Assembly: GCA_964016885.1 (NCBI GenBank) | Contig: OZ024740.1 | Location: 396,924,001 to 396,988,000 of the forward strand | Source: Eledone cirrhosa | Lineage: Eukaryota | DNA: 64,000 nt | Reading direction: 5' to 3' | Shown here: positions 1 through 64,000 of the stretch, in pieces | How positions within the stretch are numbered: the first letter of the stretch is position 1 | How the letters are laid out: each line of letters starts with the position of its first letter | Position numbers and translations under genes: made by a program | Notes under the pieces: model-generated | Database searches by the model: none | What the model was told of the DNA's origin: nothing | What the model saw: the letters and a program-made list of their open reading frames with translations, nothing else

Positions 1-478
1 TAAATGTAAATGTGCATTTTCGCCTTAAATCCTGGGCTAACCAATAATATGTCAAAAACACGACAATCTCCCAAGTGTTGGTATCGCGATAAAACGCACC
101 TGATACACTCTTTAGTGTGTAGGTATATATATATGTAAGCCAGAAGCAGACATCAGCCCTGCTTGAAAGATTTGTAGCTCCGACTAAGTACTGACATGGT
201 CTGTTATAACTTGTCCAACACTTTGCTAAGAGAAAAAAATAAACGTTAAATGGTAATGATGATGATGATGTTGATATATAACTAAACTAAACTACAGCTG
301 TCACTTGCAATTGAGTATGACTTGGTAGTATTTACTATGCTTTTAGGTACCCATGCAGTCATGAGCAAACACGGACACTCATTTGACACTCTCTTCTTTG
401 ACCTATTTATTGATCACAGAAAATTATTATATATTTTAGTTAATTATACAAATTTGTATAAAAATGTGATTTTTTAAG

Positions 479-564
479 GTTCAGTAATGTACCTCTCTGC
501 GGTCTGTACCCCTAGGTGGCTGCCTTTTTGGTCTAATGGAAGCACCAGTTCTGATTACATAAAG
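479..564 (+). CDS. Candidate internal exon of an unidentified host gene (..SVMYLSAVCTPRWLPFWSNGSTSSDYIK)
   Basis: Acceptor tttttaag|GT at 478/479, donor AAG|gtaaaa at 564/565. Ends in phase 0, matching the only open frame of the next candidate exon. May start at the upstream acceptor at 347. Confidence 0.45.
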
Positions 565-986
565 GTAAAAGCTGTCTTTAAATATTTGTTTATCAAATAT
601 TTTCAGAGGCTGCCCCCATTGTTGTATCCTACCCAGTTATTTTCGTTATTACTATTATTACACACTTTATTCTTCTCTAGAACCGACACCTAGCTACTCT
701 GTTAGTCTGTTACTAATTTTCCAAATGTTGCACCAGGTTTTATTTCAGGTGACTAACCCTTCACTGTGTGTTCGCTAAAAATATTAATTTCCAATTTTTA
801 TACTTCGGATTCGGCAATTCAAGTGAAAGTAAATGAAATCACGTGGAAAAAGTCACACTTATGATGAGGTCTCAATTGGATCTTCATTGTTTTCAGTGTG
901 TGTGTGTTTTCTACTGTTTTTCTATGGCATCTAAATAAAATGTGACCTTTTCTCTTATGACTTTTTTCTGTAACTTTTATTTCCAG

Positions 987-1056
987 ATTCGAATCAAATT
1001 CACACCAGATGAACATTATAATAAACAAGAACATATGATATCCAAAACCTTTCAAG
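987..1056 (+). CDS. Candidate 70-nt internal exon (IRIKFTPDEHYNKQEHMISKTFQ)
   Basis: Strong polypyrimidine acceptor cttttttctgtaacttttatttccag| and consensus donor AAG|gtaagt. Only frame 0 is stop-free. Confidence 0.6.
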
Positions 1057-1204
1057 GTAAGTTACTCTTACATACAGAATAATATAGAGCAGTTATATCG
1101 AGTTACTTCCCCTATGCCAATAATTTATATGGACACTTTCAGACGTAGCAATTCACATACAATCTCCCGCAAAAAGTATATATATATATATATATATATA
1201 GATA

Positions 1205-1552
1205 TATAAATAAAGTAGAAGGGATATTTAATTTGTTGGAAATTCAACAAATATAAATGTTTATAACTGATTCAGCGCACTCGACAAGTTTCTGGAGTAA
1301 ATATTCAATGATATTAAATAAATGGAAACTATATTTATAAAACCATATTTATTCAAGGGTACCAAAAACTTTGGTACGCTTTCATCAGATAAAAATCAAA
1401 GAGTGTTTTATAAATTTTGACATAGCCAAGGAAACATACCTTATCAGTTTAATTTTCCAAGGAAAGCGTACCAAAGTTTTTGGTACCCTTGAAATATATA
1501 ATAGAATAAATATGGTTTTATAAATATAGTTTCCATTTATTTAATATCATTG
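1205..1552 (-). mobile_element. PLE-type non-autonomous fold-back element in (TA)n with a split hammerhead
   Basis: Inverted arms 1306-1383 / 1462-1552, (TA)n on both sides. CTGATGA on - strand at 1382-1388, GAAA-tata-TA on + strand at 1491-1500. Confidence 0.6.
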
Positions 1553-1741
1553 TATATATATATATATATATATATCCAGGTGAACCTACAGTAACTCCAA
1601 GTTACACTCCCTGTATGTATATATAACTGGTGAGATGTATATATAAGTGAGAGCTGCTAGTGCACATACTTAAATATGGAATTATACGCATATATATATA
1701 TATGCAATTATATATATATGCATTTAAAAACAAAATCTGAT

Positions 1742-1945
1742 AAATTCACTTCATATTTATCATATATTTCTTGGTGTTAAAATTTCCGTCATTCTGCTTG
1801 TAACATCATGGTCACTGACATAGTTCCAGCAGGTCACAAACAGTGTGACGAGAATTTTACATGGCACTGTGCCAGTGTTTATATTGTAAACAGTACAAGG
1901 AAAATGTTGACACCAAGAAGTAAATAATAGATATAAAGTGAATTT
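1742..1945. mobile_element. Small MITE-like element with imperfect ~45-bp terminal inverted repeats
   Basis: aaattcactt...ttcttggtgttaa (1742-1780) vs ttgacaccaagaa...aagtgaattt (1907-1945). Confidence 0.4.
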
Positions 1946-2298
1946 AATAGTGCTTATGTGTTTTCAATGGCTAAGATGATTCTTTTATGATGTAATAGCA
2001 TTAGTTTCAACAAGTGGTGTCAGACAAAATCTGTAAAGTATTTGTTGATAGGAGGGGCGGCCAGTCGTATAAAGCTTGCCAAACAAAGGGTGGGAAGAAC
2101 TCTTCAGTTGTGTAAAAAATATGACAATCTCCTTGATGCTGGTGCCCTGATAAAAGGGACTCAGTAGCACAGGAATGTACGTAAGTGAGATGCAGGCTCC
2201 CAACCCAAACAATTCTGCTTGAGAACTGACTTGATCTGTGAAGACTCATACAACCCTTCCTAACAGGGAAGGTGGTTGTTAAATGATGATGATGATGA

Positions 2299-2333
<35 letters not shown>

Positions 2334-2352
2334 TCGGAACTCAATTTATTTT

Positions 2353-2441
2353 GTATTACAATTGTTTCCCCGGCAAACAGCTTGAGGTTCGATTTGTGTG
2401 TGGATCTAACCTGACTCTGGATTCACAGGTTCCTCAGACAC
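2353..2441 (-). ncRNA. Second (inverted) copy of the expanded hammerhead candidate
   Basis: Reverse complement reads gtgt-CTGAGGA-acctg...ccggg-GAAA-caattg-TA-atac; stem I kept with a G.U pair. Confidence 0.55.
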
Positions 2442-3023
2442 GTCTAGTGGTTTTGGAGAAAATCCTCTTTGTCTCGAGTTCCAACGTTACAAGTCTGTAT
2501 CATCTGCCTTCATTCTGTTTGCGCGTCCTTAGATTGGTCACTGGTTAGTGACATCATCATAGTTCTGATCACTGGAAGCAGCCCACTGACCACAAGGGTG
2601 TGAGCTGTCACTCACCCCGAGTCCCATCAGCAAAATTACTGCTGTGTGTACCCAAACTCACTACATGCAAAGACACTGATGGACACATACAGAATAGCTT
2701 GCATGCTTGCGTTCACACATGTACCCACAGAACCATATACACATATATATGTACACACACACATACACACAAATATACACATACATGCACACACACAGGC
2801 ACACACACGTGTATATACACATATATACACCCACCCACACACTCACATGCCTGTATAAATACATACACACACACACACACACGCATACACATACATACAT
2901 ATACACGCACACATATATAACCAGTGACCAATCTAAGGACGTGCAAACAGAATGAAGGCAGATGATACAGACTTGTAACGTTGGAACCCGGGATAAAGAG
3001 GATTTGCTCTGAAACCACTAGAC

Positions 3024-3112
3024 GTGTCTGAGGAACCTGTCAATCCAGAGTCAGGTTAGATCCACACACAGATCGAACCCCGAGCTGTTTGCCGGGGAAA
3101 CAATTGTAACAC
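3024..3112 (+). ncRNA. Type I hammerhead ribozyme candidate with expanded stem II domain
   Basis: gtgt-CTGAGGA(3028-3034)...GAAA(3097-3100)-caattg-TA-acac. Stem I gtgt/acac, palindromic stem III ACAATTGT. Confidence 0.6.
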
Positions 3113-3251
3113 AAAATAAATTGAGTTCTGATGCATCACTGATTCTTTGTTTTCCATTTCATCATACTCTGCTCCGTAGGAGCCTAGAGTGCTCAACTGG
3201 CATACCGCCTACGGACGCATCTTAGCTACCATAAGACATATATATATATAT

Positions 3252-3445
3252 ATAGGAAAAGAGTCAGGACTCTGATAGTGGAGCTCAAACCGTTTCGACA
3301 GCTAGTTCGGATCTAGCTGTCGAAACGGCTGGAGCACAGCCATCGAGGTCCTGACTCTTTTCCTATTACCCACTCTACTACCCTAAGTATCAAGTACTAT
3401 GGTGCATTATGGTCCACCTGGCTTCTTACAACACACTTTCTTCAT
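3252..3445 (+). mobile_element. Short fold-back element in (TA)n
   Basis: Hairpin 3252-3366 (ataggaaaagagtcaggac...gtcctgactcttttcctat) with apex gacagctag-ttcggat-ctagctgtc followed by GAAACGG. (TA)n flanks. Confidence 0.55.
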
Positions 3446-3559
3446 TATATATATATATATGTTGGGAAGTCCACAGATCAGGTTAATTTAGCATGTTTAG
3501 GTGCAGGGTATGTATGTATGTGCCTACGTATGTATGTATATGAATATACATATATATAT

Positions 3560-4335
3560 ATCATCATCATCATCGCTTAACGTTCATCTTCCACGCTAGC
3601 ATGGATTAGATGGTTTTGTTCCATTTGATGTGGGAATGGTTGGGAGACCATGTCTCGCTGCCACAGAAGCGTCTCAGGCAGGTTTGTTACAGCTGGATGC
3701 CCTTCCTAACACCAACCACATTTATAGTGCAGACTGGGAGCCTTTTAACCGTGTCTCCTACATGGCCACCTCACAGAGTGGACTGTTGTGTCATCGACAC
3801 AGATGACGAAATGGGAGAGGAAGGATGGGTAGGGTGTGGGGGTGAGGTGTACATTGAGTTAAGAGGTGCCTACTGACTGTAGGTTTGTATGCAATGGCAG
3901 TCGGGTCTTCTGTACAACTGCATGGCGCCAAAGGTCTCGATCCAGTGTCATTGTCTTAGAGAGGTGTAGGTGGGCAAGGTCAGTTTTTATCACCTCGTCC
4001 CAGGTTTTTCTTGGTCTACCCACTGCGCAGCTTCCATCAATTTTCATTGCCCTGCACTTTTTTATACAGCTATCATCCTTCATACGCAATCTCCTCTCCA
4101 GAACACAACATTTGATATCTCTTACGCTTAGTCTCCCTCTTAGTTTGTTTATGCTTCACCTTTCACACACATTACTATTATACATCCATCGGAGCATGCA
4201 AGCTTCATTTCTTTCTAATCTACGCAGGTCTTCAGCACACAATGCCCAAGTCTCACTACCATGTAATATCGCTGTTTGTATACATGCATCATACAATCTG
4301 CCTTTCATTTGTAGAGAAAAACCCCTTGTGGCCAA
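3560..4335 (-). mobile_element. RTE LINE 3' fragment (RT C-terminus, 3' UTR, (ATG)n tail)
   Basis: ATRGFSLQMKGRLYDACIQTAILHGSETW and MRMKDDSCIKKC..GRPRKTWDE closely match the 28172-29566 ORF. Confidence 0.9.
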
Positions 4336-4903
4336 CATATATATATATATATGCATATTGTATATATGTACAGATCAATGATCATCTGTAGTAAGAGGTG
4401 AAATGGCCAAGTAAGTAATTTATTGAACTTAGAAATTTCTAATGTGTGAAGTAAAGCAATGCTTATACTACCATATAAGCCAGTGATTCAACATAATGCC
4501 TTACCTGAGTTTCAACAGAATAAATTGCAAATATTTACACTGGAATATGAAGGAGGATATAACTAAATATTTAGGAGTTTGTTTTGTAATTTTTCCTTCT
4601 TTGTACACAGGGTAAGATGTTTACACTTTTACAAGAAAAGCAACAACAGAAAATGTTATTATGATAGAGAATATTTTTCTGTTAGAATAAAAATTGTATT
4701 TCTTTATATACAGCAAAAAGGAAATAGTTGAAGAAAATATTGTGTTTAGCCCACATGCACTACGACGACAATGCTGCTTTGATAACAAAATTCCCAATTG
4801 AAGAATGATCTTACTTGCTTTATCAATACTGGAGTTATAGTGCAGTTAGAACTGTGATGGGAATTCTTGGTATTATTTTTGCTGTTTATTACACATCCTT
4901 TAA

Positions 4904-5110
4904 TCATTTAGCATTTAAACCAGCTGTATCTGGCCAGAATTCTCTCACCTCTTTCTGTTCAAACCAGCCATAACAGGCCACACATATCGACATTAAAATA
5001 TTGTTCTCAAAATAAATAATATCAAAATCTTATAGATTCGAGATTATGTGAGATAAAGCCTTTACTGCAAAAATACATAGTATATATAGAGTAATGTAAA
5101 TGCTGAAGGA
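4904..5110. mobile_element. piggyBac-type MITE (degenerate copy)
   Basis: TTAA at 4900-4903 and 5111-5114; homologous to 5210-5430. Confidence 0.75.
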
Positions 5111-5209
5111 TTAAAAGATATCTTATAATTATTTAGTTAACATTGAAAGAGAAAGTAAATATCAGTGTTTGAAACATCTGACAATTTCTAGGTCAGTAGC
5201 TCTGCTTAA

Positions 5210-5430
5210 CCCTTTAGCATTTAAACCAGCCATATCCGGCCAGAATTCTCACACCGCTTTCTGTTCAAACTGGCTGTAATAGGCTGCTCATACTGATGTT
5301 AAGGTATTGTTGTCAAAATAAATAATATCAAAATCTCATAGATTCAATATTATGTGAGATAATTATGTTAAATAAAGTGTTTCCCATGAAAATACAATAG
5401 TATCTATAGAATAATGTAAATACTAAAGGG
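5210..5430. mobile_element. piggyBac-type MITE
   Basis: TTAA|CCCTTTAGCATTTA ... TAAATACTAAAGGG|TTAA: 14-bp TIR with one mismatch, and TTAA target duplication. Confidence 0.85.
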
Positions 5431-5630
5431 TTAAGTACTGACTTGGTCTCTGAAGACAGATCTAAAATCATGATGAAGATGACAATGCTGATGATGTAGT
5501 AGTAGTTAGAAAAACACTACAATATTTTCTGAGTGGCTTTGTTGTGGTAAGAAATTAGAGTTAGAAAATAATCCAATGTTTGAATAAGGAAGTGTTAGTT
5601 GCTATAGCTATTTATCTCTGTCTTTTTCAG

Positions 5631-5656
5631 GCTATCATTGCCTCTGGTTTCACTGA
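5631..5656 (+). CDS. Candidate terminal coding exon (G-YHCLWFH*)
   Basis: Acceptor tttatctctgtctttttcag|GC. A phase-1 join to 987-1056 gives GYHCLWFH then TGA TGA. No homology recognised. Confidence 0.3.
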
Positions 5657-6625
5657 TGAGAGCAAAAATTCCAGAGAGCCTTTTGCAGACACCTCGTAAA
5701 GTCATATGAAAATTGGCTTTTATCTTAACACTAGGCAAACATTATTAAGTGTTACTATATGGTCAAGCATACTTATGTTGCCATCATGTCTGGAGAGGAT
5801 AATATTGTATAAATTAGAACAAATAATGTACAGGACTAGAATACAGTAAGCTATCCAATCCAGAACAGTTATCTCTGTAGTGAGCTTTTACTGTTAATCA
5901 AATGAAAAAACATAATTTGATTATGAGAAAGACAAACCAGATGAAAGGAGAACATCTAGATAATGTTCAAATTCTTTTAGAAATGGCTACATTTTTAATT
6001 GGTTGACTTTTATCCACAATAATCAATACTGTCTCAATACAGTCTATACTTTCAAGTATAGACTGTCATTCTCAGTTTAGTATAATCTTTTTTACTGATT
6101 AGTCAGGGAAGGAATGGCAGCATTCTTAGCATGTTATCTTTTAGGGATTCTAACACTGCTAAGAAGAAGTTAGGATATCATCATCAAGCTGGAGATCTGT
6201 CCTAAATGATTGCAACAGATTGAACTTCACAAGAGACAACCATGATCCATGTGTTGATGACAGGTTAAATCTGTCACCCATGAACTCAAAGCTGGAAAAA
6301 AATACCAAAAGGTATCACACATTCAACACTCAAACAATTCCTTTATTTTATCCACATTGTAAAGATGAAAGGCACAGTTGACATAGGTATGATGTGAACT
6401 CATAGCTTATTAGCTGGAAAAAATACTGCAAAGCATTTTGTCCTGCATTCTAACAACTCTGTCAATGTCCATATGTAAACTCATATTCTATGTTACATAA
6501 ATATGAATGTTTATCAAAGCACTAGTGCTCTTGGCAAAGGCATGCTATTAAAACTTTCCACTAGTTCCCTGTGAATTTGATTCTTCATATCAGTATAAAT
6601 AACTCATTATATTATGCTACTGCTG

Positions 6626-6797
6626 TATCAGTAGAGAGTCGGATGTCATGCTTTGACGCATAGAGTTACGGGCCTTTCCATTCTGAGTTCAAATCCCGCC
6701 GAGGTCAACTTTGCCTTTCATCCTTACAGGGTCGATAAAATAAAGTACCAGTAATGCACTGGGTAATTGCTGGCCTTGTGCCAAAAGTAGAAACAAT
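6626..6797 (+). mobile_element. tRNA-derived SINE (family B), 5'-truncated
   Basis: B-box-like gagttcaaatccc and core ttgcctttcatcct..ggggtcgataaaataaagtacca. Flanked by an attattattatgct duplication. Confidence 0.75.
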
Positions 6798-6814
6798 TAT
6801 ATTATGCTGCTGCT

Positions 6815-7225
6815 GTTGTTGTTCAGCTCCCAGAACCCTATAATGAAAGGAATTCTAGTTATAATTCTTTTTCAGATTATCCAGAATTGGATTATCCAAT
6901 GTGTTATATTTTGTTTTAAGATGGTAGGATGTGATTTGAGGGAGATTTGGTAGCTATTTCTAGCAGTTAAAGTGACTACATTGATGCTTCCTTATTGATT
7001 CATTGCTGTTGTTGTTGTTTAGTCATATGTTATCCCTGATCAAACAAACATGATCAAAGGAATTTTAGCTATGATTATCTTGTCTATTTTTATATTTAAA
7101 GCTAAATTGTTCAACTGGGCCTTAATGTTTTAAGACAGTAGAGTTTGATTTGAGAGTTATGGCTGCTATTACTAGCCATCTGAGTAGCCACATAGAAGCC
7201 CTCTCATTAGCTTATTACCTTTGTT
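6815..7225 (+). repeat. Two tandem copies of a ~200-bp dispersed repeat (family D)
   Basis: Motif aagatggtagg..tgatttgagggagatttgg.tgctatttctagcag. Related copies near 16.8, 22.4, 23.7, 24.4-24.6, 38.0-38.3, 40.95 and 41.8-42.0 kb. Confidence 0.6.
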
Positions 7226-7465
7226 GTTGTGGTGGTTACAGTTTGTGATAATGTAATGGCCTGTGGTAAAAGTGGAGCCAATTAAACTCAATTGCTGAGT
7301 TTAGAAGTTAATTAACTACCTTGGAAACTCTGATATTTCTAAATGGTTACGAACCACTAGAAACTATACTATTACAGGCAATTAATTAAAGAAGTATTTG
7401 ACCAAAATGTTGTATACATTTAATCCTTGACATGAAAATATAATTTCTTCTTTTTCTTTCCCAAA

Positions 7466-8385
7466 GTTCATGACCATATGTAAGGGATACCATGAATACT
7501 GAATTGAAGATAGCAAGTTTGGCTTTTACATCTACCTCTCTTATGATTACCAAATGCTGAAGCTGGCTCATTACTGTACATTATTGCACCAGCTCTTGCA
7601 ATTCCTGCACTTAATTCAGCCTCCTGCCTTCCATTACTCATGAACATGACTCCGAGATACTTGAACATCTTTACCTGCTTCAGTAGAACTCCACTAGCAT
7701 GTACATCAAAAGATGCTGATGTGACTAGGTTTATGAGATCAGCAAAGTATTCTCTCCATCTCGTGAGGATGCACCTCTCTGAAGAGAGGAGAACCCCAGA
7801 TGCATTTCTAATAGGTGTAGAGGAAGACTTTGTATTGTAAAGTTGGTGGATGGTCTGCCAGAACACTTTATTTGCTAATCTGAAGTTGGATTCCAGATTA
7901 ACCCCAAAGTCCTCCTATGTCTTAACTTTGAATGCCTTTACTATCTCTGCTGTGACTTTTTGCACCTGCTTGTACCAGAAGTGTATGAAGGAGGACGTTT
8001 TTTCCATGCCAAGCTTTCTAGGCTACTTTCTTTGCTTGGATGGCATCTTTGACCTCTTGATTGAACCACAGAGTCCTCCTGCCAACCAGCTGCTTTCACC
8101 CACAGCATTTAACAGCTGAAGTGGAAACTGCTATTTCAACGTCCTTAGTTTGCTCGGAGAGTTCACTGATTTTTTTCTGCAATAGCTGGTCGATTTCCTT
8201 ATCCACTGAAGTTGCTCACTCTATCCTGTAAGTCGACCTAGACCTGCCAGTTTTGTGAGCCTCCTTAGCTTTAGGTAGTCTCAAGTTGCAGATAACTAGA
8301 TGGTGATCAGTTGATAGCTCAGTCCCTCTCTTAATATGAACATCTAGCACAGAATTGAAAAGATCAGAATGTCCATTATTAATCT
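7466..8385 (-). mobile_element. Decayed RTE-clade (Rex3/Expander-like) LINE with RT core deleted
   Basis: DVHIKRGTELSTDHHLV (APE C-terminus), FWQTIHQL, RWREYFADL fused directly to KQVKMFKYLGVMF, LTYGHELW. Confidence 0.75.
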
Positions 8386-9450
8386 CTGTCCTTGATTCCC
8401 CCCCTATACCATGTATATTTATGGATGTCTTTTTGCTGGAAGGAGAGATTTGAGTACCGACCAAAATATAAAGTGGGTACTTATTTATGAAATATTAGTT
8501 ATAGATATGCTTATCAATGAAACTTAATAACCAATAAAAGAACTAATTATGCTTAAAATAAACAGACTGAGTAGTATATATTGGATATATGAATACATTT
8601 CAAGGTCAGACAATATTTTTTATATCTTTTGTGTTCTTTTATATCATTTATATGTATTATATTCTTTTATGTATTGTTATTTGAAAAAAAAAATGGATTG
8701 CTAAGCACAGAGAATATTTCAAATTCAGACACATTAATAAAATAAGAGAAAATTTGCTCTCAGAATAAGATGTTTTTCTTGCATACATTATAATGGTTAT
8801 TGTTACTGTTGTAGTTACTGTTGTGAAATGTCTGTGGTCAACTCTGCTTAAGAAAACCTATCTATAAAGATTGCTAATTGAATGAAATTTATGATAGATA
8901 ATACATAGGAGAACTTGAATTCAGCATCACAAACTAATGAAACAATTATACAGTACACCTCATACTAAATTTAACTATATGTATCTATTTTAAGCATTGA
9001 ATGCACAGTCTTTCTTTCGTCTATTTGAATTTTTTTTTTAACTTAAATATCTTTAGAAAAACGACTTGAATCATTCCTTTAAAGATCAAAATTTTATATG
9101 CCCTCACACCATATTGTGTTAATTGATTAATAATTATCTTATTTAATGATAATAAACCAATTGTCTGGAAAGCAATTATACTAATAATTAATTATACAGT
9201 GCACAAGATTATGTTCTCATTATGCCAGCCCCCACCTCCCTAAATACTAACTGCAACTAAGAATATAGAAATAAATGACTTTGTTTTAGGCATAATGCAG
9301 TGGAAGAGACTGGATATGAAAATATCAGGTCTTTGAGTTGTTAATTGTTTAGTGAGCTGTAACTCCTGGAAGACAGAGTTATGAGAAGTACTACTTAAAC
9401 TTTTTATGATTAAGCAATGAATGATTTATTGAACAAATCTAAATCAAGAA

Positions 9451-9624
9451 AATTTTACCAGCCGCTTCCATTCAAACTGGCCGTAACTGGCCACTCATAC
9501 TGATGTTAGGGAATTATTCTCAAAATAAATAATATTGAAATCTCATAGATTCAATATTATGTGAGGTAAAGCCTTTACTGTGAAAATACAATAGCAAATA
9601 TAGAGTAATGTCAATGCTAAAGGG
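9451..9624. mobile_element. piggyBac-type MITE, left end missing
   Basis: Homologous to 5210-5430; ends AATGCTAAAGGG|TTAA. Confidence 0.75.
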
Positions 9625-9992
9625 TTAAGATAGCAAATGATGAAACTGCATTTCTGACCACAAGAGTGACAGGGTAGTATCTGTGATTTCAGGCAGAACA
9701 AATGCCACTAGAACAAACTTCAAAGAGCAATGTTTTTTTGTTGTTGCTTTTCTCACCATTGATTATATCACTCTCACCACACCCTCTCTACAACAGACTT
9801 CCAATCTTATCTCGACTTCACCTCCTCCCATCCAACCCACACCAAACACTCCATAGCCTATTCCCAATTCCTCCGTCTTCGTCGACTGTAACCAGGACGA
9901 CGATTTCAAAACCCATTCCCTTCGCATGGCTTCCTACTTCATCCAGCGTGGATATCCCCCCACCTTGATCCAAGCTGCTCTCACCCACACCC

Positions 9993-10649
9993 GTGAAACA
10001 TACCACACCACAGCCCTCTCACCTCACCCCCGCCCTCCTAACACCTGTGTTCCTTTCCCTCTCACCTACCACCCCATCACTCCGGCGACATATCCTCCGT
10101 TCCTTCCGTATCCTCTCTTCTGACCCCAACACTTCTCACATTTTTCCAAACCCACCCATTACTGCTTTTAAGTGCGCTGGCAACCTCCGCGACCTCCTGG
10201 TTCACAATTCCTTTTCGTCCTTTCCCACGCCTCCACCTGGCTCTCATCCTTGTTCCCGTTCCAACACTTGTCCCTTTATTTCCACCCTCACCACTCTTAC
10301 AGGCCCTAACGGGTCTTTCCGTATACGCTATTCCTTCACCTGCACATCCACTTACATTGTCTATGCCCTCTGGTGTTCCCTTTGTGGGTCTTTATATATC
10401 GGACAAACGGGACGCCATATGGCAGACCATTTTGCCGAAGATTTGACTCGGGACATCAGACTCGGTTTGGATACTGCTGTTGCCCGTCATTTCTGTTCTC
10501 CTGGTCATTCTTCCCTACATGTTTCAGTCCTGGGTGTCCCTTTACATCATGGCTCACAGGCCTCATGCACCAGGACTGAACAAAGTCTGATTCACCATTT
10601 TGGGTCCTATTCCCCTCTTGGACTCAACTCACCTCCCCAATTTCTCTAA
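9993..10649 (+). pseudogene. PLE GIY-YIG endonuclease domain remnant
   Basis: FTCTSTYIVYALWCSLCGSLYIGQTGR...EQSLIHHFGSYSPLGLN; the upstream RT part is in another frame. Confidence 0.85.
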
Positions 10650-11078
10650 TACCCCGTTCATTATCACACCCCTAAATTCCTATTGCTTTCTCTTGATCAT
10701 TAGCAGCTTCTCTTACAACTAATACATGCTGATACACACCCTTATATTAACATACTTTTTCTCATAGCTTTGTACTTACATGCACACATACTCTTTTACT
10801 CACATATAATACACACACATTTCTTCTTAGCTTTGTACGAACATATAATCACACACACACTCAAACAAGTATAGCTCTTTTTACAAAACGTTTTTTCTTC
10901 CATTTCAGATAGACGCACTCCATCATCGACTTTTCTAAAAAACAAATCATACACAAAACGTCAGCACCAACGGTTTTGCAAGAGATGTCAACATGAATGG
11001 ACCTGTTATTTTTATCTAAGGACATTTTTTCCAATTCCATCACACCCGTCCTCTCAATCTATTTTATTTCCCATTCTT

Positions 11079-11114
11079 TCTTCTGATGAAGGACTAGCGT
11101 CCGAAACGTTAAGA
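11079..11114 (+). ncRNA. Minimal type I hammerhead ribozyme in the PLE 3' region
   Basis: tctt-CTGATGA-a-GGAC-tagc-GTCC-GAAA-CG-TT-aaga. All core residues present; stem I 4 bp, stem II 4 bp, palindromic ACGT stem III. Confidence 0.85.
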
Positions 11115-11228
11115 CCCTCTTCCTGCTATATCAAGTGTTAACCTAATATATACCGTCCATATAGTGTACCGATTGTGTTGTTATTTCTGTTTACCTTTTA
11201 CATACATATAAATGTATATATATATATA

Positions 11229-11548
11229 TCATCATCATCATTTTACATCCGCTTTTCCCTGCTTGCAAGGGTGGGACGGGAACTGATTCTGGCTTGATTT
11301 CTACAGCTGGATGCCCTTCCTAACACCAACCTCATTTACAGTGAGTGCCGGGTGCTTTTTTGCCATGGCACCTCCACGACCACTTTGCAGTGGAATGATA
11401 GGGACTCATTTCTACAGCTGAGTAAACTGGAGCAATGTGAAATAAAGTGTCTTGCTCAAGGAAACAACACATCACCCGGTCTGAGAATTGAACTCACAAC
11501 CTTTCGATTGCAAGGCCAATGCTCTAACCACTAAGCCATGTGCCTTCA
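11229..11548 (-). mobile_element. Full-length tRNA-headed SINE with RTE-like tail (family A)
   Basis: Head ggcacatggcttagtggttagagc..gagttcaattc, central ttccttgagcaagacact, tail ggtgttaggaagggcatccagc..(atg)n. Confidence 0.85.
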
Positions 11549-11705
11549 TATATATATATATATATATATCTTTAGGTTTGTTGGTTCACCACTGGATAGA
11601 ACTGGTCATTCCGTATGGTCAATCCTGGTGTAATATTGTGAAGAGTACTCAACGCAGTGCAGTTCACCCATCTTCGTTTGTGTAGTTGGTGGTGCGAATA
11701 TATAT

Positions 11706-12325
11706 ATATATATCAAAGGTATATAGAGTTAGAAACTCAAAATAGTCTATTACAATTAAATAGCTCAAGGAAAGAACATTTTTCGGGCCGTGTAATATAA
11801 TCTAATATAAAACAGAGATAAACACAGATATAAACATATATGTGTTCAAATTGTAAGGAACCGGATTCGCTAGGGTGAAAAAAATACTAACTATGAATAG
11901 GGTTTGCTAGACTCAATTTAAAAGAATAAGTTAAGAAAAAAATACAAACTGAAATTGTGATAACTATCAGACACCCAGACAGCTTTTGTTAATGCTGTTT
12001 CACAATTTTGTTATAGGGAATTACCAATTCTATTGCTTTTCAGTGGGTGTGAAATTAGTAAACCCTTCACTTCTAAGTATCTCAGAAGACTGAATGGTGT
12101 GCATATATAAAACAACGCACATAGTATCCAGAACCTAGCGTGTCTCTTAAAACGTATGCTACTAAAAATAGCAGCCAAGTTCGCTTGACATTTAAAGTAG
12201 CTCACCAAATTCAAGGAGCCGAATATATCAAAGGTATATATTGAGTTAGAAACTCTGGTCCCTTACGATTTGAACACATATGCATATATCTGTGTTTATC
12301 TCTCTTTTATATTCAATTATATATA
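11706..12325. mobile_element. (TA)n-embedded rearranged element with direct and inverted terminal duplications
   Basis: 11707-11738 repeated directly at 12223-12254; 11795-11863 repeated inverted at 12255-12322. Confidence 0.5.
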
Positions 12326-12354
12326 TATATATATATATACGCCCACACGTACAC

Positions 12355-12500
12355 ATGATAGGCTTCTGTACAGTTTCCACCAACCAAATTCCATTCACAA
12401 AATATTAGTTAACTTAATGACACTAACCCGAAGGGCTACACAATGGAATTGAACCCCAAACCTAGTGGTTTCAAAGTGAACTTCCTAACTAAACAGCTAT
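12355..12500 (-). mobile_element. SINE (family C) fragment
   Basis: ggcttc..cagtttcc..accaaattccattcacaa..gaaccc. Related copies near 22.9, 23.5, 35.7, 36.2 and 44.1 kb. Confidence 0.55.
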
Positions 12501-13265
12501 ACGATACTTACAGTACATATTTATAAATAGATGGGCTTTATTGTTGAAAGCTGTCTAAGCTATGGACACAAGATACCATTAATAACAGAATACGAATAGC
12601 CAATCCTTTGGCAATTTAGTCAGCTGTATCTCTCACTCTAGTATTAATTGATCTTTAAAAATAAAGATGTGATACCAAATACGGTATAATTATTTTACCA
12701 CTCATCACGTATTTCTGGTTTCTTGATTAATGAGCAAGAGCTAAATTCAATACTATATAATAACTACCCAACAGATTTATCAGTTTAGCAGTAGTTTAAC
12801 TGCCTTTGTTTTCTACTGGGCCATGGCTTTGAGCCCCAGCTCATTTTTTGAATGGGGAAAGTTATAGAAGAAATTGTCCAAAAATGGAAAATTCTAAGAA
12901 AACTTAAAAGTAAAGAAAAAAGGCTTTTAGTAATTACTGCAATAGTGTAGGAAATTTTATTCCTTAGATAGAAAAGAGATGAATCATGTTAATGATGATG
13001 CCTGAAGCATTAAGAAATAACTGTTCTTTGCTATGTAATTTGCATTTGCAACACAGTTCTAGGATTGAATTATCCAAGACACTATTATTGTTGTTGAATG
13101 ATGAGAGATTATTTAAGTTACTTAACAGTGGCAATTAATGGAAAGTTAGGTGTAACTAACACTTCACTAACTTACAGGGCAGTAAGAATTTATAGTATTA
13201 ATTTACTCTCATAGATGTAAAGATATTTATAACATAGGCATAAAGATATTTATATATATATCTTT

Positions 13266-13368
13266 ATGTGTGTGTGTGTGTGTGTGTGCATATGTGTGTG
13301 TATGCATGTGTGTACGTGTGTGTGTGTGTGCATGTGTGTGTGTGTGTGCATGTGTGTGTGTGTGTGTA
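13266..13368. repeat. (TG)n microsatellite, imperfect
   Basis: Direct inspection. Confidence 0.95.
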
Positions 13369-14114
13369 GATGTATTCTCTGGCTCACTTACTGATGTTTA
13401 TTTGGACAATCAAGAAAGCAAAATTATGTGATGAGTGGTAAAAATAATGTGCTGAACTCTGTTGGAGTTAAAATCTATTATTTAGATTTTGTTTAGTTAT
13501 TTGGCTCTCTACAAGTACATTAGATTTATCACAGTTTCCAAAAAATGTCAAGTTGTACCAATATTGAAAACAAAGAAAACAAATAATAATTCATAATGTC
13601 TACATTCTTAGACTCCAATAAAAATTGGAATAATTCCATTAAGATTGTACATCAAATATATACTGTATTGAAAAGAATCACTGAACAACTAAGTGGTTAA
13701 TGTATTGTTCAAGCAGATTTTATGTTATAAGTTCACATTACATTGTGGCTTATTCATTGTCTTGGAAAAGACACTTAATTCTACTTTCCCTAAGTAAACC
13801 TAACAGTAGGGATTAGTTAGCAAGCCTTCTGGAGAAAAATTTGCCTAGGATAGAACAGCAAATTATACCCCCAAAAGATATATCTCTAATCTGTTTGATG
13901 CAACAGAAACAGGAATTAGAATCTTTGAAATTTTAAAAATCATGTACTATTGAAAATATCCCATAATCCTGGGTACAAGCTTGGAAAGGGACGTAACTAC
14001 ATGCCACAAAGCATTTCTAATGCTATACTGATATTGCCAATTACACCTTTAATAGTAGTAGTAGAAGTAATAATAATAATAATGATAATATTAATATTAT
14101 ATGAATAATAAATT

Positions 14115-15400
14115 ACGGAAACCAAAAGAAACTCCATTCAGTACTGAAAGAGGCAGGAAAGTAAAGGAAAGAACTAAAAACTGAAGACATGTACCTAAAT
14201 ATTAAAGCTGACCTAATTCTAACTAAGACAGCAAAAATCCACAGAAGCAAGTCAAAGCTAGAAGGTCTAAAAACATTTAGAGAAAGGTGCAGAGCACTAG
14301 AAGTCGATGGAAGCCGTGGAGTGGGGAGATCCCAAAAGACCTGGGATGAGGTGATAAAAGATGACCTTACCCAATTGCACCTCTCAAGGGCGATGACACA
14401 CGACCGTGACCTCTGGCGTCACACAGTAATACAGAAGACCCGACTTCCCACGGGTACAAGCCGAAGCTGAAGCATATAGACAATATGCCCCCACCCCCTC
14501 CCACTGCAAAGTGGTCATGGAGGTGCCACAGCAAAAAAAAGCACCCAGCCCACACTGTAAAGTGGACGTCTAGGTGCCACGGAAAAAAGTACCCAGCACT
14601 CACTGTAAATGAGGTTGGTGTTAGGAAGGGCATCCAGCTGTAGAAATCAAGCCAGAATCAGGACTCATATGAGCAAGACAAGGTCAGCCGATCGGACACT
14701 GCCCACAACAGGACAACCCATCTAACCCATGCTAATGTGGAAGAACGGACGTAAAATGGTGATGATGATGACCAGAACCTCTTTACTAGGAATTATCAGG
14801 CAAATATTCTTAGAAATGGAGCAGACACCAAATGCAAGATATGTGACGTACAGCTTAAAACAATTGACAATATAATATCAGGATATCCCACATTAGCACC
14901 AACTGAATATAAGATTAGACATGATAGGGTGGGGCAATAAATCCACTGAGTAATATGCAAACAATACAATGCAGAGCATACAAAAAATTGGTATGAACAC
15001 AAACCACAACCAGTAACTGAGACTGAAGGAGCAACCAACAATCCTTTGGGACTTTACCATTCACACAGATTGCACTATTAATGCAAACTACCCTGATATT
15101 ATTATTAAAGATTTAAAAACAAGATCTGCTTACTCATTGACGTGACTGTACTGCTTGAAAGAAATGTGTTAGCAAAAGAGTATGAGAAACTTGCTAAATA
15201 TAAAGATCTAGAAATTGAGATAAACAGATGGCACCTTAAAACACAAAATATTCCGGTAGTGGTAGGAGCTCTAGGTGTCGTCAAGAAAGGTGTTCAACGG
15301 TTTCTAGAAAACATACCTGGGAATTATAGCATCTATGAAATCCAAAAGATAGTTCTGACAAATAGCACTCACATACTTTGTAAATGTTTGTTTTTGTAAT
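14115..15400 (+). mobile_element. R4/Dong-clade non-LTR element 3' part (restriction-like endonuclease), interrupted by an RTE
   Basis: DQNLFTRNYQANI, CKIC, RHDRVG, LWDF, PDIII, IDVTV, EKLAKYKDL, IPVVVGALG. (AAT)n at the left flank. Confidence 0.8.
14283..14771 (+). mobile_element. RTE LINE 3' end nested in the R4 element
   Basis: CRALEVDGSRGVGRSQKTWDEVIK..QKTRLP, shared 3' UTR, (ATG)n tail. Confidence 0.85.
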
Positions 15401-18400
15401 ATATGTCAACACACAATCTTTTCTGTTTAATTTTTAGGGCAAATTTAATATTCAATACCATTCAAATATCCTTAATGCAAAATTAATTCATATTTTTTAT
15501 ACTCCTTAATACTTATTTTTATCTCCTCCAACCTCTATATATTTTCTCATTTAAAAAAACAACAACTTCAGATAAACAATGAATTGCAGAGGGTGCTGTG
15601 AATAGAGCCAGTGATGAATGTTGTGAAGAGAAATATAATGAGGTGTTTGGGTCATGTGTTGAGGAAGGATGAAAGTGACCTAGTGAAAGGAGTAATGGAA
15701 AGAAGTAAAGGAAGGAAAAGACAAAGAAATATATAGTTGTGGTTGATAAAAACAATCAGTCTAGTACTAGGGTTGATTCTTTCTCTATATCTCATTCTTA
15801 TTTCCATTCTCTTACTCTGTATCCTTCTCTGGAAGAAATATGTTGTATTCAGACCTGGAGAGGAAATGGGTTCTGCCGGGATAAAAAGATGCCCTAAAAA
15901 TGCTGTATATACAGTGCCTCTACGAATCCCTCAGGTGTTATGGGCCCAGACATAGATACATATTTGATAAAGAGGTCTTGGGTGCATACTGTCTGAAAAA
16001 ATGATAGGTTTGTCAAGGCCAAAACATCTTTGATCATATGTCTGTCTATCTGATGGATCAGGGTTGACCTCAAGCTAGACTACAACATAACAAGAGTAAT
16101 ATCTTATAAAAAATTCAAAACAGAGAAAAGCAATTTATAACATTTATAGACTGTAGCAATATGATAAGTTGAACCAAGTTCTATATGGGAATCAATAATT
16201 GGGTTGTCATCTCATGTCATTGAATACTTAAGTGCCGTATTATTGAGGACAAGAGTTAATAAAAATCACTCTTCTTTGCTAGGTTTCAGCCAGAGCATTT
16301 CATAGCTTCTAATTAATAATGAAGTGTTGACAATTTATTTCTTAGTGTAATTGTGTTTAGATTTGGTTGATTAAATTTATTTCTATTTTAACTTCATTAC
16401 CTATTGCATTCATCTCTCTTTTTGTTCTCCCTATCACCTTCATTGGTGTCACCACCACCACCACTGGCATCACTACCACTGTCACAATTATCAACACTGC
16501 CACTACCACCACCATAACACATTAATTTTCGTTATTGTTTTCACATTCATTTTGTTCATTATTCCCATAATCATCCACCATCATTATCACCACACAGTTG
16601 TCACTTGGATCATCATAATCATCAATAATATATAATTTAATTAGCATTGTGCATATCACACCCTAACACGATTACCATTGTCATAACTACATTCCATACC
16701 AATAATACCACTGCTTCTGTTGTAACTACAACAACCATCATTTATTTTTTTCACTACTTTCACCACAAATATAACACACCACAAACTAACAATGACAAGC
16801 CAACAAAGGAGCTTTTATGCAGTTGGCTGACCTACTAGAAATAGCTGTAAAATCTTCCACAACTCTCATCCTACCCTCTTAAAAGGGGATGGATACATTA
16901 GATGTCTAAATAAAAAATGGGATGATCACATACCTGTTCAATCATGGCTGGTTGGTGGTACAACAACAAATGGTGACTTGGCAGAATCATTAAGCATTGG
17001 ACAAAATAACTTCTGGCTCTTTGCATTCTGCATTCAAATCTTACTAAGGTTAGCTTTACCTTTTATCCCTTTGGGGTTGATAAATAAAGTACCAGTCTAG
17101 GATGGTAGACTAATGGAATTGTTAGAGCATTTGACAAGATGCCTTGCAGTATTTGTTCTGGTCATTTCTTTATGGGTTTAAATCCTAATATTTGGGTGGT
17201 AACTTAATCTAACATCCAGTTTAAAACCACCATCTAATCCTTAAATATCTTTAGCAAAAATCACTCTGTTGCTAGCATTCTGGCCATGTCTACAGTTTAA
17301 GGATTCCTCCTTCCTTAAAAAAAATAAAGGAGAATATGCACTGCTATGCCTTCCTGACTAAGTGATAATGAAAAAAACAACAAAAACAAAAAACCACAAC
17401 TTGCACCTACTACTCCTTCCACTCATTTGAGAGTTTGTTTGAAGTCTAGTGCTTTGCTCTGATGCCGTGTCTTGAAATGGATGAAAGCTAAATTTCTCCC
17501 TTGTTAGAACATTTAGTCTATTGCAGTTAAGATATCAAGATGACATTGTACCTATTTTGGGCAGTTAGGGTATCTGAGACAATATAGAATGTGTTCTGTC
17601 GATAAACAAAACAAAATGCCTGCAGTCAATGGATTTGAACTCATGGGCAGGTGATCCAATACCAAGGAAATTATACATACACATAAACATATACCCCAAC
17701 TAACACACACATGCATATACATAGACCATTTTGTCCTAGTAAATGTTGTAGGGCATTAGAGAATGAGTAGAAGGAAGGATGATAGAACAAGAAAGATTGA
17801 AGGGCCAAGTGTGATCACATTTTGTACAGTAGTGGAACATAATGTGGTGTTGTAGTAGATAGTTGAGAACATTAAAAGATGACAGAGAAGAACAGTATTT
17901 AGTGGAGAAATTGATAGCTTGTATGATTCTCTTGAAATGGAGACTACAAATGGATGTATACAAAGTTATCTGTATGTGTGTGTGTTACCCAACCTATTAG
18001 AAATAACAATTTTTATTTTTGGCACAAGACCAGCAATTTGAGGAAAGGGGAAAGTTGATTATATCAATCACAGTAGTTAACTAGGACTTTATTTTATGAA
18101 GCCCCAGAAGGATGAAAAGCAAAGTTGACCTTGGTGGGATTTAAACTTGGAACAGTTTAAATCTTGTAGCTAAATATCACAAATCATTTTGTCTGACACT
18201 CTACTGATACTGCCAATGCAGCTTGCTAGAAATAACATACCTCTAAATAATGATTAAAATAAAAAACAGGAGACCTATGTCTGGAATGCCCCGGATCATA
18301 GGTTCATCCAGTTAGGGTTAACCTGGTGCTAAACAACAACTAAGCCTTAAAAGTTTCTTGAAACTTATAGGAAACTTCCATTTACTACCATACAAGTCCA

Positions 18401-20297
18401 CCATATGCCAGTAGACTATACTTATTCCACTTTACTTTCTTATACTTCCTAAATTCCTCCATATTTTTCCAAAATATATAATCTCATGGAAATTAAAAAA
18501 ATAAGGAAATTAAAAAGCAAAATGGAGAAACACGAAAAGTGAAAGTAAAGAAATCAATAATAGTAGATCAATAATATCATAGCTTAACCTCAATCATTCT
18601 AACTTCGATATCGTCTTTTATACTCTACAGCAATACATGATATCTGAAACACCAAGAGAAAGTGAAAAAGGAAATTATATACATACACATAAACATACAC
18701 CAACTAACACACACATGCATATACATAGGCCCTCTCGACCACACAGGAGTATACACAGACACTCATATATATACATACATATATAGAGAATCAAACATTA
18801 TTCCCACATTAAATCGTTTTTCTCACTATTTAACATATTAATGTGCACTCTGCTTTCCTTTTGGCTCGTATCTTAATGATACTGGCTTAATTAAAGCATT
18901 GAGTGAGTGGGAAAACGATTGAAGGTATTTCAGTCCTATCTGATGACTTCCTTTCAGTATTATTATTATTATATATATATAAGCATACATATATACACAA
19001 TATATATATATATACATATATTTAAATGCATACATATATATTTATGCATATACATACATATATATCATCATCAGTTTTATACAACACACTACATCAATAG
19101 CTCCTTTCTTGCAGCAAAAAAAAAAAAAAAAAATTAAGAGATAGTGAAAAAGTTATAGCTTTTGCTGGTATTTACCACAGTTGCTTTACAAGCAGCAACT
19201 AATCTTTTTAACCCAAATAAAAGGTATCAAAATCAAATTAATAATTGAATAAATAATAAAGTGTAAGCAATTAAAAACAAACAGAAAACTAACAATTTGC
19301 TTGATGGGTGGATCTTAGTGGGTGTGGGGAACCAATCTTGCTAATTAATAAAGTTGTTTTTTTTTTATCAGTATTCATAGGTTAGAGAAACTGTTATTAG
19401 TTATTTATCTTGATTTATTTTCACTGAGAGGTTAAACTGATCAAATACTGATTGTCAGATTAGAACTTCTTTCTTCCCCCTCTCATATGCTTCCCACATT
19501 CTTATTTATTACCGTGTTTCTTTCTCTAAGCCAACCTAGCTAGCAGACAACACATTAACGGAGTACATGCAGCTATAATGAAACAGTATTGGGGTGAATG
19601 GAAATGTGCTGTGCTGCAGACTTGTATAACCTGTGCCAGTATGATGATGATGATGATGGTGATGTCCGTAGTAATGATGATGATGGAGGTCATGGTTGTG
19701 TTGGTCATAATATAATTTTGGAAGAACACTGTCCATGTTTGATCAATACTGCTTGCAAAGTTTCCCATATGGTGGGAAAACTGTGAGCAATAGTACTAAA
19801 ATGTGCCAACTTGTCTTCAGAAAGAGATCAGCTGCATATTCGAGAGCATTAGCTTGGCAAATATACTTCAGCATACCACATACTTAAACAGACCGTGTAC
19901 TTAAACAAACCATATACTTAACCAGGGTGTAAACTTAAACATGCAATATTTGCCTAGTTAGCTTCTGAATGAGGAAGAAGGAAAATGAGATTGACTATGA
20001 GCCAGCATCTGTTGCTTTCTGGATTGAAACTGTCAGAAACAATCTTACTAATGGCTTAAAGATGGCTTTTGATGTGGTAACATTTTGTAGCTAATGATAA
20101 TCATGTATTTACTTTCTATCCTTGGCACAACAAACTATACACTTTTCTTTGTCCATCTCATGTGATTTGAAGGTAGTTGGATCCATATTTACACTAACAC
20201 AGGTCATAGTTGAATAAAAAATATCTATTTATAACTGGCTTTATCATTAGAAATGAGAAATGTAATAATGTTCAGAAAACATTATATATATATATAG

Positions 20298-20490
20298 AGT
20301 GGGCGGTGGATTGGCAGTATCGGTAGAGGGTCGGATGCCATGCTTTGACGCATAGAGGTATGGCCCTTGCCATTCTGAGTTCAAATCCTGTCGAGGTTAA
20401 CTTTGCCTTTCATCCTTATGGGGTCGGTAAAATAAAGTACCAGTAATACACTGGGTAATTGCTGGCCTTGTGCCAAAAGTAGAAACAATT
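20298..20490 (+). mobile_element. tRNA-derived SINE (family B), near full length
   Basis: A-box-like tggcagtatcgg, B-box-like gagttcaaatcc; high similarity to 6626-6797. Confidence 0.8.
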
Positions 20491-20641
20491 ATATATATAT
20501 ATATCGTCCAAACCCATGCAAGCGTGGAAGATGGACGTTAAACGATGATGATGATGATATATATATATATATAGTAGTAGTAGGGTGCAATTGGATTATG
20601 TTTACAGGTGGTATGCTATGGATGTGAGTCTACATGTGAAA

Positions 20642-20732
20642 GCACATATCTGAGGAGTTTTAAATTCCAGAGTCAGGAATGAACATGATCATTCTTCGAG
20701 CTGATCAGCAGTGAAACATATGTATACGATGC
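20642..20732 (+). ncRNA. Degenerate expanded hammerhead, same family as 3024-3112
   Basis: CTGAGGA(20650)...ccagagtcagg...cgagctg...GAAA-catatg-TA, followed by gc-a-cactgattctttgtt as at 3133-3151. Stems I and II are poor. Confidence 0.4.
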
Positions 20733-21059
20733 AACACTGATTCTTTGTTCCCTAATTATTATATATATATATATTCAAAATGTATGGTAGATTTCGGAAT
20801 GAGGGTAACAAAGATGTTGGTGTGTCACCATATTTTGGGTCTCAAAACCTTTTACATGAATTTTGATCCAGTTTCTTCTTTCCACCATATGGGAAACTTT
20901 GCAAGCAGTACTAATTAAACACGGACAGTGTTCTTCCAAAATTATGTTATGACCACCACAGCCATGACCTCCACCATCATCATTTTTTGCATTGTTGTAG
21001 TCTTCAAATAACATACTGCTTTATACACTAACACAATGCTCCAGGCAAACTACAACACC

Positions 21060-21104
<45 letters not shown>

Positions 21105-21428
21105 GGAGGCACATGGCTTGCAATCGAATTGGGCTTGAATCGAAAGGTTGCGAGTTCAATTCTCAGACCGCGTGATGTGTTGTTTCCTTGAGCAAGCCAC
21201 TTTATTTCACATTGCTCCAGTTTACTCAGCTGTAAAAATGAGATGATAGGACTGGGGTCCCTATCATTCCACTGCAAAGTGGTTGTGGAGGTGCCATGGA
21301 AAAAAAAGCACTCACTGTAAATGAGGTTGGTGTTAGGAAGGGCATCCAGCTGTAGAAATCAAGCCAGAATCTGTTCCCGTCCCACCCTTACAAGTAGGGA
21401 AAAGCGGACGTAAAATGATGATGATGAT
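21105..21428 (+). mobile_element. Full-length SINE family A
   Basis: Closely matches 11229-11548 in opposite orientation; (ATG)n tail. Confidence 0.85.
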
Positions 21429-21446
21429 ATATATATATATATAAAT

Positions 21447-21627
21447 AAATGGCTTCTAGAAGACTAGAACTGCTTCATTTGTATGAAATCATCAGGACAT
21501 TCCTGATGATTTCATACGAATGAAACAGTTCTAGTCCTGTAGAAGTCATTTCTATATGAAAGAAATATGTATCTTCTCTACTAAATTATTGAGTACCTTC
21601 AGAAAACCATTCTTAATTATACATATA
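21447..21627 (+). mobile_element. Fold-back element with hammerhead core on both arms
   Basis: 51-bp arms 21447-21497 / 21501-21551 with a 3-nt loop. CTGATGA at 21503-21509, ttc-atac-gaa stem II, GAAA at 21522-21525. Confidence 0.6.
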
Positions 21628-21839
21628 CTATTTAGAATTCTGCTTCAATTTCCTTCTGGTTGTACAATGCATATGTAGAAGTTGAAATGGTTCAACCCAT
21701 GGAATTAAAGTGAGTAACCAATTAAATCAATAGCTACCATTCACTATACCATACATTAGAATAACATTTCAATAAATCAGAATTACTTATTCGAATCAAA
21801 TACTACAGTTTCACACAACGCATACACACACACACACAC

Positions 21840-22340
21840 ATCTTCATCATCACCACTGTTTAATGTCCATTATTCACGCTGGCATGGGTTAGATGAGTTG
21901 TCCTGATGTGAGAAATGGCAGGTCAGGTGACCATGTCTTGCTTACACAGAACTGATTTTGGCTTGGTTTCTACAGTTGGATGCCCTTCCTAATGCTAACC
22001 ATATTGAGTACTAGGTGCTTTTTGTCGTGACTCCTACATGAACACTTTACATTGTGGGCTGGGTGTTTTTTGTTGTGCCGCCATCACCACATTACAGTGT
22101 AGGCTGGTCATTTTTAGCATGCTATATGTGTGCTTCAGCATGTGCTCTTGGGAAGGTGGGTCTTCTATATATATCATCATTATCATCATTTTATATCCAT
22201 TCTTCCATGCTAACATGGGTTAGACAGGTTGCCCTGTTGTGGGCAATTCCAGGTCAGGTGACCGTGTCTTGCTCATACAGAACTGAACTTTTGGCTTGAT
22301 TTCCTAACACCAACCTCATTTTCAGTGAGTACTGGGTGCT
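21840..22340 (-). mobile_element. Two RTE-tail/SINE 3' fragments
   Basis: (CAT)n followed by ..ccatgctaacatgggttaga..ggatgcccttcctaatgc. Confidence 0.7.
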
Positions 22341-25299
22341 TTTTATATAAATCTGTTCAAGGTAGAAATACTCTGTCAAATTTTCCTCAAATCACAGATT
22401 TTACTATCTTAAAAAAGGAAGGACACATTGTGTTGTGGTGAACACCCCTTTGGGATTAAAGAAATGAACTCGGTGGACTATTATAAATATGCAAAATGTC
22501 TCATTGACAGGAGTTCTGTTGGAGTCTTGCTTGAAAGTCTCATGTTTTGTAGTTGGAAGTTACACCTGAGATAAAATTGTTAGTAGCCCTGCATCATAGA
22601 AAATATAACCAGTTCAAAGGGCTATAAAACATTGAACAATAAAGTCTTACATATATCATCATCATCAATATACACACACACCATTAAATAACTATAAATA
22701 GACATCAAACGGTGATGATGATGAGGTGCTCCATTAACTTCAACAATGAACACTCCTGCAATTTAATCACCTGAATTACCTCTCCATTGAAATATTGTGT
22801 GAGTAGCAGAGTATCCCTCAAACATGCCTACCCTTAAAGACTGGCCATTGCATTACAGTCTATTTAACAGGATTTCACACAGTTTTCATCTACCCAATTT
22901 CATTCAGAAGGCATGGGTTAACTTTGGGAATGAAATTGAGTAGACAAAAGCCCATGTGTTTCCCCTCACTCTTTTTGTCTCACTCTCCCTTTATCACTCT
23001 TTCCTTTTCTAGATTCATTTCACTCTAATGCTATAACTCTAAGTTTCTATTCAATATTCTCCATAATCATCTGTCACCTTTATTTCATTGTTTTCTTTCT
23101 CCTCCTCAAACTTTTACTCATTCTTCAATCTGTTTCCCCTCTCTCTCTGTTCTTACTTCACTCATTCTGTCTTCTTTTCATTACGATTCTCTTATCTCTT
23201 CACTGCCAAACTATCAAATATAATTCTGTAATCTTAAATCTTTGTTGCAAATGCAATGGTTGTTGTTTAACCCCCTGGTCAGCTCTGATTGAACAGACAA
23301 AATTGATCCTTCATTGATTTCAACCCTGAACATTCAGTTGTTTATTCAACAATGTCCAACTCATTAAGTTAAGATATAGGTGGTTGAATATTTCACAAAT
23401 ACATGTACTTTTAACATAATTCCCAAGCTAAATCAACAACAAATATGTGACAAAAAAATCTATCCAATGGTTTTTCACAGTTTCTGTCTATCCAATTTCA
23501 CTCACATGGCTTAACTCAGCCCACAGCTATAGTAAAGACACCTGTCCAAGACGGCAGGTAATGGGATCAAACTCAGAACCACATGTTTGCAAAATCATTC
23601 AGACATGCTGGAAATCATCAAGCAGATATATGCTCAAAGGTTTTCCAGCTATGACATATGACAGTGTATCTAAGACTGCATGAATCAATGTGTCTTTTCT
23701 GTTTGTTTAATGTCAATAGGGTGATGCTTGAGGGAAATACAGCAACTATTTCTGGTAGGTTGTGAGACACAAAGAACAGGAGTGGGAACGAAAGCAAAAG
23801 TTTATCTGTGAGTATGGAGCTCCTCACCTCTGCTGTAGAGCCTATGTCATAAGCATGTAAATGTAATAGTCATTCAAAATGGCCATTACAATGGCTTCAC
23901 TACTTGTGGAAATTTTCAATGGGTAAGCAGTAAAGGAAAGATAAACTCGTAGAATAGGTTTTATTATTGGCCATACATACATCTATTACATTTGGCTGTT
24001 GTCAATAAAAAAAATAATGTGTATGTACACAAACATACACATGAAAACCAAAGTCCGTGGACAGAAATGGAAGATTGTCTCAAGTTTCATGGTATATTAA
24101 AAGACTACAAGTAATTTGAGTATTGTAGGGAGAAGAAGAAAGAGAGAATAATAGGTGAGCATAAATGGTATTGTTGTTTTTGCTGCTGCTGTTGGTAGTG
24201 GCTCTAGAATTGATAGAAGCAATTATGTGTGATGGTAGTGGTGATGTTCATTATAGTGGTGGTGGTTGTAAAATAGCAGTACTAGTATTGACAATGATAA
24301 TTGTGTTGGTAGTAGTGGAATAATGGTACAAGCAGTATAGGTGGATGATGGTGGCATTACCTTGCTGTTGTTGAGTCCCATGTCAACCCGATTGAACAGA
24401 CCACTATTATCAAAGGCATTCTAGCCATGACCTTCCTCTCATTTTAAGGGCTTCTAGGCCTATATTATCTAATGTGCTCTTTCTATTTTTTTAAGATAGC
24501 TGGGGTATGATTTGAGGGAGATTAGGCTGCTATTTCTAACAGCTTGAGCAACTGAATAGAGACATTTATTGTTGGCACATAGTAATATTATGGTGGTAGA
24601 GGTAGTAGAAGACTAGTAGTGGTAGGTTTGATGGCAGTATTGGTAATGGCATTGGTGGTAATTATGTTAGGGATATTGATGATGCTATTGGTAGTAATAA
24701 AACATGTATTCTAAGCTTGTATCTACACCCCACTCAACTGCTCTCTACCTAGCTTTCCTATCCAGTAACCTATCCACTACTCCAGCCATTCCACTATATG
24801 ACCATTCAACCAGCCAATCATACATTGTTTCTTTATTAATGTCCTAAGAAACCCAATCTCTAAAAGCTTTGATTAGTTTCAATATGACAAACAAAACAAA
24901 CAAACAGTAGTAGTGGTGGCAGTGGTGGTAGTAGCATGAGAGTGAGAAGGTGTATATATGGTAGTGGAGGGAGGGAGAAAGTGAGAAGAGAGGACAGGTA
25001 TAATAATGTCTGTCTGAGAGAGGAGTGGGGAAGAAGAGAGAGAAAAGGTATAATATGTATCTCTCTGTGCATGAGCAACGGGTAATAGAGAAGGAAACAG
25101 AGAGAGATAGAAAGAGCTACAGTAAAATATGTGTGTGTGTGTGCGCGCACGTGCACATGTATATATGTGTGTGTGTGTGCGCGCACGTGCACATGTATAT
25201 ATGCATATGTAGACGTTTATTTTGAAGGGTTATTTTGAGGAGATCTGACCAAAGCTAAATACTTCCTTTTCTGGTTAGGGGATATATCAACACATTTTT

Positions 25300-25860
25300 T
25301 TCTTTTTATTGATAGTCTCCTATTAATAATTTATTACTTCAGCTATTCTAGAAAGTTTTTAGTCTGTCTATTTCTCTTCACTTTCCTCTCCATTCTGACA
25401 TCTCTCTCTTTCATTATCATAATATTTTATTTTATTTACAATTTTTTCTCTTAATCCACCTCTTTGTCTCTTGGTCTGTTTCACTCTCTTTACTTTGTCA
25501 CTTATTTTATTTTCTACCCCTCAAAGACTATTTTACTCTCTTACACCCTTTCTTGTTAACTTACTATTTCTCTTTCTCTTGTTCTCTATATATCCATCTA
25601 TTGATATATTTCTACTTCACACTATTTCTACCACCATCTTCCTAACTCTGTTTCATTTGACCACTCTTTCTACTTCTCTCTTAATCTACTTCAAGCTACT
25701 TCTTTCAACATTTCTTTTTCCTGCTTTTTTTTCTAGTCTCTCTATTTCTCTCTTTACAACAATTTCTCCTTCAATATGTATTATTTTTACTTCTGTTTCT
25801 TCTTGTTTCACCATTTTTTCTACTTCTTTATATTCCACTAACATCTCTCTTTTTTGTAAA
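25300..25860. repeat. Pyrimidine-rich low-complexity tract
   Basis: T/C-dominated degenerate (CT/TTC)n. Confidence 0.7.
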
Positions 25861-26451
25861 CAGACATACATACATACATCCATGTACATATTAACATCAT
25901 GTAATGATGTAACAGGAAATATCTAAAAACAACTTTGTTAATTTAAATGTGTAGAACATCATAATATTAGAGAGTAAAGACATTAACTTTTAATGTATTG
26001 TAGTCATGGAGTTCTTTTGTACTTTTTAAAGAATGTCTTGCTAATGCAGTCCCAGACACTACAGGATGTTAAGAATTAAAAGTGTGAGAGATGAAAATAC
26101 CGATAACTATTAATAGTTATATTACATGTGTCATTTATTCTTACATAATACATATATTAGTTACATAACTAATAAGCTCTGTAACCTACATAGAGCACTC
26201 ATTTTTCCTGGACCTTTCCAACGGAATTACTTCATTAATACATATATTATATATAATGTATATAATTACCTATATACAATCACCATACACTCAGTGTGCA
26301 TACACATATATAAAATAAAATGTCACAACTTTGTAGAGGATGGTTGTAAAATGTCACAACTTTGTAGATGGATGCTTTCAGTACATGTCTATCATTTTAA
26401 TTTATTGATTTTGAAGTAGGGATAAGAAAAGATGACCTTAGTAGGATTTAA

Positions 26452-26650
26452 CCCTTTAGCATTTAAACTGGCCATAACCGGCCAGAATTCTCTCACCTCT
26501 TTCTGTTCAAACCTGCTGTAACCGACCACTCATACTGATGTTAAGGTATCATTCACAAAATAATATCAAAATCTCATAGATTCAATATTATGTGAGATAA
26601 AGCCTTTACTGTGAAAATATAATAGTAAATACAGGGTAATGTAAATGGAA
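26452..26650. mobile_element. piggyBac-type MITE, right TIR damaged
   Basis: TTAA|CCCTTTAGCATTTAAAC; body homologous to 5210-5430. Confidence 0.8.
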
Positions 26651-27326
26651 TTAAGAGAGATTAGATTATAAGGTATTTTATTGTAAGGTATCCTATTATT
26701 TCTAAACACAAGACCAATATTTTATGGGAGAGTTTAAACACTATTCAACTGGTTTTAATTTCACTTAGAAAAGTAAAATTAAAAAACATACAATTGTTTC
26801 ATGAAAAAGAAAAAAAAAATTCATTATATAAACTTTTACATGTTATTTATAAAAGATACACAATAGGGGTAGTGTTGATCAACTTAATTTTACATGCTAT
26901 CTCTTACATAGTTCATTGTAGTGTATAGCCAGATATCTAAGTGGCCAAAACTGGGACAAATTAAAGATGTTTTGTGATTGAAAATTATACCACAAATATA
27001 ACACAAACATCACACTTGTCATATCCATGGATAAAACTTTCTGACATAAGTGTAAATGCACTCAACAATTCCAAACAATACATTTGCCAGAGAATGTATC
27101 AAAGCAAATAACTGCAGTGAATAACAGTTTGAATATGGTTACAAAAATGTTGAAGTTGAATACACTAATTGATATGCATTGAGCTTTGTGAGAACACAAA
27201 GAAGACAATGTAATGGCAGACTAAAGCTATGGTTATTAGTTAGCAACACAATTTCTGATGGGAAATTTACAAATCAACCAAAACTGTGTTTGTATTAAAC
27301 ATATATGCTATATTCAATAAAACATG

Positions 27327-29966
27327 ATTACTTGATGCTTTTGATAGTAAGGAAGAGCATATTACTTGATGCTTTTGATAGTAAGGAAGAGCAATTAGAG
27401 TCGTACAATAGAGAGGAACAGTGGGAATTCCTGAAAGCCAACCTGCTGAAGGCGAGAGATGAAATCTGTGGCAGGAGCAGACCTATAGGCAGGAGGAGAG
27501 TAACATGGTGGTGGAACAGTAAGGTGGAGGAGTCAATTAAGGCCAAAAAGCAGGCTTGGAAAGTATGGCGGGATGGGGGAAGTAGAGAAGACTATCAAGT
27601 GGCCAGGAGGGAAGCTAGGAGACAAGTGTACTTCGCAAGAAGGGAAGCAGAGGAAAGAAAGTTCAAGCATGTTCTACAACGCGAGGACCAAAAACGCGAG
27701 GTGTTCAGGATTGCTAGGCAATGTGTCAAGGAAAACCGTGATATTGTCGGGGAGAAGTGTGTCCTTAATGATGATGGTGTACTTGCCATCACTGACACTG
27801 ATAAGAAGGTAGCTTGGAAGTGTCACTACGAAAGGCTACTAAATGAGGAAAATAAATGGGAGAAAGACAGTCTCTCCCACATCGATCCAATAGAGGGACC
27901 AGCAGTGCAAGTTGAAGGTAGTATAATAAGTAAGGTGATCAAAGATATGAAGACAGACAAGGCGACTGGGCCTTCGGAAATAGTTGCTGAAATGCTGAAA
28001 GCATCTGGAACGGTGGGACACACTATGGTCACCCGGATAGTAAACCAAGTCATACAGAATGGAGTCGTTCCGAAGGACTGACGTAGCAACATCATCATTA
28101 ACTGCTACAAGGGTAAAGGAGATGCCCTAGATAGGGGAAACTGTAGAGGCATTAAATTAATTGACCAGGTCATGAAGGTCACAGAAAAAGTAATAGCGCA
28201 ACTAATCAGAGAGCGAATTGATCTAGATGAAATGCAGTTCAGGTTTGTGTCAGGTAAAAGTACAACAGACGCTCTTTTCATTGTACGACAACTACAGGAG
28301 AAGTACCTAGCTAAAAGTAAACCCCTATACTTAGCTTTTGTTGACTTGGAGAAAGCCTTTGACAGAGTACCCCGCTCCATTATCTGGTGGGCTCTTAGAA
28401 AACTAGGTGTTGATGAATGGCTTGTGAGAGCTATACAAGCCATGTATAAAGAAACAGTCAGCAAGGTTAGAATTAACAGCAAATATAGTGAAGAGTTTAG
28501 CGTAAAAGTTGGTGTTCATCAGGGCTCCGTCCTTAGCCCCCTACTATTTATTATTGCCCTTCAGGCTATAACAGAGGAGTTCAAGACCGGCTGCCCATGG
28601 GAACTCCTATACGCAGATGATCTAACGCTCATAGCTGAATCAATGGCTGAACTAGAGAAGCAATTCCAAACATGGAAGCATGGCCTAGAATCAAAAGGCC
28701 TTAAAATTAACCTGTCTAAGACTAAAGTTCTAGTTTGTAGGAAGGAAAATAGGGCACTGGTCCCATCTGGGAAATGGCCATGCTCAGTGTGTAGGAAAGG
28801 AGTAGGCAGAAACTCCATTTTATGTCCCAAATGCAAAGTATGGGTGCATAAAAGATGTAGTGAGATCACAGGTAAGCTAACTAAGAATATAGATTTTATA
28901 TGTGGCCAGTGCTCAGGTGCAATAAGTAGCAGCAAGTGCCCACAGAATACTAGCTCATTCCATTGCATAGATAGTTCTATAGAAATAGTGGACACCTTCC
29001 GTTACCTGGGTGACAAAATCAGCAGTGGTGGAGGGTGCACTGAAAGTACAGTAGCTAGAGTCAGAACGGGATGGAAAAAGTTCAGAGAGCTTATACCACT
29101 ATTAGCCGCTAAAGGGTTCTCCCTAAAAATGAAAGGCAGGCTGTATGATACCTGCATACGAACAGCAATGTTACATGGCAGTGAGACTTTGGAATTGTGT
29201 GCAGAGGATATACGCAGACTGGAGAGGAATGAAGCTTGCATTCTCTGCTGGATGTGTAATAGTAATATACGTGAACGGCAAAGCATAAACGAACTAAGGG
29301 AGAAATTAGGAATAAGAGGAATCAGATGTTGTTTACTCGAGAGAAGACTACGTTGGTACGGTCACGTGATGCGCATGAAAGACGACAGCTGTATAAAAAA
29401 GTGCAGGGTGATAAAAATAGACGGTAGCCACAGAGTAGGCAGACCCAGAAAAACCTGGGACGACTTGATAAATTCCGACCTCACACACTTACATCTCTCC
29501 AAGACAATGTCACTGGACCGAGATCTTTGGCGCTACGCAGTAATACAGAAGACCCGCCTTGCCTAAGTACAAAGCGAAACCTAGTCAGTAGGCACCTCTT
29601 AACAAAAAAACAAAAAAAAAAAAAATACACACCCATCCCACTACCCCCACCCCATCCACACCACCCTTTTCGATGTAAAGTTATGTTGATACCACAACAT
29701 CCAGTCCGAAATAAATGAGGTCGTGTAGGTGTGACGACAAAAAAACACACAGTCCACGCTGTAATGTGGCCGTGTAGGTAACACGGTAAAACCTCCCAGT
29801 CCACACTGTAAACGTGGTTGGTGTTAGGAAGGGCATCCAGCCGTAGAAAACCCGCCAGACAGTCCTATACAAGCAAGACAACCAATCTTGCCTCAAGTGG
29901 GAAAATTCCCGTCCAAACCCATGCAAGCGTGGAAGATGGACGTTAAACGATGATGATCATGATGAT
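27327..29966 (+). mobile_element. RTE-clade LINE, 5'-truncated, about 2.6 kb
   Basis: One continuous frame 27305-29566 with a single TGA at 28079 (KDW->KD*). RT motifs FVDLEKAFDRV, GVHQGSVLSP, LLYADDL, FRYLG; GRPRKTW; (GAT)n tail. Confidence 0.95.
28172..29566 (+). pseudogene. RTE reverse transcriptase with embedded PHD-like zinc finger
   Basis: YADD catalytic motif; CSVC..CPKC..WVHKRC..CGQC before FRYLG. Confidence 0.9.
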
Positions 29967-30145
29967 GGGATTTGGTTGATAACGACAAAAGATAACATTT
30001 TTTGCTCACACATACATTTGTCTAAAGAAAAAATGGCACAAAATATAATTTTAAGAATAAATGTAAAGAAACAAGATAGGTCTAAGAAAAGAATTAAAAA
30101 AATCCTGAAAGCGATGAGTAAACAGAACCTGAATGTTAAATAGTT

Positions 30146-30390
30146 CATCATCATCATTATTTAATGTCAATTTTCCATGCTAGCATGGGTTAGATAGGTC
30201 AGGCAACCATGTCTTGCTCATACAGAACTGTTTCTGGCTTGGTTTCTATGGCTGGATACCCTTCCTAATGCCAATCACATTTACAGTATATGCTGGGTGC
30301 TTTTTGTCGTGACTACTACACAACCACTTTACAGTGTGGACTGGGAGCTTTTTGTCATGACACCTACATCAACACTTTACAGAGTTCACT
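30146..30390 (-). mobile_element. RTE-tail/SINE 3' fragment
   Basis: (CAT)n, ccatgctagcatggg, ggatacccttcctaatgcc, ~46-bp internal repeats. Confidence 0.7.
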
Positions 30391-32026
30391 GCAATGAAAA
30401 TTTATATTCTAGAATATGAAAGGGAATTATTCAAAGAAAAATCCTATTAAGTCCCAAATCAAAATCCAGTTTAAATCTTAATTAGAACAAGTTTTGGAAA
30501 TCACTGTTTAAACAAGGCATTCTTCCTACAACACCATACTGGTACTCATGTGTTGTAAGCTATTGGAGTGAATTCTGAGAGCCTTCTCTCATAAAAACCC
30601 AACAGTGATGCTGACATGAAAAACATTAGTTCTAAGATATGTAGATTACAACTCAACTTCCCCAATACTTCTAAACAAATATATTTACTAGAAAGGCTAC
30701 AACAATTAGAAGTACAGCTTCTAATTAAAAAACTGTAGTTATATTTACATTAAATTTATCTTTATCATCATCATTATCATTCACTTTTCCATGCTTGCAC
30801 AGGCTGGATGAATATTTTCAAAGACAGCCTTTCCTCACTTGATTACATTCCTTCATCATCTCGTTTGTGAGGTTAAGCTCTCATCTCTTCTGCTCAGTTT
30901 TCCTTGGTCTTCCTCTTCTGCAGCTTCCATCCACTGGGAATTCTTAGCACTTCTCTCTTGCACACTGAATCTGATTCTCTTATGTTTAGTTTTTCTTTCA
31001 GCTCATCCATGTTTTGTCATTCATACACACAGAATTAGATGTGTGCAAATTTTTAGGTGTTAGAACATAAGATTTTTACAATTTTTTCATTAAAGAATTT
31101 GTGGTATTTATGGTTAGGAGGAGAATGTATATATAAATTTCTGCAATTCTGTCACAACACATAAAGAGAGAGGAGTAGTTTGACTACCTTATACTACTCC
31201 TCTTTCTTTACATCTGCTGCCTGTGTGAATGTATGCGTGTGTAAAACGAAGGAAGGGGTTGGTGAAAAAACTATAGCAAAATAGCAGCTGACATTCCATT
31301 TGTTATGTTGTGTATATGTGTATGTGTGAATATATGTGTGTGTGTGTGTTTGTGTGAATGTATGTCTCAGTGTGTATTTTTGTAAGTATGTCTGTGTTTG
31401 CACATTTATATTTATATACTCATATATATAAATGTATGCATATGCACATGCACATATGCACACACACACACACGTATGCGTCAGCATGTTGAAAAAAATC
31501 CTAGTGTTTATATAATAGTTAAAATAATTCTTTTTATTTTATGGGGTGGTAATTAGTAAATAGAAAGACAAATTAAACCAAATCACATTTCATCTAGTTC
31601 TATGCCCATTTATACCATTCCTTTTAAAGGTTTCATGATATGGTGAACTCTCATGACAAACACCTTCACTAGAAGATAATGAAAAACATCTTACAAGATT
31701 CTTTAACATATCATGGTAATGTATTAAGAGTTATATCTTTATTAGTTTTTTTTGTATAAACTAAAGTTATCTCCATTTAAAAAAGCTAAATATTTTTAAG
31801 CACTGTCTAACAGTTATTTTATATCCTCAATTCGTTAAAAGGTTATGTAAACCATAATATAAATGGTCATTAGATTGTAGTAGAAAGATTTTGTAGTAGA
31901 AAGGATCCATTATCTCTATAAAACCACTATTAATAAATGGAAACTTTTAGGACATCCTACACTCACACATACATACATACATACATATATATACACACAC
32001 GCATATATATATATATATATATATAT

Positions 32027-33125
32027 AAGTAGTTCCACAACAGTTAATTCACCATTGCTCTCGGAAATGGTGAATTAACTTTTGTGGAACTACTTCTACC
32101 AAACTCGTTCCATGGACTTAGTGCTCTACTACTATGCATATGAAGCGAAGCAGTGTTAGTAGTTATTGTTAAGTGAAAATAACACAAAATAGATGGTTTA
32201 CTTTTATAACACAATACTGGTGTGTATGAATATAACAAGACACTAGGTTGTGTATATAACGTTTAATTAACAAGTTGCAGTTATGTAGAACAGTATAGTT
32301 GACATGTCAATGAGTAGTAGTAGATGAAAGAATGAAGTAAAGTTATTTGTTACCATTTTGAAGTTAGCTCGCAAGAGGCCATGTTAGGGTTGCCAGACGA
32401 ACGCGCCTGGCCGAAGGGTCAGGCAGGTTAGAAGGCCAGGAGCCGAAAGGCAAATGAGAGAGTGAGATCGCTCTGAGTATCCCTTTTATAGGGTCTTAAG
32501 ATGGAAGTGACAAAAAGGGTTCTGCCACCCCAACGGGAAGTAACTCTAGCTACTTCCTGTCTAGAGAGCGTTAATCTATTGGTGATGTGAGTGTCACAAC
32601 AAGGGAGGCAACTCTTGCTACACTTTTGATATCAAATTTACTTCACTTAATAAATGAACAACGAATTGGTTACTACAAATTATAACGGTTAAAGATGTTT
32701 TTAGTTATTACTTTGTTATGCTGGTTTAGTCTGTGGCCAGAGAAGATAAGAAGTCTGTAGACTAGGGGAGAGAGAGCGAAAGGTCTGTAGCAGTCTGTAG
32801 GCCTCTGTAGAGAGAGAGTAAGGGTCTGTAGCAGTCTGTAGACCCCTGTATAGCCCAAGGGGCCTGTAGTTAGAGGTGAATATTTTACATTACTATTTTC
32901 TCGTGTACTGCTCCGATCTGTCTTGTTTTGCTTGGACTGATACAGGCTATTTATATGTGTCGCTTCCTGTTTTCTGCCTCGAGGGATCATCGCCCACGCA
33001 TAAACTTGTTTACCTCAAAAAGGAGGTGACCCAGAATCTGACCTTTCTTAGTCACCCAAGGTTCAAGGTGTGGACAAGATGTGGACAGATTTTGCTACAG
33101 ATATAATCCACCAGTGTTCTACTTA
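32027..33125. mobile_element. Unclassified 1.1-kb non-coding insertion in (TA)n with terminal hairpin
   Basis: (TA)n both sides, ends taagtag/ctactta, hairpin 32028-32095, internal TCTGTAG repeats, higher GC than flanks. Confidence 0.55.
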
Positions 33126-33354
33126 TATATATATATATATAATCTAACTTGGTCACTTATTTTAAATTAATCCTTTGGACTCACACTCACACTGAAATGT
33201 TCCATACATAATATTTCTTAACACAAAAATTGTTGTCATAAATTATTAAAGACTAATTTGTAGATAAGTATCAATAGAAAAAGATTTGATATGTGTACTA
33301 AATTTAGAATAGTTGACTGCATCTGATAATAATTGTTTATTAATGGACATATAA

Positions 33355-33557
33355 TAATGGTTTCGTATATAGGCACAAGGCCAGTAATTTTTTTGGGAGG
33401 AGAAAGTTGATTAAATCGACCCCAGTGTGAGACTGGTACTTTATTTTATCAGCCCCGTGAGGATGAAAGGCAAAGTTAACCTCAGCGGGACTTGAACTCA
33501 GATCTATGTTGCAAAGCATAGTGTCTAACCCTCTACCGATACTGCCAATCCACTCCC
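33355..33557 (-). mobile_element. SINE family B inserted at the tail of an older family B copy (33575-33750)
   Basis: Duplication taatggacatataataat at 33341 and 33558. Confidence 0.8.
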
Positions 33558-34851
33558 TAATGGACATATAATAATGGTTTCTAATTTAGGAACAGGGATA
33601 AAAATTTAGGAGAAGGGTAAGTTGATTAAATTGACTCTAGCAGTTTATTGGTACTTTATTTTATTGACCACCCCAGAAGGATGAAAGGCAAAGTTGATCT
33701 CAGTAGCCTTTTATCCAACATTTTACCAATTCTGCCCATCCACTACTCTCTAATATACATTCTTTCAGCTTTATTCCATTTAGTGAAGCAGGGTAAATTT
33801 TTTAGTAGGTATTTGAAATAGAGTAAGCAAGAAGATGATTGTAAATGTTTCTCAGAATTTTCTTGTATGTTTTAATCTTGACTTTGTTCAAAATGTTTTT
33901 TGAAAACTGTTGGTTTTATTCTTGAATCTAATTTTTTTCATCATTAAAAAATCATCTCAACCTAAAATTGGTGCAATGAAATGTTAGGAGGAGGTCATTT
34001 TGGTGTTTTCAAATGGTATTTATTTTGCTGTTACTTTATCTAAAGATGTTTTTCATAAAAGCATGTTCTCCATCTAAACTATTTATCAACATTTTCCATC
34101 TTCTGGACCAAAAAAATCCAAGTAGAATTTCATAGGCATGTTTTGAAGCAAAATTGATAGGTTGAGGTTGCACTTGGTGGTTTCACTACAGTGTGTATGC
34201 AAGTGCACACATGTGAGTGAACGCATGTGTGATAGATAAAAACTTCAAGCATCTACTTTTACCTTGGTTATTTGTAAGTACAAGTTTTAGAGCAAGCCAT
34301 TAGAAACTCGATTTTGCCATTACACTTCTTTGTCATACCACTTCTTAAGTGAGTAAAGCAACACTCCAATCTTGATTCAGCTTATCCTATTTCTACAAAA
34401 ACTGATTCTTAAGTGTTTAATGACTGCACTTAAATGAAATTAATTAAAATAGAGATTAGTATTAAACTTTATAAGGTAACTGAAAGCTACAATATATAAA
34501 AGTGAAGGCTACTACTATTATTAGTTATGACTACACTGTGATTCTAATCAAGCTGGTTATAGAGAGAGAACTTTATGGTAAGAGAAAAAAGCATTACAAG
34601 CATACATTAGCAGGGCTTACTGTTCACCACACACTGAATATGCTGAGAAAAGAACCTTAACATAATCTCCTTCAAATTACACTCTACTATCTTTTATTTA
34701 CTTATTTTGTATCTAAATTTATGAACAATTAACATTGTTAGTTACAGATTTCCAATGAACCAATCACTGGTTCAATGCATTACTGAGACAAATGCCATTG
34801 CATTTTTGGTTTCTCTCTGATAGTTATAATAGATCAATGATATATATATAT

Positions 34852-35620
34852 CATCCAGCCATCCAGCCATCTATTTAAAACTGTATACAGCTATGGTACG
34901 ACCACACTTGGAATTCGCATCATCAGTCTGGAACCCCTATCTTGCTCGGAACATTGACCTCCTGGAAACTGTTCAGAGACGTGCAACCAAGCGTATACCC
35001 TCCATCAGACACCTACCATACTCTGAACGCCTTGCTTCTCTGGGCATGGATTCATTGAAGCTCCGACGTCTGGCAATGGACTTGGTGAATACCCACAAAG
35101 TTTTTAACCATCTCGCCAATTGCAACCCTGAGCGCCTCTCCATGTGTCTAACACACGTGGACCTGCCTACAAGATCAGAAAACAGCACAGCTCCCATGAC
35201 TTTCGTAGACATTTTTTCACGCTCAGAGTTGCTGAAGCATGGAACAAACTGCCTGCGTCAGTTGTTAGCTGCCGAGACACTGCATCCTTTAAGACACTCA
35301 TGCTTTCCGAAATACGCCAAAACTACACCTGATGTACCCCTTCCATACACATGCACACGTGTGTATCATGACTCGTGCACTGTTCATTTTACTGATGTTT
35401 GTGCATTGCCCTATGTACTGTACATGCACTTTTTTGATGAGTTGTGGTGCACCTGGGCACTGTACACAATATTTCATTATTGTTATTATTATTATTATAT
35501 CATGACTCGTACACTGTTCATTTTCCTGACATTTGTACATTATTCTATGTACTATACATGCACCTTTGATGAGTTGTAGTGCACCTGAGCACTGTACACA
35601 ATAATTTCATTATTATTATT
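34852..35620 (+). mobile_element. CR1-group LINE 3' fragment with duplicated 3' UTR
   Basis: LYTAMVRPHLEFASSVWNPY..VQRRATK, FFTLRVAEAWNKLP; (ATT)n tails ending at 35497 and 35620. Confidence 0.9.
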
Positions 35621-36869
35621 ATATATATATATACGCATACATACATGTGTATGTGTAAATAAACAGGCTTTCATATAATTACCATCTACCAAATTCTACC
35701 TATCAGTTATTGGTCAGCCTAAGGCTATAACAAAAGTGATTTGCTCTAGGTGCCACACAGTGTGACTAAACCCAGGACCATGTGATTGTGAAGAGAACCT
35801 TTTAATCACACAAAGACAATACAGTCCTAAAAGGACAGGATGATCATGACTGGAATGTCTTTGATCAGGGCTGACCTTGGATCAATAGAAACAAATGTAA
35901 TAGGTACCTGTAACAGTACTTAAGAACAGATCAATAAGAAAACACCAATGTTTCATTTTTTTTACTGGTTTCAGTCGTCGGATTTTGACCTTGTTGAGGA
36001 ATTACATTAAATGGTTTATATCAATCTCTGTACTTTGTCAATTACTTATTTTTTTTTTATCTTGAGGATGGACAATAGGTCAAGTGGTTTGAGTACAAAG
36101 GGAGGTAAGCAAAACATCTCAAAATAACTTGTCATTTACCACACCAATTTTTATCATCTTACATGATAATCACAGCTATATTCATCTTAGTGCTTTTGCA
36201 GTTTCCATCTAACCATATCTCTCTCACAAAGCTTTGATTAAATGAAGGCTAGGGTAAACAACACCTAATGTGCTATACAATGAGATTTAACCCAGGAGAC
36301 ACATGATTACAAAGCAAACTTCTCAACCATACTAATCTGAATGCATTTCTACCATATATTTTGCAGACAATGCATATGATGAATTTAACATAATTAACAT
36401 TGTGCTTGTGGCAGCTTTATTTAAAAATTAAAGTAATTATAACAATATAACGAAGTATTACAAGTGACAACCATGAATGAAAAATGGAATAATTATATTT
36501 CTTATACATAGTGAGTAAAGCAAATTTCAAGCTTGATTCAGTTTATCCCATTTCTACAAAAACTGTTTCCCATATATTAAGCTTATTAAGATGTTATAGT
36601 AATACATTTAAAAAATTAGGAAAATAAACTAAACAACAAGATGTAATACTGAGAAACAAGATACACAGTAACCTAACAGAAAACAACCCAACAATTGTAA
36701 ATAACTTTTTGACTCTAATGGAATGCTGTCAATTTGTTAAATTTAAAAAAAAAAAAAAAAAAAATCACAATGATAAAATTACAAACCTTTGAAACCTTTC
36801 AGCCAATACATTAAAAGGGATTATGCCAATCTTTATAATGCTAGTAATTACAAACGACATTCAGCCGTT

Positions 36870-37570
36870 AGTTTTAGTTTGAAGCTCAAAATTACCAAAT
36901 TATATAATGAGATACTGTTAATTTTAATGAAGCACAGCTTAGATTTGAAAATTCAGTCCTTGGCTCACATTTTCAACAAATTCTTGGCCCCAGGTGTTTT
37001 TTCAACAAAAATAAAATATGCAAATATTATTCCTATATTTAAATGTTAAAATGACTGTAACTTATACTAGTGTCTAATGAGCAAATTCCCAACATTTATA
37101 AAATACTAAATAAACATAAGTTTACAATATATATAAATAATATGTATACATCTACATATTTAGATAAAATCCCTTTGCAGATGATACAACTACAGTCCTC
37201 AGTGAAAGTAATGTTAAAACACATTTTGAACATATTAAACTGTCTTCATTCAAAGAAACTAGTCTTAAACACTCATAAAAAAGCAATAATGCTTTCTTGG
37301 CTAAAGTAGTGGTATATTGATATTACTACTCACACACTAAATATAATTTAGTTAGAATAACAGAAAGGTAATACTACTTCTCCTCCTAGGTGTGCAAACA
37401 GATGATAACATTAAGAGGATTCAATATATTAATCTAATCAACATAAAAATCTCAAAAGATATATTGGCTATGAAAAGATGTAAATAATTCCTACCTATAA
37501 ATGTACTAATCTCTGTATTTTTTCTATTGTATAGTCACACAGTTTCTACTATTTTAGTTTGGAGACATAT
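36870..37570 (+). mobile_element. Highly decayed CR1/L2/Jockey-type RT remnant
   Basis: LAHIFNKFLAPGVFSTKIKYANIIPIFK, FADDTT, LLGVQTDDNI in shifting frames. Confidence 0.55.
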
Positions 37571-38689
37571 GTGTCATATTTTAAATTTTCTTGTCTTTTT
37601 AAATTTCACTTTATTCTATATTTTATGCTTCTCTTCTAAAAAGCAATGTCTTGGAAAGCAGTTTAAACTAAAAATGTTACATTTTTATTGTCTGCTTCTC
37701 TTTCTGTTTGAATATAAGTTTACAATTATATTTCTAACATCAATATATTTTATATTATCAGATCTCCTGCCAAGAATGACACCCATATCCCTGATGTTAT
37801 ACAGTACTATAAGAGGTTTTCATAAAGGATGACCATGATATGGTTGTTTATATTTGATTGATAGATAGATAGATGGATGGCTATATAGATTGATAAGTAG
37901 ACTCATATATGCTTTAAAATATCCACCTACTTATCCACCCAATGAGCAAGAGTATTAGGCACAAGGTGTAATTAGATCTCGCACATTCAGATTAGTAGCA
38001 TAGAACTGGGTATTAATCAAGAAATATGAGTTGCTGTTTAGGACCAAGTTAGCTCTGACTGACCAGACATATGGTCAAAGGCATTCAAGCTATAGCCATC
38101 CTGTCTTTTTTGTTTTTCAACAATTGTCCTACCCTTGCAAGCAGGGAAAAGCAGACATAAAATAATGAGGATGATGATGATGTACATCATACAACATTAT
38201 TGTAGTGTGTAGTTTCAGGAAGATTTGGCTGTTAATTCTAGCAGGTAAGCTGGAGGTTCTCTTGCTGGTTAAAAAAAAAATGAGTTTCAGGGAAATCTAG
38301 CTTTCTAATTTATATTTTTCTATATATTCTGTTTGCTTACAGCACAAGCCAAGTTAATGTTTACAAATTAATTCCTCAGACAACTCTTGCTTATTGATGA
38401 ATTATTTGTATTAATATGGCAGCTTTAGTACTTAACTATTTTATATCTGTAAAACCTGTTGCAGCTGTCTATCATTGATTAAACTGAAGTCATTACATTC
38501 AAGTAAACACATCTTAACAGCTACAGTTTGCATCAACGAATTAGTTTTCACAGTGAAATTTGCTAGCAATAACATCATCATCATTATTAGTGTCATTTTA
38601 ACGTCCGCTTTCCCTGCTAGCAAGGGTTGGATGGGTTTACAGTGACCAAGTCAGTACTGAAGTTGAGCCACTGATCTTTCGTCACACCA

Positions 38690-39103
38690 GTGATCTATGA
38701 CACAACAAAAGCACCTAGTCCAACAGTAGAGTGGTCATGGTAGAGACACAACAATAAATGCCCAATTCACCTTGTAAAGTGGTCATAATGGTGACACAAC
38801 AAAATGTACCCAGCCCAACCTTGACACATGATAGAGACATGATAAAAAGCACCCAGCCCAACCTAAGTAACACAACAAAAAGTGCCTAATCCACACTGTA
38901 GAGTGGTCATTTTTGGTGCCATAACAAAATGTGGCCAGTCCACACTGTAAATGTGGTTGGCATTAAGAAGGGCATCCTACTATAGAATACAAGTCAGAAA
39001 CAATTCTGTATGTGTAAGACATAGGCATCTGATCTGACTTGTCCCACAATGGGACGACTTGTCGAACCCATGCTAGCATGAAGTTAAATGATGATGATAA
39101 TGA
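38690..39103 (+). mobile_element. RTE-tail-type element with expanded ~46-bp internal repeat
   Basis: About 6 copies of aaaagcacccagtccacactgta..gtggtcat..gtg.cacaa before tggttggcattaagaagggcatcc and (ATG)n. Confidence 0.7.
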
Positions 39104-39374
39104 TATATATATATTTTTGTGTGTGTATATAACTTTCAGTTACTGGTAGTTCATCAGTTTGAGAATTCAATGCTCTTACGTGGATCTAATTGTCAATGTA
39201 GGATTCACTGTTTGTGCTGTCATCAGTTTTGGTACCCATAACAAGCAGAGCGTTAATAATAAGTAAATGGGAATGAAGTATCAGTTTAGCATCATATATA
39301 TATTTTATTCACTTGTGGTACATGTTTTTGAATTGATCAGCTCAAGGTATGATTTGTCATGATGAAGATATTAT

Positions 39375-39657
39375 TGGTGCCATAATGAAAAGCACCCAGT
39401 CCACTCTATGGAGTGGTAGTGATGGTGCCACAAGAAAAGCACCAAGTTCACTCAGTAAAGTATTAGAGATGGTGCTATAAGAAAAGCTTCCAGTACACAC
39501 TTTAATGTGGTTAATGTTAGGAAGGATATACAGCCATAGAAAACCATACCCCAAGCAGATCTGTATAAGCAAGACATGGTTACCTGTCCTGGCTAGCCTC
39601 ATAATGCCTCTAACCCATACAAGCATGGACAATTGATGTTAAACAGTGATGATGATG
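39375..39657 (+). mobile_element. RTE-tail-type fragment with 3 internal repeats
   Basis: Same unit and tail as 38690-39103. Confidence 0.65.
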
Positions 39658-42489
39658 TACACTTACATACATTTTCCTCCCCTTAATATTATATATAACA
39701 TCTATTTCACTATATTATATGTGTGACATATTAAAATGATTGCTGTAAAAGAGTGGACTATCTGTATTGATGTTTATTGACCTTTAATTTGTCTAAGAAG
39801 CTTAATATCTCTTCATTTTATTTGCATATTAGACAAGATTATTTATCATAGTTCAGTTTTCTTTTGATTGATGTCTCTTAAGAAGACTCTTATTACTCTT
39901 AACAGTAGTTACAGTGAGAAAACTCAAATAAAACTGACCACCTATACACCAGTTGCCAGTATCATAACATTGGTAAATGTCTATAAGATTTAACAGACTC
40001 ATTACGATACCCTTTCTAAAAGGAGTCTTATAAGCACAAATTCTACATGACAATCTGCCTCATACAAGCTGGAGTAAAGAAATAGAGGTTTTCCCTTTAT
40101 CAATAGATAAGTTGTGACTTACTTGTATTGCTTACAATCTCAATAGTTTTATGTATGACATACTTCACTAGTAACAGTCTGAACCTATGATCACTTCGTA
40201 TTAAAAAACTTCCCTTTGACTACAACCATTATTATATATTACTTACACAGAACAATGTAATGGGAAAGTAAAATCCACAAGTAAATCTAAAGTTCAATTG
40301 CTTAAAACTCGTGTTTTAACCCCACATACATGAAAGGAGAAAGGAGGTGCAGAATTTGTAAGGTTTCGGCTAAATAACCAAACTCTGCTTGCTTCAAATT
40401 ATCTGACTGATCATGCTTTTTACTCCAACCTACAAATCATCATTAATCTTAATAGTCTGAAAAGATACTGTAAAGCTTCTCTCTTAACTATCTTATTTAA
40501 AAAATGATAAGAAAGCTCCTCCCAAGAGTTGACTGATTGATGATTGACAGGTCATTTGGATAATCCAACTAAAACTAAACTCACCATAAAATAAAAAAAA
40601 CAGAAAATATGGGAATGTGAAGTAGACAAAAAATATGATAATATTGAAATATATACCCCTTACTAATGCTTCGATTCAACCTAAGGATATTTGAAGTCAA
40701 AGTGTCTATGTGAGAAATAAATTGAAATGTCAGAATCAATTGATTGAAACTGTTCAATACATAATATAACATGTTATCCCCACTAGCACTACTACCGTGA
40801 TCAAAATGATTATTATGATTATCATATATTTAGCCTATATTTTTCTAAATTGGACAGAGCTGCATTGCAGCCTTTTACCATATGTCTAGAATCTGCATCA
40901 TTACACATAAGAGAGCCAACATTTTGAAAAGAGCCAAAAATCTGCAAGGAATAGCAACCAAACTTCCCTCAAACCATACCCTACCATCTTAGAAAAAAAC
41001 AAGGCAAGATGTATTGGGTAATATCATATACTGAGCATGAAAAAAAAAATTATTATCATAGGTCTCCTGAATCAGAGATGTCCAGAACAACATATCTCCA
41101 AAACATTCCTTAGGTTAACTCTCTACCTTAAGTATCTTCCACCAAGTCAAAGCAATTGTACTCCTAGTATATATTATCAATTTAGATTATATATCCAAAC
41201 CAGCACAGCTGTATCTACAATATATATCTACCAATATTGAGGATGCTTGGCTGCTTTCTCAAGTCACTTTCATTCAGCCTTTCTCATAATTTAATATTGC
41301 ACACAACCAATAGAATAGATCAATTCAGAAAATTCATGTTAATGTATTTTTTTTTGTCAGAATCTATTATGTTTCCTGTCAAAATGAAAACTGTTGAAGA
41401 AGTTAAGGAATATTTGACATATTTATTGATTTCTCACTGTTTAACACTGCATTATTGATTAATTTGCTATTGATGAAACAGTTTCTCTTTCAGTTACAGG
41501 CATTTAAATAAGAGAAAATCACTAGAAGAATATGAAGTTTTACAGTGATAGTGTTTATTTGGATGCTAAAAGTCACTATTGTTGCATTCGCCTGGATAAC
41601 TGAAAGAAAGAGCCTCAAAGTCAAATACTTTACCATTCAAATTCAGTTCATCAATTGATAATTAAACTAATTACAATTAGACTAATTAAATTTAGAAAAT
41701 TGAAAAATAGGTAATTTGGTACCCATACCCTTTCTAAAAGCATAAGTAAATGGTCACATGGAAATTACCACAATGATAAGCTAATAATCATGCCAAGCAA
41801 AAGATAGTATTTTTGATGTTCTTGTTTAGTCTTAGATAAGCAGACCTATGCTCAATTATGATCACCTTATATTTCTCTTTAGCATTGTTTATCAGACTAT
41901 ATTATTCAATGTGTCCCTCCCTTTCAACACCATAGAGAATAATTTGAGAGAGATTTGGATGTTATTTCTAGCAGATCAACCGACCATGTAGAGGCTCTCT
42001 CATTAGCTTAAAAGTATTTTTGTTTGTTACTTAGGTAGTATATATTGTGCCAATAAATATATTTCATACTTAATCTTTTACAGATACTTCAGATTTGATA
42101 ACCATTCTTTCACTTTTTATATTGAAGTACAAATAAGCAATATCAAAGAAAAAATACATATGATCCCCTTGAAACAATTTACTTACTTATTCCAGTATAC
42201 AAAACAGAAATGCATTCTAAACCAAAAGTGCAATCAACACATGTTTACTGTAAACCATACAATTAAACAACAACAAGAAGAAACATTCCTGTGTGAAAAT
42301 TATCACTCATCAAAGACCTTTCTGAAGTTAAATAATCAAGCATATTCCACTCAAAAAAAGAGATTTACTTCCTTCTTTCATGGTTCTGATAAAAGTACCA
42401 GATTGGTGACCACCAAAAAGCACTGCAATATGGCTAGACACAACAAAGGCAATTTTACTACACCATCCTTTATGCAAGTTAACAAAGAA

Positions 42490-43030
42490 TGTGTTTAGGC
42501 CTTAGGTAGAGTGTATTGCTCGAAAAATATATTGCAGTCTCCATCTCATGTTGTAAAAACTGGTGATGGGCCAGCAACCTGTCCTGGTGTAGGATGGACA
42601 TAAAAAAGATTGTATATCCCCCAAATAATTGGAACCTGGAACATTACAATCCTTACAGGTAAGAAGCAAGAACTAGAGGTGGAGGCTAGATGCTACTGGC
42701 TAGATATAGTCAAGGTTTCCCCAACAAAGTTCTGTGGCTCTGGTACTGTAGATTTGGATGGAAGATGGAAACTCTACTATTCAGGAGTGGCACCAGAAAT
42801 TACTGCAGGAGTGACGATACATACAAGCCCCTGGCTGTCAGAATGTGTTATGGATTGAATCCCATTAGGAGGGAGGATTTACCTCTTGAAGCTTAGGGTG
42901 AAAGATAGGTTTCTGTGGGTGGTGTAAGTTTATGTACCAAACAAGGAGTCTGAATACAGATCCTTCCTTGATGAAGTCACTGCATCTTAAATATAGTTAA
43001 GATCTCCCTAATGGGAGACTTCAATGTACA
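42490..43030 (+). mobile_element. RTE-clade LINE 5' fragment (APE endonuclease)
   Basis: IGTWNITILTGK..ELEVE..LDIV..WKLYYSG..AGV, VYVPN, MGDFNVH with stops. Confidence 0.75.
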
Positions 43031-43971
43031 TGAAGCTCTATAAGGAACAAATTCCTCTTCTAGCTCACAGTTTCGTGAAATAGAAGCTTACAAGAAAGAA
43101 TTAATATCAGTAAAACATGTATTTTACTAACAAAAAATACAGATTTACACAAGAACATATCAAATAAGATATATTGTCTAGATTGGAGAATTAATGTTAT
43201 CAAACTAAGTCTTTACCAATATACATTTCATTCTATCTACCAATCTTTTTTCCTGTTTAGCTATCACACACACACACAAATACACTATCTCACACTCATG
43301 TATACATATCAGGGATGTGACATCATATTCAAGGTAAGCAGTAGGCATAATATGGTGAATTGTCAACAAATGTTTTTTATCATTATGAGACAATATCTAA
43401 ATATATTTTGACTCTAGATATTTACTTACACACACACACCCACATGAACTCATATGCATACACATATACATAACTATATTTACATATATCAGAATAAAAA
43501 GAAGTGGAGTCGGTTGTACTGACATATGCATGTAAACTAACATAAACGCGATTATGTATAGAACATCGTAGATAATCATATTTGTATAGTTGTATTAACA
43601 TACAAACACAATACAATTTCTTTTACTATTTTACTGGGTTCAGTAATTGTACTACAGTCATGCTGGGACACTGCTTTCATATTATTTTAAGTTTGATACT
43701 TATTTCATCGATCTTAATTTGTCAAACTGTTAAGTTACAGGCGATAAATAAATACTACAGACTTTAAGCTGTGATGAACACAAACATGGGCAGAGATATA
43801 CATACATACATCCAAGCCAAAATCAGTTCTGTGTGAGCAAAACCAGGTCCTCTGGCCTGGATGTCTCAATGGAACAGCATGCTTGTATGGAAAATGGACA
43901 TTAAACAATGATGATGATGATAATGATACATACATACATACACACATGTATACATATATAAACTCATATTA

Positions 43972-44055
43972 GCACCTGAAGAAAGGTCGCTATTTTGATG
44001 TCTCTTATTTTCTGAAGATATAGTAAAATTTGAACCTTGAAACTTTGGGTAGCAT
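43972..44055 (+). ncRNA. Degenerate hammerhead candidate in a short (TA)n-bounded segment
   Basis: CTGAAGA(43976)-aaggt...acctt-GAAA(44039)-c tttgg g-TA. Stem II closes with 5 bp; stem I is mismatched. Confidence 0.4.
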
Positions 44056-44085
44056 CTTTGTTCTGTGTATGAACATTAATATATA

Positions 44086-44122
<37 letters not shown>

Positions 44123-44282
44123 CAGATTTCATTTATGAAATGCTCACTCATAAGGCATTAGTCACTCTGAAGCTATAGTAGGAGTATGTCTAATGATATA
44201 CGGTAGTTTTGATGCCTATGTACATGGGTTGATTAACCTCAATTACATATGGAGCTGTTGGCTGGTTTAGCCTGAAAATAGA

Positions 44283-44564
44283 ATTAAAGTTTTCACTCTG
44301 ACATAGCTGTACACATATATATATATGTATTTTGTATATCTAATGGTATATGGTATGTTTACATATAAACATTTGAAAGCCTTTCACTATGAATTTTGGA
44401 AGCTAATGGCTAGCGCCATCTAGTGGATTGGCGTTAGCCATCAGCTTCCAAAATTCATAGCGAAAGGCTTTCAAATGTTTATTTGTAAACATACCATATA
44501 TCATTAGATATACAAAATACACATACTTATATGTATACAGCTATGTTAGAGTGAAAACTTTAAT
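44283..44564. repeat. Long inverted repeat (136-bp arms, 10-nt loop)
   Basis: 44283-44418 vs 44429-44564, ending in (TA)n. Confidence 0.95.
44412..44426 (-). promoter_or_regulatory. CTCF consensus motif
   Basis: AGCGCCATCTAGTGG is the reverse complement of CCACTAGATGGCGCT, matching the core CCACYAGRKGGCRC. Confidence 0.5.
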
Positions 44565-44840
44565 ATATATATATATCTTGTAAGTATGTTAGCTTATTGT
44601 AAATTATTAAAATGCAGGTTTATGAGATAGTTGAACATGTGGAGTAGAGAAGCCCTTAGAAATGAAATGTGAACAGAGTCGCCTGTGGGAATCAAACTCT
44701 GCCATATGCTGAATAGTTCTGTTACCATTACACAAAGTGAAACTGACCATTGAGCCATCATTTTTAAACCTTTATCAGCCAAGTGAACAATCATTTTACA
44801 AAGTGTTGAACGAATCTGAATTTTGAATGTATGTTAGCTG

Positions 44841-47800
44841 CAGCAATCCAGCATGCAGCCATCCAGCATCCAGCATGCAGCCATCCAGCATCCAGCCATC
44901 CAGCATACAGCCATCCAGCATACAGCCATCCAGCATACAGCCATCCAGCATCCAGCATGCAGCCATCCAGCATCCAGCATACAGCCATCCAGCATACAGC
45001 CATCCAGCATACAGCCATCCAGCATCCAGCATGCAGCCATCCAGCCATCCAGCATACAGCCATCCAGCATACATCCATCCAGCATACAGCCATCCAGCAT
45101 CCAGCCATCCAGCATACAGCCATTCAGCATACAGCCATCCAGCATACAGCCATCCAGCATACAGCCATCCAGCATACAGCCATCCAGCATACAGCCATCC
45201 AGCATACAGCCATTCAGCATACAGCCATCCAGCATACAGCCATACAGCATACATCCATCCAGCATACAGCCATCCAGCATCCAGCCATCCAGCATACAGC
45301 CATTCAGCATACAGCCATCCAGCATACATCCATCCAGCATACAGCCATCCAGCATACAGCCATCCAGCATACATCCATCCAGCATACAGCCATCCAGCAT
45401 CCAGCCATCCAGCATACAGCCATTCAGCATACAGCCATCCAGCATACAGCCATCCAGCATACAGCCATCCAGCATACAGCCATCCAGCATACAGCCATCC
45501 AGCATACAGCCATCCAGCATCCAGCATACAGCCATCCAGCATACAGCCATCCAGCATCCAGCATACAGCCATCCAGCATACAGCATGCAGCCTTCCAGCA
45601 TCCAGCATACAGCCATCCAGCATCCAGCATACAGCCATCCAGCATACAGCCATCCAGCATACAGCATACAGCCATCCAGCATGCAGCCATCCAGCATGCA
45701 GCCATCCAGCATGCAGCCATCCAGCATACAGCCATCCAGCATACAGCATACAGCCATCCAGCATGCAGCCATCCAGCATGCAGCCATCCAGCATACAGCC
45801 ATCCAGCCATCCAGCATACAGCCATCCAGCATACAGCCATCCAGCATACAGCCATCCAGCATACAGCCATCCAGCCATCCAGCATACAGCCATCCAGCAT
45901 ACAGCCATCCAGCATACAGCCATCCAGCCATCCAGCATACAGCCATCCAGCATGCAGCCATCCAGCATACAGCATACAGCCATCCAGCATACAGCCATCC
46001 AGCATGCAGCCATCCAGCATACAGCCATCCAGCATACAGCCATCCAGCATACAGCCATCCAGCATACAGCCATCCAGCATGCAGCCATCCAGCATACAGC
46101 CATCCAGCATACAGCCATCCAGCATACAGCCATCCAGCATACAGCCATCCAGCATGCAGCCATCCAGCATACAGCCATCCAGCATACAGCCATCCAGCAT
46201 ACAGCCATCCAGCATGCAGCCATCCAGCATACAGCCATCCAGCATACAGCCATCCAGCATGCAGCCATCCAGCATGCAGCCATCCAGCATACAGCCATCC
46301 AGCATACAGCCATCCAGCATACAGCCATCCAGCATACAGCCATCCAGCATACAGCCATCCAGCATGCAGCCATCCAGCATACAGCCATCCAGCATGCAGC
46401 CATCCAGCATACAGCCATCCAGCATACAGCCATCCAGCATACAGCCATCCAGCATACAGCCATCCAGCATACAGCCATCCAGCATGCAGCCATCCAGCAT
46501 ACAGCCATCCAGCATACAGCCATCCAGCATACAGCCATCCAGCATACAGCCATCCAGCATACAGCCATCCAGCATGCAGCCATCCAGCATACAGCCATCC
46601 AGCATACAGCCATCCAGCATACAGCCATCCAGCATACAGCCATCCAGCATACAGCCATCCAGCATACAGCCATCCAGCATGCAGCCATCCAGCATACAGC
46701 CATCCAGCATACAGCCATCCAGCATACAGCCATCCAGCATGCAGCCATCCAGAATACAGCCATCCAGCATACAGCCATCCAGCCATCCAGCATACAGCCA
46801 TCCAGCATACAGCATACAGCCATCCAGCATACAGCATACAGCCATCCAGCCATCCAGCATACAGCCATCCAGCATGCAGCCATCCAGCATACAGCCATCC
46901 AGCATGCAGCCATCCAGCATACAGCCATCCAGCATACAGCCATACAGCCATCCAGCCATCCAGCATACAGCCATCCAGCCATCCAGCATACAGCCATCCA
47001 GCATACAGCCATCCAGCCATCCAGCATACAGCCATCCAGCATACAGCCATCCAGCCATCCAGCATACAGCCATCCAGCATACAGCCATCCAGCCATCCAG
47101 CATGCAGCCATCCAGCATACAGCCATCCAGCATGCAGCCATCCAGCATACAGCCATCCAGCATACAGCCATACAGCCATCCAGCCATCCAGCATACAGCC
47201 ATCCAGCCATCCAGCATACAGCCATCCAGCATACAGTCATCCAGCCATCCAGCATACAGCCATCCAGCATACAGCCATCCAGCATACAGCCATCCAGCCA
47301 TCCAGCATGCAGCCATCCAGCATACAGCCATCCAGCATACAGCCATCCAGCCATCCAGCATGCAGCCATCCAGCATGCAGCCATCCAGCATACAGCCATC
47401 CAGCATACAGCCATCCAGCCATCCAGCATGCAGCCATCCAGCATACAGCCATCCAGCATACAGCCATCCAGCATACAGCCATCCAGCCATCCAGCATACA
47501 GCCATCCAGCATACAGCCATCCAGCATACAGCCATCCAGCATACAGCCATCCAGCCATCCAGCATGCAGCCATCCAGCATACAGCCATCCAGCATACAGC
47601 CATCCAGCATGCAGCCATCCAGCATACAGCCATCCAGCATACAGCCATCCAGCATACAGCCATCCAGCCATCCAGCATACAGCCATCCAGCCATCCAGCA
47701 TACAGCCATCCAGCATACAGCCATCGAGCATACAGCCATACAGCCATACAGCCATCCAGCATACAGCCATCCAGCATACAGCCATCCAGCATACAGCCAT

Positions 47801-50800
47801 CCAGCATACAGCCATCCAGCCATCCAGCATGCAGCCATCCAGCATACAGCCATCCAGCATACAGCCATCCAGCATACAGCCATCCAGCCATCCAGCATGC
47901 AGCCATCCAGCATGCAGCCATCCAGCATACAGCCATCCAGCATACAGCCATCCAGCCATCCAGCATGCAGCCATCCAGCATACAGCCATCCAGCATACAG
48001 CCATCCAGCATACAGCCATCCAGCATACAGCCATCCAGCCATCCAGCATGCAGCCATCCAGCATACAGCCATCCAGCATACAGCCATCCAGCATACAGCC
48101 ATCCAGCATACAGCCATCCAGCATACAGCCATCCAGCATACAGCCATCCAGCATACAGCCATCCAGCATACAGCCATTCAGCATGCAGCCATTCAGCATG
48201 CAGCCATCCAGCATACAGCCATCCAGCCATCCAGCATACAGCCATCCAGCATACAGCCATCCAGCATACAGCCATCCAGCATACAGCCATCCAGCCATCC
48301 AGCATACAGCCATCCAGCCATACAGCCATCCAGCATACAGCCATCCAGCCATCCAGCATGCAGCCATCCAGCATACAGCCATCCAGCATACAGCCATCCA
48401 GCCATCCAGCATACAGCCATCCAGCATACAGCCATCCAGCATACAGCCATCCAGCCATCCAGCATACAGCCATCCAGCATACAGCCATCCAGCATACAGC
48501 CATCCAGCATACAGCCATCCAGCCATCCAGCATACAGCCATCCAGCATACAGCCATCCAGCATACAACCATCCAGCATACAGCCATCCAGCATGCAGCAT
48601 ACAGCCATCCAGCATACAGCCATCCAGCCATCCAGCATACAGCCATCCAGCATACAGCCATCCAGCATACAGCCATCCAGCATACAGCCATCCAGCCATC
48701 CAGCATACAGCCATCCAGCATACAGCCATCCAGCCATCCAGCATGCAGCCATCCAGCATACAGCCATCCAGCATACAGCCATCCAGCCATCCAGCATGCA
48801 GCCATCCAGCATACAGCCATCCAGCCATCCAGCATACAGCCATCCAGCATACAGCCATCCAGCCATCCAGCATGCAGCCATCCAGCATACAGCCATCCAG
48901 CATACAGCCATCCAGCCATCCAGCATACAGCCATCCAGCATACAGCCATCCAGCATACAGCCATCCAGCATACAGCCATCCAGCCAACCAGCATACAGCC
49001 ATCCAGCATACAGCCATCCAGCATACAGCCATCCAGCATACAGCCATCCAGCCATCCAGCATGCAGCCATCCAGCATACAGCCATCCAGCCATCCAGCAT
49101 ACAGCCATCCAGCATACAGCCATCCAGCATACAGCCATCCAGCATACAGCCATCCAGCCATCCAGCATGCAGCCATCCAGCATACAGCCATCCAGCATGC
49201 AGCCATCCAGCCATCCAGCATACAGCCATCCAGCATACAGCCATCCAGCATACAGCCATCCAGCATGCAGCCATCCAGCATGCAGCCATCCAGCATACAG
49301 CCATCCAGCATACAGCCATCCAGCATACAGCCATCCAGCATACAGCCATCCAGCATACAGCCATCCAGCATGCAGCCAACCAGCCATCCAGCCAACCAGC
49401 CATCCAGCATACAGCCATCCAGCATACAGCCATCCAGCATACAGCCATCCAGCATACAGCCATCCAGCATACAGCCATCCAGCATGCAGCCATCCAGCCA
49501 TCCAGCATACAGCCATCCAGCATACAGCCATCCAGCATACAGCCATCCAGCCATCCAGCATACAGCCATCCAGCATACAGCCATCCAGCATACAGCCATC
49601 CAGCATACAGCCATCCAGCATGCAGCCATCCAGCCATCCAGCATACAGCCATCCAGCATACAGCCATCCAGCATACAGCCATCCAGCATACAGCCATCCA
49701 GCATACAGCATACAGCCATCCAGCATACAGCATACAGCCATCCAGCATGCAGCATACAGCCATCCAGCATACAGCCATCCAGCATACAGCATACAGCCAT
49801 CCAGCATACAGCATACAGCCATCCAGCATACAGCATACAGCCATCCAGCATACAGCCATCCAGCATACAGCCATCCAGCATACAGCATACAGCCATCCAG
49901 CATACAGCATACAGCCATCCAGCATACAGCCATCCAGCATACAGCCATACAGCATCCAGCCATCCAGCATACAGCCATCCAGCATACAGCCATCCATCAT
50001 GCAGCCATCCAGCATCCAGCCATCCAGCATACAGCCATCCAGCATACAGCCATCCAGCATCCAGCCATCCAGCATACAGCCATCCAGCATACAGCATACA
50101 GCCATCCAGCATACAGCCATCCAGCATACAGCATACAGCCATCCAGCATGCAGCATCCAGCCATACAACATACAGCCATCCAGCATACAGCCATCCAGCA
50201 TACAGCCATCCAGCATCCAGCCATCCAGCATGCAGCCATCCAGCATACAGCATACAGCCATCCAGCATACAGCATACAGCCATCCAGCATACAGCCATCC
50301 AGCATACAGCCATACAGCATCCAGCCATCCAGCATACAGCCATCCAGCATACAGCCATCCAGCCATCCAGCATACAGCCATCCAGCATACAGCCATCCAG
50401 CATACAGCCATCCAGCATACAGCCATCCAGCATACAGCCATCCAGCATACAGCGATACAGCCATCCAGCATACAGCCATCCAGCATACAGCCATCCAGCA
50501 TACAGCCATCCAGCATACAGCCATCCAGCATACAGCCATTCAGCATACAGCCATCCAGCATACAGCCATACAGCATACAGCCATCCAGCATACAGCCATC
50601 CAGCATACAGCCATCCAGCATACAGCCATCCAGCATACAGCGATACAGCCATCCAGCATACAGCCATCCAGCATACAGCCATCCAGCATACAGCCATCCA
50701 GCATACAGCCATCCAGCATACAGCCATTCAGCATACAGCCATCCAGCATACAGCCATACAGCATACAGCCATCCAGCATACAGCCATCCAGCATACAGCC

Positions 50801-53800
50801 ATCCAGCATGCAGCCATCCAGCATACAGCCATCCAGCATGCAGCCATCCAGCATACAGCCATCCAGCATGCAGCCATCCAGCATACAGCCATCCAGCATG
50901 CAGCCATCCAGCATACAGCCATCCAGCATACAGCCATTCAGCATCCAGCATGCAGCCATCCAGCATGCAGCCATCCAGCATACAGCCATCCAGCATACAG
51001 CCATCCAGCATACAGCCATTCAGCATCCAGCCATCCAGCATACAGCCATCCAGCATACAGCCATCCAGCCATCCAGCATGCAGCCATCCAGCATACAGCC
51101 ATCCAGCATACAGCCATCCAGCATGCAGCCATCCAGCATACAGCCATCCAGCATGCAGCCATCCAGCATACAGCCATCCAGCATACAGCTATTCAGCATA
51201 CAGCCATCCAGCATACAGCCATCCAGCATACAACCATCCAGCATACAGCCATTCAGCATACAGCCATCCAGCATACAGCCATCCAGCATACAACCATCCA
51301 GCATACAGCCATTCAGCATACAGCCATCCAGCATACAGCCATCCAGCATACAGCCATCCAGCATACAGCCATCCAGCATACAACCATCCAGCATACAGCC
51401 ATCCAGCATACAGCCATCCAGCATACAGCCATCCAGCATACAGCCATCCAGCATACAGCCATCCAGCATACAGCCATTCAGCATACAGCCATCCAGCATA
51501 CAGCCATTCAGCATACAGCCATCCAGCATACAGCCATCCAGCATACAGCCATCCAGCATACAGCCAACCAGCATACAGCCATCCAGCATACAGCCATCCA
51601 GCATACAGCCATCCAGCATACAGCCAACCAGCATACAGCCATCCAGCATACAGCCATCCAGCATACAGCCATTCAGCATGCAGCCATCCAGCATACAGCC
51701 ATCCAGCATACAGCCATCCAGCATACAGCCATCCAGCATACAGCCATCCAGCATACAGCATACAGCCATCCAGCATACAGCCATCCAGCATACAGCCATT
51801 CAGCATGCAGCCATCCAGCATACAGCCATCCAGCATACAGCCATCCAGCATACAGCCATCCAGCATACAGCCATCCAGCATACAGCCATCCAGCATACAG
51901 CCATTCAGCATGCAGCCATCCAGCATACAGCCATCCAGCATACAGCCATCCAGCATACAGCCATCCAGCATACAGCCATCCAGCATACAGCCATCCAGCA
52001 TACAGCCATCCAGCATACAGCCATCCAGCATACAGCCATCCAGCATACAGCCATCCAGCATGCAGCCATCCAGCATACAGCCATCCAGCATACAGCCATC
52101 CAGCATACAGCCATTCAGCATGCAGCCATCCAGCATACAGCCATCCAGCATACAGCCATCCAGCATACAGCCATACAGCCATCCAGCATACAGCCATCCA
52201 GCATACAGCCATTCAGCATACAGCCATCCAGCATACAGCCATCCAGCATGCAGCCATCCAGCATACAGCCATCCAGCATACAGCCATCAAGCATACAGCC
52301 ATCCAGCATACAGCCATCCAGCATACAGCCATTCAGCATACAGCCATCCAGCATACAGCCATCCAGCATGCAGCCATCCAGCATACAGCCATCCAGCATA
52401 CAGCCATCCAGCATACAGCCATCAAGCATACAGCCATCCAGCCATCCAGCATACAGCCATCCAGCATGCAGCCATCCAGCATACAGCCATCCAGCATACA
52501 GCCATCCAGCATACAGCCATCCAGCATGCAGCCATCCAGCATACAGCCATCCAGCATACAGCCATCCAGCATACAGCCATCCAGCATGCAGCCATCCAGC
52601 ATACAGCCATCCAGCATACAGCCATCCAGCATACAGCCATCCAGCATGCAGCCATCCAGCATACAGCCATCCAGCATACAGCCATCCAGCATGCAGCCAT
52701 CCAGCATACAGCCATACAGCCATCCAGCATACAGCCATCCAGCATACAGCCATCCAGCATACAGCCATCCAGCATACAGCCATTCAGCAAACAGCCATAC
52801 AGCCATCCAGCATCCAGCCATTCAGCATACAGCCATCCAGCATACAGCCATCCAGCATACAGCCATTCAGCAAACAGCCATACAGCCATCCAGCATACAG
52901 CCATCCAGCATACAGCCATTCAGCATACAGCCATCCAGCATACAGCCATCCAGCATACAGCATGCAGCATACAGCCATACAGCCATCCAGCATACAGCCA
53001 TCCAGCATACAGCCATCCAGCATACAGCCATCCAGCATACAGCCATCCAGCATACAGCCATCCAGCATACAGCCATCCAGCATACAGCCATTCAGCAAAC
53101 AGCCATACAGCCATCCAGCATACAGCCATCCAGCATACAGCCATCCAGCATCCAGCCATTCAGCATACAGCCATCCAGCATACAGCCATTCAGCAAACAG
53201 CCATACAGCCATCCAGCATACAGCCATCCAGCATACAGCCATTCAGCATACAGCCATCCAGCATACAGCCATCCAGCCTACAGCCATCCAGCATCCAGCC
53301 ATCCAGCATACAGCCATCCAGCATCCAGCCATTCAGCATACAGCCATCCAGCATACAGCCATTCAGCAAACAGCCATACAGCCATCCAGCATACAGCCAT
53401 CCAGCATACAGCCATTCAGCATACAGCCATCCAGCATACAGCCATCCAGCATACAGCCATCCAGCATACAGCCATTCAGCATACAGCCATCCAGCATACA
53501 GCCATTCAGCAAACAGCCATACAGCCATCCAGCATACAGCCATCCAGCATACAGCCATTCAGCATACAGCCATCCAGCATACAGCCATCCAGCATACAGC
53601 CATCCAGCATACAGCCATCCAGCATGCAGCCATCCAGCATACAGCCATCCAGCATACAGCCATCCAGCATGCAGCCATCCAGCATACAGCCATCCAGCAT
53701 GCAGCCATCCAGCATACAGCCATCCAGCATACAGCTATTCAGCATACAGCCATCCAGCATACAGCCATCCAGCATACAACCATCCAGCATACAGCCATTC

Positions 53801-56800
53801 AGCATACAGCCATCCAGCATACAGCCATCCAGCATACAACCATCCAGCATACAGCCATTCAGCATACAGCCATCCAGCATACAGCCATCCAGCATACAGC
53901 CATCCAGCATACAGCCATCCAGCATACAACCATCCAGCATACAGCCATCCAGCATACAGCCATCCAGCATACAGCCATCCAGCATACAGCCATCCAGCAT
54001 ACAGCCATCCAGCATACAGCCATTCAGCATACAGCCATCCAGCATACAGCCATTCAGCATACAGCCATCCAGCATACAGCCATCCAGCATACAGCCATCC
54101 AGCATACAGCCAACCAGCATACAGCCATCCAGCATACAGCCATCCAGCATACAGCCATCCAGCATACAGCCAACCAGCATACAGCCATCCAGCATACAGC
54201 CATCCAGCATACAGCCATTCAGCATGCAGCCATCCAGCATACAGCCATCCAGCATACAGCCATCCAGCATACAGCCATCCAGCATACAGCCATCCAGCAT
54301 ACAGCATACAGCCATCCAGCATACAGCCATCCAGCATACAGCCATTCAGCATGCAGCCATCCAGCATACAGCCATCCAGCATACAGCCATCCAGCATACA
54401 GCCATCCAGCATACAGCCATCCAGCATACAGCCATCCAGCATACAGCCATTCAGCATGCAGCCATCCAGCATACAGCCATCCAGCATACAGCCATCCAGC
54501 ATACAGCCATCCAGCATACAGCCATCCAGCATACAGCCATCCAGCATACAGCCATCCAGCATACAGCCATCCAGCATACAGCCATCCAGCATACAGCCAT
54601 CCAGCATGCAGCCATCCAGCATACAGCCATCCAGCATACAGCCATCCAGCATACAGCCATTCAGCATGCAGCCATCCAGCATACAGCCATCCAGCATACA
54701 GCCATCCAGCATACAGCCATACAGCCATCCAGCATACAGCCATCCAGCATACAGCCATTCAGCATACAGCCATCCAGCATACAGCCATCCAGCATGCAGC
54801 CATCCAGCATACAGCCATCCAGCATACAGCCATCAAGCATACAGCCATCCAGCATACAGCCATCCAGCATACAGCCATTCAGCATACAGCCATCCAGCAT
54901 ACAGCCATCCAGCATGCAGCCATCCAGCATACAGCCATCCAGCATACAGCCATCCAGCATACAGCCATCAAGCATACAGCCATCCAGCCATCCAGCATAC
55001 AGCCATCCAGCATGCAGCCATCCAGCATACAGCCATCCAGCATACAGCCATCCAGCATACAGCCATCCAGCATGCAGCCATCCAGCATACAGCCATCCAG
55101 CATACAGCCATCCAGCATACAGCCATCCAGCATGCAGCCATCCAGCATACAGCCATCCAGCATACAGCCATCCAGCATACAGCCATCCAGCATGCAGCCA
55201 TCCAGCATACAGCCATCCAGCATACAGCCATCCAGCATACAGCCATCCAGCATGCAGCCATCCAGCATACAGCCATCCAGCATACAGCCATCCAGCATGC
55301 AGCCATCCAGCATACAGCCATACAGCCATCCAGCATACAGCCATCCAGCATACAGCCATCCAGCATACAGCCATCCAGCATACAGCCATTCAGCAAACAG
55401 CCATACAGCCATCCAGCATCCAGCCATTCAGCATACAGCCATCCAGCATACAGCCATCCAGCATACAGCCATTCAGCAAACAGCCATACAGCCATCCAGC
55501 ATACAGCCATCCAGCATACAGCCATTCAGCATACAGCCATCCAGCATACAGCCATCCAGCATACAGCATGCAGCATACAGCCATACAGCCATCCAGCATA
55601 CAGCCATCCAGCATACAGCCATCCAGCATACAGCCATCCAGCATACAGCCATCCAGCATACAGCCATCCAGCATACAGCCATCCAGCATACAGCCATTCA
55701 GCAAACAGCCATACAGCCATCCAGCATACAGCCATCCAGCATACAGCCATCCAGCATCCAGCCATTCAGCATACAGCCATCCAGCATACAGCCATTCAGC
55801 AAACAGCCATACAGCCATCCAGCATACAGCCATCCAGCATACAGCCATTCAGCATACAGCCATCCAGCATACAGCCATCCAGCATACAGCCATCCAGCAT
55901 CCAGCCATCCAGCATACAGCCATCCAGCATCCAGCCATTCAGCATACAGCCATCCAGCATACAGCCATTCAGCAAACAGCCATACAGCCATCCAGCATAC
56001 AGCCATCCAGCATACAGCCATTCAGCATACAGCCATCCAGCATACAGCCATCCAGCATACAGCCATCCAGCATACAGCCATTCAGCATACAGCCATCCAG
56101 CATACAGCCATTCAGCAAACAGCCATACAGCCATCCAGCATACAGCCATCCAGCATACAGCCATTCAGCATACAGCCATCCAGCATACAGCCATCCAGCA
56201 TACAGCCATCCAGCATACAGCCATCCAGCATACAGCCATCCAGCATACAGCCATCCAGCATACAGCCATCCAGCATACAGCCATTCAGCAAACAGCCATA
56301 CAGCCATCCAGCATACAGCCATCCAGCATACAGCCATCCAGCATCCAGCCATTCAGCATACAGCCATCCAGCATACAGCCATTCAGCAAACAGCCATACA
56401 GCCATCCAGCATACAGCCATCCAGCATACAGCCATTCAGCATACAGCCATCCAGCATACAGCCATCCAGCATACAGCCATCCAGCATCCAGCCATCCAGC
56501 ATACAGCCATCCAGCATCCAGCCATTCAGCATACAGCCATCCAGCATACAGCCATTCAGCAAACAGCCATACAGCCATCCAGCATACAGCCATCCAGCAT
56601 ACAGCCATTCAGCATACAGCCATCCAGCATACAGCCATCCAGCATACAGCCATCCAGCATCCAGCCATTCAGCATACAGCCATCCAGCATACAGCCATTC
56701 AGCAAACAGCCATACAGCCATCCAGCATACAGCCATCCAGCATACAGCCATTCAGCATACAGCCATCCAGCATACAGCCATCCAGCATACAGCCATCCAG

Positions 56801-59800
56801 CATACAGCCATTCAGCATACAGCCATCCAGCATACAGCCATCCAGCATACAGCCATCCAGCATACAGCCATTCAGCATACAGCCATCCAGCATACAGCCA
56901 TCCAGCATACAGCCATCCAGCATACAGCCATCCAGCATACAGCCATCCAGCATACAGCCATCCAGCATACAGCCATTCAGCATACAGCCATCCAGCATAC
57001 AGCCATTCAGCATACAGCCATTCAGCATACAGCCATCCAGCATCCAGCATACAGCCATCCAGCATACAGCATACAGCCATCCAGCATACAGCCATCCAGC
57101 ATACAGCATACAGCCATCCAGCATACAGCCATCCAGCATACAGCCATCCAGCATACAGCCATCCAGCATACAGCCATTCAGCATACAGCCATCCAGCATA
57201 CAGCCATCCAGCATACAGCCACCCAGCATACAGCCATCCAGCATACAGCCATTCAGCATACAGCCATCCAGCCATCCAGCATACAGCCATTCAGCAAACA
57301 GCCATACAGCCATCCAGCATACAGCCATCCAGCATCCAGCCATTCAGCATACAGCCATCCAGCATACAGCCATTCAGCAAACAGCCATACAGCCATCCAG
57401 CATACAGCCATCCAGCATACAGCCATCCAGCATACAGCATGCAGCATACAGCCATACAGACATCCAGCATACAGCCATCCAGCCATACAGCATACAGCCA
57501 TCCATCATACAGCCATTCAGCCATACAGCATACAGCCATCCAGCATACAGCCATCCAGCATACAGCCATTCAGCCATACAGCATACAGCCATCCAGCATA
57601 CAGCCATTCAGCCAAACAGCATACAGCCATCTCAGCATACAGCCATTCAGCATAAGCAATAAGCATACAGCATACAGCATCAGCATACAGCCATTCAGCA
57701 TACAGCCATCAGCATAGCCATCCAGCATACGCCATGCATAAGCCATACCAGCATACAGAGCCATACAGCCATACAGCCATCCAGCATACAGCCATCCAGC
57801 ATACAGCCATCCAGCATACAGCCATCCAGCATACAGCCATTCAGCATACAGCCATACAGCCATACAGCCATCCAGCATACAGCCATCCAGCATACAGCCA
57901 TCCAGCATACAGCCATCCAGCATACAACCATTCAGCATACAGCCATCCAGCATACAGCCATCCAGCATACAGCCATTCAGCAAACAGCCATACAGCCATC
58001 CAGCATACAGCCATCCAGCATACAGCCATTCAGCATACAGCCATCCAGCATACAGCCATCCAGCATACAGCATGCAGCATACAGCCATACAGCCATCCAG
58101 CATACAGCCATCCAGCCATCCAGCATACAGCCATCCAGCATACAGCCATTCAGCCATACAGCATACAGCCATCCAGCATACAGCCATCCAGCATACAGCC
58201 ATCCAGCATACAGCCATACAGCATACAGCCATCCAGCATACAGCCATCCAGCATACAGCATGCAGCATACAGCCATCCAGCATACAGCCATTCAGCATAC
58301 AGCCATCCAGCATACAGCCATCCAGCATACAGCATGCAGCATACAGCCATCCAGCCATCCAGCATACATCCATTCAGCATACAGCCATCCAGCATACAAC
58401 CATCCAGCATACATCCATTCAGCATACAGCCATCCAGCATACAGCCATCCAGCATACAGCCATCCAGCATACAGCATGCAGCATACAGCCATACAGCCAT
58501 CCAGCATACAGCCATTCAGCATACAGCCATCCAGCATACAGCCATCCAGCATACAGCCATCCAGCATACAGCCATCCAGCATACAGCATGCAGCATACAG
58601 CCATCCAGCATACAGCCATCCAGCATACATCCATTCAGCATACAGCCATCCAGCATACAGCCATCCAGCATACAGCCATCCAGCATACAGCATGCAGCAT
58701 ACAGCCATACAGCCATCCAGCATACAGCCATCCAGCATACAGCCATCCAGCATACAGCCATCCAGCATACAGCATGCAGCATACAGCCATACAGCCATCC
58801 AGCATACAGCCATTCAGCATACAGCCATCCAGCATACAGCCATCCAGCATACAGCATGCAGCATACAGCTATCCAGCATACAGCCATCCAGCATACAGCC
58901 ATCCAGCATACAGCATGCAGCATACAGCCATCCAGCATACAGCCATCCAGCATACAGCCATCCAGCATACAGCCATCCAGCATACAGCCATCCAGCATAC
59001 AGCCATCCAGCATACAGCCATTCAGCATACAGCCATCCAGCATACAGCCATCCAGCATACAGCCATCCAGCATACAGCCATCCAGCATATAGCCATCCAG
59101 CATACATCCATTCAGCATACAGCCATCCAGCATACAGCCATCCAGCATACAGCCATCCAGCATACAGCCATCCAGCATGCAGCCATCCAGCATACATCCA
59201 TTCAGCATACAGCCATCCAGCATACAGCCATCCAGCATACAGCCATCCAGCATACAGCATGCAGCATACAGCCATACAGCCATCCAGCATACAGCCATTC
59301 AGCATACAGCCATCCAGCATACAGCCATTCAGCATACAGCCATCCAGCATACAGCCATCCAGCATACAGCCATTCAGCATACAGCCATACAGCATACAGC
59401 CATTCAGCATACAGCCATCCAGCATCCAGCCATCCAGCATACAGCCATCCAGCATACAGCCATCCAGCATACAGCCATCCAGCATACAGCCATCCAGCAT
59501 ACAGCCATCCAGCATACAGCCATTCAGCATGCAGCCATCCAGCATACAGCCATCCAGCATACAGCCATCCAGCATACAGCCATTCAGCATACAGCCATTC
59601 AGCATACAGCCATCCAGCATACAGCCATCCAGCATACAGCCATTCAGCATACAGCCATCCAGCCATCCAGCATACAGCCATCCAGCATACAGCCATCCAG
59701 CATACAGCCATCCAGCATACAGCCATCCAGCATACAGCCATTCAGCATACAGCCATCCAGCATACAGCCATTCAGCATACAGCCATCCAGCATACAGCCA

Positions 59801-62800
59801 TCCAGCATACAGCCATCCAGCATACAGCCATTCAGCATACAGCCATCCAGCATACAGCCATTCAGCATACAGCCATCCAGCATACAGCCATCCACCATAC
59901 AGCCATCCAGCATACAGCCATTCAGCATACAGCCATCCAGCCATCCAGCATACAGCCATCCAGCATACAGCCATCCAGCATACAGGCATTCAGCATACAG
60001 CCATCCAGCATACAGCCATCCAGCATACAGCCATCCAGCATACAGCCATTCAGCATACAGCCATCCAGCCATCCAGCATACAGCCATCCAGCATACAGCC
60101 ATCCAGCATACAGCCATCCAGCATACAGCCATCCAGCATACAGCCATCCAGCATACAGCATACAGCCATACAGCATACAGCCATCCAGCATACAGCATAC
60201 AGCCATCCAGCATACAGCCATCCAGCATACAGCATACAGCCATCCAGCATACAGCCATCCAGCATACAGCCATCCAGCATACAGCCATCCAGCATACAGC
60301 CATTCAGCATACAGCCATCCAGCATACAGCCATCCAGCATACAGCGATCCAGCATGCAGCCATCCAGCATACAGCCATCCAGCATACAGCCATCCAGCAT
60401 ACAGCCATCCAGCATACAGCCATCCAGCATACAGCCATCCAGCATACAGCCATCCAGCATACAGCATACAGCCATACAGCATACAGCCATCCAGCATACA
60501 GCATACAGCCATCCAGCATACAGCCATCCAGCATACAGCATACAGCCATCCAGCATACAGCCATCCAGCATACAGCCATCCAGCATACAGCCATTCAGCA
60601 TACAGCCATTCAGCATGCAGCCATCCAGCATGCAGCCATCCAGCATACAGCCATCCAGCATACAGCCATCCAGCATACAGCCATCCAGCATACAGCCATC
60701 CAGCATACAGCCATCCAGCATACAGCCATCCAGCATACAGCCATCCAGCATACAGCCATCCAGCATACAGCCATCCAGCATACAGCCATCCAGCATACAG
60801 CCATCCAGCATACAGCCATCCAGCATACAGCCATTCAGCATACAGCCATTTAGCATACAGCCATCCAGCATACAGCCATCCAGCATACAGCCATCCAGCA
60901 TACAGCCATCCAGCATACAGCCATCCAGCATACAGCATACAGCCATACAGCATACAGCCATCCAGCATACAGCATACAGCCATCCAGCATACAGCCATCC
61001 AGCATACAGCATACAGCCATCCAGCATACAGCCATTCAGCATACAGCCATACAGCATACAGCCATTCAGCATACAGCCTTCCAGCATACAGCCATCCAGC
61101 ATACAGCCATACAGCATACAGCCATCCAGCATACAGCCATCCAGCATCCAGCCATCCAGCATACAGCCATCCAGCATACAGCATACAGCCATCCAGCATA
61201 CAGCCATTCAGCATACAGCCATACAGCATACAGCCATTCAGCATACAGCCATCCAGCCATCCAGCATACAGCCATCCAGCATACAGCCATACAGCATACA
61301 GCCATCCAGCATACAGCCATCCAGCATACAGCCATTCAGCATACAGCCATCCAGCATACAGCATACAGCCATCCAGCATACAGCCATTCAGCATACAGCC
61401 ATACAGCATACAGCCATTCAGCATACAGCCATCCAGCCATCCAGCATACAGCCATCCAGCATACAGCCATACAGCATACAGCCATCCAGCATACAGCCAT
61501 CCAGCCATCCAGCATACAGCCATCCAGCATACAGCCATCCAGCATACAGCATACAGCCATCCAGCATACAGCCATCCAGCATACAGCCATCCAGCATACA
61601 GCATACAGCCATACAGCATACAGCCATCCAGCATACAGCATACAGCCATCCAGCATACAGCCATCCAGCATACAGCATACAGCCATCCAGCATACAGCCA
61701 TTCAGCATACAGCCATACAGCATACAGCCATTCAGCATACAGCCATACAGCATACAGCCATCCAGCATACAGCCATACAGCATACAGCCATCCAGCATAC
61801 AGCCATCCAGCATACAGCCATTCAGCATACAGCCATCCAGCATACAGCCATTCAGCATACAGCCATCCAGCATAGATCCATCCAGCATGCAGCATACAGC
61901 CATCCAGCATGCAGCATACAGCCATACAGCCATCCAGCATACAGCCATCCAGCATACAGCATACAGCCATCCAGCATACAGCCATCCAGCATACAGCCAT
62001 TCAGCATACAACCATCCAGCATACAGCCATCCAGCATGCAGCCATACAGCATACAGCCATTCAGCATACAACCATCCAGCATACAGCCATCCAGCATGCA
62101 GCCATCCAGCATACAGCCATCCAGCATACAGCCATCCAGCATACAGCCATACAGCCATCCAGCATACAGCCATTCAGCATACAGCCATACAGCATACAGC
62201 CATCCAGCATACAGCCATCCAGCATACAGCCATTCAGCATACAGCCATCCAGCATACAGCCATTCAGCATACAGCCATCCAGCATACAGCCATACAGCAT
62301 ACAGCCATCCAGCATACAGCCATCCAGCATACAGCATACAGCCATACAGCCATCCAGCATACAGCCATCCAGCATACAGCCATCCAGCATACAGCCATAC
62401 AGCATACAGCCATCCAGCATACAGCCATCCAGCATACAGCATACAGCCATCCAGCATACAGCCATCCAGCATACAGCCATCCAGCATACAGCATACAGCC
62501 ATCCAGCATACAGCCATCCAGCATACAGCCATACAGCATACAGCCATACAGCCATCCAGCCATACAGCCATCCAGCGAGCATCCAACCATCCAGCCATCC
62601 AGCATACAGCCATCCAGCATACAGCCATACAGCATACAGCCATCCAGCATACAGCCATCCAGCATACAGCATACAGCCATACAGCCATCCAGCATACAGC
62701 CATCCAGCATACAGCCATCCAGCATACAGCCATCCAGCATACAGCCATCCAGCATACAGCATACAGCCATCCAGCATACAGCCATCCAGCATACAGCATA

Positions 62801-64000
62801 CAGCCATCCAGCATCCAGCCATCCAGCATACAGCCATGCAGCCATCCAGCATACAGCCATTCAGCATACAGCCATCCACCATACAGCCATCCAGCATCCA
62901 GCCATACAGCATACAGCCATACAGCCATACAGCCATTCAGCATACAGCCATCCAGCATACAGCCATCCAGCATACAGCCATACAGCCATCCAGCATACAG
63001 CCAGCATCCAGCCATCCAGCCATCCAGCATACAGCCATCCAGCATACAGCCATCCAGCATACAGCCATACAGCCATTCAGCATACAGCCATCCAGAATAC
63101 AGCCATCCAGCATCCAGCCATACAGCATACAGCCATACAGCCATACAGCCATTCAGCATACAGCCATCCAGCATACAGCCATCCAGCATACAGCCATACA
63201 GCCATCCAGCATACAGCCAGCATCCAGCCATCCAGCCATCCAGCATACAGCCATCCAGCATACAGCCATCCAGCATACAGCCATCCAGCATCCAGCCATA
63301 CAGCATCCAGCCATCCAGCATATAGCCATCCAGCATACAGCCATTCAGCATACAGCCATCCAGCATACAGCCATCCAGCATACAGCCATACAGCCATCCA
63401 GCATACAGCCATCCAGCATACAGCCATCCAGCATCCAGCCATCCAGCATACAGCATACAGCCATCCAGCATACAGCCATCCAGCATGCAGCCATCCAGCA
63501 TACAGCCATCCAGCATACAGCCATCCAGCATCCAGCCATCCAGCATCCAGCCATCCAGCATACAGCCATACAGCATACAGCCATCCAGCATACAGCCATC
63601 CAGCATACAGCAATCCAGCATACAGCCATCCAGCATACAGCATACAGCCATCCAGCATACAGCCATACAGCATACAGCCATCCAGCATACAGCCATCCAG
63701 CATACAGCCATACAGCATACAGCCATCCAGCATACAGCCATCCAGCATACAGCCATCCAGCATACAGCCATCCAGCATACAGCCATCCAGCATACAGCCA
63801 TCCAGCATACAGCAATCCAGCATACAGCCATCCAGCATACAGCATCAAGCCATCCAGCATGCAGCCATCCAGCATGCAGCCATACAGCATACAGCCATCC
63901 AGCATGCAGCCATACAGCATACAGCCATCCAGCATACAGCCATCCAGCATACAGCCATCCAGCATACAGCCATCCAGCATACAGCAATCCAGCATACAGC
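44841..64000. repeat. 15-bp satellite array (CAGCCATCCAGCATA)n, >19 kb, runs off the window
   Basis: Alternating 8-mer CAGCCATC and 7-mer CAGCATA with recurrent variants (CATG, CATT, CAAA, extra 7- or 8-mers). Confidence 0.98.

What the first reader, a model, noticed from the sequence alone, without database searches (positions are those of the whole stretch)
1205..44564. Recurrent class of short fold-back, (TA)n-embedded, ribozyme-bearing insertions
Seen: at least seven segments that share little sequence (1205-1552, 2329-3238, 3252-3445, 11706-12325, 21447-21627, 32027-33125, 44283-44564) sit in or against (TA)n tracts and contain an inverted duplication. Four have whole or partial HHR cores. 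Inference: truncated or non-autonomous PLE derivatives (retrozyme-like) mobilised by TA-microsatellite-targeting PLEs. If transcribed, they would yield long dsRNA, relevant to the high A-to-I editing known in coleoids.
Basis: partly seen in the sequence, partly recalled or inferred. Interest (0 to 1): 0.7.

Follow-up and report, generated by a model that had tools for sequence, protein, structure and literature searches.

The report
Folded-back Penelope retrotransposon insertion stumps
The seven mirror-image stretches are real copies of very common repeat families lodged in TA microsatellites, and they are most likely head-to-head stumps left when Penelope-type jumping genes insert, a layout already published; whether they feed RNA editing is untested.

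Summary
Observation confirmed. All seven inverted duplications exist, with arms 83-97% alike in six, and each belongs to a family with thousands of candidates genome-wide. They share one layout: (TA)n, an inverted copy ending at a fixed point P, a variable junction, the main copy, a 60-100 nt one-sided tail, (TA)n. In 800 kb sampled at even steps, 79 of 170 inverted repeats abut (TA)n (null 7.7), about one per 11 kb, and hammerhead motifs are enriched (11 of 72, background 1.5). Longer relatives of segments 3 and 6 run into Hydra-type Penelope endonuclease sequence. Segments 4 and 7 come from non-coding tandem units (517 and 341 nt), which is retrozyme-like. A young coding Penelope family makes the same layout at kilobase scale. 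Junctions differ from copy to copy, so the hairpins are likely independent insertion products, not a self-copying class. The layout is published (Craig 2021; Frangieh 2024), and this scan found it before in other genomes. Additions here: ends pair as one P plus one tail (57 of 68; 12 of 13), and a covarying bulged hairpin sits in the tail. No window copy passes my full hammerhead descriptor. Expression and editing were not testable.

The parts
1213..1553 (-). s1 fold-back: main copy on minus (about 1461 to 1306, hammerhead 5' core 1388-1382, its GAAA half deleted), point P at 1306, 93-nt tail 1305-1213 with bulged hairpin at 1298-1276; inverted copy 1462-1553; (TA)n 1177-1200 and 1553-1574
   Evidence: complete minimal hammerhead in 21 of 25 family loci
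2329..3237 (+). s2 fold-back: long inverted copy 2329-2917, main copy 2918-3136, tail to 3237 with bulged hairpin 3166-3194; hammerhead cores CTGAGGA at 3028 (+) and 2437 (-), GAAA 3097, with an enlarged domain II; (TA)n 2301-2330 and 3238-3253
3252..3445 (+). s3 fold-back: inverted copy 3252-3305, loop 3306-3312, main copy 3313-3366 (3' half of a U3-A8 hammerhead), 79-nt tail 3367-3445; 3' end of a Hydra-type PLE lineage; (TA)n 3238-3253 and 3446-3459
   Evidence: fold z = -7.99
11714..12317 (-). s4: one 517-nt non-coding unit on minus (hammerhead 12049-11972, core mutated), a 33-nt end of the preceding tandem unit, inverted copy 12254-12317, P about 11795, tail 11794-11714; (TA)n 11698-11713 and 12318-12339
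   Evidence: period 506-524 in 14 of 25 loci; hammerhead in 13 of 25
21443..21624 (+). s5 fold-back: inverted copy 21443-21497, junction 21498-21501, main copy 21502-21556 with hammerhead core at 21503, shortened tail with bulged hairpin; (TA)n 21427-21442
32027..32140 (+). s6 fold-back, left part: inverted copy 32027-32056, main copy 32066-32095, start of tail with bulged hairpin; 3' end of a Hydra-type PLE; (TA)n 32003-32026
32141..33099 (.). Later, unrelated insert in s6: 959 nt, TG...CA, flanked by CATA/GATA (solo-LTR-like, inferred), with a nested 420-nt repeat at 32205-32623
33100..33124 (+). s6 tail end, abutting (TA)n 33124-33141
   Evidence: matches the family 3' end
44186..44562 (-). 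s7 fold-back of a 341-nt non-coding unit: inverted copy 44424-44562 ending at P in (TA)n 44563-44576; main copy 44423-44283 continuing as family sequence to about 44186; the family's U3-A8 hammerhead lies outside this copy
9761..11214 (+). 5'-truncated coding PLE of another family (end of RT, GIY-YIG frame 9969-10649, hammerhead core 11083-11105) ending in (TA)n 11215-11228; same kind of machinery, not the parent of the seven

Best explanation
Each segment is a head-to-head pair of 3' ends from a high-copy repeat family lodged in (TA)n, likely made in one insertion in which a Penelope-like (PLE) RT-endonuclease cuts both strands and primes two cDNAs that are then joined. Shown: the outer end of the inverted copy sits at a fixed family point P; the other end runs 60-100 nt further (tail); junctions vary; longer relatives of s3 and s6 reach Hydra-type endonuclease sequence; s4 and s7 are non-coding tandem units; a coding PLE makes the same layout. 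Inferred: P and the tail end are the two internal RT start sites known for PLEs; one enzyme dimer uses one site at each DNA end; the short cDNAs are joined at a few complementary bases; the non-coding units borrow a PLE enzyme; the bulged hairpin between the two sites is a binding or start signal. The window copies are decayed and probably inert.
For: Layout shared across families (tail 55-125 nt in 41 of 72, null 4.7). Ends pair one P with one tail: 57 of 68 unselected fold-backs, 10 P/P, 1 tail/tail; 27 of 30 s3 pattern loci have the tail on exactly one side, none on both; 12 of 13 scorable inverted pairs of a young coding PLE (about p=0.001 if ends were chosen independently at the 15:20 tail:P ratio, my arithmetic). 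L300 holds Hydra-type EN C-terminus, 1.2-kb UTR, U3-A8 hammerhead, P, tail, (TA)18, and an inverted copy ending at P. 175 exact genome matches of an intact 5' core upstream of s3's stem II, control 0. s6 follows a GIY-YIG-like frame in L403/L203. Hammerheads in 11 of 72 fold-backs, against 1.5 (genomic) and 0.1 (shuffled). Literature: inverted copy, one-sided tail and (TA)n (Craig 2021); both strands extended and two RT start sites bounding the tail (Frangieh 2024).
Against: No coding parent was reached for s1, s2 or s5, nor for s3's exact subfamily in 8 loci; the s3 link is through a sister subfamily with a homologous UTR. Tails (60-100 nt) are longer than the published 30-40 nt. In vitro, Frangieh saw no strand difference in start site, so strict pairing is not shown biochemically. 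61 of 72 sampled fold-backs lack a full hammerhead. The P/tail calls rest on short probes, and some P/P calls are false anchors. Pfam found only a weak RT hit in one PLE frame (E 6e-4) and none in the others, so clade labels rest on motifs read by eye. s7's second end is rearranged and shows no clean tail.
Confidence: 0.85

Rival explanations
1. The fold-backs are themselves non-autonomous master elements (hairpin retrozymes) that are transcribed and re-inserted as units.
For: The top 30 hits for s3 and s5 share nearly the same junction; both arms carry the same subfamily variants; s4 and s7 are non-coding hammerhead units.
Against: The shared junctions are query bias: among unselected copies the 32 s3-type and 20 s5-type junctions are nearly all different. 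Longer, hammerhead-intact s3 copies exist. The recurrent s3 junction matches a TAG microhomology in the parent.
Confidence: 0.07
2. PLE origin, but by one primer: a single cDNA snaps back on a hammerhead stem or switches template and copies itself.
For: s3, s5 and several s6 junctions cluster in or beside hammerhead stems and short palindromes.
Against: Snap-back would copy back through the tail, or stop at random; instead the inverted copy ends at the fixed point P, which is also a free-standing 3' end of single copies. Either arm can be the longer one (loop orientation 16:11). The coding family folds back at kilobase distances from any hammerhead.
Confidence: 0.05
3. TA-targeting MITEs or foldback DNA transposons (MuTAnT-like).
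For: Short, non-coding, inverted repeats, TA targets, high copy number; TA-targeting Mutator elements exist (PMC4486113, search listing only).
Against: The repeats are not terminal (one-sided tail), 5' truncation varies, tandem units and hammerheads occur, and relatives continue into GIY-YIG frames.
Confidence: 0.02
4. Sequencing or assembly fold-back artefacts at TA tracts.
For: No contig spanned s1 when four runs were laid on it; no long reads were available.
Against: Arms have diverged, ends fall at family-specific points in hundreds of loci, and a later insertion interrupts s6.
Confidence: 0.01

Closest known systems
Insertion units of EN+ Penelope-like elements, above all the Hydra clade (Craig et al. 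2021, PMC8557442; Hydra-1_Obim in its supplement)
   Same: Inverted 5'-truncated copy beside the main copy, one-sided tail, (TA)n targets, hammerhead near the 3' end, partial tandems; CxxC/E and N/CxH motifs in the EN of L300 and L402.
   Different: Tails are 60-100 nt rather than 30-40. Five probes from these families had no match in that supplement (line breaks could hide matches). Copy numbers reach 10^4-10^5 per family group.
Poseidon_Ac (PAc) of Anolis carolinensis (Frangieh et al. 2024, PMC11167929)
   Same: Cuts and extends both strands of AT-rich DNA; two internal RT start sites bound the tail; hammerhead cleavage is not needed for insertion.
   Different: Different clade. The paper reports no strand difference in start site, whereas the ends here pair as one P plus one tail. 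Its start site is an AC-rich stem-loop; here a bulged ACTC/GAGT hairpin lies between the ends in five of the seven families.
Minimal PLE hammerheads (Cervera and De la Pena 2014, PMC4209133)
   Same: Minimal type I motifs with palindromic helix III, U3-A8 core variants, and pairs 100-700 bp apart on opposite strands.
   Different: s2 has an enlarged domain II; s3, s4 and s5 have a real stem III; C3-G8 and U3-A8 cores coexist in one family.
Animal non-LTR retrozymes (Cervera and De la Pena 2020, PMC7229834; Li et al. 2026, bioRxiv 10.64898/2026.07.22.740005)
   Same: Non-coding tandem units with a type I hammerhead, proposed to be PLE-mobilised: s7 (341 nt), s4 (517 nt), and arrays in L285 (310 nt) and L290 (556 nt).
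   Different: s4 exceeds the 170-400 nt range; s1, s2, s3, s5 and s6 are not tandem units; circRNA expression is untested; the word 'inverted' does not occur in PMC7229834.

Membership tests
EN+ Penelope-like element insertion unit | 3' end continuous with an RT/GIY-YIG frame | tested here: inconclusive
   Met for s6 and for the s3 lineage via a sister subfamily; not reached for s1, s2, s5; s4 and s7 are non-coding units.
EN+ Penelope-like element insertion unit | Inverted, 5'-truncated copy adjacent to the main copy | tested here: met
   All seven.
EN+ Penelope-like element insertion unit | Tail at one end only | tested here: met
   57 of 68, 27 of 30, 12 of 13. Tails are longer than the published 30-40 nt; s7 is unclear.
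EN+ Penelope-like element insertion unit | Type I hammerhead in the pLTR | tested here: met
   Family level, by descriptor or by eye, in all seven families; no window copy passes the full descriptor.
EN+ Penelope-like element insertion unit | (TA)n insertion preference | tested here: met
Hydra clade | CxCX5C linker, no CCHH, CxxC and CxH around the conserved E and N | tested here: inconclusive
   L300 shows CxxC-E and N-CxH; L403's linker is degenerate and aligns to L402 (33%, E 2e-20), which has CxCX5C. Read by eye on fragments.
Hydra clade | RT motifs (RWK, DKT) and placement in an RT tree | not tested
   No full RT linked to the seven families was in hand.
Non-LTR retrozyme | Non-coding tandem unit of about 170-400 nt with a type I hammerhead | tested here: inconclusive
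   Met by s7 (341 nt, L087, L067); s4 is tandem but 517 nt; not met by s1, s2, s3, s5, s6.
Non-LTR retrozyme | Self-cleavage and expression as linear and circular RNA | not testable with these tools
   No RNA holder was listed.
MITE / foldback DNA transposon | Terminal inverted repeats at both ends and fixed length | tested here: not met
   One-sided tail and variable junctions.

The most novel reading that the evidence does not exclude
PLE insertion is a coordinated two-ended reaction in which one enzyme dimer primes from P at one DNA end and from the tail end at the other, guided by a conserved bulged RNA hairpin between the two sites. That one rule has seeded this genome with some 10^5 near-perfect intronic hairpins, about 3% of its DNA, which would be its main source of long dsRNA for ADAR editing.
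Probability: 0.35. Interest if true: 0.65.

Novelty: new member of a known kind. Interest (0 to 1): 0.32.

Why it matters
The layout is known, but how PLEs make inverted copies and tails is called undefined in Craig 2021. The near-strict pairing of one P end with one tail end, seen in many families and in a young coding family with intact 1,000-1,239-aa frames, turns two-ended priming into a direct test, and names an enzyme and a candidate RNA signal for it. At roughly one fold-back per 11 kb, these stumps also matter for repeat annotation, where they look like MITEs or miRNA hairpins, and as a candidate pool of dsRNA in an animal group known for heavy editing. That last link is untested.

Tried and rejected
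Rfam scan: only microsatellite-driven miRNA matches, no hammerhead. My first prediction of s3's linear parent found 40 matches; the 30 examined were fold-back variants or truncated copies; a corrected pattern worked. Fold-back masters for s3 and s5: my early reading, dropped after removing query bias. Loop flip-flop as proof of masters: dropped, because independent two-ended events predict it too. Hammerhead cleavage as the maker of the junction: dropped, because junctions lie up- or downstream of the cleavage site, not at it. The window's own coding PLE (9761-11214) as parent: different 3' end, no tail motif. Upstream walks for s1 and s5 reached only AT-rich or low-complexity DNA broken by other insertions. 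Pfam and NCBIfam did not name the PLE fragments. Sequencing runs: no RNA holder listed. Four runs laid on s1 gave repeat depth but no spanning piece, so junction support from reads is open. Literature searches listed no paper on cephalopod PLE fold-backs, on P/tail pairing counts or on the tail hairpin; the library lacks most subscription papers and Repbase, so this is not proof of absence.

Full report
Setting. The window is G000:C1:396924001-396988000 in a 3.0-Gb animal assembly. Bases from about 44.8 kb on are a simple satellite.

1. Observation. All seven inverted duplications are present, with arm identities of 83-97% in six and 78/78 plus a deletion in s1. Each is a repeat family: first-look candidates were s1 3430, s2 4213, s3 3244, s4 3889, s5 2542, s6 1622, s7 2663 (only 40 were scored per search). 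To avoid query bias I took 80 evenly spaced 10-kb stretches from 19 large contigs, 60 of them on C1-C4. Of 170 inverted repeats, 79 abut (TA)>=4, against a null mean of 7.7. Merged, there are 72 fold-backs covering 3.3% of bases. That extrapolates to roughly 2.7 x 10^5 per genome, an order-of-magnitude figure. Eleven of 72 hold a full type I hammerhead by my descriptor (genomic background 1.5, maximum 5; shuffles 0.1), and 41 of 72 have a 55-125 nt tail (null 4.7). The sample holds 90 hammerhead matches against 1 and 5 in two shuffles; 26 of the 90 come from two tandem arrays.

2. Anatomy. Family alignments give one layout: (TA)n, inverted copy whose outer end lies at a fixed point P, junction, main copy, P, tail, (TA)n. 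Every family has a type I hammerhead upstream of P. In s1 it is minimal with a palindromic TATATA loop (21 of 25 loci). In s4 it is canonical (13 of 25). In s2 it has an enlarged domain II (10 of 25). In s5, s6 and s7 it was read by eye; s7 has a U3-A8 core. For s3, 175 exact matches (control 0) place an intact 5' core upstream of stem II. Of the 100 matches listed, my count by eye is 86 U3-A8, 7 C3-G8, 5 U3-G8, 1 C3-A8 and 1 false match; the C3-G8 copies may be one subfamily.

3. Origin. s6: L203/L403 run from a decayed GIY-YIG-like frame through a short UTR into the s6 hammerhead, P and tail. s3: L300 has a Hydra-type EN C-terminus, a 1.2-kb UTR, a U3-A8 hammerhead, P, tail and (TA)18, with an inverted copy ending at P in (TA)33; L270 is similar. 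These are a sister subfamily. The window's exact subfamily has homologous UTR and long fold-backs, but no EN was seen in 8 loci. s4 is a 517-nt tandem unit (14 of 25 loci) and s7 a 341-nt unit (L087, L067), both without a long frame. No parent was reached for s1, s2 or s5. Independently, a young coding PLE (22,219 candidates, top 150 at 96-98% identity, frames up to 1,239 aa) makes the same structure. Of 14 loci with inverted copies, 13 were scorable: 12 had one P end and one 60-nt tail end, one had two P ends, none had two tails. Seven of the 14 were picked for having inverted RT hits, which does not bias end type. Its mini fold-backs occur five times in the random sample.

4. Mechanism. Shown: end pairing (57 P/tail, 10 P/P, 1 tail/tail of 68 unselected fold-backs; 27 of 30 one-sided and 0 two-sided for s3 pattern loci, which include two near-duplicate pairs); junctions that differ from copy to copy; either arm may be the longer (s2). 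From the literature: a PLE protein cuts and extends both strands of AT-rich DNA, starts at two internal sites that bound the tail, is predicted to be a dimer, and does not need hammerhead cleavage (PMC11167929). Inferred: both DNA ends prime, one at each site, and the truncated cDNAs join at short complementarity. I put the PLE origin at 0.9 or more and this two-ended route at about 0.7-0.8. A motif ACTC-[stem-loop]-bulge-GAGT-RCT lies in the tail of s1, s2, s3, s5 and s6, and in 17 of 72 sampled fold-backs (background 0.3). Its inner stem pairs at 3 bp or more in 11 of 13 representatives, 2.3 expected from shuffles, with different sequences; the 13 are not all independent lineages, and the window's own s2 copy is one of the two failures. 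It is absent from s4, s7 and the two coding families checked. A role as enzyme-binding or start signal is a guess.

5. Comparison. Craig 2021 (PMC8557442; passages, sections 11 and 15, supplement searched by terms) describes inverted truncated copies, one-sided 30-40 bp tails and (TA)n targeting, and lists octopus Hydra and Naiad families. Cervera 2014 (PMC4209133; parts 1-2 of 4) reports opposite-strand hammerhead pairs 100-700 bp apart and U3-A8 cores. Frangieh 2024: parts 1-2 of 4 read. Cervera 2020 (PMC7229834; passages) and Li 2026 (part 1 of 5; its supplements were not seen) define retrozymes. PMC8967140 (passages) notes Penelope expansions in coleoids. The editing preprint 10.1101/2020.01.19.911685 (passages) links editing to intramolecular dsRNA but does not mention Penelope. 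Other supplements were not read and could already hold these families. Earlier AI notes report the same class in other genomes, none in this one; they are not independent support.

6. Editing. If transcribed, the arms would pair (s3 fold z = -7.99). A candidate exon at 987-1057 suggests the region is intronic, but it is unverified. No RNA data were available, so the link stays open.

7. Verdict. Real and abundant, and explained as PLE insertion products of a published kind. The families are probably undescribed. The end-pairing counts and the tail hairpin are modest additions that make the mechanism testable. Interest 0.32.

Noticed in passing
L285:3850-9330 (G000:C3, near 55.00 Mb): A 310-nt hammerhead unit in tandem, 12 copies plus 5 inverted, both ends in (TA)n and 34 nt apart in the unit; 99% identical arrays in L151 and L396. 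A young retrozyme-like family with PLE-type ends.
   Followed up: partly
L290: A 556-nt tandem array with a hammerhead in each unit, at least 9 matches.
   Followed up: no
L268:902-2446, L395:1324-5040: A very young coding PLE family (96-98% aa identity among the top 150 of 22,219 candidates; frames to 1,239 aa); a good enzyme source for in vitro work.
   Followed up: partly
window 32141-33099: A TG...CA insert with 4-nt flanks, solo-LTR-like, holding a 420-nt repeat that elsewhere occurs as direct pairs 1.6-1.9 kb apart.
   Followed up: partly
window 43970-44090: Another probable PLE 3' end with a hammerhead-like core at about 43976, ending at (TA)n 44091; resembles the L259 motif by eye.
   Followed up: no
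window 1741-1946: An older, 65%-identical inverted repeat with no match in my other loci.
   Followed up: partly
window 19673-19778 and 20879-20984: A 106-nt inverted pair, 92% identical, 1.1 kb apart, not abutting TA.
   Followed up: no
window 27299-29566: A LINE fragment with RT and a PHD-finger-like region.
   Followed up: no
window 44790-64000: About 19 kb of a 15-nt-unit satellite that gives long spurious open frames.
   Followed up: no
window 987-1057: A candidate 23-codon exon with a polypyrimidine tract and a consensus donor site; no Pfam match.
   Followed up: partly
window 3028-3108 and L275, L202, L267: The s2-type hammerhead carries a 60-nt branched domain II, with stem I varying in step among relatives.
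   Followed up: partly

Follow-up and report, generated by a model that had tools for sequence, protein, structure and literature searches.

Within a 64,000-nt stretch of the Eledone cirrhosa genome (contig OZ024740.1, positions 396,924,001–396,988,000; hereafter 'the window'), the segment around positions 3024–3112 is best read as the decayed, inverted end of a Hydra-clade Penelope-like retroelement (PLE), bearing a predicted dimer-type hammerhead ribozyme with a stem II that would form one long hairpin and with a fixed internal loop that likely serves as a protein dock. We hold this reading, taken as a whole, with good confidence. Judged from sequence comparison, the motif is a genuine and abundant structural variant, new within an established ribozyme type and an established class of elements. 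Table 1 lists the features of the locus and of the remainder of the window.

Table 1. Features of the hammerhead-bearing locus and other features of the window (positions are those of the window).
Feature	Position	Strand	Remark
(AT)n target run, left	2303–2328		
Main 5'-truncated copy of element 3' end	2329–2917	−	Ends in (TA)n without tail
Pseudo-LTR (pLTR) arm	2329–2547	−	94% complementary to 2918–3136
Second hammerhead copy, core box 1 to predicted cut	2437 to 2357	−	Descriptor scan
Microsatellite-rich 3' region	2548–2917	−	Matches region upstream of pLTR in other copies
Inverted 5'-truncated pseudo-LTR bearing the hammerhead	2918–3160	+	
CCAAT box	2928–2932	+	Adjoins TGACGTCA-like word in family; most of 30 aligned copies
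Stem I, 5' strand	3022–3027	+	6 bp in subfamily, 4 bp in window copy
GTGT of stem I	3024–3027	+	Sequence
Core box 1, CUGANGA (CTGAGGA)	3028–3034	+	Sequence
62-nt insert between boxes (long stem II)	3035–3096	+	Sequence and family fold
Stem II helices	3035–3038/3093–3096, 3039–3043/3088–3092	+	Then 2-nt bulge
Stem II helices past bulge	3046–3048/3085–3087, internal loop, 3053–3056/3077–3080, 3057–3062/3071–3076	+	8-nt end loop
Internal loop, 5' strand, AGUC	3049–3052	+	Same majority letters in 7–8 of 8 subfamilies
Internal loop, 3' strand, YGAG	3081–3084	+	GAG majority in 8/8 subfamilies
Core box 2, GAAA	3097–3100	+	Sequence
Palindrome CAATTG	3101–3106	+	Stem III = 3100–3107; sequence
TA	3107–3108	+	Part of GUA triplet; predicted cut after A3108; sequence
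Stem I, 3' strand, ACAC	3109–3112	+	To 3114 in subfamily
AATAAA, poly(A)-signal-like word	3115–3120	+	Shortly after predicted cut site
77-nt tail (start of element 5' UTR)	3161–3237	+	One arm only
(AT)n target run, right	3238–3253	+	
Subfamily B copy	20650–20724	+	56-nt insert; stem I 3' strand deleted; 60 bits
Decayed inverted pair, other family, short stem II	1340–1397 with 1448–1511	− with +	
Short-stem-II hammerhead-like motif	11083–11110	+	
Short-stem-II hammerhead-like motif	21503–21530	+	
Weak match to 3' half of long-stem hammerhead	39280–39460	−	Without first box
136-bp inverted repeat	44283–44564		93% complementary, 10-nt spacer
15-bp satellite	44860–64000		1,316 copies, 88% matches, runs off window end

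The ribozyme motif and its core

The motif is, by its sequence features, a type I, dimer-type hammerhead and a predicted self-cutter. All type I core positions are present (C3-U4-G5-A6-N7-G8-A9, G12-A13-A14, A15.1-U16.1, and H17; 3028–3034, 3097–3100, and 3107–3108), three helices surround the core with stem I open, and stems I, II, and III all covary among 80 aligned genomic copies. In stem I, five of the six pairs have changes on both sides and 80% of cells are paired. With a strict descriptor, the window's first 44.8 kb contains three motifs; 100 dinucleotide-shuffled versions average 0.02. The sequence-only reading, made on the window before this analysis, had placed GTGT, CTGAGGA, the 62 nt, GAAA, CAATTG, TA, ACAC, CCTG (3036–3039), CGGG (3093–3096), and CAGGTT (3052–3057) exactly where we find them. 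It had also noted an inverted copy at 2353–2441 that keeps the core; that copy indeed retains both core boxes, on arms that are 94% complementary, and it (2357–2437) scores 85 bits with a covariance model that was built including it.

The standard G10.1-C11.1 first pair of stem II is replaced by A.G in the window copy. G-C occupies this position in 17 of 80 copies and a non-standard pair in 39, and core U4 is C in 17 of the 80. According to the literature on natural hammerheads, a U.U first pair occurs naturally and G10.1-C11.1 is not strictly required, and both a non-standard first pair and U4C are natural variants that go with slow cleavage (PMC3088659). A U.U first pair is common among Hydra elements. 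The CCGA core variant (U4C) is fixed in several long and short subfamilies (L019, L097, L118, L175, L171, and L122).

The palindrome is predicted to form an 8-bp self-duplex (−6.4 kcal/mol). Stem III loops read AATT in 38 copies, ATAT in 13, GCGC in 8, and GATT in 5 of 80, while the inner palindrome pairs are kept in 78 and 72 of 80 copies, double changes among them. Such retention through loop changes is not required by a hairpin within one molecule, and a self-complementary stem III/loop III maintained despite sequence change is characteristic of the dimer type. Covariation of the palindrome, which had been suspected from a diverged relative near 20650, is thus real at the level of the family (AATT, ATAT, GCGC, and GATT loops in 80 copies). 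The relative itself is a true member of subfamily B (20650–20724, 60 bits) that has lost 19 nt with the 3' strand of stem I.

An Rfam scan of the window returned no hammerhead at E ≤ 5, so the expectation that standard short-stem models would miss the motif holds for Rfam.

Downstream of the cut site, 74 of 95 copies have AATAAA or ATTAAA within 25 nt, mostly at a distance of 6–8 nt (69/95); on the opposite strand, 3 of 95 do. The same poly(A)-signal-like word also follows several short-insert hammerhead families. Our literature search found no paper linking such a word with pLTR hammerheads.

The locus and its element

Flanked by (TA)n runs, the insertion at this locus is inverted, 5'-truncated, and without an ORF. 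Its right part (2918–3237) abuts the truncation point of the minus-strand copy and has a single-sided tail, as in inverted 5'-truncated PLEs; the same layout is drawn for PLE insertions in Fig. 2 of PMC8557442, with a tail shorter than that in the window. The stretch at 2548–2917 is matched by one genomic copy (L097) over all 370 nt, and independent contigs end in microsatellite at about 3158 and 3238. At another locus (L121) the tail continues, and an ORF starts 45 nt further on, ~175 nt past the predicted cut; in the window there is no ORF remnant of the element. Divergence between the two arms is 6%; in a read-through transcript they are predicted to form a 219-bp fold-back in which the entire ribozyme is base-paired to its antisense copy. 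Having no ORF, six private changes (see below), and a ribozyme buried in this predicted fold-back, the window locus itself is probably dead. The CCAAT box and the adjoining TGACGTCA-like word could possibly act as an internal promoter.

In the tail at 3161–3237 and those of five other copies (L177, L184, L166, L171, and L201), a hairpin is conserved; its GAGUGCUCA word hardly changes in any subfamily, although its inner part varies in length, and GAGUGCUC is self-complementary with two wobbles. The tail may be a start or binding signal for the reverse transcriptase (RT).

Among three widely spaced inverted pairs examined for coding capacity, one (L032) encloses a decayed RT followed by a GIY-YIG-type endonuclease, and among twenty further loci around RT matches the link to the pLTR recurs in L118, L120, L121, and L126. 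Relative to ORFs for RT with a C-terminal GIY-YIG endonuclease, the pLTR can be downstream, upstream, or alongside in inverted orientation (L032, L118, L120, L121, and L126), the ORFs of L032, L120, and L121 being decayed; the family thus has the hammerhead in a pseudo-LTR flanking an RT and GIY-YIG ORF that typifies endonuclease-bearing (EN+) PLEs. Read by eye, the proteins carry RMRW and DKT in place of DKG (L117, L118, L120, L121, and L131) and a CNCxxxxxC linker with CxLC..E..N..CRH (L118 and L120), and lack CCHH. RMRW/RWK-like, DKT, CxCx5C, and CxxC..E..N..CxH motifs define the Hydra clade (PMC8557442, section 11). Insertion into (TA)n, typical of Hydra elements, is seen at both ends of the window locus, and most family copies end in (TA)n. 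The element is, from these protein motifs, assigned to the Hydra-clade PLEs; the assignment depends on visual reading of the motifs, since Pfam named none of its proteins. Of 26 protein matches, the one named homologue comes from Argonauta hians. The Naiad clade (N-terminal GIY-YIG, without a canonical hammerhead) is excluded since the endonuclease is C-terminal, and a non-LTR retrozyme is rejected, the locus having two head-to-head copies and no head-to-tail array.

Across 23 long loci no intact ORF is linked to a long-stem copy, and the intact ORFs seen carry a 26-nt insert. These belong to a young Hydra-type family (L114:2192–4861, L115, L122, L123, and L132) with open frames of 772–890 residues and its 26-nt-insert hammerhead ~1.2 kb downstream of the ORF; L132 is a head-to-head pair of ORFs.

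A genome-wide family

The pattern that defines the family (both core boxes plus a GAGUY word) has 9,607 matches in the 3.0-Gb genome searched, versus 225 for a reversed control. Of the first 100 matches listed, 83 were family members by eye, which puts the family at roughly 8,000 copies. The 243 nt around the motif yielded 2,477 genomic candidates at a first look, 40 of them scored at 82–100%.

For alignment, copies were filtered for both boxes, a 50–66-nt insert, and an AGUC-like word, so that conservation of the boxes and of AGUC within the aligned set is partly built in. We aligned 80 of 93 distinct copies; the 13 omitted by eye, mostly deletion copies or near-duplicates, include the window copy at 20650. 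Eight mutually related subfamilies were assigned by eye, for which the tree requires no more than the minimum of seven changes; subfamilies A and G are not single clades, and H is nested within A.

Free of this filter, in two sets of 30 copies chosen by BLAST alone, 25 and 20 copies, respectively, retain both boxes intact. The earlier reading had named a lack of core-box conservation above the flanks among its grounds for refutation; between subfamilies A and B the boxes agree at 7/7 and 10/12 positions, against 14/25 upstream and 33/45 downstream, with 44/62 in the insert. Within a subfamily, core and insert decay about evenly (0.976 vs 0.949 in A and 0.942 vs 0.952 in B), as expected for dead copies. 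The window copy departs from the majority of 30 family copies at 3040, 3041, 3058, 3076, 3080, and 3090, and its letters at these six insert positions are minority letters in independent contigs (one sample).

Two further candidates were set aside. A short 29-nt form of subfamily G, considered as an ancestor family, proved to be a single deletion copy (one match), and a loose long-insert pattern (45,935 matches vs 6,040 in the control) was swamped by other repeats. Metagenome and viral contigs, collections poor in animal DNA, gave 28 and 1 pattern matches, respectively, and the covariance model scored none of them (highest value 15.5 bits, E 0.11).

Other hammerhead-like motifs abound in the genome. 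A pattern with 6–36 nt between the boxes has 160,999 matches (25,891 in the control) that were not filtered for structure, and the first 100 listed are mostly recurring hairpin-bearing families, many in inverted pairs; for Xenopus, ~9,000 motifs were called remarkable (PMC4209133). A second long-insert lineage (L084, L085, L088, L080, and L081, around position 1500) has 48–59-nt inserts, a stem III loop CATG, and a base of 5 bp; its conserved internal loop, RCUC opposite AAAA, differs from that of the present family.

Stem II as one long hairpin

Covariation shows the insert to have, as its predicted family fold, a single interrupted hairpin of ~22 bp in five segments. The base of the arm comprises four pairs, the fourth being a mismatch in 63 of 80 copies, followed by five pairs, a 2–3-nt bulge, and three pairs. 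The AGUC/YGAG internal loop (8 bases) then sits 12 bp from the core; within it UC and GA can pair, with Y bulging, and about 10 further pairs lie beyond. RNAalifold, unprompted, recovers 13 of the stem II pairs of our model from the 80 copies, 11 of them with double changes. For the whole model (30 cis pairs and 2 palindrome pairs), 82.6% of cells are paired versus 71.4% in shuffles, and the covariation score is 0.357 versus 0.175, with none of 500 shuffles as high and slid controls at 0.05–0.13. Taken alone, the stem II helices have double changes in 10/12 and 8/10 pairs. On the tree, eight compensatory inner-branch double changes fall on the 30 model pairs, against 0.012 per pair over 4,626 others, and never more than one falls on any single model pair.

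Subfamily majorities exchange whole pairs: 3039/3092 is G-C, U-G, U-A, A-U, or C-G, and subfamily D turns CAG/CUG into UGG/CCA. Paired columns vary between subfamilies and the internal loop does not. For AGUC, conservation is to be read with the caveat that copies were partly selected on an AGUC-like word; the GAG of the opposite strand was part of no selection filter. Insert length, too, is confined to 57–63 nt in all 80 aligned copies, narrower than the filter permitted (50–66). When copies are folded singly, the long hairpin is not dominant in subfamilies C, D, F, and G (probability of helix IIc 0.08–0.27), whose copies are decayed.

These results bear out the earlier proposal that dimer-type PLE hammerheads with an enlarged stem II make up a family, and they correct its details. 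The suggested 'active' pairing of 3036–3039 with 3093–3096 was off by one: those pairs score 0.243 and the same pairs slid by one column 0.637, the family register being 3035–3038/3093–3096. The covariation check it had proposed on collected genomic copies did find covariation, which supports one long hairpin rather than three separate ones.

Alternative folds of the insert

The three-hairpin insert of the sequence-only reading is indeed the predicted minimum-energy fold of the window copy (−23.3 vs −17.8 kcal/mol for the long hairpin), and its remark that no stem II closes is correct for that decayed copy, not for the family, which covaries as one hairpin; family-wide, a multi-hairpin domain finds no support. 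The three-hairpin fold wins in the window copy, by 5.5 kcal/mol, because of the six copy-specific substitutions, and the perfect 'ccccg' hairpin depends on the private C3080. Its middle hairpin is the tip of the long hairpin.

A toggle between this fold, as an inactive state, and an active stem II, gating cleavage, would gain from the prediction that three hairpins sequester core bases A9 and G12 and from the behaviour of subfamily A, in which the alternative is 98% and 88% pairable and is favoured or tied in 8 of 28 copies; in an undecayed A copy (L007) the long hairpin (−23.6 kcal/mol) barely leads the alternative (−22.0 kcal/mol). Undecayed A copies are thus predicted, by energy modelling, to be nearly bistable. 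The alternative arises there because ACCU occurs twice in subfamily A. Across the family it is fully pairable in only one of eight subfamilies and 33–75% pairable in the other seven, where its first hairpin has a mean probability of 0.00–0.02, and subfamily H (L175) has lost it (−6.1 vs −23.2 kcal/mol for the long hairpin) and kept the long hairpin through compensatory changes. Nor does it covary: the three hairpins score 0.180 versus 0.179 in shuffles, and inner branches carry no double change over the 11 pairs of the two switch hairpins or the four pairs of the alternative register. An RNA switch calls for two exclusive folds that both covary, and here one does. From the lack of three-hairpin covariation, the fit to one of eight subfamilies, and the private substitutions of the window copy, a switch is therefore unlikely, the toggle in this form decidedly so, and the conformational gate does not stand as a conserved family feature.

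More improbable still is a pairing of the loop's conserved UCRG with the core CUGA that keeps the monomer off. Over six pairs, 91.5% of cells are pairable, and the predicted probability reaches 0.21–0.25 in subfamilies F and G; in the other six it is ≤0.04, covariation is absent (0.151 vs 0.150), and 16 cells are broken at U4 although a compensating G was free to occur. A pairing of GAGUCAG with a downstream CUGAUUC was rejected: it fits A, A2, and B, and subfamilies D, F, and G have no such downstream word. Counting both kinds together, we would be surprised to find a switch here.

Possible role of the arm and its fixed loop

Given one long hairpin as the family fold, what is known of other PLE hammerheads suggests a mechanism. 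The two hammerheads on a tandem pLTR-ORF-pLTR transcript would pair via the 8-nt palindrome, and cleavage after GUA by the upstream one, ~175 nt before the start codon, would set the 5' end of the element RNA. The downstream one would often stay uncut, because integrated copies hold 50–130 nt beyond the cut site, and the uncut RNA would be what is inserted. The AGUC/YGAG loop, 12 bp out on a stiff arm, would bind the RT-endonuclease of the element—the weakest step of the scheme—and docking would make cutting protein-assisted, offsetting the weak first pair (A.G in the window copy).

Published work offers precedents: such hammerheads act as slow dimers in tandem transcripts (PMC4209133 and PMC6765202), and the PLE hammerhead tested in PMC11167929 cuts only with the protein of its element, the uncut RNA being the insertion template. 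Cutting upstream of an ORF can also promote cap-independent translation in viruses (PMC13725137), which is, by analogy, a possible further use here.

Protein-binding sites often take the form of a fixed purine-rich loop carried by an arm that is stiff and variable. By that analogy, we regard the AGUC/YGAG loop as a candidate docking site for the element's own protein, a proposal to which we give somewhat less than an even chance. To our knowledge, no protein-binding site has been described for PLE hammerheads. The stronger version, in which stem II holds a dedicated protein-binding domain and RT docking licenses cutting, would make this a natural protein-gated (allosteric) hammerhead, to which subfamily A may add a near-isoenergetic off-fold; we consider that version doubtful.

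It is about equally doubtful that the arm is a mere structural spacer whose loop is fixed by shared descent or by constraint at the DNA level. Sister families in the same genome do use 11–36-nt inserts, including the youngest intact family seen (26 nt), the second long-insert lineage (48–59 nt) has a different loop, and core and insert decay about evenly within a subfamily. Yet the loop is unchanged on branches where neighbouring paired columns changed repeatedly (the subfamily D branch has 0.75 changes per column), and the narrow range of insert lengths given above also speaks against a free spacer.

Somewhat less probable than either is an RNA–RNA tertiary contact of the fixed loop with stem I, the partner hammerhead, or the tail, giving a protein-free active fold. 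Natural hammerheads employ contacts between stems I and II (PMC4209133 and PMC3088659), every subfamily has the bulge and loop at constant distances from the core, and the conserved tail words ACUCUG and GCUCA are complements of CAGAGU and YGAGC. The tail, however, stays ACUCUG when stem II becomes UGGAGU or AAGAGU, without compensatory change; subfamilies A, A2, B, and H place a C opposite GCUCA; and stem I is only 3–6 bp long and freely variable in sequence. Loop–tail pairing as a switch was likewise rejected, as it does not covary.

Comparison with known systems

Hydra-clade PLEs, including Hydra-1_Obim of Octopus bimaculoides, share with the Eledone elements the C-terminal GIY-YIG, the RMRW/DKT, CxCx5C, and CxxC/CxH motifs, (TA)n targets, the inverted 5'-truncated copy with a one-sided tail, and a type I hammerhead near the 3' end with a palindromic stem III and, often, a non-standard first stem II pair (Craig et al. 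2021, PMC8557442). The hammerheads in File S2 of that paper have at most 26 nt between the boxes (7 bp and an 8-nt loop in stem II of Hydra-1_Obim), whereas the Eledone family has a covarying hairpin of 57–63 nt with a fixed loop. The tail is 77 nt in the window locus versus 30–40 nt in the Hydra PLEs described there, and the Eledone elements, with their long microsatellite-rich 3' regions, exceed the <3 kb given for Hydra (PMC8557442).

The minimal and atypical PLE hammerheads of metazoans described by Cervera and de la Pena (2014, PMC4209133) are likewise type I, with a short palindromic helix III implying dimers, a helix II longer than canonical, opposite-strand pairs 100–700 bp apart, and mostly truncated elements. 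Their helix II is 6–8 bp long, often after a bulged base, whereas here it comprises ~22 bp in a covarying register without a bulged base. The PAc hammerhead of the Anolis Poseidon element also lies in a pLTR, with uncut RNA being inserted, and its tail, defined by internal RT start sites, resembles that of the Eledone element (PMC11167929). PAc belongs to another clade and its ORF starts inside stem II, whereas the start codon here lies ~175 nt after the cut; protein assistance has been shown for PAc and would be presumed for the Eledone hammerhead (PMC11167929). Animal non-LTR retrozymes share a non-coding nature, a type I hammerhead, and a relationship to PLEs (bioRxiv 10.64898/2026.07.22.740005; PMC7229834); retrozymes are head-to-tail arrays, whereas the window locus retains a coding element as a truncated, head-to-head stub (bioRxiv 10.64898/2026.07.22.740005).

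Long inserts as such are already on record. PLE-X1_sMoe and PLE-X1_sTam of spike mosses, marked non-canonical in File S2 of PMC8557442, also have ~50 nt between the boxes, in the form of a 4–9-bp stem with an open loop of 29–34 nt; they are unrelated plant elements, for which that source reports neither covariation nor a fixed motif. A search of mainly open-access literature turned up no PLE or cephalopod hammerhead whose stem II is both long and structured. Within the literature searched, then, what is new is the structured 57–63-nt stem II with its fixed loop.

Implications

One published search limited the spacer between the boxes to 7–17 nt (PMC8557442). Thousands of hammerhead-like motifs in a single animal genome escape both Rfam and published spacer limits; because such searches pass over long arms, hammerheads of this kind may be present in some elements reported to lack them. 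A candidate protein site, a fixed 8-base loop on a varying arm, emerges from natural variation among the eight subfamilies, and sister families of the same genome, with inserts of 11–36 nt, serve as controls.
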